This document shows positions 1 through 64,000 of a stretch of 64,000 nucleotides of DNA, piece after piece (within the stretch, counting starts at the first letter, position 1; the number at the start of each line of letters is the position of its first letter). The DNA is from a virus. The translations under genes were made by a program, and so were the position numbers. The stretch spans positions 38,496-102,495 of IMG/VR virus record IMGVR_UViG_3300021963_009388. One strand, given 5' to 3'. The notes beneath the pieces are model-generated. The model was not told the DNA's origin, searched no databases, and was given only the letters and a program-made list of their open reading frames with translations.

Positions 1-2
1 CC

Positions 3-1202
3 GACCCGACTGTTATTCGCCCATTTCCCTGCGTAGAGGGTGATAGCTTTCAGCCTACTCGCTATTCGGAACACGCGTATAGTAAGTGGTTTTCAGAGTG
101 CACTATGGTTAGTAGCTTCGGCAATCCGCAGAAGAGCTGGATAGCGTATGACCCTGAAGACAAGTCTTATGAGATTAGAAGCAATCCGGCTTTTATGGTA
201 TATGACCTAGCTTCACAGGTATCTACTGGAAAGGTACGAGGTCCACAAGAGTGGGCTCTGACTATTAAAGGTGGCATGGGTAAATCGGCAGCTGTGTCTA
301 GGCCTGATAGAGCGGTTATCATTCGTTGCGCGATTTACGAATACAAGGGTATTCCTAAACCTGTAGCTGACGGATTGGCACCGTTTCATCAAACGGTGTT
401 TATGGTGCTCAAAAAGTCTGCAGCTCAGGCTTTGTTCAGAGAGTTAGGCATGCCAAGCTCTACTACGTCTGGACCAGACATCAACGAGAAGTACGCTACC
501 GGTGACGTGGTATCACTTAGTGATGGAGCGTACTTTGTGTTCTACGAAATAGGAATGACTCCTAGAGGATACACTCCTCCTACCTCTTCTGCTGTAGGGT
601 ACTCTAACGGAAAGAACAAGCCTATTGGGTATGATTGCCTCGTAAGCAAGACATACAGAAATATGCCTGCGGCTTTCTCCGAGAGTGAAATAGCGGAAGT
701 AGCAAAAAGAGTAGCTCAGCCTATTAGGTCACAGCTTAACTTTGCTACAGACGAGGAACAGGTTCGGTATGTAGTGGACAGCCTTAGGGACTGCCCAGCT
801 CATGCTGGTTTGGTTGTTCATGCGCTTAGAGATAGGTACGAGCGATTCTTACCAGCTGACTTTGTTAGCTACGGTAACGAGTTCCTTAGGCAAGTAGGTC
901 TTATGGCATCTTCTGTGGCTAACCCAGGTTATGCTCAGCCAACGCTTCCTACCTACCCTATGCCTACGCAGCCTTATCAAGCTCAGCCTGTTTATGTGCC
1001 AGCTGCTGCTCCAGTATATGCTCCAGTCCCTGCTCCGGTTCCTGCGCCAGTTCCTGCTGCCTATAGGCCAGCAGCTCATGTGCCGGACACTAGAGCGGTT
1101 ATTGAAGAGATTACTAACGCTCCAGATTTGGCTGAAAGCAAAGAGGCAATCGTTGCCAAGCTTAGAGAGTTTAGGTCTAAGAACGGGCTGGAATCAAAGT
1201 AG
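3..1202 (+). CDS. 5'-truncated protein, possibly a phage single-stranded DNA-binding protein; Pro/Ala-rich C-terminal linker
   Basis: Frame is open from base 3 (DPTVIRPFPC...) into the ORF listed at 105. It lies directly upstream of a RecA-like gene, and the IRPFP segment loosely resembles gp32-type SSB N-termini. Function is inferred. Confidence 0.4.
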   Translation, partial: DPTVIRPFPCVEGDSFQPTRYSEHAYSKWFSECTMVSSFGNPQKSWIAYDPEDKSYEIRSNPAFMVYDLASQVSTGKVRGPQEWALTIKGGMGKSAAVSRPDRAVIIRCAIYEYKGIPKPVADGLAPFHQTVFMVLKKSAAQALFRELGMPSSTTSGPDINEKYATGDVVSLSDGAYFVFYEIGMTPRGYTPPTSSAVGYSNGKNKPIGYDCLVSKTYRNMPAAFSESEIAEVAKRVAQPIRSQLNFATDEEQVRYVVDSLRDCPAHAGLVVHALRDRYERFLPADFVSYGNEFLRQVGLMASSVANPGYAQPTLPTYPMPTQPYQAQPVYVPAAAPVYAPVPAPVPAPVPAAYRPAAHVPDTRAVIEEITNAPDLAESKEAIVAKLREFRSKNGLESK

Positions 1203-1281
1203 TTGATAGTGTAGCGCTACTGGCAAATGTTAGTAGCGCTATTTAATATACACATATAGTTAGAATAAGGCGCATCATACT

Positions 1282-2493
1282 ATGGCTAAGAAAAAGTGGG
1301 ACTCAGACGTAAAGATATCTCCATCTGACTTTTTTTCATCTCAGTTATCTTCCTCTCAAGCGGAGCTTGGCAGGAACGATACTTTCGTAGGCAAGGAATC
1401 GCAACGTGTGATTATAGGTATACCATTAAAGGCATTTAGCCTTAGGTACCTATTTCAAAACGATTGCTTTCCTTTAAGCCGTATGACTGAGTTGTATGGA
1501 GTCAGTGAATCCTGTAAGTCAGCTATGCTTTACGAAATGTTTCGTTGGCATGTTGACGCAGGTGGAGGCTATGTGCTTAATCTAGCTGAGCCTAGAGACA
1601 GCCCCGATCTTCGGGCAAGCATAATAGGCCACGCGTCTGATACCACTTTTCCTACAGTCACATGTAACAGTATAGAGGACTGGCAGCAGAACATAACTGA
1701 GTGGCTTAAGAAAAGCCGAGATATGTTCTCTGAGTCTGGGTCTTGTCCTTTTCCAGCTGCCATAGGCGTAGACTCCTTAACAGGAGTAACCACCAGAGGC
1801 GACATTGATGATATATGGTCTAAGGGCTTTGCTTCTATAGGCTTTGCCAAAGCAGCCAACATCATCAACACTTATTGTAAGTTTGTCTTCAGTGAGCTAA
1901 GGGTATGGCCCTACAGCTTCATCGGGGTCAATCATATGAAGATAAGTAAAAATCCTCAGGGCTTCATAGAGCGCAAGATACCTGGCGGCCAGGCCTTGGA
2001 CTACTATGCCACCTTTAAGCTGCGTATGCATCGCCGTAATGATATTGACCGCCTTGATGAGGCAGGCCGACTTATCGAGTTCACAATGGATAAAAACAGT
2101 CTAGGCACTGCCCCTGAGCGCAGGTCGATTGATGTCCCTATGAAGTGGATATTCAATGAGAACGGCGAGCAGCACACTTGGTGGGATTGGCATGAAGCCA
2201 GTATTGCCTTGATAAACGAAATGACCAGTACTCGTAAGAACAGAGTCTTAGAGGTTACTGGACTTCGTAATATCAACAAGGCGCAGCGCACTGCTGACTG
2301 CGGTGAGCTAGGCATGATTAAAGCCACGTGGACAGAGATAGGCGCAGCTATCGAAGAGAACGAGGTAATCAAAGCCGAGCTTGATGCTATTCACGGTATA
2401 AGGAAACGTCGTCCTTTCAGGGCTGGTGTTCCTTACTCAGTGCAGATGAAGGAAGCATGCGAAGCTGGTGAGTTGGAAGATGAAAAACTATAA
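1282..2493 (+). CDS. recA: RecA/UvsX-like recombinase
   Basis: FPLSRMTELYGVSESCKS (Walker A region), IGVDSL (Walker B), IPGGQALDYYATFKLRM (RecA signature, cf. TPGGRALKFYASVRL) and KNSLG. Confidence 0.85.
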   Translation: MAKKKWDSDVKISPSDFFSSQLSSSQAELGRNDTFVGKESQRVIIGIPLKAFSLRYLFQNDCFPLSRMTELYGVSESCKSAMLYEMFRWHVDAGGGYVLNLAEPRDSPDLRASIIGHASDTTFPTVTCNSIEDWQQNITEWLKKSRDMFSESGSCPFPAAIGVDSLTGVTTRGDIDDIWSKGFASIGFAKAANIINTYCKFVFSELRVWPYSFIGVNHMKISKNPQGFIERKIPGGQALDYYATFKLRMHRRNDIDRLDEAGRLIEFTMDKNSLGTAPERRSIDVPMKWIFNENGEQHTWWDWHEASIALINEMTSTRKNRVLEVTGLRNINKAQRTADCGELGMIKATWTEIGAAIEENEVIKAELDAIHGIRKRRPFRAGVPYSVQMKEACEAGELEDEKL

Positions 2494-2496
2494 GGA

Positions 2497-3060
2497 GTGA
2501 GTATGACTAGCAGGGAAGAGTTCTTTAAAGATAGAGTTTCCGGTATTGATACCGAACACTCTTCTGTCGAAGCGGCTTTAAGGCAGCTGGTTAATAAGTT
2601 CCCTGCAGCAGGTACCTTTCCTGATTTGAAGCGTAAGTGTAAAGCCCAGACAGGAAGCGTAAAGGTGACTCTAGAATGGTTTTCAGAAGAGCACCCTAAC
2701 TTCCCGATCCACATGGTATACAAGAACATCCCTTGGATACGAGATATGTGGGCTGGGCTTTACACAGGCTTTAAGAAGACAGAGTTGTATCAAGGCTGGG
2801 TAGAAGAAGAAAACTTACTTCAGTTAAAGGGATCAAAGGATGCTGCGTCTAAGCCTATGGCAGTTGTCTTTCAGTGGCCTAAATGGAAGATGTGCTGTAT
2901 GCATAACTTGGACTCTAAGAAATTTGGCGGTTCTTGGTACAGTGTTGCCGCCGCTAAAGATGATGACTGCTTAAAGATTTACAAGTCTTTAAAGAACGGA
3001 GAAAGCTTCGTGATCGAACCGTTCGAGCAGCTTCTTGATTCGGTCACGTGGACTAATTAG
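2497..3060 (+). CDS. hypothetical protein
   Basis: 187-aa ORF with AAGGAG just upstream; tightly packed in the operon. Confidence 0.7.
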   Translation: MSMTSREEFFKDRVSGIDTEHSSVEAALRQLVNKFPAAGTFPDLKRKCKAQTGSVKVTLEWFSEEHPNFPIHMVYKNIPWIRDMWAGLYTGFKKTELYQGWVEEENLLQLKGSKDAASKPMAVVFQWPKWKMCCMHNLDSKKFGGSWYSVAAAKDDDCLKIYKSLKNGESFVIEPFEQLLDSVTWTN

Positions 3061-3072
3061 AAAGGATTTTTT

Positions 3073-3426
3073 ATGTCTAGTAAGTTAAGTAAGTTAGCCG
3101 TAGAGATGCATAGGACTGTAGCTTTAGACAGTGCAGCCGTAGAGGAAGGTGCTTCTTCAAAGTACCTAGATGTAACTATGCAGTATTTTCCAAGTTGCGA
3201 TAAGGCTAACACCGATGAGGGTAAGGATAGGGACTGGTTTAAAATGCTCGTAGACTCTAACCCTACAATCGATAACTTATCCGAAGCGGTAAACGCTGCA
3301 GCTAAATCCATGATTAGTCAAGTTAACCCTTCAGAGGTCAACATGACGGTAAGGCTTAGCAACGATGTAGATAAACATGGGTTCTGCTCTAAGACTGTTT
3401 ATTTTTCTTGGTCCGATGGAAAATAA
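3073..3426 (+). CDS. hypothetical protein
   Basis: 117-aa ORF with AAGGA RBS, in operon. Confidence 0.65.
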   Translation: MSSKLSKLAVEMHRTVALDSAAVEEGASSKYLDVTMQYFPSCDKANTDEGKDRDWFKMLVDSNPTIDNLSEAVNAAAKSMISQVNPSEVNMTVRLSNDVDKHGFCSKTVYFSWSDGK

Positions 3427-3432
3427 CCAGCT

Positions 3433-4623
3433 ATGCGCACTAAACCACCTAACAACGAGCCTAACAACCTTGCGGTCTCCTTACAGGGTTCGTTGTTTAA
3501 CAAGGGCGACTACCCAAAACTTGTTGATGTTTTGGCTGAGTGCGAAAGGACAACTGAGTCCTGGTTTATAGATGACGAGGCTCAGTTAGCTTTATCGCGC
3601 AAGGGCACTACAGTTGGTGGTGACAGAGTATCATGGCTGGCTATGAGACAGGTCTGTAAAGTTCTATCATCAGGCCTGTCTTTATCTTTATTAGATTTAC
3701 TTGGTATGAGAAGAGAACCAGAAGATTTGGATAAGCCTTACAAATCTGAGGTAGATCCAGACGAAGACTTTTCTGTAGGGGAAGCTGCTTCTCTATATAA
3801 CTTAGCGCTTAAAAAAAGGTTTGGTAGGTTGTTCGGATTTCAAGCCATACGTAATTCGGACACCAAAGTGATAGAGGCTGTGGTAGGCAGTAGGTACAGG
3901 AGATTACCAAATGGCGATTTCGTATCAGCAGTGTCTAGTTCCCTGGAGTCTTGTGAGACTCCTCTAACCTTTCACTCTGCCTCTTTATCAGGCCGTAAAA
4001 TATCAGTTCTGTATTCCGCAGATGGGTACGAAGATTTTCCTTTGCGCCCTGGAATAAGACTAGTAAATAGCGAGATAGGCGATTCGGCTATAAAAGCAGC
4101 CGTAGTAGTAATGTCAGAAAACGGCAGCACCATGATGTCGTCATACGGTAAGCTTAATCGTGTGTCGCATTCAGGAAAGGACCTTCTAGGTAAGCTCTCT
4201 AAGCTTATATCCAGTACTGTTGACAAAATCTCTAGTCAGCCTTTGTCTTCTGCTGGGCTAGCTAAAAAAATAGAAAACTCTTCTAGCCTATCTTTAGGGT
4301 TTTCTGGCGTCGATGGGGATGAGAAAAGGTTTAAAGACTTCATAGAGTTTTTAACCGAAAGAGCTGGCCTTACTTACTTCATGGCAAAAAGATGTTTGGC
4401 AATGGTGCTCACTGGTAGTGAGCCTAAGGTAAACAACTTTGCCATGCTAGAAAGATCAACGACTTGGCCTAAAAAATCCGCTATGGATTTAATTAGTGCA
4501 ATAATGCAAGAAAGTCTCAGTCAGCGTACGTTGTATTATAATACAACGGACAGGTTTGAGCGGGTAGCGTGGGGTATATTTTTTAACAAGATAGCTTTAC
4601 CAGATATTAATTCTGGAAGCTAA
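3433..4623 (+). CDS. DUF932-like protein
   Basis: AVVGSRYRRLPNGDF and IRLVNSEIGDSAIK resemble the conserved VS.RY...N and NS..G.S blocks of DUF932 phage proteins. Confidence 0.5.
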   Translation: MRTKPPNNEPNNLAVSLQGSLFNKGDYPKLVDVLAECERTTESWFIDDEAQLALSRKGTTVGGDRVSWLAMRQVCKVLSSGLSLSLLDLLGMRREPEDLDKPYKSEVDPDEDFSVGEAASLYNLALKKRFGRLFGFQAIRNSDTKVIEAVVGSRYRRLPNGDFVSAVSSSLESCETPLTFHSASLSGRKISVLYSADGYEDFPLRPGIRLVNSEIGDSAIKAAVVVMSENGSTMMSSYGKLNRVSHSGKDLLGKLSKLISSTVDKISSQPLSSAGLAKKIENSSSLSLGFSGVDGDEKRFKDFIEFLTERAGLTYFMAKRCLAMVLTGSEPKVNNFAMLERSTTWPKKSAMDLISAIMQESLSQRTLYYNTTDRFERVAWGIFFNKIALPDINSGS

Positions 4624-4640
4624 AATTACAAGAGGTAAAC

Positions 4641-5546
4641 ATGAGTACAAAAGACGCGATTGAAAAAGACATTAAAAGTGTTAGCAACCCTACTGCCAAA
4701 GTAGTGGATGATGCTAAGAAGATTTTGATTGATAGTATGGACCCTGAGCTTAGAGAAATCTACGAAAAAGAATTGAAAGCGTATCAGACGCTTGGAGTGG
4801 ATACGCTTACCTTTAACTACGAAAGGGGCTGCGTAGCAAGCACTGTTCAAAGGTCACCTAAAGGAGATCAGTCAATCGCCCTGTTATCCAAAGCGCTTGA
4901 TCTGGACAAATCCACGGTCTACAAGACCATTACCTTCAGCTCTATGTATTCCGACTTGGATGATCTTAACGCTGTGGTAAAGCGAGCCAAAGACTCAGGG
5001 TTTTTATTAACCTGGTCTCACTATGCCTCAGTAGTACATATCAAGGAATCTAGCGGCTCAGATCCTCACGGAAATAGACGCGATATGATTGATCGAGCTA
5101 TAAAGGAAAAGCTGTCGGTTAGAGCTTTGGCTGCAGTGGTTAAAGAAGAGTACTCCGTAGCCGCTCCGGCTAAACCAGTGAACCGAGGGGCTCATGTAAA
5201 GTCTTTGGTTAAAAAAGTAGAAGAAGCAACTATTAGGTACCAAAAGACGGTAACCTCAAATGTAGAGGACATCGTTTCCGATTTTGCCGAAGTAGTTGAG
5301 AAGGTCGAAAATCCTGAAGAGCTGCTTGCAAATATAACCAGTATGCATGATAGTCTTGTAACTCTAACAGCTATATTAAAAAGAGTACTCGTCTATACGG
5401 ACAAGTTCACTCCTATAGCTAAAGAGGTTATGCAGGCTAGAGAGAAGGTTAAGAAGAAAGTAGCTGCGGCCGAAGAGGAAGAGGGGTTATCCAAGACCTC
5501 TAAGCCGAGAAAGCCTTCTTCCATAGAAGCCAAGATTAAGTCTTAG
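4641..5546 (+). CDS. HTH DNA-binding protein (DUF1016-N/ParB-HTH-like) with C-terminal coiled coil
   Basis: LSKALDLDKSTVYK (HTH-like), LTWSHYASVV and R..IDRAIKEKLSVRAL match the LSWSHY...WSVR.L pattern. Confidence 0.5.
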   Translation: MSTKDAIEKDIKSVSNPTAKVVDDAKKILIDSMDPELREIYEKELKAYQTLGVDTLTFNYERGCVASTVQRSPKGDQSIALLSKALDLDKSTVYKTITFSSMYSDLDDLNAVVKRAKDSGFLLTWSHYASVVHIKESSGSDPHGNRRDMIDRAIKEKLSVRALAAVVKEEYSVAAPAKPVNRGAHVKSLVKKVEEATIRYQKTVTSNVEDIVSDFAEVVEKVENPEELLANITSMHDSLVTLTAILKRVLVYTDKFTPIAKEVMQAREKVKKKVAAAEEEEGLSKTSKPRKPSSIEAKIKS

Positions 5547-5554
5547 GAGCTGCC

Positions 5555-6265
5555 TTGAACACGACCGTATGCTGTCTTCTTTACGGTGACTTTCCAGAGC
5601 TTGCTGATAGGTGCTTAAAGCCTATTAGCAAGCTTCTTAGCTCCGGCGTTCAAGTAAGGGCTGGCTGCAACGAAGTCTCCACTACCGTAAAAGGAATAGT
5701 GGAGACCTTGCTTCCAGCCTCACTTGGAGCCAAAGTATGCTATGAGTCCCCGCAGATATTCAAGTACCCAATGATGTCTAAGCTATTTAAGCTTGGGCCT
5801 ATAGACACTGACTATATAATGTGGTTCGATGATGATAGCTACATAACTCAAGCCGACCCTATTCAATGGCTTAAAGACTTAGAATCCTTTATGAAGTCCA
5901 GCTCCGCTGATATGGCAGGAGCAACCTATGTTGTATCCACAGTTGGTTCGCAGGATGAGTGGAGACGTCTCCACTGCAGCTGGTACAGCAGCAATAACTC
6001 TAATAGGCAATCTAGGTTTGCCACTGGCGGCTGGTGGATTATAAAGTCATCTATCATAAACAAATATGGCTGGCCCCACCCTATGCTCAAGCATAGAGGG
6101 GGAGATGTTCTTCTAGGGGAACTTATAAGAAGCCAGGGCCTCAAACTGGCCAACTATAAAAAAGGAGTAGCAATTAATGCTGATGATAACGGAAAGGAGT
6201 CTGCATCAAAGCGCAGAGGCTACGACGAGCAGCCCATAGGCGTAACTATGAAAAGAAAGGAATAA
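5555..6265 (+). CDS. glycosyltransferase, GT-A fold (GT2-like)
   Basis: YIMWFDDDSY (DxD motif), FATGGWWII and GGDVLLG; TTG start after AGGAG. Confidence 0.65.
   Translation: MNTTVCCLLYGDFPELADRCLKPISKLLSSGVQVRAGCNEVSTTVKGIVETLLPASLGAKVCYESPQIFKYPMMSKLFKLGPIDTDYIMWFDDDSYITQADPIQWLKDLESFMKSSSADMAGATYVVSTVGSQDEWRRLHCSWYSSNNSNRQSRFATGGWWIIKSSIINKYGWPHPMLKHRGGDVLLGELIRSQGLKLANYKKGVAINADDNGKESASKRRGYDEQPIGVTMKRKE
5959..5974. repeat. 16-bp palindrome GTGGAGACGTCTCCAC, copy 1 (perfect; 18 bp with flanks)
   Basis: Read directly; inside a CDS, encoding WRRLH. Confidence 0.95.
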
Positions 6266-6271
6266 GTAACA

Positions 6272-7192
6272 ATGACTAGCAGGAAGCTAACAGATGAAAA
6301 AGTTAAAGTGTCAGTCTCAAAGATCCTCAATACTCGCAAGAGAGTTACTGATGCTCTCTACGGTTTCTGCGGTAATATTCTTAGTAGTGATAGCCTTGAC
6401 GGGGCTACATCTGCTTTGGCGTTTTGTATTCCCAAGTCATGCATAGACTTTCACTGGGTTCAGAACCAGCTCTTAACGTTTGTAAGAAAACCTATTCTAC
6501 ATCACCACGTAGATGCCATAGCTTCTAAGCTAGCTGGCAACCTAGATCTTATACTAGCCGGTGAAACCGTAGGCGACAATGAGTGGCGCATAAGGTCAGG
6601 CTGGGGGTTAGTAAGAATACTAAACGTAGAAAAGGCCGTAAGAACATTTAAAGACGGCAACTCCCAAAGAGGGGCGTGGATGAGCCTTGAAGTTATGAGC
6701 GGCCCTGCTAGCTCATTTAAGTATAAGAAGTTTTGGTCTTCCGATATGTTCAACTACGCTAAGTTCAGAATAGGCTTTAGCTACCCAGGGGATAGCTGCA
6801 AGTATCCTTATGCTGAAGAGTCTAACCTAACTAACTTCTACTTTTTAGGTATGTTTGATCATTTGGCATTGAGAGATGGCCCCGACTACTCCGACTTTCT
6901 ATGCACTGACTATATTGTGTCTAAGAACAGAGAGCTTCTAAGAAATAGGTTAAGAAGCATTCATGTTAATTCAGGGTTTCAGTGCCCTAGAAATTATCCT
7001 AGAAACATAAACTGTCACAAGTGCCCTGCAGGCTTGAATGAGTGTGAAGCTGCGACTCATGCTACAACTTATGTAGAGGACGACTGTAAGCATTGCAAAA
7101 GGCCTAGCTGGTTTAGCCCAGACAACATGGATAAATGCGTGGATTGCGTTACTTCTAGCAATTTAAAATTAATAGTGTTAGATGATAACTAA
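6272..7192 (+). CDS. hypothetical protein with C-terminal Cys-rich (Zn-binding) region
   Basis: CHKC, CKHC and CVDC motifs near the C-terminus. Confidence 0.7.
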   Translation: MTSRKLTDEKVKVSVSKILNTRKRVTDALYGFCGNILSSDSLDGATSALAFCIPKSCIDFHWVQNQLLTFVRKPILHHHVDAIASKLAGNLDLILAGETVGDNEWRIRSGWGLVRILNVEKAVRTFKDGNSQRGAWMSLEVMSGPASSFKYKKFWSSDMFNYAKFRIGFSYPGDSCKYPYAEESNLTNFYFLGMFDHLALRDGPDYSDFLCTDYIVSKNRELLRNRLRSIHVNSGFQCPRNYPRNINCHKCPAGLNECEAATHATTYVEDDCKHCKRPSWFSPDNMDKCVDCVTSSNLKLIVLDDN

Positions 7193-7268
7193 AACCAACT
7201 TATCTATTGTGTATATAGCATTCCGAATGTAAGCTTACGCTTTTAGGCACTATACTTATGGGGGATAA

Positions 7269-7793
7269 ATGGCTACTAACATAATAGGACACCCAGATAG
7301 GCGAAGATATAATCCTTCTAGGGATATAGCCTACTGCTGGCCTAACATAATGAAGTCAGCTATGGATAGGTTAAGTGAAGGGGCGGCTCTACCTTGGTTC
7401 GTATCCCTAATAGACAAGTACGAAGTAACTGATAAAAATATAGAAGATACAGCGAAGGCCATGGCCCTTTACATGGCTTTGTGCAATAAGCCCGAAGAAG
7501 GCCCTTCTGGCGCCTTACCTCTCATGAATAGGGCCGGCCTTACAAAATGCGATGACACTTCTAAGATGCTGCTCTACGCTGCCTTAGGCGAAACTATGAT
7601 GGTGGCTTTTCACGCGTCTATAAGGGATGTGCTCATGGAAGATGAAGCATCCCCTTTAAACGATGCTAAGCTTGTAGAAGTTATAAACACTTCTATGACT
7701 CAAATTCTCGAAGAGAGAAGTTCTTACATTTCAAAATTAGTAAGAAAAATAGGATCGGTATTTTCAAGAAAGGCAAGGAAGCTTAATGCATAA
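7269..7793 (+). CDS. hypothetical protein
   Basis: 174-aa ORF overlapping the start of the next gene. Confidence 0.7.
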   Translation: MATNIIGHPDRRRYNPSRDIAYCWPNIMKSAMDRLSEGAALPWFVSLIDKYEVTDKNIEDTAKAMALYMALCNKPEEGPSGALPLMNRAGLTKCDDTSKMLLYAALGETMMVAFHASIRDVLMEDEASPLNDAKLVEVINTSMTQILEERSSYISKLVRKIGSVFSRKARKLNA

Positions 7794-8553
7794 TTCAGAA
7801 GCGGACAAGTGGATGGCTAATGTAGTGGCTAGACTAGGCGGGTTACCTAAAAACTACATGGTGTTCGATGTAGAGTCAACCGGCTTGGACTTAAACAACG
7901 ACCTAGTCATTCAACTTGGGTACGCCCTGGTTATAGACAAAACCTTAGTAGAGTGCTCCAGCATCATGGTGGATTGGACACACTCAAGAGATGATGAGTT
8001 CTGTCAGTGGCTGGACAACAGAATGACTTCCACTAGAAACAACATGGAAGCAAAAAACCCAGGGTCTGGCATGTATAAGCATAGCGTAGCCAGGCTTAAA
8101 GAAAAGGGAATACCAGCCTACGAAGCCTTTACTCATTTCATGGACATAGTAAAGCTGTGCAGGTCTAACAAGTTCAGCTTTATAGCTCATAACGGGCTTA
8201 GGTTTGACCAGCCTATGCTGGATAGATGCGTTAAGCAGCTGAGAGGAGAAGACGAGAGCTTTAAGCTCGACACCACAAGTGGGCTCTACTTTGACACCAT
8301 GGGGCTAGAGAGAGGCAGTCAGACTAAGATTATGCCTACTCCTTCTGATGATTGGTATACCTTCAACCACAGGCTTGTGTACGAAGGCGGAAGAATCTTT
8401 AGCTCTCTAGATCGCCACTGCTCCACCAAGTACGACCTAGTTAATAAGCACGCTTTAGAAGGCAGCGCGCATGAAGCTGACTTCGACTGCAGGCTCACAC
8501 ATCACCTGTTTGAAGAATTTAGAGAGATGGCCGAAAGGGGCGCTGCGCTTTAA
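7786..8553 (+). CDS. DEDDh 3'-5' exonuclease (DnaQ/epsilon-like)
   Basis: ExoI VFDVESTG, ExoII AHNGLRFD, ExoIII AHEADFD. Confidence 0.88.
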   Translation: MHNSEADKWMANVVARLGGLPKNYMVFDVESTGLDLNNDLVIQLGYALVIDKTLVECSSIMVDWTHSRDDEFCQWLDNRMTSTRNNMEAKNPGSGMYKHSVARLKEKGIPAYEAFTHFMDIVKLCRSNKFSFIAHNGLRFDQPMLDRCVKQLRGEDESFKLDTTSGLYFDTMGLERGSQTKIMPTPSDDWYTFNHRLVYEGGRIFSSLDRHCSTKYDLVNKHALEGSAHEADFDCRLTHHLFEEFREMAERGAAL

Positions 8554-8822
8554 TGAGATCAACAAAAAAGAGTATAGAAGAGTTTGCCGAAGCTTACGAA
8601 TTAGATATCCTATTCGCAGATGGGTTTGATGAATGCATAATCGGACTTGGGCAGTGCTTTGATAAATATCAAGTGATATACGACAGAGATAAGGTTATAA
8701 AGTGTTTAATGAAAAGCATGTCAGAAGACGAAGCCGAAGATTACTTTCAGTACAACATCGTAGGTTCTTACGTAGGAGAAGCCACTCCTATATTTACAGT
8801 TAGCTTAGGAGAAGACCTATGA
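8553..8822 (+). CDS. small acidic phage protein (ADGFDECIIG type)
   Basis: 89 aa, translationally coupled; related to the N-terminus of ORF 30208. Confidence 0.7.
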   Translation: MRSTKKSIEEFAEAYELDILFADGFDECIIGLGQCFDKYQVIYDRDKVIKCLMKSMSEDEAEDYFQYNIVGSYVGEATPIFTVSLGEDL

Positions 8823-9457
8823 AGCAAGACATACAACGCATTCCTGAAGTCCTGGAGTCCAAGGTTAATTCTGAAAAGCCCGCTGGCTTTAAGACTGTAC
8901 TGGGGTTAGACTTAGGTACATCTTGTGGGTATGCCTATTGCTTTGTTAATGAGGACAATACACTTAAACCAAAAATATACGCAGGCCAGCTGGACTTATC
9001 TGCTGGGCCTTATGACTCAGGGGCCATACGGTTTATAAAACTAAGGCATTTCCTAGCAGCTATAAAGCCAGATCTAGTAGCGTTTGAGGATGTAAAGTAC
9101 ACACCACCTAGTGCCGGGTTTCAAAGTGTAGGGGCAATCATCGCTAGGGCTGCTACAGCTTGCGAGTGGTTTGGAGCACTTAAGGCTACTATGGCCACTT
9201 GGTGTGAGGCTAGGAATATTCCAAGCACAGGCATTCCTATCGGAACTATTAAGAAGAGAGCCACTGGAAAAGGTAATGCCAATAAGGCAGAGATCATCAG
9301 CGCTTGTAATAAAGAGTTTGGAATGGATTTTGAAGTAGACGGATACGAGAATTCAGGAGTGGATAATATAGCAGACGCTGTATATGTATGCTCTCTATTG
9401 TTGGAGCAGTACGGCTCGGGCCTTAACTTTGCGGATGATGCGAAAGGTGCAGTATGA
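8819..9457 (+). CDS. ruvC: RuvC-like Holliday junction resolvase
   Basis: VLGLDLGTSCGY, VAFEDV, IKKRATGKGNANKAEI and DNIADA, i.e. the acidic catalytic pattern. Confidence 0.82.
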   Translation: MKQDIQRIPEVLESKVNSEKPAGFKTVLGLDLGTSCGYAYCFVNEDNTLKPKIYAGQLDLSAGPYDSGAIRFIKLRHFLAAIKPDLVAFEDVKYTPPSAGFQSVGAIIARAATACEWFGALKATMATWCEARNIPSTGIPIGTIKKRATGKGNANKAEIISACNKEFGMDFEVDGYENSGVDNIADAVYVCSLLLEQYGSGLNFADDAKGAV

Positions 9458-10428
9458 GCGGCATTAATATAAAAGACACTAAGACATTTAAGAGCCCTAT
9501 TTCTAAGGGGTCTAGCCAAGCTTACTTTATGGATGCTCTTAGGCTTTCTCACATGCTTAGGGCTAGGGCTATACAGGACATAGAAGCTAAGGCAAGGGAC
9601 ATAGGAGCTTCTGACAAAGCTATACTTAAGCTCAAGGAAGATGTTAGCAACTTGGCTGAAGCCACTCCTCTGGAAAGGTTTCTCGTGCCTAAGGCATGCA
9701 TGCAGATATCCGCATACCTTGTCGATGGGTTGGTAAAGTTTAAGAAGGACCCTAATCACAAATACACTAACACCATAGAGATTCCCGGTGCTACTGTAGC
9801 CGGTAGTGTATTCTCATCTACTAAGACAAAAAGAATAAACAAGTTTGATGTAACTGCTAGCGAGTCCATATTGTCTTCAGAACCAATGGTGGTATTTGGA
9901 ACAAGGGAAGAGCTAGACCTAATTATACCTTACATCATCGATAGGGCCGCGCTGGCCCCTACTAACTGCCTTCACTTCAGTGTGAAGACTTACTACAAGA
10001 AGCTTAACAAGCATTATGTAAGATACTCCCCAGAGAGATGGGAAGATACGCTTCGTACTAAAGATGGCTTCAACAGCATCATAGTAAACGAAAGCAGGTA
10101 TAGGCCTGTGGAGTTAGTCATAGTTGACAACATCAATCATGGGTTTAGTCCAGCCCCTATTAAGCGAAAGAAATGTATAGCTAGGCTAGGCAGAATGAAA
10201 GAGGCTCTGCTATGTTTAAAAAGATGCAAAGCTCACACATCATCAAAAGGTATATGCTCTATTATTTGTTTTCATACAGACGACATAGTGGGGGGCATAA
10301 ACCCAGAGATGATTAAATCGTTTGAAGATATAAGTTCTTTGTACGACTGCAGTTCTGACAAGAACAAAGTCCACCTAACCAAGCGAAAAGGCAAGACTAT
10401 ACTATCTCTGCGCAAGGATAAGAAATGA
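9454..10428 (+). CDS. hypothetical protein
   Basis: 324-aa ORF with ATGA overlap. Confidence 0.7.
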   Translation: MSGINIKDTKTFKSPISKGSSQAYFMDALRLSHMLRARAIQDIEAKARDIGASDKAILKLKEDVSNLAEATPLERFLVPKACMQISAYLVDGLVKFKKDPNHKYTNTIEIPGATVAGSVFSSTKTKRINKFDVTASESILSSEPMVVFGTREELDLIIPYIIDRAALAPTNCLHFSVKTYYKKLNKHYVRYSPERWEDTLRTKDGFNSIIVNESRYRPVELVIVDNINHGFSPAPIKRKKCIARLGRMKEALLCLKRCKAHTSSKGICSIICFHTDDIVGGINPEMIKSFEDISSLYDCSSDKNKVHLTKRKGKTILSLRKDKK

Positions 10429-11084
10429 GCGAAAAGAGGCTAAACCCTGAAGAGGTATTGGGTTACATGAAGGATGTAACCTGTGCTGAGCTAACAGGAT
10501 CCCCACCGGTAGAGCCTGGCGTAGTAGACGCAGGCATAGTAAACCCTACCTCTCAGGAGCTTAACAGACTGCCTCCACTCAAACGAGTGGAGCTCTCAGA
10601 TTCTTTAAGCAGCCTTTCCAATGACTTCGTGTTTTTTAACCATACTATGCTGTTCTCTAAAGGGGGTCTAGACTTTGACCCAATTAAAGAGTATCAAGTA
10701 TTTGCAAATAAACCGGAATTAGTTAACTATGTAGTCTTTAACAGACCCATATTTAGCGGGCTTGACTTTCCTGATAACACGGGGGGTCATGATTTTATTT
10801 TATCGTTTGTTCCTATAGAGCACTGGGACACTATATACAGAGCTATAGGCAACATAACCATACTAAATAGAGCTAATGGTTACATGTTTCTATGCGAAGC
10901 AGTTAAGGTAAAAATACCCGATCCAAAGCAGCCGAGCTTGACTATAGAGCCATATCTATGGAAGATGAAGGGCTCACAACAGAGCTGGGTGTACCAGGGG
11001 TACCCTGTACCTAGGGCTGTAAAACGGTCTGCTGACTATGAAGCTATGAACTTAATGAAAGCTATTAACAATGAACCCAGATAA
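10425..11084 (+). CDS. hypothetical protein
   Basis: 219-aa ORF with ATGA overlap. Confidence 0.7.
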   Translation: MSEKRLNPEEVLGYMKDVTCAELTGSPPVEPGVVDAGIVNPTSQELNRLPPLKRVELSDSLSSLSNDFVFFNHTMLFSKGGLDFDPIKEYQVFANKPELVNYVVFNRPIFSGLDFPDNTGGHDFILSFVPIEHWDTIYRAIGNITILNRANGYMFLCEAVKVKIPDPKQPSLTIEPYLWKMKGSQQSWVYQGYPVPRAVKRSADYEAMNLMKAINNEPR

Positions 11085-11367
11085 TACTTACGTGTATAGA
11101 AAGACTAAAACATTCGTGGAAGAGCGGGTGTACGAGCGCCCAGCCGGATCTACTCCAGACGACTGGAGACTAATAAAGATAACCGATCCGCTGGATGAAA
11201 CTATAAACGAATGGGTATTGGCTAATCAAGCCACCATAGTAACTGTATCGGCTCCAGGGATGGACAGTAGATGGCTAGACAAGGAAATGACCAAGCGGTC
11301 GGTGCTTGTAGCCATTACAGTTATTTACGAAGGTAGTAACAATGGACAATGGCCAGAACGTAAGTGA
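11071..11367 (+). CDS. hypothetical protein
   Basis: 98-aa ORF in a coupled operon. Confidence 0.6.
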   Translation: MNPDNTYVYRKTKTFVEERVYERPAGSTPDDWRLIKITDPLDETINEWVLANQATIVTVSAPGMDSRWLDKEMTKRSVLVAITVIYEGSNNGQWPERK

Positions 11368-11689
11368 TACGGGCCCGCCAGAGCCAGATAAATATAATTA
11401 TCATATTGTTATTATACCGGCTCACGGTCCGCCTGAAGCTCACTCGTTTAAACTTAAAGAAGAGCTTATAGACGTTCTTAGGGCTCAGCACGGACGGCGT
11501 ACATGCTGCTTCGTGTATGAAGGTAATAGGTGGAACATATCTTTGCCGCCTAGAAGGTTGTTAAATTCCAACGGAGAGATAGAGGCTGAGTTATCGGCCG
11601 AGTTTAAGAACACATTACCCGACCCAAGTGGAATGATGTTTGATGACATGGACGTAGTCGACGAAGACGATGAATACTTCAAAAGCTAG
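11342..11689 (+). CDS. hypothetical protein
   Basis: 115-aa ORF in a coupled operon. Confidence 0.6.
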   Translation: MDNGQNVSDTGPPEPDKYNYHIVIIPAHGPPEAHSFKLKEELIDVLRAQHGRRTCCFVYEGNRWNISLPPRRLLNSNGEIEAELSAEFKNTLPDPSGMMFDDMDVVDEDDEYFKS

Positions 11690-11704
11690 TTCAAATCTAA
11701 ATAC

Positions 11705-11732
11705 TTAATTCGAGCTAAAATCGCGTCATAAT
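11705..11732 (+). promoter_or_regulatory. cassette-opening promoter-like motif 1 (TTAATTCGAGCTAAAATCGCGTCATAAT)
   Basis: One of 8 copies of identical 28-bp length, TTAATYC...CATAAT; CATAAT resembles a -10 box. Confidence 0.75.
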
Positions 11733-11769
11733 CATTTGCTTCCCCCTTAGGAAGTAGAAGGAGGTCGTT

Positions 11770-11907
11770 ATGACCTTGTTTCTAACGATATGGCTATTTG
11801 CCATATTTTGCTATTTTTGCTTTGGAGCTTCAAAAGCTCCAAGTGTTAAAGCAGTTTCTTCTCTTTCCTCCGCTTTCAAAAGGAAGCGCAGGAGGCGAAG
11901 AAAATAA
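11770..11907 (+). CDS. 45-aa membrane peptide with polybasic tail (MTLFLTIWLFAIFCYFCFG...KRKRRRRRK); not in the ORF track
   Basis: GGAGG RBS 5 nt upstream; first ORF after the cassette promoter. Confidence 0.6.
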   Translation: MTLFLTIWLFAIFCYFCFGASKAPSVKAVSSLSSAFKRKRRRRRK

Positions 11908-11981
11908 GGACCGGGCGAAAGCCATAAAGACAGGGCTTCGGCCATATGGTTTCACATTTTTATCTACTTAAGGAGATGACT

Positions 11982-12641
11982 ATGGTAACTATTTCTTTGT
12001 CTTACTCCCCCGCTAGCCTCGGCTTCCCAGCTGGGGAACGTTTGTTTCCAGTCGGAAAAATCGGCGTTCTGGTGCTGTACCCCGACAACATAGTTGGGGT
12101 ATGGGGCCGCCGACCAGGCGGCTGGGTAAACCTGGTTGCCGGGGACCCCATCATTGAGCGTGGCCTCCTCAGGCCTATTCCCGCTTCGGCGGCGGCGGCG
12201 CAGACTTTCTTTGAGAAGGAAAGTCTGGTCATTGGGCCGTTGACAGGGCCTTTGGTATTACCTCGCTTAATGGCGAGGATCCCAGAGGGGTTTGATCCCG
12301 CCGATGCGGATCAGACTGCGTTGGAGAAGGCAGCCGGTTCGGATGACGGTGACGCAATGCTCTCGACGTTTGTTGAGAGTACGGTACGAGGCCCCGACGG
12401 CCTATTTGTTCCGAGGGGGTTCATCCCAGGGCCAGTGGCCCTGGAGGACGTTTTCGAAGACGTCGGAGGTTTAGTAGGGGACGACGGCGTCCCCAAAGTT
12501 CAGCAGGTAACCCTGCAGGAACTTAGAAAGGCCCGCCTAGCAAGGCTGGCCTTCACAAAGCAAGCCCCATCCCCAGCTTTTGGGGAGAGGGCGAAGTTCG
12601 TTAAATCGTTTAAGAAAGCCGTAGCTACCTTATACCGGTAG
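11982..12641 (+). CDS. hypothetical protein, GC-rich cassette cargo
   Basis: AAGGAG at 11970-11975 favours the ATG at 11982; visibly more GC-rich than the backbone. Confidence 0.65.
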   Translation: MVTISLSYSPASLGFPAGERLFPVGKIGVLVLYPDNIVGVWGRRPGGWVNLVAGDPIIERGLLRPIPASAAAAQTFFEKESLVIGPLTGPLVLPRLMARIPEGFDPADADQTALEKAAGSDDGDAMLSTFVESTVRGPDGLFVPRGFIPGPVALEDVFEDVGGLVGDDGVPKVQQVTLQELRKARLARLAFTKQAPSPAFGERAKFVKSFKKAVATLYR

Positions 12642-12947
12642 TCTACGTAGGGGGGGGATAACCAAGAAGCTCCAAGCGCTATGGTTCTTGGAACAACTTC
12701 TTGACTTCCCGGAGGTGGTGCGCCACATGGCTCCAACCCACAAGCCCGTGCAGAGTAAATACAAAACTCTGCATGAGCCTAGGTATTCTGATGCACCCTT
12801 ACTGGAGGGTGCATTTGGCGCGGCTCGTCCGCCGACGTAAAGACCTATAGAGGTTCATACGTTGAGACCCAGGTCGGGTGTTCGGCTAACGGCTTGAAGC
12901 CGTGAACACTAGCTTCATCGCTAGAGTGAGCGACCCGATAAACCAGG

Positions 12948-12999
12948 CCAATTCGTCATCTCGAAAAGAGGTGGCGAATTGGTTTTTTTTAGCTATTAG
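12948..12999 (+). terminator. intrinsic terminator plus cassette-closing T8-AGCTATTAG (cassette 1)
   Basis: CCAATTCGTCATCTC-GAAAA-GAGGTGGCGAATTGG hairpin followed by T8. Confidence 0.85.
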
Positions 13000-13007
13000 G
13001 TGATCAC

Positions 13008-13035
13008 TTAATTCAGAGGTAAATAGCGTCATAAT
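13008..13035 (+). promoter_or_regulatory. cassette promoter-like motif 2
   Basis: TTAATTCAGAGGTAAATAGCGTCATAAT. Confidence 0.75.
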
Positions 13036-13118
13036 AAGGTGAGTTAGTAGTAGCTATAGTCGCCCGTTCTGGGTCGAGTAGTATACGACGAACTCTTTCC
13101 TGGAAAGGGAAAATTGAT

Positions 13119-13316
13119 ATGGCTAACTCTTCGAAGACTGTACTCAGCTGTGTAAAAGTTAGTGGAGAGCAGTGGGCTTCACAGGTAGAGATGGCGATGG
13201 CGGGTGAAGCCATGCAAATAGCTCTAACTGAGAGGCGGCGCGGTTTAATAGCCGTGTCCCGCCGCTCCGACACAGGCATCGTCTATGAATCAGTATTCGA
13301 GGTATATGACGCGTAA
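13119..13316 (+). CDS. 65-aa hypothetical protein, cassette 2 cargo
   Basis: Only + strand ORF between promoter 2 and terminator 2; AAGGGA upstream. Confidence 0.55.
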   Translation: MANSSKTVLSCVKVSGEQWASQVEMAMAGEAMQIALTERRRGLIAVSRRSDTGIVYESVFEVYDA

Positions 13317-13333
13317 GCGTTGTATACCTCAGG

Positions 13334-13387
13334 CTACCAGAGCTTCCTTCACAGGGAAGCTCTGGTGGTATTTTTTTTAGCTATCAG
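13334..13387 (+). terminator. intrinsic terminator plus T8-AGCTATCAG (cassette 2)
   Basis: CTACCAGAGCTTCC...GGAAGCTCTGGTGG hairpin followed by T8. Confidence 0.85.
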
Positions 13388-13393
13388 ACACTT

Positions 13394-13516
13394 CTAAGGA
13401 TCTTCACCCATGACTAAATCTATAAGATGGGGTACTCCCAGCCACACTAGGTATACGGCTGACACCACATAAAACGTATCAGTTCTAAAACTTAAAATAT
13501 ATATAAGGGTTTCCAT
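13394..13516 (-). CDS. possible 40-aa hydrophobic peptide (METLIYILSFRTDTFYVVSAVYLVWLGVPHLIDLVMGEDP)
   Basis: Open frame converging on terminator 2; no clear RBS. Confidence 0.25.
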   Translation of the reverse strand: METLIYILSFRTDTFYVVSAVYLVWLGVPHLIDLVMGEDP

Positions 13517-13612
13517 GGTGCTTCAATCTTGTTATTTTAATATCATGTTGCTTATTATCCTTAGAAGAAGTAAAAAGAGTAAGTTTAATATTTAAATCAC
13601 GAAAGGCGAGCC

Positions 13613-14350
13613 ATGGCAGACACTAGACTAGCATCTGTTACAGGTGGATCTACTATAGACCATAACAGAAAGACCACTAAGATAATCGTCGATCCGCATG
13701 AGACAGACTCATTCGTAATCGATCTCTCAGCTATGAAATCTGCACAAACGTTTGAAGTTAAAGAGGATGGCAGTAAGGACTTAAGGAAACTAGAACAAAT
13801 AGAAAGATCTAAAATGATAGCCAACAGTTTAAGGAGATTTGCCAAGAGTACACCCGACAGCGCGCCTCCTAGCTTAGGCACTGTCTCAGGTACTGTAGAC
13901 GGCGGCAACCATGTTCATCCAGCTGCTCAGCTTCCAGAGTCGGCTGTGGCTCCACCTAACGTAAGGGTCTATTTTGATATGCCTGGTCTGGCTACTCTAA
14001 ACTACAGATATCACGGAGCAGCCGTAGTGCCTGGTTATCTCGTCCTCACCACCGATATGCGGTACTCAGGCCCAGGTGAGTTCTACCCATTTACTAGTAA
14101 GCTGGCTATAGAGACAGACGCCCGAATAGGCGTTATGGTTGATGGTATAGACAGCCTATTTCTAATAAAGCCTCCAACTATACAGCACAAGTTCGGACCT
14201 TACGAGCATTGCTTAGTTCCTATAGTTCAAGAGAAGGATCTTCCTCCTGAGCTGAAGGAAGGGCTAGTTCAAGATAAGCCAGAAGTAGTGGAGACGTCTC
14301 CACGACCAGTCGCTACTTCATCGTCAGATGCAGAAGACGGGGTGCTTTAA
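13613..14350 (+). CDS. hypothetical protein
   Basis: 245-aa ORF upstream of the probable portal. Confidence 0.75.
   Translation: MADTRLASVTGGSTIDHNRKTTKIIVDPHETDSFVIDLSAMKSAQTFEVKEDGSKDLRKLEQIERSKMIANSLRRFAKSTPDSAPPSLGTVSGTVDGGNHVHPAAQLPESAVAPPNVRVYFDMPGLATLNYRYHGAAVVPGYLVLTTDMRYSGPGEFYPFTSKLAIETDARIGVMVDGIDSLFLIKPPTIQHKFGPYEHCLVPIVQEKDLPPELKEGLVQDKPEVVETSPRPVATSSSDAEDGVL
14288..14303. repeat. 16-bp palindrome, copy 2 (perfect)
   Basis: Inside a CDS, encoding VETSP. Confidence 0.95.
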
Positions 14351-14392
14351 TCTTAATTTATTATAAGTGTAACCTAGGGGGCCTAGCCTAAC

Positions 14393-16327
14393 ATGTCAGA
14401 CTTTTCAGAAGGTGCTTTGGGCAAGGGCTGGGCTCTTAACGGAAAAGGTGATGAGCCTTTTCCAGATCCATTTATGGACTACGCCTCTACGGTCATGCCT
14501 GAGAATATCAGGGATGCCCTGAGGTATTGCGAGTTCATATTTAACTCCAACTCTATGATAAGAGAAGCAGCAAGAAGAGTTCTTAGCTACTTCATAACAG
14601 ACATAGAGGTTAAAGGCGTTGGCGGTAAGGACATCGGCGATGACGAGAGGGCTAAGTATGAGAGCTTCTTAAATGAAACTCTAGACATAAAGACCATTCT
14701 TCACTCTGTGGGTCTTGACCTCTTATGCTATGGTAATAGCTTTACCACTCTTGTAGTACCTTTTAGAAGGTACTTATCCTGCCCTCAGTGCTTTCTTGAC
14801 ATACCTCTTAAAGAAGCCATAAATAACAGTGCGTTCGCATTTAAGTGGAAGATGCCTGACTTTACATGTAACTGCCCTAGGTGCAAGTACACAGGTATAT
14901 GGAAGCGCACAGACAGAAGAACTAACGAGCCTGAAGAAGTACGAGTAAGAAGATGGCCAGCAGCTGAGATGGAGATAAGGTACGATCCAGTAAGGGATAA
15001 CCGTGACTATCTTTGGAGAATACCAGAAGACTATAGGCTGCAAGTAAGAAGAGGAGATCCTCAAATCTTAGAGACGGTACCTTGGGAAGTAGTAGAGGCA
15101 GTTGCAGCTAACGGCTTTCTTCTATTTGACAAGGGAGCCATATACCATATGTACGAGCCAACTCTGTCAGGGGTTAGGTCGAGAGGCTGGGGTATATCTA
15201 GAACTCTAGTTAACTTTAGACATGCTTGGTACTGTCAAGTGCTTCACCGATACAACGAAGCTATAGCTCTAGACTACGTCATACCATTTAGAGTTCTAAG
15301 CCCTCAACCACAGTCTAGCTCTCTGCCAGAGGCTGGGGACCCTTTAATGAACATGGACTTGGGCGGCCTTAGAGGTCAGGTCCAGGCTATGCTTAGAAAG
15401 AGAAGAAAGGATCCGGCTGCTTGGCACTTCCTTAGCACTCCTATTCAATATCAGATGCTCGGTGGAGAAGCAAGAAACCTTGCACCTACTGATCTATTAG
15501 AGTCAGGCATAACCAATCTTTTAAACGGGTTCGGTATGCCAGCTGAGCTGTACAGAGGCACTTTATCTTTGCAAGCAGCTCTACCAGCTATACGCCTTTT
15601 TGAGTCAAGCTGGGTATACTTAGTACACTCACTCAATGCTTTTCTGAGAGAGCTTACCAAAGACATAGGCGATGCGTTTGGCTGGGAGCCGGCTGTATGT
15701 AAACTCATAAGGCCTACTATGTTAGATGATGTTCAGCTCATCATGTCCAAGATGCAGCTTATGCAAGCTCAGCAGGTCAGCCAGACCGGCGTGCTTCGAA
15801 GCATGGGTATGGACTTCAAAGACGAGCAGAGGCAGATCATTCAGGAACAGAAGTTCACACAAGAGGAGCAGGCCAAGATGCAGGAGGAGATGGACAACTC
15901 TTCGCTTATGGAACAGATGGCTCCTCCTGTTATAGATCAGATGGCTCAGCAAGGAGGACAAGGCGGGCAGCCAGGTGGACAACCACCAGCTCCTCAAGGA
16001 TACGGCGCACCTGCAGCTCCAGCCGAAGGAGGAGGCGGCCAGCCACCTCAAGGACCAGCAGGCATGGCAGCACAAGGCATGTCTGTCGCTACTCCTACTA
16101 GCCCTAATCAGAAGGTTACTCCGCAAGACCTTCAAGCTAAGGCTCAAACATTGGCGGATCAGATGCTGGCTATGCCTGAATCTCAGCGTCAGTCAGAGAT
16201 GACCAAGCTCAAGTCTCAGGACCCAGTTATTCATAGTTTGGTTAAGCAGACCATAGGCAACATAAGACAGCAGGCTCAGACCGCTGGAGCTAGATCTATA
16301 ATGCAGCAGAAATACGGGGTAATGTAA
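14393..16327 (+). CDS. probable portal protein with Zn-ribbon insert and Gln/Pro/Gly-rich tail
   Basis: 644 aa; helical N-terminus, DLLCYGNSF and RGWGIS segments, CPQC...CPRC insert, low-complexity C-terminal tail. Portal call rests on architecture only. Confidence 0.5.
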   Translation: MSDFSEGALGKGWALNGKGDEPFPDPFMDYASTVMPENIRDALRYCEFIFNSNSMIREAARRVLSYFITDIEVKGVGGKDIGDDERAKYESFLNETLDIKTILHSVGLDLLCYGNSFTTLVVPFRRYLSCPQCFLDIPLKEAINNSAFAFKWKMPDFTCNCPRCKYTGIWKRTDRRTNEPEEVRVRRWPAAEMEIRYDPVRDNRDYLWRIPEDYRLQVRRGDPQILETVPWEVVEAVAANGFLLFDKGAIYHMYEPTLSGVRSRGWGISRTLVNFRHAWYCQVLHRYNEAIALDYVIPFRVLSPQPQSSSLPEAGDPLMNMDLGGLRGQVQAMLRKRRKDPAAWHFLSTPIQYQMLGGEARNLAPTDLLESGITNLLNGFGMPAELYRGTLSLQAALPAIRLFESSWVYLVHSLNAFLRELTKDIGDAFGWEPAVCKLIRPTMLDDVQLIMSKMQLMQAQQVSQTGVLRSMGMDFKDEQRQIIQEQKFTQEEQAKMQEEMDNSSLMEQMAPPVIDQMAQQGGQGGQPGGQPPAPQGYGAPAAPAEGGGGQPPQGPAGMAAQGMSVATPTSPNQKVTPQDLQAKAQTLADQMLAMPESQRQSEMTKLKSQDPVIHSLVKQTIGNIRQQAQTAGARSIMQQKYGVM

Positions 16328-16857
16328 TGAATGTGATTAGCGGGTTTTTAAGTATTCTTCTTGATGTGTCTTCTAAGCGTAAGCAAGGGAGGGATATAGA
16401 CATGCCCAGCATTAAAGAATGCGTAGAACTACTAGAGCTGCACAACAAGACCAGAGATATGTATGACCTGGCTCCAATGAAGACTAACGACAACTGTGCT
16501 CTTGTGGCTCAGTCTCATGCTACTTGGATGGCTGGAGTCAGTACTATATCTCATTTAGGGTTCAGTTTCTTTGGCCCGGCACAGAGGCTATCCATAGTGG
16601 GAGAGGACCCAGCAAACATAGGTGAGTGCATATCCTTCTCTAGCTGCGAAGGTGCGTCCTCTTTAATGAAGTCATGGTTTAAGTCAGAAACCCACAAGGC
16701 CATCATTCTAGGAAACTACTCTCAGTTTGGAGTAGGAAGGGCTCTGAGTAAGGACGGCTTATACTACTGGTGTGCTATATACATGGACAGCGGTGTTTCA
16801 ACTAGGGCACCAAAACTCAACTTATCCGATAGCCTGGTAGATACAGACAATATATGA
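16327..16857 (+). CDS. CAP/SCP-domain protein
   Basis: LELHNKTR, AQSHATWMA, IGECI, WFKSETHKAIILGNYSQFGVG and YWCAIY. Confidence 0.8.
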   Translation: MNVISGFLSILLDVSSKRKQGRDIDMPSIKECVELLELHNKTRDMYDLAPMKTNDNCALVAQSHATWMAGVSTISHLGFSFFGPAQRLSIVGEDPANIGECISFSSCEGASSLMKSWFKSETHKAIILGNYSQFGVGRALSKDGLYYWCAIYMDSGVSTRAPKLNLSDSLVDTDNI

Positions 16858-17483
16858 GCATCAATCTTATAAACTTCTTTGACTGGTTTTCTTCTCATCT
16901 ACTTACTCGACCTTGGCTCATAATAGGAAAAGGACCTACCTTTGATCTATTAGATAAAGTTGATCTATCTAAGTATCATGTCATAGGGCTTAACCATGTT
17001 ATGTTTAAAGTGCCATGCTTGCTTGGGCACGTCATAGACTTTGATGTTATCAAATCGTCGGTAAGCGATAACCTTTGCCAACATATTGTAACTCCATGGG
17101 AGCCTCATATAAATAACTCACCTGGAGGAAAGACTGCACTTAGCTTATTTAATAATCCCGATATAGTTGCAAAGAGCCCAGTGCTTTGGTACAACAGCAG
17201 TCGATCAGCTCCGCTTATGATAAAGTCAGGGCCGGTTATAAGGGTCAGAGGGTTTAGTGCGGTAGCTGCAGTTAACTTATTAAGCGCAGCTGGAGTTAAA
17301 GAAGTGTTTACCTTAGGCGTTGATGGTGGCACTAAGTACTCTAGTCAGTTTAAGACAGATACTCTGTTAGCGAATGGAAGGTCTTCGTTTGACTGTCAGG
17401 CTGCTGAGTTCAAGTACTCTAGAAAAAAGTTTAATATAAAAGTTATACCACTTTACAAGGGTTTGTTTAAAGAAGGAACATAA
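16854..17483 (+). CDS. DUF115/MptE-like (sialyltransferase-like fold) protein
   Basis: LIIGKGPT, VIGLNHV and VFTLGVDG. Confidence 0.55.
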   Translation: MSINLINFFDWFSSHLLTRPWLIIGKGPTFDLLDKVDLSKYHVIGLNHVMFKVPCLLGHVIDFDVIKSSVSDNLCQHIVTPWEPHINNSPGGKTALSLFNNPDIVAKSPVLWYNSSRSAPLMIKSGPVIRVRGFSAVAAVNLLSAAGVKEVFTLGVDGGTKYSSQFKTDTLLANGRSSFDCQAAEFKYSRKKFNIKVIPLYKGLFKEGT

Positions 17484-17484
17484 G

Positions 17485-18189
17485 ATGATAATTGAAGGCT
17501 TTAACCGATACGTACCTCACATAATGGTTGTTGATAACTTCTACAAGGACCCCAATGGAGTTAGAGAGGAGGCGCTTAAACTCGAATTTATAGAAGACAA
17601 CAGATACTATAAAGGATCAAGAACACAAGAAAAGTATATAACTTCAGGGCTCATTGAAGAGTTCTCTAGGCTAATGGACCACGATATAGAAGACTGGGAT
17701 AACCAGCCTATGAATGGCATATTCCAAAAGACTACTAAGGATAACCCTTTGGTCTATCATAGCGATTCTCAGGATTACGCTGGGGCTATCTACTTGACCC
17801 CAGGCGCCCCAGCAGACCAAGGCACTTCTTTCTGGAGGCATAAGGTTACCGGGTGCAGGCGACCTCCTCAGCACTTCTTAGAGCAAAGAACGGGCATTAC
17901 AGCTGATGATGTTTACAACGACAACACTCTGCTTAATCCAGATGCTTGGGAACTCATAGACCAAGCAGGATCCTTGTATAACCGACTAGTCATATGGGAT
18001 GCCAAGATGATTCATTCAGCCACAAAGTACGGGGATGATGAGCGCCTAGTTCAACTGTTCTTTTTTAATCTATCTAGGTCTAAGCCAGCTCCTAAAGTTA
18101 TTATAAACAATCAAAAAGAGGAAAGTGTTAAGCCTGGAATGGCCACCTTAACAGTAGCTAGATCAAGTTCTTCTATTACTAGAAGGTAA
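17485..18189 (+). CDS. 2OG-Fe(II) oxygenase-like protein
   Basis: VVDNFYKDP, HSD...H iron triad, YNRLVIWDAKMIHSA and RLVQLFF. Confidence 0.75.
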   Translation: MIIEGFNRYVPHIMVVDNFYKDPNGVREEALKLEFIEDNRYYKGSRTQEKYITSGLIEEFSRLMDHDIEDWDNQPMNGIFQKTTKDNPLVYHSDSQDYAGAIYLTPGAPADQGTSFWRHKVTGCRRPPQHFLEQRTGITADDVYNDNTLLNPDAWELIDQAGSLYNRLVIWDAKMIHSATKYGDDERLVQLFFFNLSRSKPAPKVIINNQKEESVKPGMATLTVARSSSSITRR

Positions 18190-18192
18190 GCT

Positions 18193-19443
18193 ATGCCATT
18201 TTTTTCAATAATTACTCCCACTCATAATACTAAGTACCTATTGAGGGCAGCTGACTCTTTAGCAAGTCAGACCTTTAAAGACTTTGAGTGGATCATCATG
18301 CCTAATGGGGACGCTGTTCTTCCAGATCTAGATAGGCTACCTAATCATAAAATAGTCAATCCAAGTGACCCTAGATCAAAAGCTATAGGCCTGTATAAGA
18401 AGGAATGCTGTGAAGTAGCTAAGGGTAACATTCTTGTAGAGCTAGACCACGATGATGAGCTAACTCCTGATTGCCTCGAAGAGCTGCATGCCGCGTTCTC
18501 GGCTGACCCTGAGCTAGACTTTGCTTACTCTAACGACGCAGATCTAGACCAGAACTTTGAGCCATTTGCATATGGCAAGGCTTTTGGATGGGATGATAGG
18601 CCTTTCTCATATAAAGGCAGAATCATTAAAGAACAGTTATCGTTTCCGCCTACAGCTGCTTCATTCTCTAGAATATGGTATGCCCCTAATCATGTAAGGG
18701 CTTGGAAGAAGTCCTTCTATGATCGCATAGGCGGGCACAACATAACCATGGAGGTTCTTGACGACCAAGACCTTCTAGCTAGAACTTACATTCAAGGTAA
18801 GGTAAAGCTAATAAACAAATGCCTGTATATTTATTACAGACACCCTGAGAACACTTGCTACGGCGATAAGAACGCCTTTATACAGACAGAGACATTGAAC
18901 ATTCATGATAAGTATATCTATGCCCTTGCAGAAAAGTGGTCGGACCTCAATGGGTTACTTAAAGTTGATCTGTGTGGTGGTATAGGTAAAGCCCCAGGGT
19001 ACATGTCAATTGACTTACACTCAGCAGATATAGTACACGACCTCAATGAGCCATGGCCCTTTAGCGAAGGATCTGTAGGTGTCATAAGAGCTCATGATGC
19101 GCTTGAGCACCTTAAGAACCCAATACACGTTATGAAGGAAGCATATAGAGTACTAAAGCCTATGGGCTGGTTTCTTACGCTAACTCCTTCTACAGATGGA
19201 AGAGGAGCCTTTCAAGATCCTACGCACATATCTTTCTGGAACAGTAATAGCTTTTGGTACTATACTAGAGCAGAGACAGCTCAGTACATAGGTACACCTG
19301 TAAGATTTCAAGCAGCTAGAATAAACAACTTGTTTCCTAGCCAGTACTGCAAGACTCATAATATAGCTTATGTTAAGGCAGATCTTATACGACTCCCAGA
19401 TCGCAGCTCTGGAATAAGAGTTCCAGGCGGAGTTAATATTTAA
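18193..19443 (+). CDS. GT2 glycosyltransferase fused to a class I methyltransferase-like domain
   Basis: FSIITPTHN and VELDHDD (GT2); VDLCGG, AHDALEHL and EAYRVLKPMG (MTase). Confidence 0.8.
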   Translation: MPFFSIITPTHNTKYLLRAADSLASQTFKDFEWIIMPNGDAVLPDLDRLPNHKIVNPSDPRSKAIGLYKKECCEVAKGNILVELDHDDELTPDCLEELHAAFSADPELDFAYSNDADLDQNFEPFAYGKAFGWDDRPFSYKGRIIKEQLSFPPTAASFSRIWYAPNHVRAWKKSFYDRIGGHNITMEVLDDQDLLARTYIQGKVKLINKCLYIYYRHPENTCYGDKNAFIQTETLNIHDKYIYALAEKWSDLNGLLKVDLCGGIGKAPGYMSIDLHSADIVHDLNEPWPFSEGSVGVIRAHDALEHLKNPIHVMKEAYRVLKPMGWFLTLTPSTDGRGAFQDPTHISFWNSNSFWYYTRAETAQYIGTPVRFQAARINNLFPSQYCKTHNIAYVKADLIRLPDRSSGIRVPGGVNI

Positions 19444-19451
19444 TTAGGAGA

Positions 19452-20246
19452 ATGAACATGCCTACAGGCCCTATTCGGATTTTCGTAGGAACAGAGGAAA
19501 AGACCAAAGTTCCTTTTGATGTGTTGTCTAGCTCTATAAAGAAATGGGCTTCAGTGCCTGTTGAGATAACTCCTATGATAGGCCCTAAGTGGACTGTACC
19601 TAAAGGGTTACATCAAGGAACAGGGTTTAGCCTTCGTCGGTTTATGATACCCGCTGCCTGCAACTTTGAAGGGTTTGCTATATACCTAGACGCGGACCAA
19701 CTCTTGTTTAGCGATATAGCTGAGTTGTGGGAATACGCTAACCTTCTTACTGATAAGAGGTCAGTAGGATGCACATATCAAACAGACAAGTTTAGCTTAA
19801 AGAATCCATGGCCTCAGTCTTCAGTAATGATAATTGACTGCGCTAACTGCGGCTGGGTTCCTGAAGAAATATGGAACCTACTTAGAGGCGGCTATCCTTA
19901 TCATGATCTTATGCACCTTATGTTCATGAGAGGTAAAGATACCTCCAAGCCAATAGATGACTTTGTTCTACGAATACCCAATTACTGGAACCACTTAAAC
20001 ACTTATGAAGACACAGTCACTAGGCTGCTTCATTATACTAAGGAGCCTGAGCAGCCATGGTACAAGCCTGAGCACTCTTTGGCTAGGTTATGGGAAACCG
20101 CTTTAGGTAAAGCCATAGCCAATGGTGAAGTATACAAGGCTGACTTTGTTGCCGGGCTAAAGCTATGGCACGGCCCCAAAATAGACAAGCGACCTAAACA
20201 GGGCCTAAACCCTTATTACGAAAGGTACTTACCCAAGTTTAAGTAG
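19452..20246 (+). CDS. glycosyltransferase (GT-A, GT8-like)
   Basis: IFVG, TGFSLRRF, YLDADQL, SSVMIIDC, WNHL and HYT...PW. Confidence 0.75.
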   Translation: MNMPTGPIRIFVGTEEKTKVPFDVLSSSIKKWASVPVEITPMIGPKWTVPKGLHQGTGFSLRRFMIPAACNFEGFAIYLDADQLLFSDIAELWEYANLLTDKRSVGCTYQTDKFSLKNPWPQSSVMIIDCANCGWVPEEIWNLLRGGYPYHDLMHLMFMRGKDTSKPIDDFVLRIPNYWNHLNTYEDTVTRLLHYTKEPEQPWYKPEHSLARLWETALGKAIANGEVYKADFVAGLKLWHGPKIDKRPKQGLNPYYERYLPKFK

Positions 20247-20252
20247 GGCAAA

Positions 20253-20966
20253 GTGTTAATAAGCAAACTATATAAGAAACATGTAGGCGAAGACATATAT
20301 GTGGTAGGCACAGGGCCCACTGGAAGGCTGCTGCCTTCGTCTTTCTTCAACTCTAAAACATGCATAGGCCTTAACCAGGCCTATAAGCAATTCAGCTTAA
20401 CCTACAGCATAACGGCTCATCCTGAACTAGAGGTAGAGTACTGCGAACTAGCTAAAGTTAAAGCTGCTAATGTTACTAAGTGGATAGTAAAGCATAAAGC
20501 CCCAACGTACTTAAAGCTATATGACTCAACACGTTACGTCTTTCATACCTCAACATCCTGGGATGACTTTATAGGCAAAGACCCTGACAAACTATTTCTA
20601 GGCAGAGGAATACAGCAGACAGCCATAGATATAGCCGTTAGAATGGGCGCAGCGAATGTAATATTAGTCGGGGTTGACATGGACTCGTTAGGCGGAGATC
20701 ATCACGGGCATGATCAGCATGTGCGGTTTCAGGGTTTAAACCCTAAAGAAGCTTACAGAGAATATAGGCTTTGGACATATAAAGCGAAGAAGTTAGCTAG
20801 AGAAAAAGCTGGAGTTAATGTACTATCATTATCGCCCTTGTTGGGCTGCGGTGGAGATATACACCAAGAGGACTATGTTAAAGTTAGAAAAGAGCTCGGG
20901 CTTACGGAGCTGCCTAAGCCTAAAGATATATCAAACATTAAGCGTAAATCTATAGATTTACCTTGA
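20253..20966 (+). CDS. DUF115/MptE-like protein
   Basis: YVVGTGPT, IGLNQAY and ILVGVDM. Confidence 0.55.
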   Translation: MLISKLYKKHVGEDIYVVGTGPTGRLLPSSFFNSKTCIGLNQAYKQFSLTYSITAHPELEVEYCELAKVKAANVTKWIVKHKAPTYLKLYDSTRYVFHTSTSWDDFIGKDPDKLFLGRGIQQTAIDIAVRMGAANVILVGVDMDSLGGDHHGHDQHVRFQGLNPKEAYREYRLWTYKAKKLAREKAGVNVLSLSPLLGCGGDIHQEDYVKVRKELGLTELPKPKDISNIKRKSIDLP

Positions 20967-20997
20967 GCTACTAGACCTTTTAATCAAGGAGTTGGAC

Positions 20998-22173
20998 ATG
21001 GCAAGTAGATACGACAATCTTAGTGTGGCTATTGAGGCCACAATTAACATTAGCAAGAAGACTAAGCCCTACAGAATAGTAGACATCGGAGTGGGTAGCG
21101 GCTCCAAGGCTGAGCTCATGGTTAAACTAGCTAAGAAGCTGGGAAGATCCAACATTGAATACTATGGGTTTGACTTTTTTGAAGACGTTACTGACCTTGT
21201 AGCATCCAGCGAGTTTGCTCTTGGAATAGGCGTAAGCAGAGATAAGGCCAGGGAAATGGTTTTAAAGTCTGGAGCTGCAAAGGCTCAGCTCATTAAAGGC
21301 AACACTAATCAAACTCTTGCTCAGGCTAAGAAAGACATACCTATCGCAGCTGTAGTGTGCGTAGATGGAGGAGCCTCTCCTACCACAATAGCAAATGACA
21401 TTGAAAACGCCCTAAGCTTTTGCTCTGAAGGCACTTACATGGTTATAACCAACTGTATTTCTTCGACCTACTACAGAGGATCTGCCTTCATCATTAAGTC
21501 AGCTGCTATGCTTAAGAAAGAGTACAGCATCACTATTGAAGAAGCAGGCCCAGTAGACGTAGTAAGTGATAAGTATTCAGATGGCACTATAGCCATTAGC
21601 TGTATCATTCTAAAGTGCGCAGCTCAGCTTACTCCAGCAAAGTTAGAAGGCTTAGCTCACAAGCTATTAGTGGAGGCGTCTCCACAAGCTGACCCTGAGC
21701 CACAAGAGTATGTTCCCGAAGTAAGCTTTGTTCCAGAACCACCTAAGGAAATACCTGTTGAACAGGAGGCCAGCGCACCTGCTGGAGAGTCATTTCCCCA
21801 GAGTTGCAGTGGTGATACCGACGTACAATCAGTTCGAGTATGCGAAAATAGCTGTGGAAAGTTGCCTGAAGAACACTGCGAATTGCCTAGTGATTCTTGT
21901 GGACGACGGGAGTCCTCAGTGGAACCCTGCGGACTGGTCAAAGTATCCGAAGAGCCAGATGCTAATACACCGGTTCCCGAAGAACGACAAGAACCTGACT
22001 CGGTCGTGGAACAAGGGAATACAGATAGCACTGCAGAACAAGTGCCAGATAATAGTGGCAGCGAACTCAGACCTGAAGTTCCCCCCGAACTGGACAAAGG
22101 GAATAATAGAAACGCTAGACGCAGGCGCAGGCGCGGTGGGGCCGATGACGAACGCTCCGGGGCACAGGACTAG
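20998..22173 (+). CDS. class I SAM methyltransferase-like protein with acidic linker; 3' part overlaps the GT2 frame
   Basis: IVDIGVGSG, YYGFDFFE and VDGG; AGGAG RBS before the ATG at 20998. Confidence 0.65.
   Translation: MASRYDNLSVAIEATINISKKTKPYRIVDIGVGSGSKAELMVKLAKKLGRSNIEYYGFDFFEDVTDLVASSEFALGIGVSRDKAREMVLKSGAAKAQLIKGNTNQTLAQAKKDIPIAAVVCVDGGASPTTIANDIENALSFCSEGTYMVITNCISSTYYRGSAFIIKSAAMLKKEYSITIEEAGPVDVVSDKYSDGTIAISCIILKCAAQLTPAKLEGLAHKLLVEASPQADPEPQEYVPEVSFVPEPPKEIPVEQEASAPAGESFPQSCSGDTDVQSVRVCENSCGKLPEEHCELPSDSCGRRESSVEPCGLVKVSEEPDANTPVPEERQEPDSVVEQGNTDSTAEQVPDNSGSELRPEVPPELDKGNNRNARRRRRRGGADDERSGAQD
21670..21685. repeat. 16-bp palindrome, copy 3 (GTGGAGGCGTCTCCAC, 1 mismatch)
   Basis: Inside a CDS, encoding VEASP. 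Confidence 0.85.
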
Positions 22174-22531
22174 GCAGAACGTTAAGCATTGTATTCCTAA
22201 CTACAAAGTTAAAGACTCAGACGGGCACATTGCTAATGTCTCGTCTGAGTTAATTAAAAACCATACTGGAAGAGTAGACAAAGGCCCATTGAATGGTTTC
22301 TGCATAGCTGCCAAGGCAGCTACATGGAAAGCTGGGGCTTTTGCTTTTCCAGAGCATTTCTTTAATCCTAAGTTTAAGATGACCCGCAATGAAGATGAGC
22401 TTATGGGAAGGTGGAAGAAGCAAGGCATAAGCAGCTTAATAGCATGTTCAAGCTTTGTCTTTCATTACAGGGGAGTAACTAGGCGCCCTAGTGGAAAAGG
22501 AGCAGGTAGTGGTAACCTGAGAATAAAATGA
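21794..22531 (+). CDS. GT2 glycosyltransferase domain with no good start of its own; likely reached by a +1 shift from the upstream ORF
   Basis: FPRVAVVIPTYNQ, ILVDDGS, SWNKG, NSD and FVFHYRG. The listed start at 21728 is a TTG with no RBS. Confidence 0.75.
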   Translation, partial: FPRVAVVIPTYNQFEYAKIAVESCLKNTANCLVILVDDGSPQWNPADWSKYPKSQMLIHRFPKNDKNLTRSWNKGIQIALQNKCQIIVAANSDLKFPPNWTKGIIETLDAGAGAVGPMTNAPGHRTRQNVKHCIPNYKVKDSDGHIANVSSELIKNHTGRVDKGPLNGFCIAAKAATWKAGAFAFPEHFFNPKFKMTRNEDELMGRWKKQGISSLIACSSFVFHYRGVTRRPSGKGAGSGNLRIK

Positions 22532-22749
22532 ATAAGAAAAAGAAATTAGGCTCAAAGCTTAGATGCAGAGTAGCTAAGAAAAAACCAGCAGAGAAGATAG
22601 TAATAGCTAGAAAGGCAAGAGTATCTTCTAAAAGCTCAGATGACGGCATGAGCATAAAGGCAGTCAAAGCGCCTATCGTGAGGGCCAAGCGCGTTTCATC
22701 TGGGTCGTCTGATCAGCCTAAGCCCATAGATGACGGCTTAGTCCAATGA
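22528..22749 (+). CDS. small basic protein with (K/A)RVSS motifs
   Basis: 73 aa, coupled to both neighbours. Confidence 0.55.
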   Translation: MNKKKKLGSKLRCRVAKKKPAEKIVIARKARVSSKSSDDGMSIKAVKAPIVRAKRVSSGSSDQPKPIDDGLVQ

Positions 22750-23372
22750 GGAATTGGAAGTCAAAGACTAACATTCCTGCTAGTGCCAAGATAGGCATAT
22801 CTTTAGTTACCTATCATCAAGGGCATTGCTTAGCTTCTCTAATACATTCTATAAAAGCTCAAACCTATAAAAATTACTACATACACATAATGCACGATGG
22901 CCCATGGTCGTCTGAGTATAACAGAGCCATATGCTTAAAGGCTGTAGATGGAGACCCTAGGTTCTTTGTAGGCTGCACTGAAACGAGAGCCAATAAGTTT
23001 GGCCATAACATGCGACAGGCAGGATTTGACGCTGCTATCAAAGAGGGCTGTGATTGGATAGGCACTATGAATGGAGATTGCTGGTATGTTCCTGTTTACT
23101 TTGAGTGGATGCTTGGATCAGCCTATAGCATAAAGGCTAGCTTTGTTTACTGTAACATGGTACACAGTCATACCTTATGGGGAAGTGTAAAGACTTCTAT
23201 AGCTAGGGGTAAGATAGACGGAGGCGGATTCCTTATGCGTAAGTCTCTATGTGATACTGTAAAGTGGACGAGCACTGAATTCGCTGCTGACTGGTTCTAT
23301 ATAGATAAGCTCAAAAACAAGCCTGGTTTCGTTCCAGCAAAAGTGGATGGTTATCTGTTCACTCACAACTAG
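22746..23372 (+). CDS. GT2-like glycosyltransferase
   Basis: ISLVTY, IMHDG, MNGDCWY and AADW. Confidence 0.7.
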   Translation: MRNWKSKTNIPASAKIGISLVTYHQGHCLASLIHSIKAQTYKNYYIHIMHDGPWSSEYNRAICLKAVDGDPRFFVGCTETRANKFGHNMRQAGFDAAIKEGCDWIGTMNGDCWYVPVYFEWMLGSAYSIKASFVYCNMVHSHTLWGSVKTSIARGKIDGGGFLMRKSLCDTVKWTSTEFAADWFYIDKLKNKPGFVPAKVDGYLFTHN

Positions 23373-23380
23373 GTTAAACT

Positions 23381-24424
23381 ATGAAGATAGGGTTTGATGT
23401 ACAGTATAAGCTTCATGACGCAGTCTATGCGGCTTTAAGACTGTCTGATTCCCTAAAGGCTTTAGGCTACGAAACAACTCTGTACAGTAAGCTTAAGAAG
23501 AAGCACATATACGGCTGTGACTGGGACTCTCTAGTTACTACGCCAGAAGACATGTCTTACGAAGAGTGGCTCAAGACTATTACTCATATCATTTGGCCTG
23601 TTCCACCCAACAAAGATACGGTCAAGAAGGTTGGTAAGAATATAGTAACTATAGCTTTAGCGCCATGGGACTGCCTGCCATCTTACACCAAGGGCTCACT
23701 TAAGCTATGTGCTCACATTGTATCCACCTGTAGTGAGAACACCAAAGTACTTAAAGCTGGATCCAGCCTTACCAACATATCCACTATAGAGTGGGATAGC
23801 TTCATACCTATTACGCACAAAGCCTCTGGAAGCGTAGACTTAAATAACCCAAAGGTGCTTATACCTCTTCACTCAAGCCAAGGCCTTCGATGCGACCTTG
23901 ACTCTTTGTTTGATATCATCGAAGGGGTAATCAGCGGGTGCCCAAAGGCTAGAATATTTATATCGTATAGCCTTAAGTCTATTCCCTGGGAGATATCAAA
24001 AGAGCTAAGAGTATTTGTTCGCAAGCACAACACTAGCGTAAGCTTAGTATTAGACGCAGCCACCTGTGTTAGCTCACTGCTTCTATATGGTAGTCATGAC
24101 ATAGTGCTGTGGCCTGCAGAGATAGAAGGGTTCGGCTTAGTAGGCGTAGAGTCGATATACATGGGAACTCCTGTAATTGCTTATGATGTGCCTCCTATGT
24201 CTGATATAGTGATAGACGGAATTAATGGAGTTCTAGTTCCCTGTAAGCATGGAGGGGCTGCCAACAATATAGTATTTGCAGAGCCTAATGCTTATAATTT
24301 CATAGATAAGTCAGTAGACGCTATAAACAATAAGCTGGTTGAATTGAACAAGCACACGAAGACAGGCAAGAAGTCAAAGCGAAGTAAGTTCAACTCAGCA
24401 TGGAAGAAGATCATAGAGGGCTAA
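23381..24424 (+). CDS. GT4-family (GT-B) glycosyltransferase
   Basis: EGFGLVGVESIYMGTPVIAYDVPPMSDIVIDGINGVLV. Confidence 0.8.
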   Translation: MKIGFDVQYKLHDAVYAALRLSDSLKALGYETTLYSKLKKKHIYGCDWDSLVTTPEDMSYEEWLKTITHIIWPVPPNKDTVKKVGKNIVTIALAPWDCLPSYTKGSLKLCAHIVSTCSENTKVLKAGSSLTNISTIEWDSFIPITHKASGSVDLNNPKVLIPLHSSQGLRCDLDSLFDIIEGVISGCPKARIFISYSLKSIPWEISKELRVFVRKHNTSVSLVLDAATCVSSLLLYGSHDIVLWPAEIEGFGLVGVESIYMGTPVIAYDVPPMSDIVIDGINGVLVPCKHGGAANNIVFAEPNAYNFIDKSVDAINNKLVELNKHTKTGKKSKRSKFNSAWKKIIEG

Positions 24425-24427
24425 CAC

Positions 24428-24793
24428 ATGGATGTTCTAGCTGTACGACAAGAAGAGAAGCTATGGGGCCGCAACCATATCATTCATTTGGATAACTCCT
24501 TTCAGATCTGCCACATACACATCCTCAAAGGTGGATACTGCTCTAATCACTTTCACCAGCATAAGTGGAATCAATTCTATATTGTCTCGGGTAAGCTGGT
24601 GGTTATCTGCTACAACCCAGACGGCACTACAAAGAGCACCATCACTCTTAGGCCTACCGAGTGCATTAAGATACCTCCTGGTTTAAACCATAAGTTTGAA
24701 GCTTTAGAAGAGACTGAAGCTTTGGAGATCTATTGGTCTGAGCTATCTGAGCACGATATTGTGCGTACAGACATAGGTGGCATCAAGGCTTAA
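24428..24793 (+). CDS. cupin-domain protein (sugar isomerase-like)
   Basis: CSNHFHQHKWNQFYIVSG and IPPGLNHKF; its TAA stop lies inside cassette promoter 3. Confidence 0.75.
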   Translation: MDVLAVRQEEKLWGRNHIIHLDNSFQICHIHILKGGYCSNHFHQHKWNQFYIVSGKLVVICYNPDGTTKSTITLRPTECIKIPPGLNHKFEALEETEALEIYWSELSEHDIVRTDIGGIKA

Positions 24794-24817
24794 TTCAGCC
24801 CATAATAGCGTCATAAT
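24790..24817 (+). promoter_or_regulatory. cassette promoter-like motif 3
   Basis: TTAATTCAGCCCATAATAGCGTCATAAT. Confidence 0.75.
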
Positions 24818-24855
24818 GAAGTGAGTACGTAACTATTTAATAAGAGGAGTGCATT

Positions 24856-25059
24856 ATGCACGGATTTTACCAGTCGGTTGACGCTTCTAGAATACCAGCA
24901 GACCTGGGCATCGAAAGATGCCCGGTATGCAAAGGCATCGCTCGAAACTCAACGCTTGCATGTTCGACATGCAAGCGTGACGCAAAGCTCTGCCCTAAGT
25001 TTGCTCAAAAAGTAAAAGATACTGAAAAACTAAATGGCTGGAGCGACATAGTCGCCTAG
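24856..25059 (+). CDS. 67-aa Zn-finger protein, cassette 3 cargo
   Basis: CPVC...CSTC; GAGGAG RBS. Confidence 0.65.
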   Translation: MHGFYQSVDASRIPADLGIERCPVCKGIARNSTLACSTCKRDAKLCPKFAQKVKDTEKLNGWSDIVA

Positions 25060-25064
25060 CCATT

Positions 25065-25107
25065 CGTCCTGAGCAGGACGTTAACTTGCTCTTTTTTTAG
25101 CTATCAG
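25065..25107 (+). terminator. cassette 3 end: pseudoknot/hairpin plus T7-AGCTATCAG
   Basis: CGTCCTGAGCAGGACG-TTAAC-TTGCTC followed by T7. Confidence 0.65.
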
Positions 25108-25115
25108 CCATCCCC

Positions 25116-25143
25116 TTAATTCAACCTATAAGTGCGTCATAAT
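25116..25143 (+). promoter_or_regulatory. cassette promoter-like motif 4
   Basis: TTAATTCAACCTATAAGTGCGTCATAAT. Confidence 0.75.
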
Positions 25144-25149
25144 ATAATG

Positions 25150-25605
25150 ATACCGATAGGTATCGATGGTCCCATCGAGATAGCGACCTTAAAAGTACTC
25201 GTAAGCCCAACTGATTGTTCCATCAGGTTGGTAATATGGCCTAGGAACTTTATTAACGTCCATGCATGACGTTAAACTGCAGGTTCCCACTGACTGACAG
25301 TGGGCGGCTACCGGCCGGGGACGGATGTGGATGAAACTTCCACACTACGCCAAGTAACTACTGGCGTAGAATTTATCGGCATCTTAGTGAGGTGCACGTC
25401 TTGAGCAGGACGTTAAACTGCTTCATTTGAAGCTTATCGCTGGTGTCCTTAGTAAGACGTTAAACTGCTAACTGACCAATGAAGGCCCCACGGCCTAAGA
25501 ACAGTGGGAGGCTACCAGCCTTAGCAAGTGGGCGTGGATGAAACTTCCACAAAGAGGGATACATGAGGTCACCGGGTTAAACCCCGGTCTCATGTGTCTT
25601 TTTTT
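25150..25605 (+). ncRNA. putative ~450-nt structured non-coding RNA (cassette 4) with three pseudoknot repeats and two tri-hairpin modules
   Basis: No credible ORF; bounded by promoter and terminator; repeated modules with compensatory changes. Confidence 0.65.
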
Positions 25606-25614
25606 AGCTATTAG
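25558..25614 (+). terminator. intrinsic terminator plus T7-AGCTATTAG (cassette 4)
   Basis: GATACATGAG...CTCATGTGTC hairpin followed by T7. Confidence 0.8.
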
Positions 25615-25622
25615 CCCCTTCC

Positions 25623-25650
25623 TTAATTCAACCCCTAAATGCGTCATAAT
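25623..25650 (+). promoter_or_regulatory. cassette promoter-like motif 5
   Basis: TTAATTCAACCCCTAAATGCGTCATAAT. Confidence 0.75.
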
Positions 25651-25656
25651 ATAGTG

Positions 25657-25915
25657 TGGAGATATATATCTATGCGAAGCTTGTGACTTGTCCGAGCATC
25701 GCACCAGATGAATATATCTCGCCAGGCAGAATTCCCGTCGCCTGACTAGAAATAGTAAAAGGGATAGGCTAAGGTATAAACACGTAGCGAAAAGATGTAG
25801 GTTGGGCGACCTACAATATAAACAGATTAGCGATAATCGTTTATTTAATCTTTCTTACGGCGAATCTATCTTAGTAATTGTACACAGGGCTGAAAGGCTC
25901 TGTGTGCTTTTTTTT
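25657..25915 (+). ncRNA. putative ~260-nt multi-hairpin non-coding RNA (cassette 5)
   Basis: No credible ORF; stems GAGATATAT/ATATATCTC, CAGGC/GCCTG, TGTAGGT/ACCTACA and ATAAAC..GATT/AATCGTTTAT. Confidence 0.5.
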
Positions 25916-25924
25916 AGCTATCAG
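25880..25924 (+). terminator. intrinsic terminator plus T8-AGCTATCAG (cassette 5)
   Basis: GTACACAGGGCT-GAAA-GGCTCTGTGTGC followed by T8. Confidence 0.85.
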
Positions 25925-25978
25925 CCATTCATGTAATGGGTTACCATATATCTAACTCTTACTTGAGGTGACCATAAT

Positions 25979-26311
25979 ATGGAATGGCTAATCATTCTTG
26001 CAGTTATGTCCCTTTACTCAACCTCCCTAATGATGTGTTATAGCGACAGTACAAGGAACTCTTGGTACTACCCAATCTTTTCTTTAGGGTTTAGCCTTAT
26101 TGTTTCTACGCTATGGGTGACTGGTGTTAGGTATCTAGACAACAAAGACCGTATCTTTTTCTTTAGCCTTTGCTGGGAGTTTTCTGTAATATTTATTGAT
26201 TACACAATACCTCTTGTGTTTTTTGGTCTTAATGTTAATAAGTATGTAGTAATGGGCTCGTTCGTTGTAGCTGCGGGCTTAACCATTATGAAACTCAATA
26301 TGAAAGGCTAG
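25979..26311 (+). CDS. small integral membrane protein (about 4 TM, SMR/EamA-like size)
   Basis: 110 aa with four hydrophobic segments; GAGGTG RBS. Confidence 0.65.
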   Translation: MEWLIILAVMSLYSTSLMMCYSDSTRNSWYYPIFSLGFSLIVSTLWVTGVRYLDNKDRIFFFSLCWEFSVIFIDYTIPLVFFGLNVNKYVVMGSFVVAAGLTIMKLNMKG

Positions 26312-26315
26312 TGAC

Positions 26316-26702
26316 ATGAAGGAAAAAGAAATCAATACATGGAAAGAAGACTTCGGATTCAGCGTATCCACTAAGGATGATCCCGACTTGCTTACTTATC
26401 TATTTAATAACTGGATCAAGAATGAGACTACTACGCCAGAGGATAGGGAGTCTGTTCAAGAGTTTATGGCTTATGCTAAGAAGCGATTAAGCCAGCACTA
26501 TGTTACTGGAATGGAATATCTTGATAGTGGCATAGGCATAGTGCTATCCAATGGTGACCGCGTACCATTTAATAAAGCTACCACTACTGCCACTGAGCCT
26601 ATTCGACAGACGGTGTCCATAACTGGGGATGCTAGCTATTTGCAGCCTAATGGCATAAAGCAAATAGATACGTCAGCCCCCATAACCGGAGGATCTAGGT
26701 AA
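26316..26702 (+). CDS. hypothetical protein
   Basis: 128-aa ORF. Confidence 0.65.
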   Translation: MKEKEINTWKEDFGFSVSTKDDPDLLTYLFNNWIKNETTTPEDRESVQEFMAYAKKRLSQHYVTGMEYLDSGIGIVLSNGDRVPFNKATTTATEPIRQTVSITGDASYLQPNGIKQIDTSAPITGGSR

Positions 26703-26959
26703 TGGCTAAAAAAATAACAGGCACTGCTGCTAGCTCTAGGCCGTACTTAAAACTCTACAAGGAAGAAGCGCCCACTTCCTTTATGGAAACCCTGGTCAGT
26801 GGCTTTCTTAAAAATATAGTTAAAAATGGCAATGTAGACAAAGACGACGCCGCAGGCTTATCAGTGGTATTTGATCGTTTTTTTGATTACTGTAGAGACG
26901 CAGCCCCCAACACCGTAGTGGTATCTGAAGGCAAGACCCTGCCTTTAATATCCTCTTGA
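26702..26959 (+). CDS. hypothetical protein
   Basis: 85-aa coupled ORF. Confidence 0.6.
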   Translation: MAKKITGTAASSRPYLKLYKEEAPTSFMETLVSGFLKNIVKNGNVDKDDAAGLSVVFDRFFDYCRDAAPNTVVVSEGKTLPLISS

Positions 26960-26976
26960 CTTAGAGGTTTACATAA

Positions 26977-29900
26977 ATGCCGGATACAACTAAGAAGGCA
27001 GTATTTAGTAACTTAGGCTTGGTAGGCGGAAATGCTAAATCATTAAAGCCTTCTGCCATATCTTCTAATGACATATCTTCTAACCCTATGAAGGCTAAGC
27101 AGTTAGGCGTATCGCCAGTCCCGCTACAAAATAATAGATTTCTTGATCAAACTGCCTTGCTTAATAATAAAGCTAATGGTACATTAAATAAATCAGCCAC
27201 CTCATTTGACGTAAGTCCTTACGCCCATTCTCCTTACGTGAATAATTTAGGTTTTAATAGAGATGTGTACAGTAGTACACCTATTCCTAGTGGAGACGTC
27301 TCCACTAAGCGAGCAGCGTTCTTTGACGCGCTGTCAGAACTAGAGATGGCTAAAGACAAGGTGGAGAAAAAAGAACCGCTACCTCCGCCTGCACCTGTAC
27401 CAGCTGCAGTGCCGGTTGCGGCTAAGCAACCTACTTCAAGAGGGGGCCCGCCAGGAGCTCAAGCATCTTATAAGAAAATAGTGGATGACGCCGCAAGAAG
27501 AAAAGCTCCGGCTGAGCTCCCTAAACCAGCTACGGCTATAAGCCCAGTTGAAGCTAAAGGTTTCTATAGCCCACCTGTATCTGAGAACCTTGACCTCACA
27601 AAGAATGGCCCAGGGCTTACCGACTTTGATTACAGCAAATGGAACGCTGATAAGTCAAAACCTGTACAAGAAAGTATGAACCCGTACTCTGTTTACGAGT
27701 TCATGACCTACTACAATAAGAATAATAGCACTCAGATAAACGAAGACCAGGCTACGCGCATGCTTCAGCAGGAGGCTAGCAGACGAAACGGTTCAGCTGG
27801 GCCTGCCTGGAAAGACAAAATGAATAAGGCTGAAGGCTTTGAGCCTCAGCCTAAAGTAATTGAATCAGCTGGTGGTAGCACTTTAAGTCAGCGCCCTGAT
27901 GCACGCAAATTAGACTTGGTAAAGCTTCTTAATGCCAAACCCTCCGCAGAAGAGCTAGATGCGATAGATAGGGTTAGAAAAGAACCATCCCGAGATAGCG
28001 ATGCTTTGGGCTTTGGTGGCGGCTTAAACCTTTTACCAGCCGACATAAGTGATTCAAATGGTCCACTGCATAAGGGCCGAGAAGCATATGGAAAGACACC
28101 ATTTCAAGAAGGGCTTAGAGTACCAAAGAGAATAGAGGCGGCTACATTAGCCCAGAAGCTCTTATCTTCATCTAAGACAGATACTGAGAACACCAATCTT
28201 ATTTTTAGACAGCTACCGCCAGAGCGCATTAAGGATATAAGGGACTACCTGCAGACTAAAGGTAGTGACAGCGAAAGCTTGGCGGAGTTAGCCGCTTTTG
28301 AAACCATTAATGAATCGTACTTAGATAAACTTAATTTAAACTTAGGCTACTTTACTCCAAAAGATAAAACTAAATCTATTAGAGTAGTAGACTTCTTAAC
28401 TGATAAGAATAGCAATCAAACCTACGAAGAAAAATTAAAAGAGTTACCACCAAGCATTATTTCATCACTTAAATCTTTACCTTCAAGTGATTTAAGCCGT
28501 CTCACATACGCTTCAGATGTTGTTACTGGTAATAGAGAAGCAGCAGCGCTAGCCAACACCTCAGTAGGTAAGGAGGTTATGCCTGGAACTCGCACAGGCC
28601 CAGCGTTTGGTAATAACATAAAGAATCTGGTTGATACGCTTATGAATCACCAGACATCGGCTAGTGATTTCTTTGAGACAGTAACATCCCCATTTACAGG
28701 ATCATGGAGAAATCCAACTACCTATGACCCTCGTAAGGGCATGAGCGTAGTTGAGAAGGGCATTGAGAGCAGGGACATAGAAGCAAAAATTAAAAGCCTT
28801 AGGAAGCTGCCTTTTTCAGAAGCCACTAAGGCAGAGATAGGCAACTTAGTTAACAAGCATAAATCCCTTGAAGAAGTAATTGGCGCAGGAGTAGACAGGC
28901 CTAACCTTGCCTACGACGCTGTAAAGCCGCTTAAAGACCCCAGCCGTTTTATTACAAACCCTGTCACCTCATTGGCTGACGTAGCGTCTGTGCCTCTTAT
29001 GACTATGTTCCCGGTTCTGTCGCCTGCGATGGCTGCTATTCAAGGAACAGTTGGGTCTCTTAAGAATGTAGGCATACCAGGGTTCAACTTGGGGTTTCCA
29101 GAAACTAAGGTTATGGGCATGCCTCTAGGTTTTGAAGTCCCTCCGCTAACCCCTAAGAACGAAGAAACCTACGGCAAAATACTCTCTATGCTAGGGGTTT
29201 TAGCTCCTAACCCTACTGGCTTTATTCCTAAGAGCATACCTAAGGTGCCTTCAGCTATTCCTAAAGAAGTAGCTAATATAATGAACAACCTCAAACCCCA
29301 AACTACGAGCGCCGGCCCCGGTAGCTTCTGGAGTCCTAAGGTAAATCTTGGCGTAGGAAAGAAAGTACCTGAGATACCCATAACACAATCTCAAAAGGCA
29401 ACAGAAAAATTAAAAAGTATCTTAAACCCACCAGCTACTCCTTCCTCAAACTATAGGGGCCCGTGGATGGGAGAAGCCGTGCCCCCTAACACTTCAGCTA
29501 TTCCTAAGAACGTGGCTAGGGCAGTGGACAGCCTGGAAGACAAAGCCATGAGCTTCGAGAGAGGTAGTTTCTGGAGCCCCACGCCAAACCTTGGTGTAGG
29601 AAAGGAAGTACCTAAAATAAACCCCACATCCTCAAAGACGCCATATCAAAGAATAGTTGAAGAAATAACGGCTAAAGATGTGAAGCCCATTGCAGACTAT
29701 AAGGGCCCGTGGGTCAATGAAGCAAACCCACTGCCCAAAGCTACAATAATTCAAAAAGCTATGCAAGGAGCTTCGCAGCTAGCTAGCACTCCAGTTAATG
29801 TTCCTCTTAAGGTTCTACTGGCGCCAACCGTTGCTGAAATTACAGGAGAAGGAGTAGAGGAGTTCAATAAGGGCTATGATGAAGCCGAGGCAAAAAGAAA

Positions 29901-30192
29901 TGCAGGTAGCTCAGCGCCAGCAGCTGCTACTTCAGGCGAGGCTGCTAGTACTTCAGGGGCTAACCCAGCTGCCCCAGCTACTTCAGGGGCTAAGCCAAAC
30001 AGCCCAGCCACTCAAGAAGGCATGACTGGGCTACAAAAAGCTTTATTAGCTGCAGGCATAGGTATTCCTGCAATACTAGCCCTTACCAGTGCTATGAGCG
30101 GATCAGACGATGATGAAGATGAAGATGAAGATGATGAAGAGAGTGAAGCTGATTACAGGCGTAGGTTACGAGCAAGAAACGCTTACAGATAA
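26977..30192 (+). CDS. large low-complexity protein, probably virion-associated; C-terminal hydrophobic helix and acidic tail
   Basis: 1071 aa; KxA motifs (TKKA, NKSA, TKRAAF); an internal duplication of about 80 aa. Confidence 0.7.
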   Translation: MPDTTKKAVFSNLGLVGGNAKSLKPSAISSNDISSNPMKAKQLGVSPVPLQNNRFLDQTALLNNKANGTLNKSATSFDVSPYAHSPYVNNLGFNRDVYSSTPIPSGDVSTKRAAFFDALSELEMAKDKVEKKEPLPPPAPVPAAVPVAAKQPTSRGGPPGAQASYKKIVDDAARRKAPAELPKPATAISPVEAKGFYSPPVSENLDLTKNGPGLTDFDYSKWNADKSKPVQESMNPYSVYEFMTYYNKNNSTQINEDQATRMLQQEASRRNGSAGPAWKDKMNKAEGFEPQPKVIESAGGSTLSQRPDARKLDLVKLLNAKPSAEELDAIDRVRKEPSRDSDALGFGGGLNLLPADISDSNGPLHKGREAYGKTPFQEGLRVPKRIEAATLAQKLLSSSKTDTENTNLIFRQLPPERIKDIRDYLQTKGSDSESLAELAAFETINESYLDKLNLNLGYFTPKDKTKSIRVVDFLTDKNSNQTYEEKLKELPPSIISSLKSLPSSDLSRLTYASDVVTGNREAAALANTSVGKEVMPGTRTGPAFGNNIKNLVDTLMNHQTSASDFFETVTSPFTGSWRNPTTYDPRKGMSVVEKGIESRDIEAKIKSLRKLPFSEATKAEIGNLVNKHKSLEEVIGAGVDRPNLAYDAVKPLKDPSRFITNPVTSLADVASVPLMTMFPVLSPAMAAIQGTVGSLKNVGIPGFNLGFPETKVMGMPLGFEVPPLTPKNEETYGKILSMLGVLAPNPTGFIPKSIPKVPSAIPKEVANIMNNLKPQTTSAGPGSFWSPKVNLGVGKKVPEIPITQSQKATEKLKSILNPPATPSSNYRGPWMGEAVPPNTSAIPKNVARAVDSLEDKAMSFERGSFWSPTPNLGVGKEVPKINPTSSKTPYQRIVEEITAKDVKPIADYKGPWVNEANPLPKATIIQKAMQGASQLASTPVNVPLKVLLAPTVAEITGEGVEEFNKGYDEAEAKRNAGSSAPAAATSGEAASTSGANPAAPATSGAKPNSPATQEGMTGLQKALLAAGIGIPAILALTSAMSGSDDDEDEDEDDEESEADYRRRLRARNAYR
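27290..27305. repeat. 16-bp palindrome, copy 4 (perfect; 20 bp with flanks)
   Basis: Inside a CDS, encoding GDVST. Confidence 0.95.
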
Positions 30193-30207
30193 GATAAAGG
30201 AGTACTG

Positions 30208-30897
30208 ATGAGTAGCAAGCGCAGCATGATGTCTGTTCTGGACCTTAAGCAGCTTTACCCGACCATAGAGTTAATGGATGGATATGATGCCGCCTTTATA
30301 GGTATAGTGCCATCTCAGGACGGGGGCTGCCTGGCCGTGTACGACTCTATGAAGATAGTGAACATGCTGCACAAGAAAGGCTTCTCTTCTCAAGAGGAGC
30401 TCTTATCTCATTTTGAGAATATGGTGTCCTCAGCTCAGAAGGTTATAAAGATAGGTCCTCTGTTTATGCAGCATACGCTTATATCTGAGACTATAGATTT
30501 AGACCAAGAAGATGAGATTGAAATTGATGAAGAAGATGATGAGGAAGATGATGAAGATATTGAGGAAGATGAATGGAGTAGTGACTCAGACAGTGACTCA
30601 GACAGTGACTCAGACAGCGATCATGACTGGAACGATGGCGACGACCCAGGCGAAGAAGGTGAAGAGGGCGAAGAAGGAAATGACTTAGAAGAATCAGGGT
30701 ACGATGAGGATGTGTCTGAGCCTTACATGGAGATAACCGTAGACATAGGCACCAATAACCCAGATGACTGCATGATAAATAAAAACGCAAATAAGATAAA
30801 AGAAGCTATAAGGATTATATTCCCTAATCTTCCGCGCTTAGACATGGTAGGTAAGGCTAAGTTTGCGCTTAGGAACCTGGATGAGATGGAAGAATGA
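30208..30897 (+). CDS. highly acidic protein; N-terminus paralogous to ORF 8553
   Basis: IELMDGYDAAFIG vs ILFADGFDECIIG; long D/E tract and SD repeats. Confidence 0.7.
   Translation: MSSKRSMMSVLDLKQLYPTIELMDGYDAAFIGIVPSQDGGCLAVYDSMKIVNMLHKKGFSSQEELLSHFENMVSSAQKVIKIGPLFMQHTLISETIDLDQEDEIEIDEEDDEEDDEDIEEDEWSSDSDSDSDSDSDSDHDWNDGDDPGEEGEEGEEGNDLEESGYDEDVSEPYMEITVDIGTNNPDDCMINKNANKIKEAIRIIFPNLPRLDMVGKAKFALRNLDEMEE
30580..30615 (+). repeat. 12-bp tandem repeat AGTGACTCAGAC x3 (Ser-Asp repeats)
   Basis: Read directly. Confidence 0.9.
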
Positions 30898-30958
30898 GCT
30901 TATTTAGTTTACGACGTTTAAGATATGGACTAAGCCAATAATATTTGTAACAATACAT

Positions 30959-31177
30959 TGCTGGGTTAGAGCTTAGTTGAAGGCGTCAACTGGTTAGGAT
31001 CTGATAGACGAATGGCAAGATGCCTGTTCTACAGAGATGGTACCCACACCATGGCGAAAGCCGATTAGGTGCGGCAGGAGGGGCGGGTAGTATAACGCCT
31101 AATTTACTAACCTGCTACTAGACTTAGGTTTAGTTCGGACTTCAGGATAGGGGATCTGGAGAGGTTCCAGCCCAGCA
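30959..31177 (+). ncRNA. putative 219-nt structured intergenic RNA
   Basis: 5' TGCTGGGTTAGAGC pairs with 3' GTTCCAGCCCAGCA (closing stem); internal hairpins; no ORF. Strand is assumed. Confidence 0.5.
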
Positions 31178-31200
31178 TTTATTACAAGGACGTAACAACT

Positions 31201-32547
31201 ATGAGTAGTTTTAATAAGCTAGCGAATCTTCATAATGTGTTCTTTAAGAGGGCTGAAGGTGAAAGATTAAAGGTCAACCCTAATGACTCGGGTAGGATAG
31301 AGTTGCCAGACCCTGTCCACCGTCATCCACCTGGACTTTATGACAAACTGTTTCCATCTAAGGTTCCACCTAAGGTTCCACCTAAGGGTCCAGTTGGTAA
31401 GGCTACTGTTACGCCCCCGCAACAAAGAGTGCCCGCTTTTCCAACAAAAGGCGGATTCAACGAACCTAACAAGGTTATCGATCCTAATAGACCTGTGTCA
31501 CCTATGCCTGTGCCATACTTTAAGAGGGCAAGTGGTTTAGAAGACTACGCTGGTTTAGCCGCTCCAGTAGGTGGGGCTATACTAGGCGGAGGCGGCACGG
31601 CTCTTTATGATTACTTAAGGGGCAACAAAGAAAACAGACTTTCGAGAATTCTAAAGGGAACCGCTGCAGGAACGTTAGGCGGAGCCGGGCTAGGAGTGGC
31701 AAAAGATTTTCTTGATTTTTATACGGGTACCCCAATTCCAAGGCGCAGCCCCGAATATGGTAGGAACACTGGGATAGGCGCAGGAATATTAGCTGGTGGC
31801 TCTTATGGTCTGGCTACAACTTTAGACGATTTAAAGGCTGAAAATGTTAAGAAAAAAGAGAACACGGACACCTCAAACACACCTCATGACGATAAGCCTG
31901 ACCGCCAATCGAAAGCACCTACCTCCAAAAAGCCTAGTAAAAAAGGCCCTATTTCAAAGGAATCCAGCCTAAACAGTAGGTTCTTTAAGCAATCAGAGGG
32001 CATCGACCCTAGAGTAGCAGAGGCAAAAGCTCAGAGAGACGCTATTAGAAAATCACTCGATGTTACCGGTCCTGGAGGCGGTACTACTCAGGGCCATGTG
32101 CGTTCTGACGGCAAAGGCGGGTGGACAGTTAGCCCCGGCGCTCAATACACCCCTCAAAAAGGCTATAACCATCAAGGCTATAAAATTCCAGATCCTATAC
32201 CTGGAGCAGGCGGTCAGGCAAATACTCCTCCAGTTCCTAGAGGCATGCAGCCTGTGCCTCAACCTGTTGACCCTAGGCTAGAAATGATCAGGAAGGGTAC
32301 AGCAGACTTTGAACGACGTAATGACGAGTTTGATGCGGCACGAGGACAGAACAACATACCATCACCTAGGCCCGCCGGAAAGAGCCCGTATGCTGAGATA
32401 TATGAGAAAGAGCTGGCTAAACGAATAGCTCCACCTTCAGGGGCTAATACGCAAACTCCTCCTATGGCTAAACCTAATGTTCCTGCTGCGCCTCCTAGGG
32501 TTCCCGCAGGAGGCACCTACGCCCCTTCTAGGTTCCCCCCAAGATAA
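31201..32547 (+). CDS. leader-family A protein (MSSFNKLANLHNVFFKRA); multi-module with Gly-rich hydrophobic segments
   Basis: Shared leader; internal YFKRA and FFKQS boundaries. Confidence 0.75.
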   Translation: MSSFNKLANLHNVFFKRAEGERLKVNPNDSGRIELPDPVHRHPPGLYDKLFPSKVPPKVPPKGPVGKATVTPPQQRVPAFPTKGGFNEPNKVIDPNRPVSPMPVPYFKRASGLEDYAGLAAPVGGAILGGGGTALYDYLRGNKENRLSRILKGTAAGTLGGAGLGVAKDFLDFYTGTPIPRRSPEYGRNTGIGAGILAGGSYGLATTLDDLKAENVKKKENTDTSNTPHDDKPDRQSKAPTSKKPSKKGPISKESSLNSRFFKQSEGIDPRVAEAKAQRDAIRKSLDVTGPGGGTTQGHVRSDGKGGWTVSPGAQYTPQKGYNHQGYKIPDPIPGAGGQANTPPVPRGMQPVPQPVDPRLEMIRKGTADFERRNDEFDAARGQNNIPSPRPAGKSPYAEIYEKELAKRIAPPSGANTQTPPMAKPNVPAAPPRVPAGGTYAPSRFPPR

Positions 32548-32562
32548 CACTAGGTAACAACC

Positions 32563-33357
32563 ATGCGTAATTTCACTAAGATAGCAAAGCTTCATAGGAT
32601 GTTCTTTAAGAGGGCTGAGGAGATCTCTAGACCTCCTATAGGAAATACAAAAGGGTCAGATAACAGACCGCCTGCGCCTCCTAGGCCTATAGGGCTGCCA
32701 AAAGGAGATAATGAAAGACCTGGAGTACCTCTTGAGAGAGGGCTATCAAAAAAAGGCCCCGAGGAAAGACCAACTGAGTCTCCTCGCACTCCTATAGGGC
32801 TATCAAAAAAAGGCCCCGTGGAAATACCAACTGATCCTCGTCGTCCGCAAATACCGGGACTACAAAAGGGCAACAGAGAAGACTGGGACAAAAACCAAAG
32901 ATTTAACCCTGAGGCCGAGCCTACGTCCGGTAGAGAACCTACGCAGGTTGAGCTTAGACATATTATGCCTCATTCTGGGCCACAGGAGTTTATCCCCAAA
33001 GATCCAGCTTGGAAATCTGACAAAGGTAAGCTTCCAGTTCAATTTGGTTCGGACGAGCCCAAGAGGACTGCTCTAAACACCGCGCACACTCCAGCGCCTT
33101 ACGTACCTCCTCCAGACGATTTTGACGCTGCTTATCAGTCCAGGTTAGAACAAAAGTTCGATAATCATGTCTTTGCAAACCCGTTTGGCAATAGAGATGA
33201 ATATTCAAATAGCATACAGATGAACCCCGCTTTAAGGCCTAATGGCCCCGGCTCAAACTACCTGCCTCCTTCGGAGATCAAGCAGAAGATCACTCTTCCC
33301 ACTCACTTAAGGCGACCACCGTTTGATAAGAAAGATCCTACATACGGCTTGGAATAA
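32563..33357 (+). CDS. leader-family A protein (MRNFTKIAKLHRMFFKRA), Pro-rich
   Basis: Shared leader; PIGLSKKGP repeats. Confidence 0.75.
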   Translation: MRNFTKIAKLHRMFFKRAEEISRPPIGNTKGSDNRPPAPPRPIGLPKGDNERPGVPLERGLSKKGPEERPTESPRTPIGLSKKGPVEIPTDPRRPQIPGLQKGNREDWDKNQRFNPEAEPTSGREPTQVELRHIMPHSGPQEFIPKDPAWKSDKGKLPVQFGSDEPKRTALNTAHTPAPYVPPPDDFDAAYQSRLEQKFDNHVFANPFGNRDEYSNSIQMNPALRPNGPGSNYLPPSEIKQKITLPTHLRRPPFDKKDPTYGLE

Positions 33358-33374
33358 CTTAGGGACCCAATCAT

Positions 33375-33791
33375 ATGGACTTTAATATAGTATTAGCTGC
33401 TATAAGCATTATATTTGGGGCGGTTGGCTCCCTTGCGGGAGCTATCTCTGTTATCTATGTAAATAAGCTTAAGTCGGAAAAAGCTTCTGATATTAAGACC
33501 AAAGAGATAATCCTTAAGCAGCAGCGGCTAGACCATCATGAGAATGATTCTCTATTCAGTGAGTATAGACTCATAGTTGAGTCATCCAAAGATATGCAAA
33601 CCTTTCTAAGGGAAGAGATGAAGAACCTAAAGAAAGATATAGAAGAACTTTATAACGACAGGCGTAACTGCCGTAAAGAAAACGATGAGCTAAGAACAAA
33701 GGTAATTCAATTAGAGGATGAGCTTAGGTCTTTAAGGCGTAGATTAGACAACGGTGGACTTAGTTTAGTATCTAACCAAGAGGCGGCGTAG
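33375..33791 (+). CDS. protein with an N-terminal TM segment and coiled coil (possibly lysis/holin-like)
   Basis: Hydrophobic residues ~4-29 followed by a heptad-rich region. Confidence 0.55.
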   Translation: MDFNIVLAAISIIFGAVGSLAGAISVIYVNKLKSEKASDIKTKEIILKQQRLDHHENDSLFSEYRLIVESSKDMQTFLREEMKNLKKDIEELYNDRRNCRKENDELRTKVIQLEDELRSLRRRLDNGGLSLVSNQEAA

Positions 33792-33793
33792 TT

Positions 33794-35020
33794 ATGCGTA
33801 ATTTTAATAAGTTAGCTAATTTGCATAGAGTGTTCTTTAAAAGGGCTGACCGCTTTAATAGCTATGAGAATGGCGATAAGGGGCAGGGCAAGTATAAGCC
33901 TTACGTAAATTACCTTCCCGAAGAAGTAAAAGAGGCGCCAACCCCTCCTGAGATTAAGCCAAAAGTAAAGAGCATAGGCCCTGAGGAGATGAATAGCGCA
34001 GACGTGCCCCCAACTCCTAAGGAGCCATCTTATCTTGGAAAAGGCACTGATCCGGTTAAGAAAACTAATGTACCGTTAGAAAACTCTAAAGGCTTACCCA
34101 TTCCCCAGGCTAATTACAAGAATTGGCTGAACGATAATTACTCTAGTGACACTAAGGTGGTTGGTCCAAAAAGAGAAAGTGCGTACAAATCAATAGACGA
34201 AGCGCTTGGGGCTACTGGGGACCCCAATATGTTTAAAAATTGGTCTATCAAAGTTAGAGAACTTGGAAAAGACATGAGCGATAACGCCCCTAACAAATTT
34301 TTATCTATTGGGCACGGGGCAGGCCCAGTCAATGTAACATTACCCCCTATAGGCAACTTCTTCAAAACTAAAAACTTTCCACATAGTTCTTCTTATGAGT
34401 TGCCTAAGCCGTGGTATAAGTTTAACCCGTTCATTACTCCAGACTATCAAAGGTATGCCTTTACGCCGGATGATATGAGCTTCCTTAAGGAAAAATCAAA
34501 CGCGCCTGATAACAGCGCAATGATGTCTCCCGATCTTACTAAGCTTCATGAAGGAGTACACGGTGGGTATTCACCTGCTGGGCCCGAGCGCATAAAATCA
34601 TTAGCAGGTATACTCGACGTGCTTGCGCCAACTAACTCTAAAGGAAATCCCATGACTTCGAGTGACGGTGCTAGGGCTGTACGAACTGAATTTGGTGAAT
34701 ATTTACCTAATGCCGGTAAACTTCACCAATTCGCTAATGAAGCCCCAGCTACTCTCTATGAAATAGCTTCAGGAGCTAGGGCTGCTGAAGATGTTACTAA
34801 AAATAGGTTTCCAGGTAGCTTTGGTGGAATGAACCTTAGCTCTATGGCTAATTACCAAAGGCAGTACGGCCCAGAAGCCTTTAACACGCCTACAGGTCAG
34901 AGATTCCTTCAGTACCAATTGGAAAAGAGCCGCGAACCCACCTCAGACGAGAGACAAAAGAAATCGCTGGAGCAAATGATAAGAGAAATGGCGGAACCAG
35001 TACCTATAGCACCAGAGTAA
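33794..35020 (+). CDS. leader-family A protein (MRNFNKLANLHRVFFKRA) with HExxH motif
   Basis: Shared leader; LHEGVH. Confidence 0.75.
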   Translation: MRNFNKLANLHRVFFKRADRFNSYENGDKGQGKYKPYVNYLPEEVKEAPTPPEIKPKVKSIGPEEMNSADVPPTPKEPSYLGKGTDPVKKTNVPLENSKGLPIPQANYKNWLNDNYSSDTKVVGPKRESAYKSIDEALGATGDPNMFKNWSIKVRELGKDMSDNAPNKFLSIGHGAGPVNVTLPPIGNFFKTKNFPHSSSYELPKPWYKFNPFITPDYQRYAFTPDDMSFLKEKSNAPDNSAMMSPDLTKLHEGVHGGYSPAGPERIKSLAGILDVLAPTNSKGNPMTSSDGARAVRTEFGEYLPNAGKLHQFANEAPATLYEIASGARAAEDVTKNRFPGSFGGMNLSSMANYQRQYGPEAFNTPTGQRFLQYQLEKSREPTSDERQKKSLEQMIREMAEPVPIAPE

Positions 35021-35027
35021 TAACATT

Positions 35028-35711
35028 ATGAACAGATATGAAAAAGCAGCAGCGTTCGGAGCAATGATGGGGAAGCTAGCTGGCAACCCCTTAGGCTCTC
35101 CTGACACTAACATACAAAAAGGAAGTGGAGACGTCTCCACTAAACCAGCTGGTGGCGGCCTGGGAGGGTTTGGCCCGCCAGGAGCTGCTAACGGCCCTGT
35201 CAATAACTTAGGCGGCATAGGCGGTGGAATGGCCCCAGCTCCTGAGCCACCTAAAAACTCTTTTGCAGCTAACCTAGGCAACCTAGCTCTGCAGAGCAAA
35301 CTAGGGCAGAAAGCTCTAGGGTTTACTGCGGGCGCTTACAACAAAATGCCATTTGAAGCTAGGGAGAGATTCCAAGGCAACATGGCTTCGCCTACTGCAC
35401 CAGACGCGTATGATTCAGACCCAGGAGTAGGTGCTAGATTTGATCCTGCCGGTAAGAATCAGATAAACATGGTTCAAGGGATTAAGTACAATTCTCCGAT
35501 TGATCAGTTAGTAGGCAAAATGAGTAGAGGCACAGAAATGCCTAGCAGGACTTACCCTAAGGGAACTCCTGGGTTTAACTCTGTAAATATAGACAACGAC
35601 CGATTAATTAATAACTCTGACTTCCCTGCAGACTCTGAAGATGGTAGGGGGCAAGCAGCTCAATTTGAAGCGGCTAACGCTGCTGGCAGGGTCAAACCTG
35701 CTGCTGAGTGA
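35028..35711 (+). CDS. leader-family B protein (MNRYEKAAAFGAMMGKLA)
   Basis: Shared leader; Gly/Pro-rich. Confidence 0.75.
   Translation: MNRYEKAAAFGAMMGKLAGNPLGSPDTNIQKGSGDVSTKPAGGGLGGFGPPGAANGPVNNLGGIGGGMAPAPEPPKNSFAANLGNLALQSKLGQKALGFTAGAYNKMPFEARERFQGNMASPTAPDAYDSDPGVGARFDPAGKNQINMVQGIKYNSPIDQLVGKMSRGTEMPSRTYPKGTPGFNSVNIDNDRLINNSDFPADSEDGRGQAAQFEAANAAGRVKPAAE
35125..35140. repeat. 16-bp palindrome, copy 5 (perfect)
   Basis: Inside a CDS, encoding GDVST. Confidence 0.95.
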
Positions 35712-35738
35712 AAATAATAACACAAGAGAGTATAGGCT

Positions 35739-38330
35739 ATGAGCAGTCCTAGTAAATTTGAGTTGTTTGGTTCCGCCATGGGAAAAAAAGCAGCACAGCT
35801 TCCTGCTCCTGCAGAGCCCGATGCTCCGGATGAGCCTAAGCCTGACCCTTTTGGGCTTATAAACGACGGCAAGGCTAACAAAAAGCTGCTTGCTGACCCT
35901 ACAGCCCCAGGGGTAAAAACTAATAAAGACGTTCCCAAAGATCGGTACGGCCGGGACGAAAATAACCGGTTTTATAGTAAAAATGATTCGAGCCCGATTA
36001 ATCCAGGAACGGGCCGTATCAACACTATAGACGACGCATATGAGCGCAAAGGTAAATCTATTCCTCCCTACTCAGTTAAACCCATCTACAGTGCTAACAG
36101 CGGTCAACCTAATTACTTTTCTACACCGGCTGGAAGACAGCTATTACCTAACAGCAATTTGGAATCGTCTTTTTTTCGTCCCCTTATAAAGGACACGGAC
36201 AATCGAATTGAAAAAGAACTTGATGCTATTGAGCCCCTAGCCAAAGCAAAGGAGTACCATACTAAAAACACGGATAACCCTTTAATATCGTCAAAGTATA
36301 TGGAGAGCGTAAAAAACCGTTACAAAGAGCAAGCCGCAAAGCATTCGGATAACCTTTTCCCTTGGATCAGGCCCGGTGAGGATCCTGAAGAGGTTTTATC
36401 TAGGCCAGGAGTTGTGAGAGAGCAGAATAAGGCGTTCGGCGACCACTTAGAATATCCTATAAGGAAAGGAACAATCGACCAACGCAGAAGCCAAGACCCT
36501 GACGATCCATCAGAGTATTTTGAAGGAACAGAGTCTGTACTAGGCAGATATCCTTCACAGATGTCAGTTGCAGATTTGCACCCTGTAACTTTAGGAAGCT
36601 TAGATTCAATTAACGGAGCACAGGACCCTAGAACAAGGAATCTATCTCCTCCCTTTCTAACAAAGCTAAACCCGTCTCCGGCTTACCCTACAAGCGCCTT
36701 AGACCCAATGACTGGCCGATTTAACTTCTCCCCAAAAGGGCTTGACCCAGAAAAGCAAAGAGCTATAGAGCGAGCTAATTTAGCAGGAAAATTTTTAGGA
36801 TCCAATATGAACTATGGCGGTATGCCAGATATAAGGTATCACAATTTCTTAGGGCCCGAGTTTCATTATGGGTCGGGAAGACCAGACGATTTTTCAAGGC
36901 GTGTTGGCGAAAATGAAACCCAAATGGGCCAATACGTTCGTCATAACATTAAAGGAAAAGTTCATGCGGATACAGTTGATAGCTTAATCCAAGATAGAGA
37001 AATGATTAAAAAATATAGGGATGCAGGCTCAGAATACCCATATATAAGCTCAAATAAACTTATAAGAGGTGACAAGGGCTGGCAAAGAGTATCGGATAAA
37101 GAAAATGAGGTTGATCCAAAAGGGCGTTTTGATTCAGACTACGATATAAGATATTTAAAGATGTTGATTAACCGCAAAATTAGTGAAAAAGGAGAGCTAA
37201 AGCCTAGCCCATTAAGCAACTTCTATGATAATGTTATTCGAGCTATTACTGGAGCGGAAGACAGGCCTTCTGCTCCGGGTTTCCTTAAGTACAGAATAGG
37301 CATTCCCGGGTCTTTTAATCCAGAAAATATTGAGCCCCCTAAGCCGCTTGCCACGACATCTCGAGCTAGCATGTTATCTGAGTTAAAGGAGCCACCTAAA
37401 GTTTTGCCGACTACAAATAGCATAGAAGAAGCTATAAAGCGAAGCCCTGATAAACTTAACACTTTTTTTAATTCTCTTAGCAATTCAGCGTTTGGTTCCA
37501 TGAGCAATAGAAGAACACCTACTTATATTGGCCCAAGGACCGAACGTAGGATAAATAATCTCGCTATAGGGGATAACACTAACCAGCCTGACCTTCAGGG
37601 CTCAGACTTAGAGTTTATAGGGCGAATCAATAGCCCATTAAATAAGCTTAAGACTGATGTTAATGGCAAAGTTCTGCCCAGTATAATGAAAGCAGAAACT
37701 GGGTTGCTTCCCCAGACATTTTCAAGAGACGACGATGCTCCTGAAGACTCACCAGACCCAAGACTAGTAGACCTTAAATTTTCTGATTTGTATACTCCCG
37801 AAAACGTTAATATCGCTGCTGCAAATAAATTGATAAGAGGTGACGCAGGCTTTCAGTTAATAGGATCAGCTCAAAATGAAGGCCTTAAATATTCTCCAAA
37901 TACAAACAGAACTAGAGGCGAGGGTAGCGACTCTCCTCGCAATGAAGAGCTTTATGCTAAGCCTCAGGCTTTTCTATCAAATCTAGCACAGATTTTGGCT
38001 ACGTCTCATGCCATGCATGAAATTCCTGGTATCAAACCTGTGAAGTTAGACCTGCTATCCGATCTTAATTCTCAGCAGATAGCTGACATAGTCAAACAAG
38101 ATGACCTGTTTGGAGTAGGTAAAAAAGACATTCTTTCATGGCTATCGTCTAATTCTCCTAATGCTACGGCCTTCCTAAACAGCCTGCAACAAGAACACCA
38201 ACCTACTTGGAAAGAAGAGGCTACTTTATATCCTTCAGAGAAAGAAAAAATTAAGAACCCATTAGAGGTCCCAATGCAACAAAAGATTATGCCAAGCCGT
38301 AGTCGGCTCATAAAAAGTATTGAAGGTTAG
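35739..38330 (+). CDS. leader-family B protein (FELFGSAMGKKAA), 863 aa
   Basis: Divergent leader; internal repeat NKLIRGD.G.Q twice. Confidence 0.7.
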   Translation: MSSPSKFELFGSAMGKKAAQLPAPAEPDAPDEPKPDPFGLINDGKANKKLLADPTAPGVKTNKDVPKDRYGRDENNRFYSKNDSSPINPGTGRINTIDDAYERKGKSIPPYSVKPIYSANSGQPNYFSTPAGRQLLPNSNLESSFFRPLIKDTDNRIEKELDAIEPLAKAKEYHTKNTDNPLISSKYMESVKNRYKEQAAKHSDNLFPWIRPGEDPEEVLSRPGVVREQNKAFGDHLEYPIRKGTIDQRRSQDPDDPSEYFEGTESVLGRYPSQMSVADLHPVTLGSLDSINGAQDPRTRNLSPPFLTKLNPSPAYPTSALDPMTGRFNFSPKGLDPEKQRAIERANLAGKFLGSNMNYGGMPDIRYHNFLGPEFHYGSGRPDDFSRRVGENETQMGQYVRHNIKGKVHADTVDSLIQDREMIKKYRDAGSEYPYISSNKLIRGDKGWQRVSDKENEVDPKGRFDSDYDIRYLKMLINRKISEKGELKPSPLSNFYDNVIRAITGAEDRPSAPGFLKYRIGIPGSFNPENIEPPKPLATTSRASMLSELKEPPKVLPTTNSIEEAIKRSPDKLNTFFNSLSNSAFGSMSNRRTPTYIGPRTERRINNLAIGDNTNQPDLQGSDLEFIGRINSPLNKLKTDVNGKVLPSIMKAETGLLPQTFSRDDDAPEDSPDPRLVDLKFSDLYTPENVNIAAANKLIRGDAGFQLIGSAQNEGLKYSPNTNRTRGEGSDSPRNEELYAKPQAFLSNLAQILATSHAMHEIPGIKPVKLDLLSDLNSQQIADIVKQDDLFGVGKKDILSWLSSNSPNATAFLNSLQQEHQPTWKEEATLYPSEKEKIKNPLEVPMQQKIMPSRSRLIKSIEG

Positions 38331-38367
38331 CAGCATAGGTTTAAATAACAATAGCTAAGGTGATAGC

Positions 38368-40377
38368 ATGCACAGGCTTGAACAAGATGAAGAACCAACG
38401 CTTAAGGGCAAGCCTAAACGATCTAGTGATGAGGCTAGGCTAGAGGCAGCCCATAAGGCACGCACTGGGCTAGGGCCGCTTGAGTCCGCGTACGTAGCTG
38501 ACGCCGTCGGTGCTAGAGCTGGGTCAAGAAAAGTAGACCTGTTAAGAGCTCTATCAAAGTCACCTGACTACCCTCACAAAGATCTTTTCAGCCAGCTATT
38601 ACTTGCTGGTAATAATGCCAGCTTTGGTAAGAACATGTATGAGCGTATAGACAGAGGTGCTTCCAGGTTAGCTGAAAACCCTAAGCTTCGACTGCTCTCT
38701 GCGTTTGATCCTACTAGCGAAGAAGGTTTTCCAGGGCTAGTAGATTTAACGTCTGCGTTTGGCGGCTCAGCTGAGTCTATAATAAACTCCAAGCGAAGAG
38801 CTGGAGAAGCCTACGCTAAGTTCCTTAAAAAACATCAAGACAAGCTAGACCCAAATGCTGAGCCAACTGCTAGAGAGACTCCATGGCATGTAGACATGCA
38901 AGCAGTCTTGGCAAACCTAGACTCTGATGTAGCCGGCCACACCTACATGCGTAATGAAAGCCCTTATCATTACTGGCTTAACCCTATGAGCAAGTCAGGG
39001 CCTATTAAAGAGGTGTTAGACCGTGCGTCTAGAAGGTCTATAGCTTCAGCTACTCGCCCTGAGAGCGGTTTAGGCAGATTTGCTGCAACGGTGGCAGCCC
39101 CTCTTACATTTGGGCTTGCTCCTCTTGTTTTAGGAGGAGAAGCCGCACAGCAGAAGCTTAGATCCGCAGCTGTGAAGAACAATCTCTATGCCCCAGAGGC
39201 TCAGCCCGAGTTGAAGGCTGCTTCTTTCGGAGCCTATATGGCAAAGAGAGCATATCGTGTAAAGACTGCAGCTAACGCTTCTGGAATACTAAGTGGAGCT
39301 CTTTTAGGCGGCGGCATTGGAGCTATAGGTGGTGGCTTAGCTGGCGCTATAAACCCAGGCTACACTGATGAGCTTGAAACTGAAGGACCGTCGAATAGGC
39401 GCAAATACTACTTAGACGAAAATAAAAACAGAGTGCCTTATTACGTAGACGACGAAGGGGACCCTCTGCTTAAGACTAGAGGAAGGCTAAGTGGAGCTTT
39501 TCTTGGTGGGTTAAGCGGATTAGGGTGGGGCGGCTTAATCGGAGGAGTTCTAGGAAATAGAATAGGGTCAGCCCGAGCCGCTACAGGTATTCCTGCTCGA
39601 CCTGAGTCAGGTAGCATAAATCAGTCTACAGGAGTTATGGCGCCTGAATCGTCAGGCACTGTAACCTTAAATCCTTACTTAGCTAAGATTTATGCTAAAA
39701 TTCCTGGAGGTTTGAAGGCCGTAGCGGCCGCTGCTCAAGAGCATGGAAACAAAGCTAAAGAGCAAGGGTTTGTAACTTGGGATAAAAGTTCTTTAGACAA
39801 CCCTGTAAGCATTAGTAATTACCCTTCTGATTGGGCACAAATAGCCCCCCAAGCAGGATACGACCCTTCTTCACCTAATCTTAGAGGTGTTACGCAGTCT
39901 ATCGATCCATTCGGCTTTCCGCTAGGCACACCCAATGTTTATATAAACCCTAACGGCACCGATAAAGTACAAACCTACGGGCATGAGCTAAGCCACGCAG
40001 CTTTAAAGAGTAAGGCTTTACAGCCTAGATCTCCCATAGGAGACGTGAGTGAGTTTGTAAGAAGTCTTAAAGGTAAGTTTAGTAATGCTTCTGAAGATTA
40101 TTTAAAGGGTGCTGTAAGCTATGTGTTTAGACCAGAAGAGTGGAAGGCTCATTTAGCCGAAATTAAAAGAGAGGCGGCGCTTAACGGAATTCATATAGAC
40201 GATAGAGCTAAGGCTCTGGACGCATTACTAAATGCAGGTAAAAATCCTAAAGGCGACGTCCTAAGGACTCTTATGCCTGAAATAATGAAAAATCCAAAGC
40301 TTTTAGAGAAGGCTATATTGCAGCTGCTGTACATAGTTAAAGGCGACAGCGTAAAGCCTAAAGGAGCGTACGCGTAA
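38368..40377 (+). CDS. multi-module protein with internal leader B, glycine zippers and a zincin-like HExxH domain
   Basis: KAASFGAYMAKRA...KTAA; GALLGGGIGAIGGGLAG; YGHELSH...EE. Confidence 0.72.
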   Translation: MHRLEQDEEPTLKGKPKRSSDEARLEAAHKARTGLGPLESAYVADAVGARAGSRKVDLLRALSKSPDYPHKDLFSQLLLAGNNASFGKNMYERIDRGASRLAENPKLRLLSAFDPTSEEGFPGLVDLTSAFGGSAESIINSKRRAGEAYAKFLKKHQDKLDPNAEPTARETPWHVDMQAVLANLDSDVAGHTYMRNESPYHYWLNPMSKSGPIKEVLDRASRRSIASATRPESGLGRFAATVAAPLTFGLAPLVLGGEAAQQKLRSAAVKNNLYAPEAQPELKAASFGAYMAKRAYRVKTAANASGILSGALLGGGIGAIGGGLAGAINPGYTDELETEGPSNRRKYYLDENKNRVPYYVDDEGDPLLKTRGRLSGAFLGGLSGLGWGGLIGGVLGNRIGSARAATGIPARPESGSINQSTGVMAPESSGTVTLNPYLAKIYAKIPGGLKAVAAAAQEHGNKAKEQGFVTWDKSSLDNPVSISNYPSDWAQIAPQAGYDPSSPNLRGVTQSIDPFGFPLGTPNVYINPNGTDKVQTYGHELSHAALKSKALQPRSPIGDVSEFVRSLKGKFSNASEDYLKGAVSYVFRPEEWKAHLAEIKREAALNGIHIDDRAKALDALLNAGKNPKGDVLRTLMPEIMKNPKLLEKAILQLLYIVKGDSVKPKGAYA

Positions 40378-41882
40378 TGTCAGACTTAATTAAAAAAGCC
40401 ATAGAGGTCATTCAAACTTTTGATAAGAGAGTCAGGCAACCTCATTTTCCTAATGCAGCTAATAGAATGTCCTCTTCTATTAAGCTAGACGCAGCTACAT
40501 CATTAGCTAAAGCTATGGAGCTAGGCGCCCGCCACGGCGCTCTATCAAACACTAGAGTTGAGCTCAATGGTACTAAGCTAAATGATATAGGCGCAAGAGT
40601 TAGAGCAAACCCTAGAAACTCAGCGTCTTACAAGAGAAACTTCACCAACCCGTATGGCAAGGTTGTTGATAACATGAACGAAGAGGGTGAGTATAGCATA
40701 GATGAGGAAGGTAACCTCGTTAAGTCATTTGAAGGTGCTAAGTTTGAAGGTTCGCAAGAGTTCGGAGATGCCTATCACACAACTGCAGACAATGTCTGGC
40801 TTCCATCAGGCAACCCAGGCGTCATGATGCACGAACTAGGTCACGCCATAGACTTTAACGAGTATCCTAAAGATAGCTTCATGAGGCGTGGTATGGCTTC
40901 TACGTACAAAGCCTTAGCGCCTACCTTATGGACGGAGCACGCTGCTTGGAGAAAAGGCAAGGACAGACTTCTAACTGGAGCTGCCAAGTCTAAGCTGAAC
41001 CCAGAGCTTCTAGTCAAAACCTTAGAGCAAGCGGCTAGAACTAGGCCCATGGGTTTGGGCAGTTACTGGGGCAAAGACATAGGTGGAGTTTTAGGCGCAG
41101 CCACTGGAGGAGCTGCCGGCCTTGCTGGCGGGTTACTTTTGAGTGATTCATTCGGAAACTCTAGAGGATCCATTAGGGCAGCCGGTAGGTTCGCTGGGCT
41201 TGGTCTGTTATTAGGAGGTGCTCTAGGCGCCGTTGGAGGAGCTAGCTTAGGCTCGTCTTGGGGTAAGTCATATGGGGAGAAGGATTCACTAGGTGATGAA
41301 AAAGCCGTACAGAAATACATGAACGAGTATGCAAGAGCGTACTCAAGAGAGTATAATGTCCCACAAGATGAGGCGCTTAGACAAATAGAGGCGCTAAGAG
41401 AAACTATAAAAGCAAAAGTTAAGAACAAACAAACAGCTGGAGCTAAAAGTATGGGTAGTTTACAAAAAGCAGCAGCCTTCGGGGCTATGATGGGAAAAAT
41501 GTTTGGCGCTGTAATGAATAAGAGCGCCGACTTAGGCACGAAACCTGGCATAGGTGAAATAGAAAAGGTTGTGAAGCCTGCTCCACCTCCGGTCAATCCA
41601 GGGGTTGCGTTAGAAACGCCACGAATACTTCGTAGTGAGCTTAACCATGAGTTTATTCAGCCGGCTGCTTTAGGCGTGTCTCTAGCGGCGGGCTATTTAC
41701 AGCGCCCTAAGAGCTTGCCTGACATGGCTGTAAAAGGGGCTATTGGCGTCGGCAAATATATTAATAACGCAAATAAGGCAGGTGAACCTTTAATACCTGA
41801 TTTTAGAGGTTTAAAACATGGGTTACAGAATATTATGCAGGGCCGGCCCGTCCCTAAACGAAAAGATGCGGGTAAAGGATAA
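40377..41882 (+). CDS. protein with zincin-like HExxH domain, glycine zipper and internal leader B
   Basis: MMHELGHAID...TEHAAW; LQKAAAFGAMMGK at about 41460. Confidence 0.72.
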   Translation: MSDLIKKAIEVIQTFDKRVRQPHFPNAANRMSSSIKLDAATSLAKAMELGARHGALSNTRVELNGTKLNDIGARVRANPRNSASYKRNFTNPYGKVVDNMNEEGEYSIDEEGNLVKSFEGAKFEGSQEFGDAYHTTADNVWLPSGNPGVMMHELGHAIDFNEYPKDSFMRRGMASTYKALAPTLWTEHAAWRKGKDRLLTGAAKSKLNPELLVKTLEQAARTRPMGLGSYWGKDIGGVLGAATGGAAGLAGGLLLSDSFGNSRGSIRAAGRFAGLGLLLGGALGAVGGASLGSSWGKSYGEKDSLGDEKAVQKYMNEYARAYSREYNVPQDEALRQIEALRETIKAKVKNKQTAGAKSMGSLQKAAAFGAMMGKMFGAVMNKSADLGTKPGIGEIEKVVKPAPPPVNPGVALETPRILRSELNHEFIQPAALGVSLAAGYLQRPKSLPDMAVKGAIGVGKYINNANKAGEPLIPDFRGLKHGLQNIMQGRPVPKRKDAGKG

Positions 41883-41904
41883 TCATTAAACAAGAGTACT
41901 AACC

Positions 41905-42651
41905 ATGAACAGATTACAGAAAGCAGCAGCCTTCGGGGCCATGATGGGAAAGAGAGCTAGCTTAGTTAAAAAAGCAGACCGCTTTTACGACGGTGCTCCA
42001 GGTAAAAAATACGGCGACCCAAGCTTAAGGGCACCAGCCGAGTTGAGCGCAAATCAGGTCCGGGCTAATGAGCAGCTGCAAGGTAACGTGCCTATACCTG
42101 GAGTTCAAGAAGGGCCAGCCGGAAAGAACAGGGACATGGCTAGAATGCAGCACTATGGTAGAGATCAATCCAATGCTGATATAGCTAATTTAAAACCAAA
42201 TACGTTAGCCGCCGAGCGCTCTGCTCAACAAAAAGATAGTGATGGTAAAGCTATTTCAACAGTGGCTTCAATGCTGCCTTTCAGCCGCGTGGCAAATGTT
42301 CCCCTAAGCCGTGCACCGTTGACCCAAGCTCCTAGACCTATTGCTGCTGCAAAAAGTCCTGAATGGGCCGGTTATGACCCATCAAAGACGATCGGTCCAG
42401 ACAACGTCTCCCAGTTTAGAGATAGATTTGCTAATTCATTTGCTAACTCTAGGAAGGGGTCAATCAAGCCACCCACGCCGCCCATGCCGTCTAGCTTTGA
42501 CCCAATGAAAACTATTCGTCCAAATGATACTATGCCGCCTGGTTACACCCCTGTATCTATCCCTGCTGATGATGCAATGCGTCAGTGGGGCTGGAAGTTC
42601 TCCGATAAGCCGCCAGTAGGAAAGCCATTTACTAAACTTCCAAACCAATAA
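41905..42651 (+). CDS. leader-family B protein (MNRLQKAAAFGAMMGKRASLVKKA)
   Basis: Shared leader. Confidence 0.75.
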   Translation: MNRLQKAAAFGAMMGKRASLVKKADRFYDGAPGKKYGDPSLRAPAELSANQVRANEQLQGNVPIPGVQEGPAGKNRDMARMQHYGRDQSNADIANLKPNTLAAERSAQQKDSDGKAISTVASMLPFSRVANVPLSRAPLTQAPRPIAAAKSPEWAGYDPSKTIGPDNVSQFRDRFANSFANSRKGSIKPPTPPMPSSFDPMKTIRPNDTMPPGYTPVSIPADDAMRQWGWKFSDKPPVGKPFTKLPNQ

Positions 42652-42661
42652 GGTTGTTTTA

Positions 42662-45600
42662 ATGACCATACCCCCGCTATCATTAGGCATCACTAAAGGC
42701 GCTGAGTGGCTCAAGGCTCTTCACGCTGAGATGTTCACGTACGGGCAGTCTCACGGGTATATGAACAAGAATGCAGAGCACACCTCGGTTCACGCTCTTG
42801 CTGGTAGGCTGCAGGCAGGACCTAGCGGTAACTTAGAACTAACTGTGCCTTCTTCGCTTATCAAAGGTGTCTTTGACGCCCTAGATGAGCCAGGGGCTGA
42901 GTTCGTAGTGCGTAACAATAGGACTGAGTCTGCTATTAAGGTCATGACCAAGGAAGAAGTAGACAAGCTAGGCGGAACTAGCCATATCACTGAGCGTGGG
43001 CACTCTTATCACTACACTCTTGGCCCCATAGTTGAGCTGCCTGCAACAGGTGAGTATGAAAAGCTATGGGCTATTTCTATTAAGAGCGATGACCTAGAGT
43101 CCATCCGACGAAGCTACGGATTGGAGACGTCTCCACAACTGGGGTTCTACATACCCGTGGGATGTAAGAAGAAAAGAGTTACTGAGAGCAATGATGTAAG
43201 TAAGCTGGCCGGCGTATACACAGCCTCAGGTGAGAAGGTACAAGGCGTAGGCCTTAGAAAGATGTATCACTCCTTATTAGAGGAGCAGGGCCTTCCAGGC
43301 TTAGGCGTTAACAACGAAGACACAGGCGATGTTGAGTTGTCCTTTGACGGTGATGAAGCTAAGAGACAAGAAGTGTTTAATCAGCTAGGCTCTAGGGTGC
43401 AGGCCAAGACAGGACATCCAGTAACGTTTGCCCCTGTGGACATTCCTCAATCCTCGGTACCAGTAAAGCTAACAAACAAAGACACTGAACGGCTCAACGC
43501 CATACACCATTTAGCTTATCGCATGTCTAATATGTATGACCCAGCTGACTCGTCCCTTGACTCCAATGATGACTTTAAGCAGAAGCTAGCAGATAGGTTT
43601 CGGTTGCAGGTCAATCAGCGTGGTCTAAAAGGTACAGTACCAAGCAGGGCGGCTGAGCAGCTATTAGGGACTAGGCCGATGTATGAGGGCATGATGCCAG
43701 CTCGAAGGACTCGCAGTGAAGAAGAAGCATTGAGCGATATGGCTGAAGCGCAGAAACGTAGACTGATGAAGGCGCTTAGCGGTGGTAGAGGCTTCCTAGC
43801 TCCTAATGAGAGCGGCATAAGTAAGCTGGCTAGCCTACTTAAAAGCGCTGGAGAAACCTTTAAGTACTCAGACAAAGTAGGAGTAGACCCAGAGCCAAAG
43901 CTAAAGATTCCCGCCCAGAATTTCTATCCGCCAGGTAGTTCTACTCTCAAAGCTGTGCCCAAGCTTGCACCTACTGCTCCTAAGCCTAGTATCACAAGTA
44001 CTAGTTTTAGCCCATTGAAGCCTAGCAATACCGGCACACCAGAGTTTCACCCAGGGCCTGACTATGAACGAGGGGATTATCAGCGGCAGTTGCAGGGCCA
44101 GCCTAGCGATGCCAAATATAAGCCACTGCCTGAGGAAGCCCCTCTTGGTAATACCTCAATGGATTTTTCTTATCTAGCTGCGCCTTTCGTTAGTAAATCT
44201 CTTAGAAGCCTTTGGGATATTTCAAATCTTAAAGGAGTAAAGGCTATGCCGTCTGTTAAATACGGGCTTCCAGCGTTAGGGGTTACTTCTGCAGTAGCTG
44301 CAGCTATACCAGGCATAAAGACCACCTATGACGCCATAGCTAGGGCTCCTCAAGATATACTGGACACCATATACCGAGGTGCAGGATTTCCTAGAATAGG
44401 TAAGGATTCTAGACGTTCAAGCGCAGACACGGGTACGCTCTTAGGCAAAGGCACGGGCGATAGTTTAGGCTCAGCGCCAAGGGCCGAAAATATAAAGTTC
44501 CCAGAGCTTAAAGAAGTCCCATTTTCTATTATAGGTAAAGACAATGCTACTGTTAGTTTTGCTAGGGACTTAGGCTGGGACGTAGGTAAGCAAATTCTTA
44601 GTAACGCTTTACACCAGGGCCTCAACGCTTATTCCACTTCTAAGGAAGGGCCAAAAGGCCCATTTGGATTTACGCCTAGTGCGCAGCTAAGTGATGCTGC
44701 GGCTAGAGCTGCTGCCGCCGCCGCCGCTGAGTATACTGATAAAGCAGGTCCGGATTACGCAGCCGCTTATCAAAGGCACTTAAACGAATTCTTAAAGGTG
44801 AATAAAGGAGAAACTGCGCTTGATACTTCAGGATTGTCTGACCCTTTACTATCACAGGGAAACAAAGACAGGCTTAATACTCTTAGCGCCATTAGAAGAC
44901 TGCCGCTTCCTTTTGAGCTGAAGGGCAATCCTCACTTTTTAAAAGAAGTTATGGACAAGTACACGCCAAACCTTGGTGAAACAGCTTGGGACTTAGTGTT
45001 TAAAGGCCGCGAAGACGCGGCCAAGCTTCGTGAAAACGCAGCCAATGCTGCCGCCTTCAAGGCCCGCTTAAAAGACAAGAACTTTATAACGGAGACAGGC
45101 AAAGGGGCTATAAAAGGCGATGAGATGGGCAATACAGCTGGGCGCCCTCTTCCAAGCCCAGATGACAAGTCAAAAATCCCTAGAGCAAATCCTATAAATC
45201 CTGTAGAGCAGCCATGGCTGAGAAAGGAGATGTCAGAGGGAGCTTCTAGGCTAGGCAAAGGAATTTCAGATTCTCTTATACCTCCTAGACCTAAAGGCCA
45301 GCAACCCCCTGCTATGTTCCCTCAAATTAGAAAGCTTATCGAAGATTTAGGTGATGCTGCGATGAAGACTAATAAGTCAGCTGGCATAACAGAAGGCGAG
45401 GATACCCCTTCTCCTGTTATTCCACCTATTAGTCTACCATCTTATAAACCGCCCTCAGGGCTACCGGCTCCTCCTCCGCCTCCTGGAACAGATTTTAATG
45501 CTATGTGGGATACCTGGTCAAAGGGAAAGCCAAAAGATGGCTGGGGTAATGACGCTACGATTAATCGTAATCGCCCTGCTAAACCGACTCCCGACGAGCC

Positions 45601-46573
45601 AGGTATGCTGCTCAATATCTACCCTTCTGGAACACAGAGGCTGGGGACTTTACACTTTGATAATTCAACTTTAAACAACCCAAACTTAGATGGGCAGTAT
45701 ACTCCAGGTAGTTATCCTGCAGCGAACATTTCACCTGGGGCAGATTCTGGCCCTGGACATTTTAGGATTTCCGCCCACGGGCGAGGGGGCTATGCCGAAA
45801 AAGGGCTTGAAGGGCAAGGAGGCTATGAGATTGACAATCCAGGAAATAAAGGAATATCACTATCTCCGCTATACAGGGAGAATTTACCTGCGTTCATGAA
45901 AGGACAGAACCCTTCGACTTTGATGGCGCAGTCGTGCAACGCTCAAGGGGGCTGCACGCCCGCAACTTATGGTAGTCTGTTTAATGATTTAAAGACTCCT
46001 GGCACTAAGACGAACTTAAATAAAGTGGTTATGACCCCTCCAGGATATTACGCTACGGCTACTAGTGACCCTAATAAACCTGAAGGCGGGTCTGCCGGGG
46101 ATCCGTATGCAGGACGGTCTGACCCCCACAACCGCCCTCAGTATCAAGAACTCGGTTCCCCATACCATGAATATACGCTGCCTGCAGGAAGGGACGCGAC
46201 GAATAAGAACCATTGGCAAGATATGGGCATATACACAGACGGCCGGCAGAGCAGACCGTTCGAAGGCTTTAAAGGAGAGGTCCTGGAGCTGACTAAGCAC
46301 TTGAGTCAAGGCGGCAATTTAAAGGGTTACTTAGATAACGTAGAAAGAATAAACAATAACCCTGACGCCACGCCTCATAATATGGTTGGCTCTATTAACG
46401 CTAGGATGGGCGGTTCCGCCGCTGTAGCAGCTACTAGATCAATTCCTGAGATAATCGGTTCCCTAGGTTGGAACAATCATCTAAGAGCTATGCAAGATAG
46501 GTCTGAACGTAAACTAAGTAAAACTCCTGCTGTGCAGACTCCTGGTCTATATCCGGGCGTACCAATTAATTAG
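42662..46573 (+). CDS. 1303-aa polyprotein-like protein: degenerate 2H-phosphoesterase-like domain, acylphosphatase-like domain and further unknown modules
   Basis: GEKVQGVGLRK...GLPGLGVNNEDTGDVE matches the acylphosphatase signature; modules are separated by KNA, KLA and KSA. Confidence 0.65.
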   Translation: MTIPPLSLGITKGAEWLKALHAEMFTYGQSHGYMNKNAEHTSVHALAGRLQAGPSGNLELTVPSSLIKGVFDALDEPGAEFVVRNNRTESAIKVMTKEEVDKLGGTSHITERGHSYHYTLGPIVELPATGEYEKLWAISIKSDDLESIRRSYGLETSPQLGFYIPVGCKKKRVTESNDVSKLAGVYTASGEKVQGVGLRKMYHSLLEEQGLPGLGVNNEDTGDVELSFDGDEAKRQEVFNQLGSRVQAKTGHPVTFAPVDIPQSSVPVKLTNKDTERLNAIHHLAYRMSNMYDPADSSLDSNDDFKQKLADRFRLQVNQRGLKGTVPSRAAEQLLGTRPMYEGMMPARRTRSEEEALSDMAEAQKRRLMKALSGGRGFLAPNESGISKLASLLKSAGETFKYSDKVGVDPEPKLKIPAQNFYPPGSSTLKAVPKLAPTAPKPSITSTSFSPLKPSNTGTPEFHPGPDYERGDYQRQLQGQPSDAKYKPLPEEAPLGNTSMDFSYLAAPFVSKSLRSLWDISNLKGVKAMPSVKYGLPALGVTSAVAAAIPGIKTTYDAIARAPQDILDTIYRGAGFPRIGKDSRRSSADTGTLLGKGTGDSLGSAPRAENIKFPELKEVPFSIIGKDNATVSFARDLGWDVGKQILSNALHQGLNAYSTSKEGPKGPFGFTPSAQLSDAAARAAAAAAAEYTDKAGPDYAAAYQRHLNEFLKVNKGETALDTSGLSDPLLSQGNKDRLNTLSAIRRLPLPFELKGNPHFLKEVMDKYTPNLGETAWDLVFKGREDAAKLRENAANAAAFKARLKDKNFITETGKGAIKGDEMGNTAGRPLPSPDDKSKIPRANPINPVEQPWLRKEMSEGASRLGKGISDSLIPPRPKGQQPPAMFPQIRKLIEDLGDAAMKTNKSAGITEGEDTPSPVIPPISLPSYKPPSGLPAPPPPPGTDFNAMWDTWSKGKPKDGWGNDATINRNRPAKPTPDEPGMLLNIYPSGTQRLGTLHFDNSTLNNPNLDGQYTPGSYPAANISPGADSGPGHFRISAHGRGGYAEKGLEGQGGYEIDNPGNKGISLSPLYRENLPAFMKGQNPSTLMAQSCNAQGGCTPATYGSLFNDLKTPGTKTNLNKVVMTPPGYYATATSDPNKPEGGSAGDPYAGRSDPHNRPQYQELGSPYHEYTLPAGRDATNKNHWQDMGIYTDGRQSRPFEGFKGEVLELTKHLSQGGNLKGYLDNVERINNNPDATPHNMVGSINARMGGSAAVAATRSIPEIIGSLGWNNHLRAMQDRSERKLSKTPAVQTPGLYPGVPIN
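43121..43136. repeat. 16-bp palindrome, copy 6 (TTGGAGACGTCTCCAC, 1 mismatch)
   Basis: Inside a CDS, encoding LETSP. Confidence 0.9.
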
Positions 46574-46587
46574 AAAGCACTCTCCTC

Positions 46588-47145
46588 ATGAACTCAATCA
46601 GCAAGTTGCCTAATCATCTCGGCGGTCACGCTAACGTAACACACATGGACGTAGGCCTGCTTCTATATGCTAAGAACAAGCTAGGCGTTAATACGCTATT
46701 AGACGTAGGCTGCGGCACAGGTGGAATGGTAGAAGCCGCAAGAGCAAGAGGCATAGAAGCCTACGGCATAGACGGAGACTTCACGCTTAAGAGAACAGAC
46801 GATTGGTTTATTCTTCATGACTTTACTCAAGGCCCCTATACCTATAAGCAAGTAGATATGATATGGTCTTGTGAGTTTGTGGAGCATGTGGACAGTAAGT
46901 TTGAAGACAATTATATGCAGCTAATGCAGTCCGCTAACTATGTGTTCATGACCTTTGCTCCTCCAGGTAAGCGAGGCCATCACCACGTTAATTGCCAGTC
47001 TGCTGACTACTGGGTAGATTTGTTTAGTAGGTATGGGTTTACGTTTTACCCAACACTTACGAATACTGCAAAAATGGTAAGCACAATGCAGCGCGAGTTC
47101 TTTAAAAACAACGGTATGGTGTTTTCTAAAAAAGGTTATAAATAG
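46588..47145 (+). CDS. class I SAM-dependent methyltransferase
   Basis: LLDVGCGTG, GIDGD, SCEFVEHV and GHHHVNCQ. Confidence 0.85.
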   Translation: MNSISKLPNHLGGHANVTHMDVGLLLYAKNKLGVNTLLDVGCGTGGMVEAARARGIEAYGIDGDFTLKRTDDWFILHDFTQGPYTYKQVDMIWSCEFVEHVDSKFEDNYMQLMQSANYVFMTFAPPGKRGHHHVNCQSADYWVDLFSRYGFTFYPTLTNTAKMVSTMQREFFKNNGMVFSKKGYK

Positions 47146-47157
47146 GAGTCCTTGGTC

Positions 47158-47925
47158 ATGGGCTTAGGCGATGACTTGATGGTTACTGGTGAAGTGAGAG
47201 ACCTGTACGTCAAGAATCAATTAAAAGTCATGGTGATGATAGAAAAGAATAAGATAAGAAAATCAGAGGTGTTTCTACGTAACCCCTACATGATTAGAGA
47301 AGGCGAACCTTCAAATGTCTCTAATACTCAGGTGCTTGGTCCAGAGGCAGGTAGGCGCTACATATCTAAAATAACTCCTCATAAGTACGTATGGAAAGAC
47401 AGCACTCCTACGAGAGGGCAGATCTTCTTTAGTAATAAAGAATTAGTAACTGCTAGAGATATAGCTAAATCTTTAGGTAGTCTTCCTGTGTTTATAGAGC
47501 CTAACCTAAAGTCAAAAGCTCCTCTTAATAAGGATTGGGGCTGGGCTAACTGGAATAACCTTATCAATCGAGCCCCGGATATCAACTGGGTGCAGATAGT
47601 TAAGGATGGCAGTAAGCTATTACCCAAAGTACAGTACGCAACCACGCCAGACTTTCGAACTGCAATTGCTCTTCTAAAGCACGCCGCCGTTAGCGTGCTT
47701 CCTGAAGGAGGACTACATCACGCATCTGCAGTTGTCGGTAGCAAGGCTATTGTTTTGTTTGGTGGGTTTATCTCGCCTAAGCAGACTGGGTACGATGATC
47801 ACATAAACATATTTACGGGTGGAACGCCGTGCGGTAATAGGCTACCATGCCCTCATTGTAAAAAAGCCATGCAGGACATAACTCCAGACATGGTACTTGA
47901 TCACTTAAACGACATGCTTACTTAA
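47158..47925 (+). CDS. GT9 (heptosyltransferase-like) glycosyltransferase
   Basis: MGLGDDLM, EGGLHHASA, VLFGGF and C..AM..ITPDMV. Confidence 0.72.
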   Translation: MGLGDDLMVTGEVRDLYVKNQLKVMVMIEKNKIRKSEVFLRNPYMIREGEPSNVSNTQVLGPEAGRRYISKITPHKYVWKDSTPTRGQIFFSNKELVTARDIAKSLGSLPVFIEPNLKSKAPLNKDWGWANWNNLINRAPDINWVQIVKDGSKLLPKVQYATTPDFRTAIALLKHAAVSVLPEGGLHHASAVVGSKAIVLFGGFISPKQTGYDDHINIFTGGTPCGNRLPCPHCKKAMQDITPDMVLDHLNDMLT

Positions 47926-47934
47926 GGTATTTTT

Positions 47935-48594
47935 ATGGAAAAGGCAAATGGCTGGTGGTTCCCAGATAAAGAATCACATCTTCCTCAATGGTTAGAGGAA
48001 GTTAAAAAAAAGAAGCAATCTGTTATTCTTAACAACAGAGAAGCCTACCAAGGTAAAAAGCAGGTAGCGGCTATGGCTGCATGTAAGCAGTTTAGAAACG
48101 CTATAGATATCGGCGGGCACGTAGGCTTATGGTCGTTTAATTTGTCCCACAAATTCAAGAAGGTTGACGCATTTGAGCCAGTGCAAGCTCATAGAGATTG
48201 CTTTGCTAAGAACGTATTAGCTACACGCTCGAACGTTACTCTACACTCCTGCGCGCTAGGCTCAGTAGAGGGCAGCGTCTCAATGATCACCGAGAAAACA
48301 AGCAGTGGAGATACTCGAGTAGGGGGCGAAGGGAATATTCCTATGAAGACACTAGATAGTTTTAACCTAAACGACGTTGACCTTATTAAGATTGATTGCG
48401 AAGGCTATGAGCTGTTTGTTATTGAAGGCGGCGTAGAAACTATACTAAGGTGCAGGCCTGCTATCATAGTGGAGCAGAAGCCAGGGCACGGCGGAGCTTA
48501 TGGGCTAAGCGACACAGCCGCTGTATCCTTTCTTAAAGATATGGGCTATGTACTTAAAGCAGAGATGGCTGGGGATTTCATACTTACTTGCTAG
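47935..48594 (+). CDS. FkbM-family methyltransferase
   Basis: IDIGGHVG, AFEP and IKIDCEGYE. Confidence 0.85.
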   Translation: MEKANGWWFPDKESHLPQWLEEVKKKKQSVILNNREAYQGKKQVAAMAACKQFRNAIDIGGHVGLWSFNLSHKFKKVDAFEPVQAHRDCFAKNVLATRSNVTLHSCALGSVEGSVSMITEKTSSGDTRVGGEGNIPMKTLDSFNLNDVDLIKIDCEGYELFVIEGGVETILRCRPAIIVEQKPGHGGAYGLSDTAAVSFLKDMGYVLKAEMAGDFILTC

Positions 48595-48617
48595 TAACTA
48601 GCAGAAAAGACATAACC

Positions 48618-49784
48618 ATGGGTATCAAGAAGAAGATAGCGTTTATAGGCGGGCTTACTACGTTTGCAGGAGATGTGCAGGGGTTTAAAAAACTCTATAG
48701 AAATATACTAGTTAACGGAGGAACTCACGACTTAGAGGCTATTCATGTGTGCGCCAACGCTTACTGCACTCCTGCAGCGTCCTACAAGCAGGTAGAGCTA
48801 GCCCCGGGCCTACACGAAGCCAAGACTTTAAAAGATCAACTTAACCGGCACACTTTTTTAACATTTGAAGATATGGCCAAGATGAGCCAAGCCGACGTCT
48901 ATTGCATTCAGTCTACCTTTGGGTCTACTGCTCCTTATAGAGTTTATGACCCGGCAACCATCTTTAATAAAAACATAATGCTTACTATAAAGAATTATAT
49001 TAATTCCATGGCTGCAGGGTTCGCTTCCGCTCACGGTAAAAAGCTAATAGTCTTAGAGTCTGGCACTCTTAGTAGGCTTAGAGCTAACTTCTCAAAGGTG
49101 TCAAAGAATTACCTAGACCACTTTCCTTTATACAGTCGCCTAGGGCTTAATCACTGGTGTTACGATAAGGCTAAGTGGTGCAACCCTGATCTTACTCCCG
49201 ATAGCAGGCCTATTAAGTTAGATAGGTTTATAGCTACCATCGCAAAAGAAAAAAGTTACTACCCCATAACCAATGTGTATAACCACAAATGGCGTAACAA
49301 CCAAGACGGGTATATTCTAATCATTGGGGGCTTAGAAGGTGATCCAACGCATAGCTATAGGTCAGTGAGGGAATATATAAGCGAATCATATCACGCTATT
49401 CGAGAAACGTCGGATAGAGCCGTTGCTTTTAAGCCTCATCCATTTAGCACCGAGAAAAACGCGGATATATGCGCCGAGTACGGTATAGCTATAATGGATA
49501 ATAAGCGACCTCTCAGCACCATACAGGATGAATGTTACTGCACGGTAATAGACAACAGTACAAGTGTGTTTGAGCTTATTAACTTAGGCATACCTTGCGT
49601 GTGTAGCCCTTCTAGCTTTGCTGCTCCACTGGGAAACACAAATTTATCAAACGTAGATAATTTGTACTACGCAAGTAGCGAAGAAGTCCTAAAATGGTAT
49701 CAGGATATGGCCTACACGGAGTTCTCAGACCTAGAGTTGTACAGAGCCGATATGTGTAAGTATGTAAGAGAGCTTATAGATTAA
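48618..49784 (+). CDS. capsular-polysaccharide-type (KpsS/KpsC-like) GT-B protein
   Basis: AFKPHP and NSTSVFELINLGIP. Confidence 0.55.
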   Translation: MGIKKKIAFIGGLTTFAGDVQGFKKLYRNILVNGGTHDLEAIHVCANAYCTPAASYKQVELAPGLHEAKTLKDQLNRHTFLTFEDMAKMSQADVYCIQSTFGSTAPYRVYDPATIFNKNIMLTIKNYINSMAAGFASAHGKKLIVLESGTLSRLRANFSKVSKNYLDHFPLYSRLGLNHWCYDKAKWCNPDLTPDSRPIKLDRFIATIAKEKSYYPITNVYNHKWRNNQDGYILIIGGLEGDPTHSYRSVREYISESYHAIRETSDRAVAFKPHPFSTEKNADICAEYGIAIMDNKRPLSTIQDECYCTVIDNSTSVFELINLGIPCVCSPSSFAAPLGNTNLSNVDNLYYASSEEVLKWYQDMAYTEFSDLELYRADMCKYVRELID

Positions 49785-49812
49785 TTCACACTTTACAGGA
49801 TGTAAAACTATT

Positions 49813-50373
49813 ATGGCCGGATGGTTTAAAGCTGGAAAAAATGATAACTCAGGGCATAGGTCTTTAGAAGAGCAGATGCTAGGGCTAAAGCAAGCCTTAG
49901 AATTAGCTAAGGGAAAAACAGTATTAGATCTTGGGTGCGCCGAAGGCCTAATATCTAGAGAGTTTGCAAAAGCTGGCGCAAGCTTGGTGCTAGGTATAGA
50001 GGTTATTAAAGAGTTTGTAAACGATGCTGTAGAGTTATGCAAGAACTACTCTAACGTGTCTTTTATACTAGCCAATCTTGATGACAAGGTAAAAAAGCCA
50101 GTAATTAACAAGTACGACATCGTGCTTGCTCTAGCCATAATACACAAGGCTCATAATCCTATAGAATACCTACAGTTCTCAATGGACTCTTGCGCAGCTG
50201 AAGGGCTTCTAGTCATTCGTTACCCGGTTAACGCTAGTAACGGCATATTGAAGTCTAAACATACAGATGTAACCTGTGACGTTGCTGGAACATTGGCTTC
50301 GTCTGGGTTTACTATGGCTGGCAAATACGCGGGCCCTAGAGGTGAAGAAGTTGAGTATTGGCGTAAAGGTTAA
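49813..50373 (+). CDS. class I SAM-dependent methyltransferase
   Basis: VLDLGCAEG and YDIVLALAIIH. Confidence 0.82.
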   Translation: MAGWFKAGKNDNSGHRSLEEQMLGLKQALELAKGKTVLDLGCAEGLISREFAKAGASLVLGIEVIKEFVNDAVELCKNYSNVSFILANLDDKVKKPVINKYDIVLALAIIHKAHNPIEYLQFSMDSCAAEGLLVIRYPVNASNGILKSKHTDVTCDVAGTLASSGFTMAGKYAGPRGEEVEYWRKG

Positions 50374-50452
50374 TACTCTGCACGAATATATAGCTTCCGT
50401 CGAAGGCTCCTGTTAAACTATAATACTATACGTTCAAACTAGGAGCTTAGGC

Positions 50453-52492
50453 ATGCCCTTTAAATCAGATTCCCAGCGCAAGTTATGCTACCTTCTTAAA
50501 GGCAAAGGCCAGGCAGGCTCATGGGATTGCGATGAGTGGTCTACTGCAACAGGTAAGAAGAAACTTCCAGAACACGTAGAAGATCAAACAGAGAAGAAGG
50601 CTAACGGTCTTAATGATGTTAAAGCTTTGTGCGCTTTGTGGGCAGCCCCTTCTCCTATCAAAGAGGCAGCAGCTAAATCCCTTCTTTCAAAGCTATCTTC
50701 TGTAATTACTAGCCCAGGTAGAGGCTCAGGCGATATAGAGGAGTCAGCGGTAGACCCAGACCCTTCTGAAGGAATGCAGAAAGCTAAGCCTATGCCGGCA
50801 AGAATGGGGCATAGAGGGGGAAATAAGTTCGTGTCTCCAAAGGGCGCAGCTAGAAACGCTTTGATGCGGGCTACCAAAGAGGTATTTGGCCAGGATGTCA
50901 ATAACAGAGGAATCAAGTTAGCTGGTGGCCCTCCGTCAGGTAATACGCTTGGTGGCCCTTCTCCTAGTTCAAAACCCAAAACTAAGTTACCTACATCTCA
51001 AGGCTATAGCCCTGCAAACTCCGCAATGGGGGCTGTTCAGCCTTTTATTAATGCTGGAACAAACCTTTATAACGCTGCGGCTCCTGAAATGAATAAGCTT
51101 AAAGGTGAGACTGCTAGAGTAGGGGAAGGAGTCAAAGCTCAAGCAGGAGCATGGGGAAATGCTAAGAACTGGCTTTCTGCAAAAGGCATCTCTGACACTG
51201 CCACCGGAGCAGCTAAATCAGTGGGAAATCTTTCAGGCGAGGCAGCAGGGGCCGCTCAAGGAGGCGCAGCGATAGCAACAGACTTAGGGCAAACAGCAGG
51301 CGGGATGTTTAAGTCTATTGGTAATGCTATTCCTGGTGCTTCAAGTGCTTTTCCTCAGTTTGCAAAATCTAGCGCCGGTCCAATTAGAAATATACTAAAT
51401 AGAAGATCTGGAGGCTCAGCGCCTAAAAGTTCACCTCCGCCATCTATTAACAACAATGCAGCCGCAGAGGTAACTCCCCCCGAGCCCGCAGCCACTGCTC
51501 CAGCTGTTCCTCCTGTTCCAGATGTTCCGCCTGCTCCAGTTGCCCCGGTGAATGAGAACCCTCCGCCTATGACTCCTTTCCAAAAAGCATTCGGGCGAGG
51601 TAAACAAAAAATAGCCGATCTTAAAGCTAAAGGCCGACAAGTATCCAATGCAGCCGGCGCAAATGGCGCTTCTGGAACCTCTGAAGGAACTATCGAGCAG
51701 GGTAAAGTCCAACTAGGTGCCACGTTTACACCAGCTGCTCCTACTGCACCGGCTGCACCTATTCAGCCAGCTGCCAATACTGCACCTAAGTCAAACACTT
51801 CAAAACCTTTATTTCCTGGTAGCCCTATAGCCTCAGGCGTTGTTAATGGGGTAAATACTGGGGTCCAAGCTTTGTTTGACTCTAAAGCACACGAAAATCT
51901 TAAACAGATGGCTGGAAGGCCTGATATTCCCAAAGCTTACAAAGACGTGGGTGAGTGGTGGAACCGAAACACGTCAGGCGGTGTCGATAAGGCAATAGAT
52001 TACGGCGTAGATGCTTATATGGGCAAGAAGCCAGACGGATTTTTGGACGGTACCTTACATGCGGGCAAGTCTACGTTTCTTAAAAATCAGATAAAAGGAG
52101 TTAAGAATAACGCATTTACCGCACTTAATAACACCGTCACTGGCGTAGGCAGTTTAGCAAACACCGCTATCAACGCAGTACCAGGAGCCCGCCCTGCAGT
52201 CAATGCAGTAGGTGCAGGCGTGAATAATGCAGTACAAGGAGTTCAGCAGGGGGCATATAACGGAGTAGCCAAGTTTGATGCCGAGAGGCAAACGGCCGGC
52301 TACGCCCTTCCAGCAGTTAATTGGATGAACTCTAATCCATGGGCCAAGTACTTAGGAGCTGCAGCCCTAGGGGGCTTAGGTCTTTATGGTATTCATAAGT
52401 ACATGGGTGGTGGTAATAAGAATAAAGGAACCGGAAGCGCTTTAGATCAGAACTTCCAGCAAGGGCTAGCGTCACAGCAACCTAGGAGGTAA
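50453..52492 (+). CDS. Ala/Gly/Pro-rich multi-module protein, probably virion-associated
   Basis: MPFKSDSQRK N-terminus; KKA, KEA and KLA boundaries; C-terminal GAAALGGLGLYG. Confidence 0.7.
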   Translation: MPFKSDSQRKLCYLLKGKGQAGSWDCDEWSTATGKKKLPEHVEDQTEKKANGLNDVKALCALWAAPSPIKEAAAKSLLSKLSSVITSPGRGSGDIEESAVDPDPSEGMQKAKPMPARMGHRGGNKFVSPKGAARNALMRATKEVFGQDVNNRGIKLAGGPPSGNTLGGPSPSSKPKTKLPTSQGYSPANSAMGAVQPFINAGTNLYNAAAPEMNKLKGETARVGEGVKAQAGAWGNAKNWLSAKGISDTATGAAKSVGNLSGEAAGAAQGGAAIATDLGQTAGGMFKSIGNAIPGASSAFPQFAKSSAGPIRNILNRRSGGSAPKSSPPPSINNNAAAEVTPPEPAATAPAVPPVPDVPPAPVAPVNENPPPMTPFQKAFGRGKQKIADLKAKGRQVSNAAGANGASGTSEGTIEQGKVQLGATFTPAAPTAPAAPIQPAANTAPKSNTSKPLFPGSPIASGVVNGVNTGVQALFDSKAHENLKQMAGRPDIPKAYKDVGEWWNRNTSGGVDKAIDYGVDAYMGKKPDGFLDGTLHAGKSTFLKNQIKGVKNNAFTALNNTVTGVGSLANTAINAVPGARPAVNAVGAGVNNAVQGVQQGAYNGVAKFDAERQTAGYALPAVNWMNSNPWAKYLGAAALGGLGLYGIHKYMGGGNKNKGTGSALDQNFQQGLASQQPRR

Positions 52493-52496
52493 TACT

Positions 52497-53198
52497 ATGG
52501 CAGTATTTAGTAATGACCCAAGAGCACAAGGTCTATGGGAGCGAATACAGGGGCTTAACCTTCTTACGGCTAGCCCATGCCCTGATACCAGGCAGATAAT
52601 TACTGATTTATGCAATAATGACCCGGATAAGCTTAGCCGTTTCGGTTATGCAGGGTGTAGGAAAGTAGAAACAGTCAAAAACGACTGTCAAGACTACAAC
52701 CGTTACGTCCAAGCGAAAGCAGATGCTAACACTGCGCTTACAAAGTACCTGGATGATACGGCTAAGGCTAAAGCTGCTGCTGATAATAAGGCAGCGGACC
52801 TTGCCGCTGAGCAGGCTATACTGGCGCGCCGTAGGGCTAGCAATACAGCCCTTGAAAATGCTCGACGTGACGCCTGTAGCTATATTGCAGATCCTACGGT
52901 AATTATGAATAAACCTCAAAAGGAAGCTACAGCTATACAGGAGGGTTGCCTTAAAGCTAGCAACGATTATGAGAATAACAGAACCCTTGAAAGCACTAGA
53001 GTAACCTTTGATGAAATAGCTAGAGAAAGGGGCCAGTCCTCTGCTACAGGAGCTAGGGCAGCCCCAGGTGTAGCCAGAGCCCTTGCACAGCCGGCGCGTA
53101 CGCCTAGGGCTAGACTACCTAGGCCAAAGCCAGCCCCCCGAGTACCTAGAAAGCCTGTACTCAGGGCTAAACGAGTTTCTTCTGCACAGTCAGGATGA
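52497..53198 (+). CDS. Cys-containing protein with basic C-terminal tail ending RAKRVSSAQSG
   Basis: 233-aa ORF; GGAGG RBS. Confidence 0.7.
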   Translation: MAVFSNDPRAQGLWERIQGLNLLTASPCPDTRQIITDLCNNDPDKLSRFGYAGCRKVETVKNDCQDYNRYVQAKADANTALTKYLDDTAKAKAAADNKAADLAAEQAILARRRASNTALENARRDACSYIADPTVIMNKPQKEATAIQEGCLKASNDYENNRTLESTRVTFDEIARERGQSSATGARAAPGVARALAQPARTPRARLPRPKPAPRVPRKPVLRAKRVSSAQSG

Positions 53199-53229
53199 TC
53201 CTAAACACAGTTCAGCCGTAATAGATAGA

Positions 53230-53245
53230 GTGGAGACGTCTCCAA
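53230..53245. repeat. 16-bp palindrome, copy 7 (GTGGAGACGTCTCCAA, 1 mismatch), intergenic
   Basis: Abuts the RBS of ORF 53256. Confidence 0.9.
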
Positions 53246-53255
53246 AGGAGTTGCC

Positions 53256-53501
53256 ATGCTTTTACAGCTTAATCCCCCTATTCCAGTGATAACTATAAAG
53301 GGAAAAGGAATGGCGCACGTAGTTATCGATTACAGCCAAGAACACGACCTAATGTGGGTAGTATTCCAAGACGATACAGGTGAGTGCTGGACTTGGCGCA
53401 ACTCGGATATTCGAAGCCAAGATAATACTTCTTTAGGAAGAGAAAAGCCCTCTCTTCCAGCCAATAAGCCCTTCTGGGATATGATCATAAGCTCTGACTA
53501 A
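53256..53501 (+). CDS. small hypothetical phage protein
   Basis: 81 aa; AAGGAG RBS. Confidence 0.7.
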   Translation: MLLQLNPPIPVITIKGKGMAHVVIDYSQEHDLMWVVFQDDTGECWTWRNSDIRSQDNTSLGREKPSLPANKPFWDMIISSD

Positions 53502-53616
53502 TAAACCACTTACATCAAATGCCTCTTTAATAGTTCCTTGCGTGCGTTAGTTGGGATATGATAGATAGTAGACCGACTGACCCTTTAAACTTAAACGCCT
53601 AACGCAAGGAGCACCT

Positions 53617-54201
53617 ATGACTAGGACCCTGCGAGGAAACAGAATACCACTCCCTGACGCTCGTCAAAAATCGTGCTACACCTGTGGGCCTGCTGCCCTT
53701 AGCGCCATTCTGGGCTATTGGGGAGAGTTCATTGATGAATCTGTTCTTGCTGCTGAATTAAAATCAGACCCTATCGACGGCACTAGCCCTATGGAGCTTA
53801 GCAAAGCAGCTAAGGCAAGAGGCTACAACACCGTGTGGCATGAGCGCATGACCAATCAGGAGCTTAAGTATTATTTAGAAGAAGGGCATCCAGTAATCAT
53901 TGCCGTTCAGGCCTGGGCCTCTACTCCTGCTGAGTTAGCCGGAGATAGCGGCCACTACGTTATAGCAATAGACTACGACGCAAAGAATGTTTACTTCGAA
54001 GACCCAGCTCTTGATGACGCTAGGGGCTACATACCTTGGCAAGACTTTGAAGACCGGTGGCACGATAAGGATAAGACCGGAAGACCTTACAGAAGATTTG
54101 GTTTAGCAATATGGAAGAATGAGAGGCCTGTAACAGAGTCTTTCGTAGAGGCTATCTCTATGATTCTTTTTGAAGACAAACCAACAAAAGTAGGAGAATA
54201 A
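53617..54201 (+). CDS. C39-family cysteine peptidase
   Basis: QKSCYTCGPAAL (Q...C), GHYVIA (H) and EDP (D). Confidence 0.82.
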   Translation: MTRTLRGNRIPLPDARQKSCYTCGPAALSAILGYWGEFIDESVLAAELKSDPIDGTSPMELSKAAKARGYNTVWHERMTNQELKYYLEEGHPVIIAVQAWASTPAELAGDSGHYVIAIDYDAKNVYFEDPALDDARGYIPWQDFEDRWHDKDKTGRPYRRFGLAIWKNERPVTESFVEAISMILFEDKPTKVGE

Positions 54202-54232
54202 TTATGAATCCAAGATATAAGGAGTAAATCAA

Positions 54233-55141
54233 ATGCTTAATTGCGGCGACCCTAAGCTACTTTCACTAGACCCATGCACACCTGTAGACCCTAAGCAGTA
54301 TAGCGGGCCTACATATCTTCAGGCTCAGGCCCCTACTTGTATTCAAGAAAGCTACGGTCTGCTTGGCGAAGGGCGGACATCAAATTACACTGCAGGTAAA
54401 AACTACGGTAATGGTTACGGCACCATGCTGCCTCCAGGTTTTAATTCTCCAGCTAATCAACAATGCCTTCAGCAATACCAGGCTATTCAAAATCAAATAC
54501 AGGAGGGAGTAAGAGCTAACGCAACTGCTTGGCAGAACAAGTTAAATAGAGAAGCCAACACCGCTATAAGTATAGCTGAGCAGGCTAAAAGAAATAGTAT
54601 TGCAGCAGCACAGGCGGCTAAGACTAACGTAACATCGTTAGTTCAAGACGCTGGTTCAGGCGCTGGGGGCTCCCCAGATTTAATCGCTTGCGAAGGAAAC
54701 AGCAATCAGCCAGAGTTTTCTAAATCTGCTTTGTGCGTTACCTATAGGGCTGCTTTTGTTCCAGTGTACCTTAAAGACCGGTCAGCTAAAGGTATTGAGG
54801 CTGCACGCCAGGCTGGAGCCGCTGCTGTTTATCCGCCTCCTCCCCCTGCCCCTAAGCCCAATACGCCAGTCAAAGAGAAGGTTACACCGACTGACCCTAA
54901 GCCGCCTGCCGCTAGGCCTTCTTCTAAAGCTACTAGAAAACCAAAAAGAGTTTCATCTGCGTCTTCTGGCCCTGAACCTGAGGACGCCGGAATTGCTATA
55001 GCTAACGCCCTTGCTGCTAGTAAGGCAGCTGCTGCTGCGGTCAAAGCACCTGTCTCTCCTGTGAAAGGGGCGCCGGCTGCTCCAAAACCTGTAACTAGGC
55101 AAGTTTATTGCGGCTATGGCTGTATTTTAAGACCGTTGTAA
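54233..55141 (+). CDS. Cys/Pro/Ala-rich hypothetical protein
   Basis: Shares C..YRAAF with ORF 57275 and KRVSS with ORF 52497. Confidence 0.7.
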   Translation: MLNCGDPKLLSLDPCTPVDPKQYSGPTYLQAQAPTCIQESYGLLGEGRTSNYTAGKNYGNGYGTMLPPGFNSPANQQCLQQYQAIQNQIQEGVRANATAWQNKLNREANTAISIAEQAKRNSIAAAQAAKTNVTSLVQDAGSGAGGSPDLIACEGNSNQPEFSKSALCVTYRAAFVPVYLKDRSAKGIEAARQAGAAAVYPPPPPAPKPNTPVKEKVTPTDPKPPAARPSSKATRKPKRVSSASSGPEPEDAGIAIANALAASKAAAAAVKAPVSPVKGAPAAPKPVTRQVYCGYGCILRPL

Positions 55142-55151
55142 CTAATATGAG

Positions 55152-56414
55152 GTGATTCAAATGGCATACGCTATACCGCCTGGGTTTATAACAGATTTTA
55201 CCAGCGCTGAAAAAGCTAGCCTTTCAGCGCAGTATAAAGACTTCATCACAATTCAAAAAAGCTCATTACTCTACTCTATTAAAAAATGGGAATACAAAAG
55301 CAGAGTAGAGCAGGCAGGCACTTTAGCCAGTATTTTAAGTCAAATATATAATTGTACTTTTGACGGCTGCACAACCGTGGGAACCATAACTACCTTTAAT
55401 ACCCTTCCAGTTTTTACCATGCCTAATGAAATGATGAACGGTTCTCTTGTGAGGGCTGGTATTTTAGAAGACGTAATCAAATCTTTACAGTCTTATGGGG
55501 ACGACCCAACTATTCCAGCCCCGCCTCCACCATATTCAAGTAACACTAAAAAAGTCATACTCCTGTATAACCGTCCATCGGTTAATGTACAGTACACCAT
55601 CCCAACTATCACCGGGTCTAACGGATTAAAATTTAAAACGGGAGATGTAATTACGCTCAATAATTTTACAATCAGCCCGACAATTAGAGACTGGGGACAA
55701 ATTAATGGGAGTTACATAATAAGAGGAATTACTACGGAGCTTGGACTTTATGTAGAACCTGATTATGGGTGGATTCAGTGGAGCGTAGGGGCCACTACCT
55801 CTACGCGCTCACTAGCTTTACCTTTTTCAGCAGGGCAATCACTTAGTTCAAAAAATGGCGTACAAATAGTGCAATCAGGTCTTCCATATGGCACATGGAC
55901 TGGAGTTGCACGCCTTGATTACTCTGTAACTTTGCTTCCTCCAGAGGCTAGTATTCCTGACTTGGTTGTAGTTCCTAGCATGCCTGAAGTAAAACCAGAT
56001 GACAACCCAATTATAAGGCTAGACGATCCAGTAGATTATAAGGACCCTTATATCGCTCCAGTACAGACTACTCCTACCAAGCCTGTAGTAGTTACTACAC
56101 CCACAGCTACGCCTACTAAGCCTGCACCTACTGTTAAAGTATCCGGCACTACTGTATCCATACCCTTTTTAACTAGTGCATCGTTCAAGCCAGGAATAAG
56201 TGCAGCCGCTAACGCGAAGGGTAAAGCCGCTTTCATAACTTTAGTAAAAAAAGCTTCGGTTGCTTCTAAGCTTACTAAAGAGCAGGATGCTCAGTTACTG
56301 GCTACAGTCTATGAAGCTATAGACAAGGCCATGCTTGTGAAGAAGAGTAGCTTAACTGCACTCAAAGCTCCTACCGTGGTTAAGAAGAACCCAGTAAAGA
56401 AACTAAACCAATAG
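55152..56414 (+). CDS. paralogue-family protein: beta-rich domain, Pro/Thr linker, conserved C-terminal module
   Basis: GTTVSIPFLTSASFKPG...NAKGKAAF, shared with ORFs 56440 and 57275. Confidence 0.7.
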   Translation: MIQMAYAIPPGFITDFTSAEKASLSAQYKDFITIQKSSLLYSIKKWEYKSRVEQAGTLASILSQIYNCTFDGCTTVGTITTFNTLPVFTMPNEMMNGSLVRAGILEDVIKSLQSYGDDPTIPAPPPPYSSNTKKVILLYNRPSVNVQYTIPTITGSNGLKFKTGDVITLNNFTISPTIRDWGQINGSYIIRGITTELGLYVEPDYGWIQWSVGATTSTRSLALPFSAGQSLSSKNGVQIVQSGLPYGTWTGVARLDYSVTLLPPEASIPDLVVVPSMPEVKPDDNPIIRLDDPVDYKDPYIAPVQTTPTKPVVVTTPTATPTKPAPTVKVSGTTVSIPFLTSASFKPGISAAANAKGKAAFITLVKKASVASKLTKEQDAQLLATVYEAIDKAMLVKKSSLTALKAPTVVKKNPVKKLNQ

Positions 56415-56439
56415 ACGTACTCTAATCGAGGGTAGTTAC

Positions 56440-57225
56440 ATGGGAATGTTTTATAATGACTATGACGTCAGTACGAACATAGGAACAAATGGCTTACTCT
56501 TTAGAGCAGGCGACACTATAACTGTATCGGGTATTACAGACTTGACTGGACCAGCTTTTGGGCCCTGGTCTAAAGTAAATGGCACCTATTACTTAGAGAA
56601 AATAGGAACGCTGCACTACGGGGCTAAAGCATTTCTAGTAAGCGATGGTGGTAGAACGCCTAATTGGGGAACGGGCAGCCTTAATATTTCATCATTTGCT
56701 GGCGGCGTTCGGCTAACGTCCTCTAGCGGGGCGGTTGTAGAAAAGTCCGATAGATACAGTATGCATTTTGTAATCGGTGGCACGTTTGAAACTATACCGC
56801 CTAAGATAGGGTTGTCTGTACTTTCTTTAGTGCTGAACCAAGATACGGGTCCAACCATAGTACTAGACGATCCAGTAATGCCTAATACTCCTGACAATCC
56901 TCCTACTACGCCTACGGCTCCTCCTAATACTCCTACCACTCCAACCAGCCCTCCTACTACTCCTACTCCTCCGCCTTCTATAGTTAAAAGAGTGGGAACC
57001 ACAGTATCTGTACCTTTTCTGTCTAGTGCTTCTTTTAAACCTGGCACTGATGCGCGAGCTAACGAGAGAGGCAAAGCAGCTTTTATAAAAGCAGTACAGG
57101 CAGCATCTAAGGCTTCTAATCTTAATAAGGCTCAATCAGATCAGCTAATGGCTGACGTGATTAAAGCCATAAAAGATGCTGATCTTAAAAGAAGAAAGAT
57201 AACACCATTAAAGGGAAAGAAGTAA
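56440..57225 (+). CDS. paralogue-family protein with Pro/Thr linker
   Basis: GTNGLLFRAGDTIT matches GSNGLKFKTGDVIT of ORF 55152; same C-terminal module. Confidence 0.75.
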   Translation: MGMFYNDYDVSTNIGTNGLLFRAGDTITVSGITDLTGPAFGPWSKVNGTYYLEKIGTLHYGAKAFLVSDGGRTPNWGTGSLNISSFAGGVRLTSSSGAVVEKSDRYSMHFVIGGTFETIPPKIGLSVLSLVLNQDTGPTIVLDDPVMPNTPDNPPTTPTAPPNTPTTPTSPPTTPTPPPSIVKRVGTTVSVPFLSSASFKPGTDARANERGKAAFIKAVQAASKASNLNKAQSDQLMADVIKAIKDADLKRRKITPLKGKK

Positions 57226-57226
57226 A

Positions 57227-57242
57227 GTGGAGACGTCTTCAC
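57227..57242. repeat. 16-bp palindrome, copy 8 (GTGGAGACGTCTTCAC, 1 mismatch), intergenic
   Basis: Immediately after a stop codon. Confidence 0.85.
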
Positions 57243-57274
57243 CTTTATAACTATATAGACAAGGGGTAATAGAG

Positions 57275-57919
57275 ATGGCCTACAGCAAAGAACAGGTGCA
57301 GAACCTTAAAGATAGTGCACAGCGGCAGGCAAACTTAGACTGGTGCATACAGCAGACTCTGCTGACTGGGAGATGTTTAGATGACGGCGAGCTTACAGGC
57401 ACTGCGCAGTGCAGAGCTTATAGGGCTGCCTTTCCCAATCCTGCAAGCCATTCTCGAGCCTACTACGCAGGCATTGCCGCTTTCCCGAGTTTGGTGTATC
57501 TCCACAACCCCTACTCTAAATCCTATGCCTCCTACGCGGTCAGCAATAGCCCCCTTAGCCCAGAGGCGGCCTTTGCTGCTGTACCCCCCTTCGTCGTCGA
57601 GGGGTCTGGGGTTTCTGCAGGAATAGGCTGCCCGTTTGCTTCCGCTGGCTCTACGGCAGCATCCCCTGGCTTTATAGCCAATGCAACATTTACATACGGA
57701 ACAGATGCGGCCGCTAACACAAGGGGAATAGCGGCAGCCACAGCGGCGGTTCAAGCCGCAGCAAACGCAGCCAATCTATCTAAAGAAAATTCCGACATCT
57801 TAATGAAAAAAATGATAGACGCTATAGCTAAAAGAGATTTGAACAAAAGACCCGCGACCAAGCCTACAGGTAATAAAGGCCCGGGTAAAAAGCCTTTAAC
57901 CAAATTAAAAGGAAAGTAG
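57275..57919 (+). CDS. paralogue-family protein
   Basis: ATFTYGTDAAANTRGIAA...LSKENSDILM...AI..RDL..LKGK C-terminal module. Confidence 0.7.
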   Translation: MAYSKEQVQNLKDSAQRQANLDWCIQQTLLTGRCLDDGELTGTAQCRAYRAAFPNPASHSRAYYAGIAAFPSLVYLHNPYSKSYASYAVSNSPLSPEAAFAAVPPFVVEGSGVSAGIGCPFASAGSTAASPGFIANATFTYGTDAAANTRGIAAATAAVQAAANAANLSKENSDILMKKMIDAIAKRDLNKRPATKPTGNKGPGKKPLTKLKGK

Positions 57920-57923
57920 TAAA

Positions 57924-57939
57924 GTGGAGACGTCTCCAC
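57924..57939. repeat. 16-bp palindrome, copy 9 (perfect), intergenic
   Basis: Shortly after a stop codon. Confidence 0.95.
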
Positions 57940-57991
57940 GGCGGTAGTTCGGTGTAACCCATAGCCGGGTTAATACCCGGTCGGAGTAACA

Positions 57992-58642
57992 ATGGCTAAA
58001 TTGCCTAAGGACCTTAACCCCGTACTTTTACCCATAAATGAGGCACAGCGAGAGTCAGAGAGAATATTTAATAAGAAGGACGTAATATTTCTTTTAGGGC
58101 CTGCAGGAACAGGCAAAACACATCAGGCAGTAAAGTTAGCGCTATCTACATATCTAAATGGAAAATGCCGTAGAATGATTCTATCAAGACCCATGGTTGA
58201 GTGCGGAGAGAAACTAGGCTTTCTTCCAGGCGACATTAATCAAAAGCTAGCCCCGTGGGTAGCTCCTATCGAAGATGTGCTTCGACGCATAACCACAACT
58301 AACCCTCAGGAAGTGATGAAATCTATGGAAATTGTCCCTCTGGCAGTGATGAGAGGAAGAACCTTTGATGACTGTGTCGCTATTCTTGATGAAGCACAGA
58401 ACTGCACATGGGAGCAGCTTAAGCTATTCATCACTAGGCTAGGTAAAAACGGCAAGCTCATCATATGCGGTGATCCTGACCAGAGTGATCTTAAATTCAA
58501 GAACTCTTTGGAGAGTTTTGCTAATTGCCTTGAAAATCTAGACTGCGTAGGGTATGTAAGGTTTGATGAAAGTATGATCGTACGGCATCCTTCACTGCTG
58601 TCTATAATTACAGCGATCAAGGATGAAGAAAGGAAAAGGTAA
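57992..58642 (+). CDS. phoH: PhoH-family ATPase
   Basis: GPAGTGKT, RPMVECGEKLGFLPGD, MRGRTF, LDEAQN, TRLG and GDPDQSD. Confidence 0.92.
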   Translation: MAKLPKDLNPVLLPINEAQRESERIFNKKDVIFLLGPAGTGKTHQAVKLALSTYLNGKCRRMILSRPMVECGEKLGFLPGDINQKLAPWVAPIEDVLRRITTTNPQEVMKSMEIVPLAVMRGRTFDDCVAILDEAQNCTWEQLKLFITRLGKNGKLIICGDPDQSDLKFKNSLESFANCLENLDCVGYVRFDESMIVRHPSLLSIITAIKDEERKR

Positions 58643-58646
58643 TCAA

Positions 58647-59081
58647 ATGGACAGCGGACTAGTAACCTCCATGACTTATGTACCTAAGTCATGGGGCAGG
58701 GAGATATGGGTAGTAAACACGAATAAGTACTGCGGTAAGTTTTTGCATATAAACAAAGGCATGTTCTGCAGCTTTCATTATCACAAGCTCAAAGAGGAAA
58801 CCTTTGTGGTCCTCTCTGGGAAGGTGATAATAGTTTACGCTGAGCAGAGCGAAGCCACTACTATCGCAGTAGGTAGTGTAGACTTTGAAGTGCCTAAGTC
58901 ACAGGAAACTCTTTACCCAGGGCAGGCTTGGCACATTAAGCCAGGAAGCGTGCACCAGTTCTATGGGGTAGAGGACTCTGTTATATTTGAAACGTCTACC
59001 GAACACTTCGACAGTGATTCCTATAGGTTGTCTACAGACTTTCAAGGTGTTACTGAGCCGTGGGTAGGCTGGGACGGGTAG
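58647..59081 (+). CDS. cupin-domain protein (paralogue of ORF 24428)
   Basis: KSWGREIW, CSFHYHKLKEETF and HQF...ETSTEHFDSDSYR. Confidence 0.75.
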   Translation: MDSGLVTSMTYVPKSWGREIWVVNTNKYCGKFLHINKGMFCSFHYHKLKEETFVVLSGKVIIVYAEQSEATTIAVGSVDFEVPKSQETLYPGQAWHIKPGSVHQFYGVEDSVIFETSTEHFDSDSYRLSTDFQGVTEPWVGWDG

Positions 59082-59083
59082 GC

Positions 59084-59740
59084 CTATATCTTTGTAAGTA
59101 TAGCAAACCCTTCCCAAACGTTGAGAGTGCCTATGTGCTTGTACTTTTCGCTTAGGTCGTAGATGGCTTTTCTAGTCATATCCCAGTTAGCGTCATGCAT
59201 CGTGACTATACACCCAGGATTAAGAACTGGGTGTATAGCATTAAGAACTGCCTTAGTTGGTTCTGTATTGTGATCAGCGTCGTAGAAGACTAGGTCTACG
59301 TTTTGTGCCTTACCTGCGAAATCAAACTCTAGCATGTTCTGGTCATAGATATCTACGAAGGCATTAACATCAAATTTAATCAGAGACTTAAGCATAATAA
59401 ACTTATCTGGAGAAGACCCTCCGGTCTTATCTCCTACAAACCAGTCAAGGCACGACAATCTTCTTTCTTTATTCGTGTGAGCGTCTTTACTGTCTTTAAT
59501 ACCTTTAGCCAGAAAAGCCGAGCTTCTCCCTCTCCACGACCCTATCTCTAAAACATTATTTGGCGCTAGCTTGGCTAGGTTATACAACATCCAGCACTCT
59601 ACTGGGTCTGGGCTATTATGAGCTCCTTCAGTGCCCGTATACATTTCTATAAGGGCTGGGTCCTTTAGCCACGAAGCTGGGTTTCTCTTCAATACAGGCG
59701 GGCACATAAGGGAAGTTACAGTATCTACAAATCTTTGCAT
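59084..59740 (-). CDS. class I SAM-dependent methyltransferase (Methyltransf_24-like)
   Basis: VLEIGSWRGRS, FYDADH and MHD. Confidence 0.82.
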   Translation of the reverse strand: MQRFVDTVTSLMCPPVLKRNPASWLKDPALIEMYTGTEGAHNSPDPVECWMLYNLAKLAPNNVLEIGSWRGRSSAFLAKGIKDSKDAHTNKERRLSCLDWFVGDKTGGSSPDKFIMLKSLIKFDVNAFVDIYDQNMLEFDFAGKAQNVDLVFYDADHNTEPTKAVLNAIHPVLNPGCIVTMHDANWDMTRKAIYDLSEKYKHIGTLNVWEGFAILTKI

Positions 59741-59809
59741 ATTCTCGACTCCATATAGGTTTCGTAATAATGTACTATTTTATCCCCTATATGGATACGC
59801 AGGGTTAGC

Positions 59810-59837
59810 TTAATTCATCGCCAAATAGGGTCATAAT
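59810..59837 (+). promoter_or_regulatory. cassette promoter-like motif 6
   Basis: TTAATTCATCGCCAAATAGGGTCATAAT. Confidence 0.72.
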
Positions 59838-59886
59838 TAGGTGAACCATGAGGGTTCATTTTTACCTCTTAGCAAAGGAGTGCATT

Positions 59887-60066
59887 ATGATGAGGATATC
59901 GATTTTGGCCTGGGCGCTTGCCATGGCCTACTTCTGCACTGGGTGCAGATGTTGTCAGAAGGTCTCCAATTCTGTGGAGACCACGTATCGTACCACGGTC
60001 AATCCGTGGGACGACAAAGTGATAGACAAGGTGGACTTGTCTATCACTGTGCGGAGATCATGGTAG
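59887..60066 (+). CDS. 59-aa putative lipoprotein, cassette 6 cargo
   Basis: AAGGAG RBS; MMRISILAWALAMAYFCTGC signal/lipobox-like N-terminus. Confidence 0.6.
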   Translation: MMRISILAWALAMAYFCTGCRCCQKVSNSVETTYRTTVNPWDDKVIDKVDLSITVRRSW

Positions 60067-60080
60067 AATCCATGATCTCT

Positions 60081-60119
60081 AGCCAGGTTGAAATGACCTG
60101 GCTTTTTTTTAGCTATCAG
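60081..60119 (+). terminator. intrinsic terminator plus T8-AGCTATCAG (cassette 6)
   Basis: AGCCAGGTT-GAAAT-GACCTGGCT followed by a T-run. Confidence 0.85.
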
Positions 60120-60130
60120 GAGGATATCTA

Positions 60131-60907
60131 ATGGAAGTGAGATTCACATCTAAAGATGTACGAGGATCAAGCACTAAAGGGGGACGGTTCTGGAAAGAGT
60201 ATAAGACATGGCAAAGGACAATGGCCAAGTGTTATAACCCTAACCATCACAGATACTCAAACTATGGAGCTAAAGGTTTAACCGTGGATGACCTGTTCAG
60301 GTATAGCTTTTTAAACTTCCTAAATGAAATAGGAGAATGCCCTGAGCCTAAAGCTGAATACAGCATAGAGAGAATAGACAATGCTTTAGGGTACTTGTCT
60401 GGCAATATAGCTTGGCTTAAAATTCCTCTTCAAGCCCTTAATAAGACCAATAATAAGTTAGTAAAGTATAAAGGCAAGGAGCTTCCTTTGTCCGTACTCT
60501 GTAAAGACCTCAACGTAAACTATGAAACAGTGAGTACTCGGCTTGGTAGAGGCCATAGCTTAGAGGAGTCCTTGACTCAAGGAAGGTTAAAAAGCAAGGC
60601 TAGATTTGTAGTGTACAACTCTAAAAAAATGAGACTTAGAGGACTGGTTACTCTTCTTAAACTTAACTACGACAAAGCCATGCGCCTTTTTAATCAGGGC
60701 TATACCGGAGACGAGATAGCAGAAAACCCAATAGCCTACATAATTGCTAACCCTATTCTTCACTCTTACAGAGACAAGAGTATGACGATTACTGACTGGG
60801 CTAAGCATTTAGGCATAAGCAGAACTACTCTGGAGACTAAGTTAAAGAAGGGCCTATCTATAGGCTTTATTTGTGATATGTACTTAAACCGTCCCCTTGA
60901 CGAATAG
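60131..60907 (+). CDS. HNH-type homing endonuclease-like protein with C-terminal HTH repeats
   Basis: YKTWQRTMAKCYNP...YGAKGLTV...SIERIDNALGY..GNIAW...QALNK; three small DNA-binding repeats. Confidence 0.78.
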   Translation: MEVRFTSKDVRGSSTKGGRFWKEYKTWQRTMAKCYNPNHHRYSNYGAKGLTVDDLFRYSFLNFLNEIGECPEPKAEYSIERIDNALGYLSGNIAWLKIPLQALNKTNNKLVKYKGKELPLSVLCKDLNVNYETVSTRLGRGHSLEESLTQGRLKSKARFVVYNSKKMRLRGLVTLLKLNYDKAMRLFNQGYTGDEIAENPIAYIIANPILHSYRDKSMTITDWAKHLGISRTTLETKLKKGLSIGFICDMYLNRPLDE

Positions 60908-60910
60908 GGC

Positions 60911-60938
60911 TTAATCCAGCCCATAATTGCGGCATAAT
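60911..60938 (+). promoter_or_regulatory. cassette promoter-like motif 7
   Basis: TTAATCCAGCCCATAATTGCGGCATAAT. Confidence 0.68.
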
Positions 60939-61018
60939 TAGGTGTATGCGGTAGTGTTCAGAAGCTCATGGAGTTTTTGCACCGCTGTAGCGTCTACACG
61001 GAAAGGAGTACCACTATT

Positions 61019-61447
61019 ATGTGGATACTTATGCTGGCGATAGCTGCCATGCCTGCTCCACCGGCAGACATGTCCGAGAAGGCAGCTGCAAAAGCTGCCT
61101 TCTACAAAGGGGCAGACCTCTCCCTGTGTAAGGGAGAGGTTTACGAGTCCTTTAGGGACTCTTTCAAAGACTCTTTCAAAGAGTCTTTCAAAAAGTCGTC
61201 GGGGAAGGCTCCGACGGCTATGTTCACCGACGCGGCCGCCGCGACGGCCTGGACGGTGATGATGCCATTACTTTTTCCGGGATTAAAAGGCCCGGAGATG
61301 GCAGATCTGCTAGATGACCCATCTGATCGCAGATGGGTTCCGGCCCTGAGCCGGACAGGCGCGTTTATGCGCCAAATCCAGGCAGGTTGCCTGGAACTCG
61401 GCCGCCAAGGCGTCAAGTTTCCCCGGCAGGCTTACCTGCCGGATTAA
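61019..61447 (+). CDS. GC-rich protein with signal-peptide-like N-terminus, cassette 7 cargo
   Basis: AAGGAG RBS; MWILMLAIAA; SF(R/K)(D/E) 4-aa repeats. Confidence 0.62.
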   Translation: MWILMLAIAAMPAPPADMSEKAAAKAAFYKGADLSLCKGEVYESFRDSFKDSFKESFKKSSGKAPTAMFTDAAAATAWTVMMPLLFPGLKGPEMADLLDDPSDRRWVPALSRTGAFMRQIQAGCLELGRQGVKFPRQAYLPD

Positions 61448-61450
61448 AAC

Positions 61451-61501
61451 AAATCACCTCCAGTTCTTAGGAACATGGAGGTGATTTTTTTTAGCTATTA
61501 G
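61451..61501 (+). terminator. intrinsic terminator plus T8-AGCTATTAG (cassette 7)
   Basis: AAATCACCTCCA...TGGAGGTGATTT hairpin. Confidence 0.85.
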
Positions 61502-61508
61502 GTACCCC

Positions 61509-61536
61509 TTAATTCAACCCATAAGAGTGTCATAAT
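61509..61536 (+). promoter_or_regulatory. cassette promoter-like motif 8
   Basis: TTAATTCAACCCATAAGAGTGTCATAAT. Confidence 0.72.
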
Positions 61537-61612
61537 AAGATGAATAGGTAGCAATCACACATATCTGTGTGTGGGGCTATCTACATTAAGCTTATTTAGA
61601 GAGAGGTGACAC

Positions 61613-61714
61613 GTGAAAATTGAACAGGTGATCCTATATGGCCTATGCGCGGCCACAATGGTTTTGCCCGCATACGTCGGGATCTGCATACTCAGGGTCG
61701 CCCTGGGTATGTAA
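61613..61714 (+). CDS. 33-aa single-TM peptide (MKIEQVILYGLCAATMVLPAYVGICILRVALGM), cassette 8 cargo; not in the ORF track
   Basis: GAGGTGA RBS, GTG start; stop abuts the terminator. Confidence 0.55.
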   Translation: MKIEQVILYGLCAATMVLPAYVGICILRVALGM

Positions 61715-61764
61715 AAAGAACCTCCAGTCCTTCGGGACATGGAGGTTCTTTTTTTAGCTATCAG
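61713..61764. terminator. bidirectional terminator plus T7-AGCTATCAG (cassette 8 / nrdJ)
   Basis: AAAAAGAACCTCCAGTCC-TTCG-GGACATGGAGGTTCTTTTTTT. Confidence 0.85.
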
Positions 61765-61767
61765 ACA

Positions 61768-64000: not shown

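What the first reader, a model, noticed from the sequence alone, without database searches (positions are those of the whole stretch)
11704..61764. Eight standardised promoter-cargo-terminator cassettes in three arrays: a candidate phage gene/ncRNA cassette system
Seen in sequence: eight units at 11705-12999, 13008-13387, 24790-25107, 25116-25614, 25623-25924, 59810-60119, 60911-61501 and 61509-61764. Each opens with C plus an exactly 28-bp motif TTAATYC-N13-(G/T)G(T/G)CATAAT and closes with a hairpin, T7-8 and AGCTAT(C/T)AG. Adjacent units are joined by only 7-8 nt (GTGATCAC, CCATCCCC, CCCCTTCC, GTACCCC). The AGCTATYAG tail is not needed for intrinsic termination. It is present after the last unit of each array and absent before the first, so it belongs to the unit's right end. 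Cargoes are unrelated (membrane peptides, Zn finger, lipoprotein, GC-rich ORFs, non-coding RNAs), and the arrays are wedged between core genes; motif 3 even overlaps the cupin stop codon. Inference: these are interchangeable early-expression modules whose conserved ends act as recombination or capture sites. That is integron-like in logic and reminiscent of early-promoter repeat shuffling in T4-like phages, but with a different signature. No integrase is visible in the window.
Basis: partly seen in the sequence, partly recalled or inferred. Interest (0 to 1): 0.92.

Follow-up and report, generated by a model that had tools for sequence, protein, structure and literature searches.

The report
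Standardised swappable gene cassettes in phage
An uncultured freshwater phage keeps its small accessory genes and RNAs in eight self-contained units with the same promoter in front and the same terminator-plus-tag behind, and related strains swap the contents between these fixed ends, much as T4-type phages do with their 'PeSL' cassettes.

Summary
Each closes with a hairpin, T7-8 and AGCTATYAG. A weight matrix scores the eight sites at 37-50 bits and the next best site in the 102-kb record at 2 bits.

Relatives 190 kb long carry the same two ends at the same three places. The full terminator-tail-promoter junction occurs in IMG/VR only in this clade.

Cargo differs between relatives, and homology breaks at the inner edges of the conserved ends. 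A lake strain 99.4% identical in the core has the SD and ORF of unit 3 replaced by 294 other bases. A relative at 87-89% identity has different cargo in unit 7 and lacks unit 8.

No tyrosine or serine recombinase and no sigma factor were found in five records. An HNH-endonuclease-like gene sits inside one junction.

This is best read as a PeSL-like (T4-type) composite terminator-promoter cassette system in an unrelated phage clade, not an integron. New here are the invariant post-terminator tail, kept even in a relative whose marker protein is 42% identical, and the non-coding RNA cargo.

This scan has already noted PeSL-like arrays on other DNA, in at least 82 other genomes.

The parts
11704..12999 (+). 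Unit 1. Promoter motif 11705-11732, a 45-aa membrane peptide ORF (11770-11907), a 231-aa GC-rich ORF (11946-12641), then hairpin, T8 and AGCTATTAG (12983-12999).
   Evidence: The cargo has homologues in six relatives at the same site (tblastx family F0). GC is 0.53 against 0.44 for the genome.
13007..13387 (+). Unit 2. Promoter 13008-13035, 65-aa ORF 13119-13316, then hairpin, T8 and AGCTATCAG (13371-13387).
   Evidence: It is present in G006 and in lake strain X3. It is absent from G001, G002, L004, L006, L007 and L008, which have one unit here.
24789..25107 (+). Unit 3. Promoter 24790-24817, overlapping the cupin stop codon; 67-aa Cys-rich zinc-ribbon-like ORF 24856-25059; then a pseudoknot-like terminator, T7 and AGCTATCAG (25092-25107).
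   Evidence: Weak DZR_2 hit, E 9e-4. In strain X3, positions 24837-25064 are replaced by 294 other bases.
25115..25614 (+). Unit 4. Promoter 25116-25143, about 450 nt of non-coding, internally repeated, structured RNA cargo, then T7 and AGCTATTAG (25599-25614).
   Evidence: No ORF with an SD. Fold z-score -4.8. No Rfam match. Homologous units are the first unit in L006 and the second in L007. Highest RNA-contig depth, 63.
25622..25924 (+). Unit 5. Promoter 25623-25650, about 250 nt of non-coding cargo, then T8 and AGCTATCAG (25908-25924).
   Evidence: Fold z-score -6.0. In strain X3 a contig diverges right after the promoter, at 25651.
59809..60119 (+). Unit 6. Promoter 59810-59837, small lipoprotein-like ORF (59848-60066), then T8 and AGCTATCAG (60103-60119).
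   Evidence: The cargo is conserved in G001 (family F3) and the whole region in G006. Its terminator hairpin sits at the end of array 2 in strains X3 and X9.
60131..60907 (+). A 258-aa HNH-endonuclease-like protein with three C-terminal beta-hairpin plus helix-turn-helix repeats. It is inserted in a cassette junction: its SD starts right after the tail, and the next promoter starts 3 nt after its stop codon.
   Evidence: phrog_3377, E 1.3e-42. Weak HTH hits. Repeat structure in the model. Single copy and syntenic in G001, G002 and G006; absent from G005.
60910..61501 (+). Unit 7. Promoter 60911-60938, leader shared with other cassettes, 159-aa ORF 60968-61447, then T8 and AGCTATTAG (61485-61501).
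   Evidence: In G006 the cargo is replaced between 60982 and 61443.
61508..61764 (+). Unit 8. Promoter 61509-61536, 33-aa membrane peptide ORF 61613-61714, then T7 and AGCTATCAG (61749-61764).
   Evidence: The unit is absent from G006. G001 has a unit at this position with other cargo.
1282..2493 (+). UvsX-like recombinase gene, a candidate for the homologous-recombination activity that would act on the short conserved ends.
   Evidence: phrog_97, E 2.2e-11. Its role here is inferred only.

Best explanation
The eight units are autonomous transcription units for accessory cargo: small membrane, lipoprotein-like and zinc-ribbon-like proteins, ORFans, and two structured non-coding RNAs. They are built on one expression standard.

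Each starts with a promoter of sigma-70-like geometry (TTAATT-N16-CATAAT, with conserved extra blocks: C at -36, ATAA in the spacer, GYGT before the -10, and TG 5-6 nt after it). A short leader that often forms a 5' hairpin follows. Each ends with a strong intrinsic terminator and an invariant tag, AGCTAT-Y-R-N.

Head to tail, terminator, tag, a 4-19-nt linker and the next promoter form a composite junction. This is the PeSL arrangement of T4-type phages.

Shown:
- The ends are exclusive to these units.
- They sit at three fixed hot spots in all relatives.
- Cargo is replaced, gained and lost between relatives, with homology ending at the inner edges of the promoter-leader and terminator modules.

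Inferred:
- The exchange is homologous or microhomology recombination between the conserved ends during mixed infection. The phage's own recombination system (a UvsX-like protein) would carry it out, not a site-specific recombinase.
- The terminators insulate neighbouring genes, so insertions are tolerated.
- The tag has a function of its own that is still unknown. It could re-start or condition transcription downstream, bind a factor, or mark a processing or cleavage site.
For: Exclusivity:
- The eight sites score 37-50 bits against 2 bits for the next best.
- T-run plus tail occurs 8 of 8 times at unit ends, and the other terminator-like sites lack it.
- Whole-record scans of relatives place tails only at three loci: G001 has 9 and G005 has 5 exact matches plus 2 variants seen later. 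Nearly all promoter motifs lie there too, with controls at 0.
- In all of IMG/VR the full junction occurs only in 8 contigs of this clade.

Cargo exchange at three depths of divergence:
- Lake strain X3 has 88 differences over 14.3 kb of core. Positions 24837-25064 (SD plus ORF of unit 3) are replaced by 294 nt. The promoter plus 19 nt and the terminator are kept. Unit 5's promoter is followed by other cargo. The last unit of array 2 carries the terminator hairpin of window unit 6.
- G006 (87-89% nt identity) loses homology from about 72 nt after the start of promoter 7 up to the terminator hairpin, and unit 8 is missing.
- In the relatives at about 70% nt identity, array 2 holds 3-5 or more units, mostly unique. 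L006 starts with the homologue of window unit 4, which is a whole-unit difference.

Mosaic modules:
- The same terminator hairpin family and the same leader occur with unrelated cargo and in different arrays.

Function rather than recent copying:
- Pairwise identity of the 28-bp motif is 0.76 within genomes and 0.73 between them. For the tail it is 0.91 and 0.89. For the hairpins it is about 0.29.

Other points:
- No tyrosine or serine recombinase in five records.
- A UvsX-like gene is present.
- Six relatives' contigs end inside array 2.
- The PeSL definition and its mini-circle evidence are in PMC2839356 and PMC4122927.
Against: - No transcription start, 3' end or timing was measured. The RNA evidence is contig depth from one metatranscriptome of a relative and cannot show start, end or strand.
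- The conserved blocks are short: about 16 nt of T-run plus tail and 8-10 nt promoter blocks. The 28-bp motif is only about 75% identical between units, which makes a poor substrate for classical homologous recombination.
- Several of the observed swaps could equally arise from ordinary recombination in the long flanking core between phages that already differ in cargo. That shows exchange but not that the ends are the crossover points.
- Units 1 and 6 are conserved and syntenic, so the standard is first of all an expression format.
- The host, and the polymerase or sigma factor that reads the promoter, are unknown. The motif is absent from the putative early region, which sits badly with a general host-type early promoter.
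- The tail has no demonstrated role.
Confidence: 0.68

Rival explanations
1. The motifs are only a conserved promoter class and terminator class, a private expression standard for accessory genes. They play no part in recombination. Cargo turnover at the three hot spots is the usual turnover of non-essential DNA between core blocks. The breakpoints look as if they sit at the ends only because the ends are the only conserved sequence there.
For: - There is no excess similarity of ends within a genome.
- Units 1 and 6 are conserved and syntenic.
- The promoter and tail are kept in distant relatives where cargo is also kept.
- The conserved blocks are short.
- No recombinase was found.
Against: - Whole-unit differences match promoter-to-promoter or terminator-to-terminator spans.
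- The same leader and terminator modules are joined to unrelated cargo and occur in different arrays.
- In a 99.4%-identical strain, exactly SD plus ORF is replaced inside a retained frame.
- PeSL junctions of the same design were shown experimentally to recombine (PMC2839356).
Confidence: 0.2
2. This is a nuclease-driven cassette exchange system. The HNH-like protein with three HTH repeats, encoded inside a junction of array 3, recognises a conserved end (the tail or the promoter) and cuts it. Repair from a co-infecting genome then copies in foreign cassettes. That would be homing applied to a standard junction, an integron-like outcome without an integrase.
For: - The gene sits exactly in a junction. 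The tail is followed at once by its SD, and its stop codon by the next promoter 3 nt later.
- It matches phrog_3377 'HNH endonuclease' at E 1e-42.
- It has three DNA-binding-type repeats.
- It is single copy and syntenic in the relatives that share the canonical promoter.
- The tail is conserved far beyond what termination needs.
Against: - G005 keeps the tail and the cassette layout but lacks this gene.
- The position that aligns with the catalytic His of the HNH motif reads E-R-I-D in all ten homologues (reading it as the catalytic position rests on my own knowledge of HNH motifs).
- The N-terminal domain could not be modelled with confidence and no fold match was found.
- No cleavage site is known.
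- Its identity to relatives (85, 64, 50%) looks vertical, not like a mobile homing gene.
Confidence: 0.08
3. This is an integron-like site-specific capture system. The conserved ends would be attachment sites for a dedicated recombinase encoded elsewhere.
For: The units are tandem and one-directional with conserved boundaries and unrelated cargo.
Against: - No tyrosine or serine recombinase in five records, two of them 91-92% complete.
- Every cassette has its own promoter, unlike integron cassettes.
- The hairpins are ordinary variable terminators, not attC-like sites.
- Homology breaks lie at the cargo-side edges of the modules, not at one fixed point in the tail or linker.
Confidence: 0.03

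Closest known systems
PeSLs (promoter-early stem-loops), the composite terminator/promoter cassettes of T4-type myoviruses (Arbiol et al. 2010, PMC2839356; Comeau et al. 2014, PMC4122927)
   Same: - A terminator stem-loop is directly followed by a conserved sigma-70-like promoter, SD and ATG.
- The elements flank small ORFans.
- They cluster in variable regions between core blocks.
- Insertions, deletions and replacements between relatives occur at the elements.
- Transcriptional insulation is proposed to make insertions harmless.
   Different: - The phage clade is unrelated. None of its presumed virion proteins hits a PHROG family.
- The standard is much stricter: information across 37 positions and a fixed 4-8 or 18-19-nt linker.
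- An invariant AGCTAT-Y-R-N tag follows the T-run. PeSLs are not described with one.
- There are only three hot spots per 190-kb genome, two of them between large, conserved, gene-dense blocks, rather than dozens of elements in early hyperplastic regions.
- Some cargo is non-coding RNA.
- Mini-circles were not tested here.
Morons of lambdoid phages
   Same: - Self-contained promoter-gene-terminator units lie between conserved genes.
- Some cargo has deviant base composition: units 1 and 7 have GC 0.52-0.54 against 0.44.
- They are present or absent between relatives.
   Different: - Morons have no shared standard ends and do not form arrays.
- The classic cases are expressed from prophages, and no lysogeny gene was seen here.
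Integrons
   Same: One-directional tandem cassettes with unrelated cargo and conserved boundaries.
   Different: There is no integrase, no attI or attC, and no single common promoter. Each unit has its own promoter and terminator.
Free-standing homing endonucleases of T4-type phages (seg and mob genes; from my own knowledge)
   Same: An HNH-like gene with modular HTH DNA-binding repeats, without its own promoter or terminator, is inserted in an intergenic junction.
   Different: It is syntenic in relatives at 50-85% identity, so it is not sporadic. Its catalytic motif is doubtful and no target is known.

Membership tests
PeSL cassettes (T4-type phages) | Composite element: a terminator stem-loop immediately upstream of a conserved sigma-70-like promoter, followed by SD and start codon. 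| tested here: met
   Hairpin, T7-9, tail, a 4-19-nt linker and TTAATT-N16-CATAAT are seen at 24 distinct junctions. Leaders carry an SD and ATG in the coding units.
PeSL cassettes (T4-type phages) | Elements cluster in variable regions between conserved core blocks and flank small ORFans. | tested here: met
   There are three hot spots at conserved positions in G000, G001, G002, G005 and G006. Cargo is almost all without family hits.
PeSL cassettes (T4-type phages) | Insertions, deletions and replacements between close relatives map to the elements. | tested here: met
   Strain X3, 99.4% identical. G006 at 87-89%. L006 and L007 whole-unit differences.
PeSL cassettes (T4-type phages) | Recombination between neighbouring elements yields mini-circles or deletions. 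| not testable with these tools
   Only assembled contigs of public runs could be laid, with no raw reads. No circular junction could be sought. This needs inverse PCR or long reads.
PeSL cassettes (T4-type phages) | The promoter is an early promoter read by unmodified host RNA polymerase. | not testable with these tools
   The geometry is sigma-70-like, but the host is unknown. The motif is absent from the small-gene region at the 5' end of the record. No sigma gene was found.
PeSL cassettes (T4-type phages) | The host genome is a T4-like myovirus. | tested here: not met
   18 of the 20 larger proteins tested hit no PHROG family. Only the RNR and the UvsX-like protein did. So this works like a PeSL system but lies outside the group in which PeSLs were defined.
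Integron | IntI-type tyrosine recombinase next to the array. | tested here: not met
   PF00589 gives 0 of 5 records while the controls hit in 14 of 14. PF00239 gives 0 of 5.
Integron | Promoterless cassettes, each ending in an attC site, expressed from a common Pc promoter. | tested here: not met
   Every unit has its own promoter and an ordinary terminator of variable sequence.
Moron | An extra gene with its own promoter and terminator, present in some relatives and absent in others, often with deviant composition. | tested here: met
   Unit 2 is present in the window, G006 and X3 and absent in six relatives. Unit 8 is absent in G006. GC is 0.52-0.54 in units 1 and 7.
HNH homing endonuclease (for ORF 60131-60907) | HNH (beta-beta-alpha metal) catalytic motif with the catalytic His. 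| tested here: inconclusive
   PHROG HNH families hit at E 1e-42 to 1e-14. No Pfam HNH hit. The motif reads E-R-I-D-N...N...N with Arg invariant. The N-terminal model has pLDDT below 50, and no fold match was found.

The most novel reading that the evidence does not exclude
The invariant AGCTAT-Y-R-N tag could be an active signal that makes the cassettes a true plug-in system. It might be the target of the junction-encoded HNH/HTH protein or of another factor that opens the junction for cassette exchange. Or it might be a re-start or processing signal that makes every inserted unit polarity-neutral for the genes downstream. In either case the phage clade would maintain a dedicated, sequence-coded docking standard for accessory genes, beyond passive homology as in PeSLs.
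Probability: 0.12. Interest if true: 0.8.

Novelty: new variant of a known kind. Interest (0 to 1): 0.45.

Why it matters
The finding extends PeSL-type modular shuffling, so far described in T4-like phages, to an unrelated and widespread clade of large freshwater phages. It does so with an unusually clean signature: the promoter and the terminator-plus-tag are found almost only on these units.

That makes the accessory gene pool of the clade easy to enumerate from metagenomes, since anything between the two ends is cargo. Public metagenomes already show strain-level cargo replacement.

The tag is conserved more deeply than any terminator needs to be. It is a concrete, testable candidate for a new transcriptional or recombinational signal. 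The two abundant non-coding cargo RNAs are candidates for phage regulatory RNAs.

As natural parts, the promoter and terminator pair could also serve as a compact insulated expression unit once the host is known.

Tried and rejected
- Megablast of 20 kb against GenBank phages found no match.
- Rfam over the whole window at gathering thresholds, and over 24700-26000 at E up to 1, found nothing. There are no tRNAs.
- The metagenome scan with the 416-aa glycosyltransferase/methyltransferase returned 80 loci. Only two isolated tail-like strings and scattered loose promoter-regex hits turned up, with no paired unit, and few terminators in the ten loci examined.
- The viral scan with the HNH-like protein gave only one locus, L023.
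Their structure is known only from the read laying tables.
- The loose end at 13392 in X3 and X9 runs into the right flank of array 3. I first read it as relocation of unit 2. The shared part may be only the T-run plus tail (about 20 nt), so I do not count it.
- The joint 25616 to 25907 rests on sides of 29-33 nt and is also not counted.
- RNA contigs cover only part of the stretch, and parts without cover say nothing.
- The conserved intergenic motif CATGTTGCTTATT after array 1 is a single-copy element, not a promoter class.
- No second promoter class was evident in the intergenic regions by eye.
- The T5+AGCTATCAG in L006 and L007 at about 3.4 kb lies inside a coding region and has no hairpin, so it is chance.
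- The structure model of the HNH-like protein has mean pLDDT 63 with a poor N-terminus. Foldseek against the PDB found nothing at E up to 0.001, and the sequence search of the PDB found nothing.
- Sigma70_r2 (PF04542) was absent from five records. Single-subunit and multi-subunit phage RNA polymerases were not searched.
- The promoter geometry T(A/T)AA-N18-CATAA resembles flagellar-type sigma-28 promoters (TAAA-N15-GCCGATAA, from memory). This was not tested and is not relied on.

Full report
**Observation**

The 28-bp motif is TTAATYC-N12-KGKCATAAT. The N13 written in the finding gives no match. N12 with up to two mismatches recovers all eight, against 0.3 expected by chance.

T7+AGCTATYAG occurs exactly eight times, always as the 3' end of a unit. 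AGCTATYAG alone occurs ten times against 3.07 expected, and the two extra copies are inside ORFs.

The window is bases 38496-102495 of a single 102,495-bp virus record with 44% GC. There are no further copies in the first 38 kb.

A weight matrix built from 38 distinct copies extends the motif to 37 positions: C, TTAATYC, a spacer block ATAA, GYGTCATAAT, then NNNN-TG. It scores the eight sites at 37-50 bits and the next best site in the record at 2 bits.

Of the terminator-like sites in the record (hairpin of -9 kcal/mol or better, then T6 or more), the eight strongest + strand sites in the window are the unit ends. The few others (genome positions 5702 and 38354) lack the tail. So promoter and tail are strictly paired, 8 of 8.

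**Content of the units**

- Unit 1 carries a 45-aa membrane peptide and a GC-rich 231-aa ORF.
- Unit 2 carries a 65-aa ORF.
- Unit 3 carries a 67-aa Cys-rich protein with a weak double-zinc-ribbon hit.
- Unit 6 carries a lipoprotein-like peptide.
- Unit 7 carries a 159-aa ORF.
- Unit 8 carries a 33-aa membrane peptide.
- Units 4 and 5 have no ORF with a ribosome-binding site. They fold far better than shuffled sequence (z -4.8 and -6.0) and have no Rfam match.

What the finding text omits is ORF 60131-60907. It splits the third array. Its SD begins directly after the tail of unit 6, and the promoter of unit 7 begins 3 nt after its stop codon. It matches PHROG 'HNH endonuclease' families (E 1.3e-42). 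It has three C-terminal beta-hairpin plus helix-turn-helix repeats.

**Relatives**

A conserved 644-aa protein (14393-16327, no family hit) was used as a marker. It found 14 IMG/VR loci at 42-86% amino-acid identity.

The relatives at 80-86% identity carry the same promoter and the same T-run plus tail at the same places. Whole-record scans show that the large relatives have tails only at three loci that correspond to the window's three arrays:

- G001 is 190 kb and CheckV-92% complete.
- G005 is 190 kb and 91% complete.
- G006 is 181 kb.

Nearly all promoter motifs lie there too. G001 has nine in the arrays and one elsewhere, and reversed-pattern controls give zero.

In G005 (marker 66% identical) the spacer of the promoter has diverged. 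The -35 and -10 blocks and the tail are kept, with linkers of 4-7 nt.

The unit upstream of the marker gene keeps a promoter variant (TAAAT...CGTCATAAT) and the tail in the 66% relatives. A terminator followed by AGCTATTGG is still there in a relative whose marker is only 42% identical.

A scan of all IMG/VR for T7+AGCTAT, 9-30 nt, TTAATYC gave 50 stretches. Only those from eight contigs of this clade continue into the full promoter, so the rest are chance. The standard is clade-specific.

**Cargo turnover**

By tblastx, the cargo of unit 1 is homologous in seven records and that of unit 6 in the window and G001. G006 keeps the unit 6 region at 89% nt identity. Most other cargos are singletons.

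Array 2 differs in every genome, with three to five or more units. The first unit of L006 is the homologue of window unit 4, so the window has one whole extra unit in front. Unit 2 is present in the window, G006 and strain X3 but absent from six relatives.

G006 is 87-89% identical to the window at the nucleotide level. In array 3 the homology runs through unit 6, the HNH-like gene, promoter 7 and about 45 nt of leader. It stops at 60982 and resumes at the terminator hairpin (61443). Unit 8 is missing.

The closest comparison comes from public runs. A lake-water strain (X3) has a 63-kb contig with 88 differences over 14.3 kb of the window. In it:

- Positions 24837-25064, exactly the SD and ORF of unit 3, are replaced by 294 other bases.
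- The promoter plus 19 nt and the terminator are retained.
- Unit 4 has a 93-nt deletion, and the contig ends at unit 4's tail.
- A small contig with unit 5's promoter diverges immediately after it.
- The 15.9-kb contig that covers the right flank of array 2 enters it from a terminator hairpin 29/30 identical to that of window unit 6, which lies in array 3 in the window.

The contigs of six relatives end inside array 2. This is what repeats or strain heterogeneity would cause.

**Mosaic modules**

One terminator family (GTCCTGAGCAGGACGTTAAACTGCTC-T7) closes seven units with unrelated cargo. Another (CACCTCCAG...GGAGGTG) occurs in arrays 2 and 3. One leader (…GTGTTCAGGAGCTCA) heads units with different cargo in arrays 2 and 3 of G001 and unit 7 of the window. 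One long junction (tail AGCTATCAC, an 18-nt linker, promoter TTAATTGG...) joins different neighbours in three genomes.

The ends are no more alike within a genome than between genomes. Identity is 0.76 against 0.73 for the promoter and 0.91 against 0.89 for the tail, while hairpins are at random level. The similarity of the ends is therefore held by function, not by recent copying.

**Mechanism**

The layout is terminator stem-loop, then a conserved sigma-70-like promoter, then SD and ATG. That is what Arbiol et al. (PMC2839356) and Comeau et al. (PMC4122927) define as a PeSL. They showed indels and replacements at PeSLs and, by inverse PCR, circles formed by recombination between neighbouring PeSLs. 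They left open whether a helper protein is involved.

The data here fit that model. The units are insulated transcription units, and the exchanges have their homology limits at the conserved modules.

No tyrosine or serine recombinase is present in five records, and a UvsX-like recombinase is encoded. So I take homologous or microhomology recombination in mixed infections as the most likely route.

This step is inferred. The conserved blocks are short, and some swaps could come from crossovers in the long core flanks.

The integron reading fails its defining tests: there is no integrase and no attC, and every cassette has its own promoter.

**The tail**

Intrinsic termination does not need a fixed sequence after the T-run (general knowledge). 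Yet AGCTAT is invariant in all 39 units examined bar one variant (AGCCGT). It survives where hairpins, spacers and cargo have all changed.

It always follows a terminator and never precedes the first promoter of an array. After unit 6 it abuts the SD of the HNH-like gene.

Linkers to the next promoter fall into two groups, 4-8 nt (15 junctions) and 18-19 nt (8 junctions, but only two sequence families). They differ by about one helical turn, which is a weak hint of a face-dependent interaction with the next promoter.

I cannot decide between four roles: a transcriptional re-start or processing signal, a factor-binding site, a termination enhancer, or a cleavage or recombination site.

The HNH-like protein is a candidate partner, but three things count against it. 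G005 keeps the tail without that gene. The HNH-like motif reads E-R-I-D with Arg invariant. Its N-terminal domain could be neither modelled nor matched.

**Expression**

Only contigs of one lake metatranscriptome from a relative were available. Their depth is 63 and 45 over units 4 and 5, and 21 over the end of unit 1 and unit 2. Over the neighbouring genes it is 0-6. Several RNA contigs run into sequencing adapter at 12947, 25556 and 25860, which indicates short fragments.

This is compatible with abundant small RNAs from the non-coding units. It shows neither start, end, strand nor timing, so 'early' remains an assumption. The motif's absence from the small-gene region at the start of the record argues that it is a private promoter class rather than the general early promoter.

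**Verdict**

This is a PeSL-like composite terminator-promoter cassette system in an uncultured, widespread freshwater phage clade unrelated to T4-likes. Its holders come from 15 studies, mostly lake water. It is a new variant of a known kind.

Earlier notes of this scan describe PeSL-like arrays in at least 82 other genomes, so the general phenomenon is not rare. The distinctive points here are the exclusivity and strictness of the standard, the deeply conserved tag, the RNA cargo, and the nuclease-like gene in a junction.

Noticed in passing
window 5961, 14290, 27292, 35127, 43123, 53232, 57229, 57926 and others; L018, L004 and L008 linkers: A 16-bp palindrome, GTGGAGACGTCTCCAC, is dispersed through the record. 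The 12-bp core occurs 15 times with up to 1 mismatch, in coding and non-coding DNA. In relatives G001, L004 and L008 it sits inside the cassette linkers (tail, N4, palindrome, TTAATCC).
   Followed up: partly
window 21662-21687: AGCTATTAG is directly followed by a near-copy of the palindrome (GTGGAGGCGTCTCCAC) inside the methyltransferase ORF 20992-22173. This is the same tail-plus-palindrome combination as in the cassette linkers of relatives. It may be a relic junction or chance.
   Followed up: no
window 25065-25090, 25256-25282, 25396-25422, 25445-25470: Repeated element (G/A)TCC...GACGTTAAACTGC, able to form two overlapping hairpins or a small pseudoknot. One copy is the terminator of unit 3, and the same terminator closes six further units with unrelated cargo in relatives. 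Three copies lie inside the non-coding unit 4, which is itself an internal duplication (about 25286-25350 against 25487-25550).
   Followed up: partly
window 13530-13570: An intergenic motif, ATCATGTTGCTTATT...CAGTAAAA, lies about 150-220 nt after array 1. It is conserved in relatives at about 70% nt identity but is single copy in the genome. It may be the regulatory region of the downstream conserved genes.
   Followed up: partly
G001:C1:183432-183459(-) and G006:C1:65160-65187(-): Extra copies of the promoter motif (TAAATT...GCGTCATAAT) lie outside the three arrays and have no nearby tail terminator. They fall in parts of the genome that the window's record lacks.
   Followed up: no
L018:7322-8119(-) (array 2 of G001): One cassette cargo in a relative is a 265-aa protein with an FGE-sulfatase (formylglycine-generating enzyme-like) domain, E 1.3e-6. 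It is the only cargo with a cellular-type domain.
   Followed up: no
whole record; G001, G005, G006: Relatives are 181-190 kb at 88-92% estimated completeness, while the window's record is 102 kb. The window's record is probably a fragment of a roughly 200-kb genome. None of 18 larger ORFs tested outside RNR and UvsX hit a PHROG family, so the clade is very poorly characterised.
   Followed up: partly
window 11705-12999 and 60911-61501: The cargo of units 1 and 7 is GC-rich (0.52-0.54 against 0.44 for the genome), as expected for DNA of foreign origin.
   Followed up: no

Follow-up and report, generated by a model that had tools for sequence, protein, structure and literature searches.

A 64,000-nucleotide stretch of phage DNA (the window) very probably encodes parts of two enzymes in different frames of the same bases. 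A methyltransferase (MTase) gene there ends in some 125 extra codons, which encode a tail that is predicted to be disordered and is confined to this MTase family, and this tail is overprinted in frame 0 on the first half of a family 2 glycosyltransferase (GT2) read in the +1 frame. We are nearly certain that this out-of-frame overlap is genuine and conserved and that both frames are under purifying selection. The locus belongs to a clade of phages from fresh water. Very small viruses are the textbook setting for long out-of-frame overlaps; such overlaps are rarely documented in phages above 100 kb, where genome size is not limiting.

Organization of the locus

The MTase frame (ORF0) begins with ATG 20998, preceded by an AAGGAG Shine-Dalgarno (SD) element, and reads ...AGESFPQ at the junction with the GT2 (Table 1). 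At this junction a GGAG and five further bases are followed by TTT (21793-95), CCC (21796-98) and C (21799). Read in the +1 frame, the same letters become TTC CCC AGA, or F-P-R, and continue as VAVVIPTYNQ up to a TGA at 22529-22531, and frame 0 runs on for 124 further codons to its TAG. These translations agree with a sequence-only reading of the window, which had placed AGES-F-P at TTT CCC in ORF 20998, F-P followed by RVAVVIPTYNQ in the +1 frame, GGAG just 5' of a slip site, and an open zero frame of about 125 codons beyond it. Gene 18193, elsewhere in the window, is an in-frame GT2-MTase fusion, as that reading had also noted.

Table 1. Features at the MTase-GT2 junction, in window coordinates
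Feature	Position	Strand	Remarks
MTase ORF, 391 aa	20998..22173	+	folded class I SAM methyltransferase (predicted) 1-230, Pro/Glu-rich linker, conserved disordered C-terminal tail
AAGGA-N8-TTG, candidate GT2 start in the window strain (TTG 21758)	21745..21760	+	dG -5.1; AAGGA at 21745-49
AGGAGG, SD-like element, core GAGG	21764..21769	+	from the junction alignment; anti-SD dG -10.3
GGAG, five bases 5' of TTT	21784..21787	+	restricted to few lineages
TTT CCC C, candidate +1 slip site	21793..21799	+	conserved part TTT_C (21793-21796); frame 0 reads TTT and +1 reads TTC, both Phe
GT2 (predicted GT-A fold) coding sequence, +1 frame, counted from the Phe codon	21794..22531	+	beta-strand 1 (VAVVIP) from 21803
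Dual-coding stretch, about 125 codons	21797..22173	+	frame 0: MTase tail; frame +1: N-terminal half of the GT2, with VDDGSP
GTG GTG, Val-Val of beta-strand 1	21809..21814	+	rejected start candidates; dG -2.4
TAG, frame-0 stop closing the overlap	22171..22173	+	same GT2 codon (122) in 8/11 lineages

No tRNA genes were found in the window, and no internal promoter or terminator signals stood above shuffles; the gene cluster apparently ends at a terminator at 25071-25091. Neither a blastn search of the region against 50,697 phage records nor a PHROGs search with eight large ORFs, the MTase-tail ORF and the GT2 returned a match.

The two enzymes and the MTase tail

The frame-0 product is, from its profile match and modeled Rossmann-like fold, a class I SAM methyltransferase. 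Pfam Methyltransf_24 (PF13578) matched residues 28-150 with 30.7 bits (cut-off 26.3), the sequence contains a glycine-rich loop (DIGVGSGS), and a Foldseek search with the AF2 model matched class I MTases (E ~1e-7). In this model residues 1-230 have a pLDDT of about 90, and residues 243-391 one below 50. The +1 product is, by similar reasoning, a glycosyltransferase of family 2 with a predicted GT-A fold. Pfam Glycos_transf_2 (PF00535) matched it with 50.5 bits (cut-off 23.3), both Asp residues of its DxD-type motif, VDDGSP, are invariant, and its AF2 model (mean pLDDT 87) is confident from about the Phe onward, with the GT-A enzymes WrtF, AvpGT and K4CP as top Foldseek matches (E ~1e-9). The 201 homologues of the GT2 are mostly stand-alone proteins of 240-285 aa.

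The tail is a regular part of this MTase family. All 40 homologous MTase clusters carry it (coverage 94-100% of length, most at 99-100%), and PF00535 is present in none of them. Among 1.84e9 representatives the tail is exclusive to the family, occurring in nine representative clusters and always C-terminal on MTase_24 proteins, and a search for look-alikes in the atlas gave no match reaching 0.8. The tail looks like a de novo product of overprinting. A Cys4 zinc motif within it (CX3CX7CX6C) was discarded as a family feature; it is kept in the close group and lost in distant members.

Conservation of the frame break

The TTTCCCC run was found without an indel in contigs from three separate studies and in one metatranscriptome contig spanning 21645-21840, which is an assembled consensus in which rare variants can be hidden. 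All 16 DNA lineages have the same architecture, an MTase in frame 0 overlapped by a +1-frame GT2, at GT2 identities down to 46% and MTase identities down to 28%. Frame 0 is open for 120-136 codons into the GT2 in all 16 loci except L066, whose contig stops after 110 codons. A second viral scan yielded one additional, truncated locus (L077). We found no in-frame fusion of MTase-GT2 order, only fusions of the reverse order (GT2-MTase, P0126) or of GT2 with GT2. In a scan of genome contigs the only matches were remote MTase domains in single-cell assemblies of Pelagibacteraceae, 27-32% identical and lacking a neighboring GT2.

The sequence-only reading had asked whether homologues keep the same frame break, and had named a single-base indel or homopolymer error as the alternative. 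Dropping one C from the CCCC run would join the two frames, so that a truly in-frame MTase-GT2 fusion gene could have been split by a sequencing or assembly error; we found nothing else in favor of this explanation. The independent assemblies refute it, as do the 16 diverged relatives, which share the frame relation despite differing local sequences, and the 40 MTase clusters, every one of which runs on in frame 0 through the tail. We regard the chance of such an error as negligible.

Dual coding of the overlap

Given the GT2 residues and the codon usage of the window, the probability that the zero frame would be open in the window is 1.4e-7; across 11 lineages the chance probability was between 1e-7 and 3e-6 per lineage. 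The frame-0 stop coincides with GT2 codon 122 in most of these lineages and falls at codons 128-138 in the remainder. Synonymous-codon identity in the GT2 was 0.63 inside the overlap versus 0.41 after it, with a step down at the frame-0 stop, and a control in which only stop avoidance operates predicted 0.40. Columns with an invariant residue used a single codon in 25 of 58 cases inside the overlap versus 0 of 48 outside it (Fisher p = 1.5e-8). The chance probabilities, the synonymous-site tests and the stop-avoidance control strongly support the earlier proposal of two products and real dual coding. Both frames are open beyond chance, the synonymous reduction is confined to the overlap, and the novel frame is narrowly distributed and disordered, as is characteristic of overprinting.

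We considered whether the zero-frame extension could be an untranslated or functionless by-product of GT2 composition or codon bias, with only the GT2 frame mattering. The tail is predicted to be disordered and has no known domain, and the antisense frame is also open over long stretches in many lineages; the stretch is therefore poor in stop triplets. However, the low probability of an open frame recurs in each of the 11 lineages, the stop is held at the same GT2 codon in most of them, and the synonymous identity exceeds what stop avoidance provides and falls sharply at the frame-0 stop. L004 and L002 do not keep the antisense ORF (21657-22097) intact, and this ORF is hence itself a by-product, whereas frame 0 is unbroken throughout. 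We conclude that a by-product origin of the open frame is very improbable.

A conserved UUU_C where the frames change over

An in-frame TTTC is present in 15 of the 16 DNA loci, L012 being the exception. The Phe is invariant inside a variable linker, and its codon is TTT in 15/15 DNA loci with the motif. The following residue is only P, Q, R or L in 42/42 clusters, and also in five more distant ones; the C therefore persists although the encoded residue varies. In 47 of 49 protein clusters the Phe precedes a codon that begins with C, exactly where conservation of the +1 frame starts. Over the 10 codons upstream of the Phe, identity was 0.27 in frame 0 and 0.20 in +1; from the Phe to VIPTYN it was 0.31 in frame 0 and 0.55 in +1, so that the better-conserved frame changes over at the Phe codon. 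A conserved, shift-prone codon at which P-site re-pairing is possible is located at the 5' end of +1-frame conservation.

Across lineages the motif varies as TTTCAA, TTTCAG and TTTCGT (UUU_CGU in L010 and L011). The CCC_C run is limited to the window and L005 lineages and is therefore not the conserved element. L003 and L065 have an insertion of 15 codons on the 3' side of TTTC, with TTTC 22 codons from the domain, and GAGG-N23-TTTC thus moves together. The long ORFs of the window contain 65 in-frame copies of TTT_C, and the motif alone therefore cannot define a slip site.

Slippage of RNA polymerase on the T3C4 run, leaving a minority of mRNAs one base short, would be expected to give the same fusion product as a ribosomal shift. 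The runs are short (3 T, 4 C), though, and are replaced by the variants above in other lineages, and the RNA contig shows no indel, although contigs hide rare variants. We think transcriptional slippage highly improbable, still more so than a by-product origin of the zero frame.

Stimulators of frameshifting

We found no stop codon in the A site; the A-site codon of the window is CCC, a sense codon. The A-site codon was not rare across lineages (mean RSCU 0.99), though CCC is rare in the window, and folding of the 100 nt 3' of the site gave no conserved RNA structure (z -0.2 to +1.1). No SD is conserved about 3 nt 5' of the slip codon; GGAG is at 5 nt and the conserved GAGG is at 20-26 nt, a spacing for which we know of no effect on frameshifting. 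A small hairpin, CCAGC-N6-GCTGG (21770-21785), seemed to covary in L005, but L003 and L064 lack it and the Ser and Ala codons can account for it; it was rejected.

Entry of ribosomes into the GT2 frame

The junction alignment placed GAGG 20-26 nt 5' of TTT_C in 15/15 loci with TTT_C. The Glu codon within it is GAG in all 15, versus about 50% GAG among Glu codons. GGAG at the N5 spacing occurs only in the window, L004 and L009 lineages, and L062 has GGGG. The programmed +1 shift that the sequence-only reading had proposed, GGAG-N5-TTT CCC C, is plausible, but the conserved element is UUU_C rather than GGAG-N5 or CCC_C.

Candidate starts for a separate GT2 differ between lineages. TTG 21758 in the window lies 8 nt after AAGGA, and the anti-SD energy of this pair equals the median of 55 gene starts of the phage. 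This TTG is not conserved: the relatives at 91% and 85% identity read V-Q and I-Q at this position, which makes a TTG in the +1 frame impossible there. L064 and L067 have AAGGAGG-N6-ATG, formed from the same conserved GAGG element; a clean GAGG-N6-ATG is present in L012, the one DNA lineage that lacks TTTC; and L002 and L061 have GAGGGA-N4-GTG. Seven other lineages have an in-frame CTG 9-15 nt after GAGG, and the window has CTG 21779/21782, 9-12 nt after AGGAGG. In L005, L009, L010, L011 and L062 the open +1 frame contains no canonical start before it reaches TTC, and L011 lacks ATG, GTG and TTG throughout the region preceding the GT2 domain. The earlier statement that the GT2 frame has no credible independent start is accordingly upheld for these five relatives, but not for the window, with its AAGGA and TTG, nor for the lineages that pair an SD with ATG or GTG. 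The GTG codons at 21809 and 21812 were rejected as starts. They have no SD, their binding energy is at background level, +1-frame residues upstream of them are conserved (Pro at 100%), and their equivalents in L011 are GTA and GTT, synonymous in the GT2 frame.

L011 and L010 differ in the GT2 by 34 synonymous versus 12 non-synonymous codons, and L011 keeps 75 of 76 invariant residues. By these codon counts, its GT2 is under purifying selection although the locus has no canonical start.

These observations bear on whether the GT2 (about 250 aa) could be made separately, by internal initiation led by GAGG/GGAGG and with no frameshift, a route that we consider a serious contender with slightly less than an even chance of being correct. 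In the window it would use TTG 21758 behind AAGGA or the near-cognate CTG 21779/21782, and the conserved Phe codons would simply be residues that both proteins need. Internal initiation would fit the constraint on GAGG at the nucleotide level, the good SD-start pairs of L064/L067, L012 and L002/L061, the median-strength SD of TTG 21758, the mostly stand-alone GT2 family and the lack of detected frameshift stimulators, and in L012 the overlap coexists with an independent start. However, in five lineages the conserved +1-frame residues are not preceded by any canonical start, and canonical starts in the open +1 frame upstream of TTC are not enriched over background (20 seen versus 18.2 expected) and vary in position between lineages. 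TTG 21758 is missing in the two close relatives, and in L006 and L007 a +1-frame stop follows 9 nt after GGAGG. Internal initiation also leaves unexplained the constant C after TTT and the retention of TTTC in L003/L065. It would depend on CUG codons, which bacteria very rarely use as starts.

We give a programmed +1 frameshift at UUU_C an even chance, judging from the sequence comparisons. Most ribosomes on the MTase ORF would read on in frame 0 and produce the MTase with its tail. A minority would slip +1 with tRNA-Phe on UUU_C, re-pairing with UUC, and the product would be an MTase-linker-GT2 fusion of about 510 aa, in which ...GESF is followed by PRVAVVIPTYNQ. UUU_C would be the clade-wide route into the GT2 frame, with an ordinary internal start added or substituted in L064/L067, L002/L061, L012 and perhaps, via TTG 21758, the window. 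More tentatively, and with a probability that we place somewhat below one half, GAGG, a 20-26 nt spacer and UUU_C may together form a clade-wide recoding cassette that shifts a fixed minority of ribosomes to a bifunctional MTase-GT2, while the remaining ribosomes make, from the same 375 bases, a disordered tail that arose de novo and is under selection.

Comparison with known systems

The Yersinia YopN-TyeA hybrid arises by a +1 frameshift at UUU_C, and UUU_Ynn sites are found in bacteria (PMC5009743). The phage site shares with it the tetranucleotide, the bacterial translation and the absence of an adjacent stop, and a slip would likewise fuse the products of neighboring genes. It differs in that the phage zero frame runs on for 124 conserved codons rather than ending nearby, the would-be partners are two enzymes, and the product is a predicted one.

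The slip site of influenza A PA-X is UCC_UUU_CGU, and PA-X has been reported without evident stimulators (PMC5009743). PA-X and the amalgavirus-type UUU_CGN sites resemble the phage locus in the move of tRNA-Phe from UUU to UUC, the long ORF that continues, the overlapping +1 ORF and the lack of an evident stimulator, and L010 and L011 carry exactly UUU_CGU. Unlike the phage locus, these sites serve eukaryotic ribosomes in RNA viruses, and their +1 ORF is short and novel. The roles are reversed relative to PA-X: the phage +1 ORF encodes the ancient enzyme, and the novelty lies in the zero-frame continuation.

The +1 shift of prfB (RF2) requires CUU_UGA, which puts a stop codon in the A site, together with an upstream SD at a spacing of 3 nt (PMC5009743). 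The phage locus is similar in that a +1 shift onto a U-rich codon would have a G-rich element upstream. In contrast to prfB, it has no stop in its site, its GGAG is at 5 nt and is not conserved, and its conserved GAGG is at 20-26 nt; the prfB-type analogy drawn from the sequence alone fails because the spacing is wrong and the A-site stop is absent. The E. coli pheL shift occurs at UUC_CCC_UGA (PMC3082878), and Listeria phage PSA shifts +1 on a proline codon (PMC5009743). The UUU_CCC_C of the window is also a Phe-Pro pair, and its CCC_C run could also re-pair in +1. Unlike the phage site, pheL and PSA have a stop or pseudoknot 3' of the proline codon.

Among overprinted genes, the phage locus can be compared with lambda Rz/Rz1, in which Rz1 is wholly embedded and has its own clear start. 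Both are long +1 overlaps in a dsDNA phage, with a newer frame that encodes a family-restricted protein without a known fold. Here, unlike Rz/Rz1, the new frame extends an upstream enzyme at its C-terminus and covers the half of a GT-A enzyme that is catalytic and binds the nucleotide, and several lineages lack a start for the downstream gene. Overprinting has been reviewed (PMC8227390).

Implications for gene birth, recoding and annotation

The overlap has been retained while both proteins diverged to 30-50% identity. Because it spans the nucleotide-binding half of a GT-A enzyme, it is a clear natural example of a gene born by overprinting with both frames strongly constrained. A real UUU_C slip would be a further conserved +1 recoding site of bacterial type, and it would also fix the proportion of two enzymes within a phage pathway of glycan modification. 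If the whole cassette operates as outlined, a dsDNA phage would use a +1 frameshift to fuse two enzymes, its dual-coding stretch would rank among the longest known in a large phage, and an SD-like element would act at a spacing without a known frameshifting effect.

Standard gene callers cannot annotate this overlap. Prodigal caps same-strand overlaps at about 60 nt, and therefore either the GT2 or the MTase tail is miscalled in databases, as may be seen at the N-termini of GT2 entries.

Two overlapping genes in a glycan-building series

The sequence-only description of the site was correct: ORF0 runs ...AGESFPQ where the +1 frame runs H-F-P-R-VAVVIPTYNQ.... Residues 28-150 of ORF0 match Methyltransf_24 and the +1-frame product matches Glycos_transf_2 (both Pfam); the methyltransferase (MTase) is a generic class I SAM enzyme and the glycosyltransferase (GT2) a GT-A enzyme with WrtF, AvpGT and K4CP-like structures nearest to it. 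For gene 18193, Pfam likewise bore out the suggested in-frame GT2-MTase fusion. The MTase and GT2 genes belong to a long same-strand series of glycan-building genes, which appears to end at a terminator (25071-25091). G+C is 0.52-0.55 over 21850-22220, compared with ~0.43 in the surroundings.

Features of the overlapping MTase/GT2 locus and its neighbors (window positions)
Feature	Position	Strand	Remark
MptE-like (PF01973) gene	20253-20966		separate gene, 31 nt before ORF0
ORF0 (MTase)	ATG 20998 to TAG 22171-22173	+	start preceded by AAGGAG
Antisense ORF	21657-22097	-	146 aa, across the dual-coding stretch
Candidate slip site TTT_C	21793-21796		
+1-frame ORF (GT2), end	TGA 22529-22531	+	stop shares ATGA with ATG of next gene
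Small basic ORF	22528-22749		73 aa, Lys/Arg-rich; starts in the ATGA overlap

The source is a 102-kb IMG/VR virus record. Neither a blastn search of 50,697 deposited phage records nor PHROGs gave a match to the locus, and the phage lineage is very poorly charted; none of eight large ORFs (448-1303 aa, 14393-52492) had a PHROG match at E <= 1e-5. Our literature search found no paper on such an MTase/GT2 arrangement. Among cellular sequences, the search found relatives of the MTase domain only in Pelagibacteraceae SAG contigs (L080-L083; 27-32% identity, no adjoining GT2), which is too weak a link to name a host. Some distant GT2 homologues (P0014, P0017) carry a basic KKKKRR tail fused at the end that corresponds to the small basic ORF.

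The frame break is conserved and is not a sequencing error

Relatives sought in viral and metagenome contigs gave 16 loci, ranging in identity from 75% to 46% for GT2 and from 54% to 28% for the MTase. The frame break is kept in all 16, which have the MTase in frame 0 and GT2 in frame +1. Beyond VIPTYNQ, frame 0 has no stop for 120-136 codons (110 in L066, at a contig end), and in most loci it ends at the identical GT2 codon. All 40 ORF0-homologous protein clusters of 385-448 aa cover 94-100% of ORF0 (most 99-100%) and therefore include the tail; none of the 40 contains a GT2 domain. Some clusters reach 636-655 aa through fusion to an N-terminal MptE-like domain. This fusion is in frame, with the tail still present, in L006-L008 and in P0145, P0151, P0153 and P0157 (636-638 aa); in P0156 (655 aa) PF01973 alone was detected. 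In L006, L007 and L008 frame 0 is open from ~2500.

An indel or homopolymer error had been offered as the alternative to a genuine frame break. Fourteen DNA runs from 8 studies, mostly of lake or other freshwater samples, share half or more of the words sampled from the stretch. Contigs from 3 of these studies span 21300-22400 with zero inserted or deleted letters, and a metatranscriptome contig spans 21645-21840, likewise without an indel. At 21801 the RNA contig reads A instead of G, a substitution that keeps the frame-0 residue, gives R>K in the GT2 frame and recurs in the 99% relative P0002. The proposed error is thus refuted, and we consider error, artefact or transcriptional slippage, even jointly, very improbable.

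Both frames of the overlap are under selection

Taking the GT2 residues of each lineage together with codon usage in the window, we calculated exactly the chance that frame 0 would be open over GT2 codons 1-122; it ranged from 1.4e-7 to 3e-6 among lineages. At shared GT2 residues, codon identity between lineage pairs was 0.63 within the overlap versus 0.41 downstream (third positions, 0.59 versus 0.38), and in sliding windows it held at 0.6-0.84 to column 120 before dropping to 0.30-0.47 directly past the frame-0 stop. Across seven lineages, a single codon was used at 25/58 invariant-residue columns within the overlap and at 0/48 outside (p = 1.5e-8). Simulated recoding gave 0.37 when free and 0.40 when only frame-0 stops were avoided, compared with the 0.63 observed; the constraint therefore falls on the tail sequence, not on openness alone. 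We conclude that the dual-coding overlap is almost certainly real and under selection. Most relatives also have the antisense frame open, for 125-177 codons, but it is interrupted in L004 (56) and L002 (91); its openness probably arises as a by-product of the stop-poor composition.

The MTase core is confidently predicted, whereas tail residues 243-391 have pLDDT < 50 and are predicted to be disordered. The protein atlas had no look-alike of the tail, and among 1.84e9 representative proteins it occurred only at the C-terminus of the same MTase family. Because the GT-A fold is ancient, the tail would be the younger, overprinted frame. Members of the close group share the cysteine pattern CX3CX7CX6C and the arginine run RRRRRR (tail residues 282-301 and 371-378; window positions 21282-22167), the arginines being encoded over the GT2 loop DAGAGAVGP. 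Because the cysteines have been lost in distant members (P0171-P0173), a zinc site in the tail is doubtful.

Conservation changes frame at TTT_C, a candidate slip site

The Phe read in both frames at TTT_C is invariant within an otherwise variable Pro/Glu-rich linker, and TTT_C is present in 15/16 loci. Over 42 clusters the next residue is P (27), Q (13), R (1) or L (1), and in more distant clusters R, P or Q. Codons for P and Q always begin with C, and those for R and L can; the residue differs between clusters, yet the base C appears to stay fixed. Over the 10 codons upstream of the Phe, frame 0 is the better conserved (identity 0.27, against 0.20 for frame +1); from the Phe to VIPTYN the values are 0.31 for frame 0 and 0.55 for frame +1, making this codon the point where the better-conserved frame switches. 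An insertion of 15 codons 3' of TTTC in L003 and L065 indicates that the motif keeps its spacing to an upstream GAGG, not to the GT2 domain.

In bacteria, UUU_Ynn is known to favour +1 shifts even where no stop follows on its 3' side, and the YopN-TyeA site is apparently of this type (PMC5009743). L010 and L011 read UUU_CGU, as within the PA-X site UCC_UUU_CGU (PMC5009743). We give an even chance that ribosomes enter the GT2 frame by a conserved +1 slip at UUU_C, perhaps with internal starts as well in some lineages. The prfB-style version first proposed, with GGAG-N5, is not supported. No stimulator was found at TTT_C, and the long ORFs of the window contain 65 in-frame copies of TTT_C.

The absence of a stimulator fits GT2 being made solely from a start within the MTase ORF, as does the predominance of stand-alone proteins among GT2 homologues. 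In 15/15 loci TTT is preceded, at 24-30 nt, by a GAGG core whose Glu codon is always GAG, although only about half of all Glu codons are GAG; this looks like nucleotide-level selection for a Shine-Dalgarno (SD) element, which a slip leaves unexplained. An ATG comes 4-6 nt after the core in L064/L067 and in L012, which lacks TTTC and reads GAGG-N6-ATG; in L002/L061 a GTG takes that place, and seven other lineages have an in-frame CTG 9-15 nt after the core. The window itself has AAGGA-N8-TTG at 21758, an SD of median strength, but this TTG is impossible in the 91% and 85% relatives.

Nor does internal initiation alone account for TTT_C or for the lineages that lack a start. The +1 frame looks non-coding on the 5' side of TTC (20 canonical starts versus 18.2 expected), with a stop 4 codons before TTC in L006. 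The earlier claim that GT2 lacks a credible start of its own thus holds for L005, L009, L010, L011 and L062, where no canonical start lies upstream of TTC, but not for the window, given its TTG. L011 lacks any ATG, GTG or TTG ahead of the GT2 domain, yet its GT2 retains 75/76 invariant residues and differs from that of L010, outside the overlap, by 34 synonymous and 12 non-synonymous changes. Neither model covers everything, and we hold initiation alone to be a serious possibility at somewhat below an even chance. GTGs in beta-strand 1 were rejected as GT2 starts: they lack an SD, are lost in L011, and lie 3' of a +1-frame Pro that is 100% conserved between the Phe and VIPTYN.
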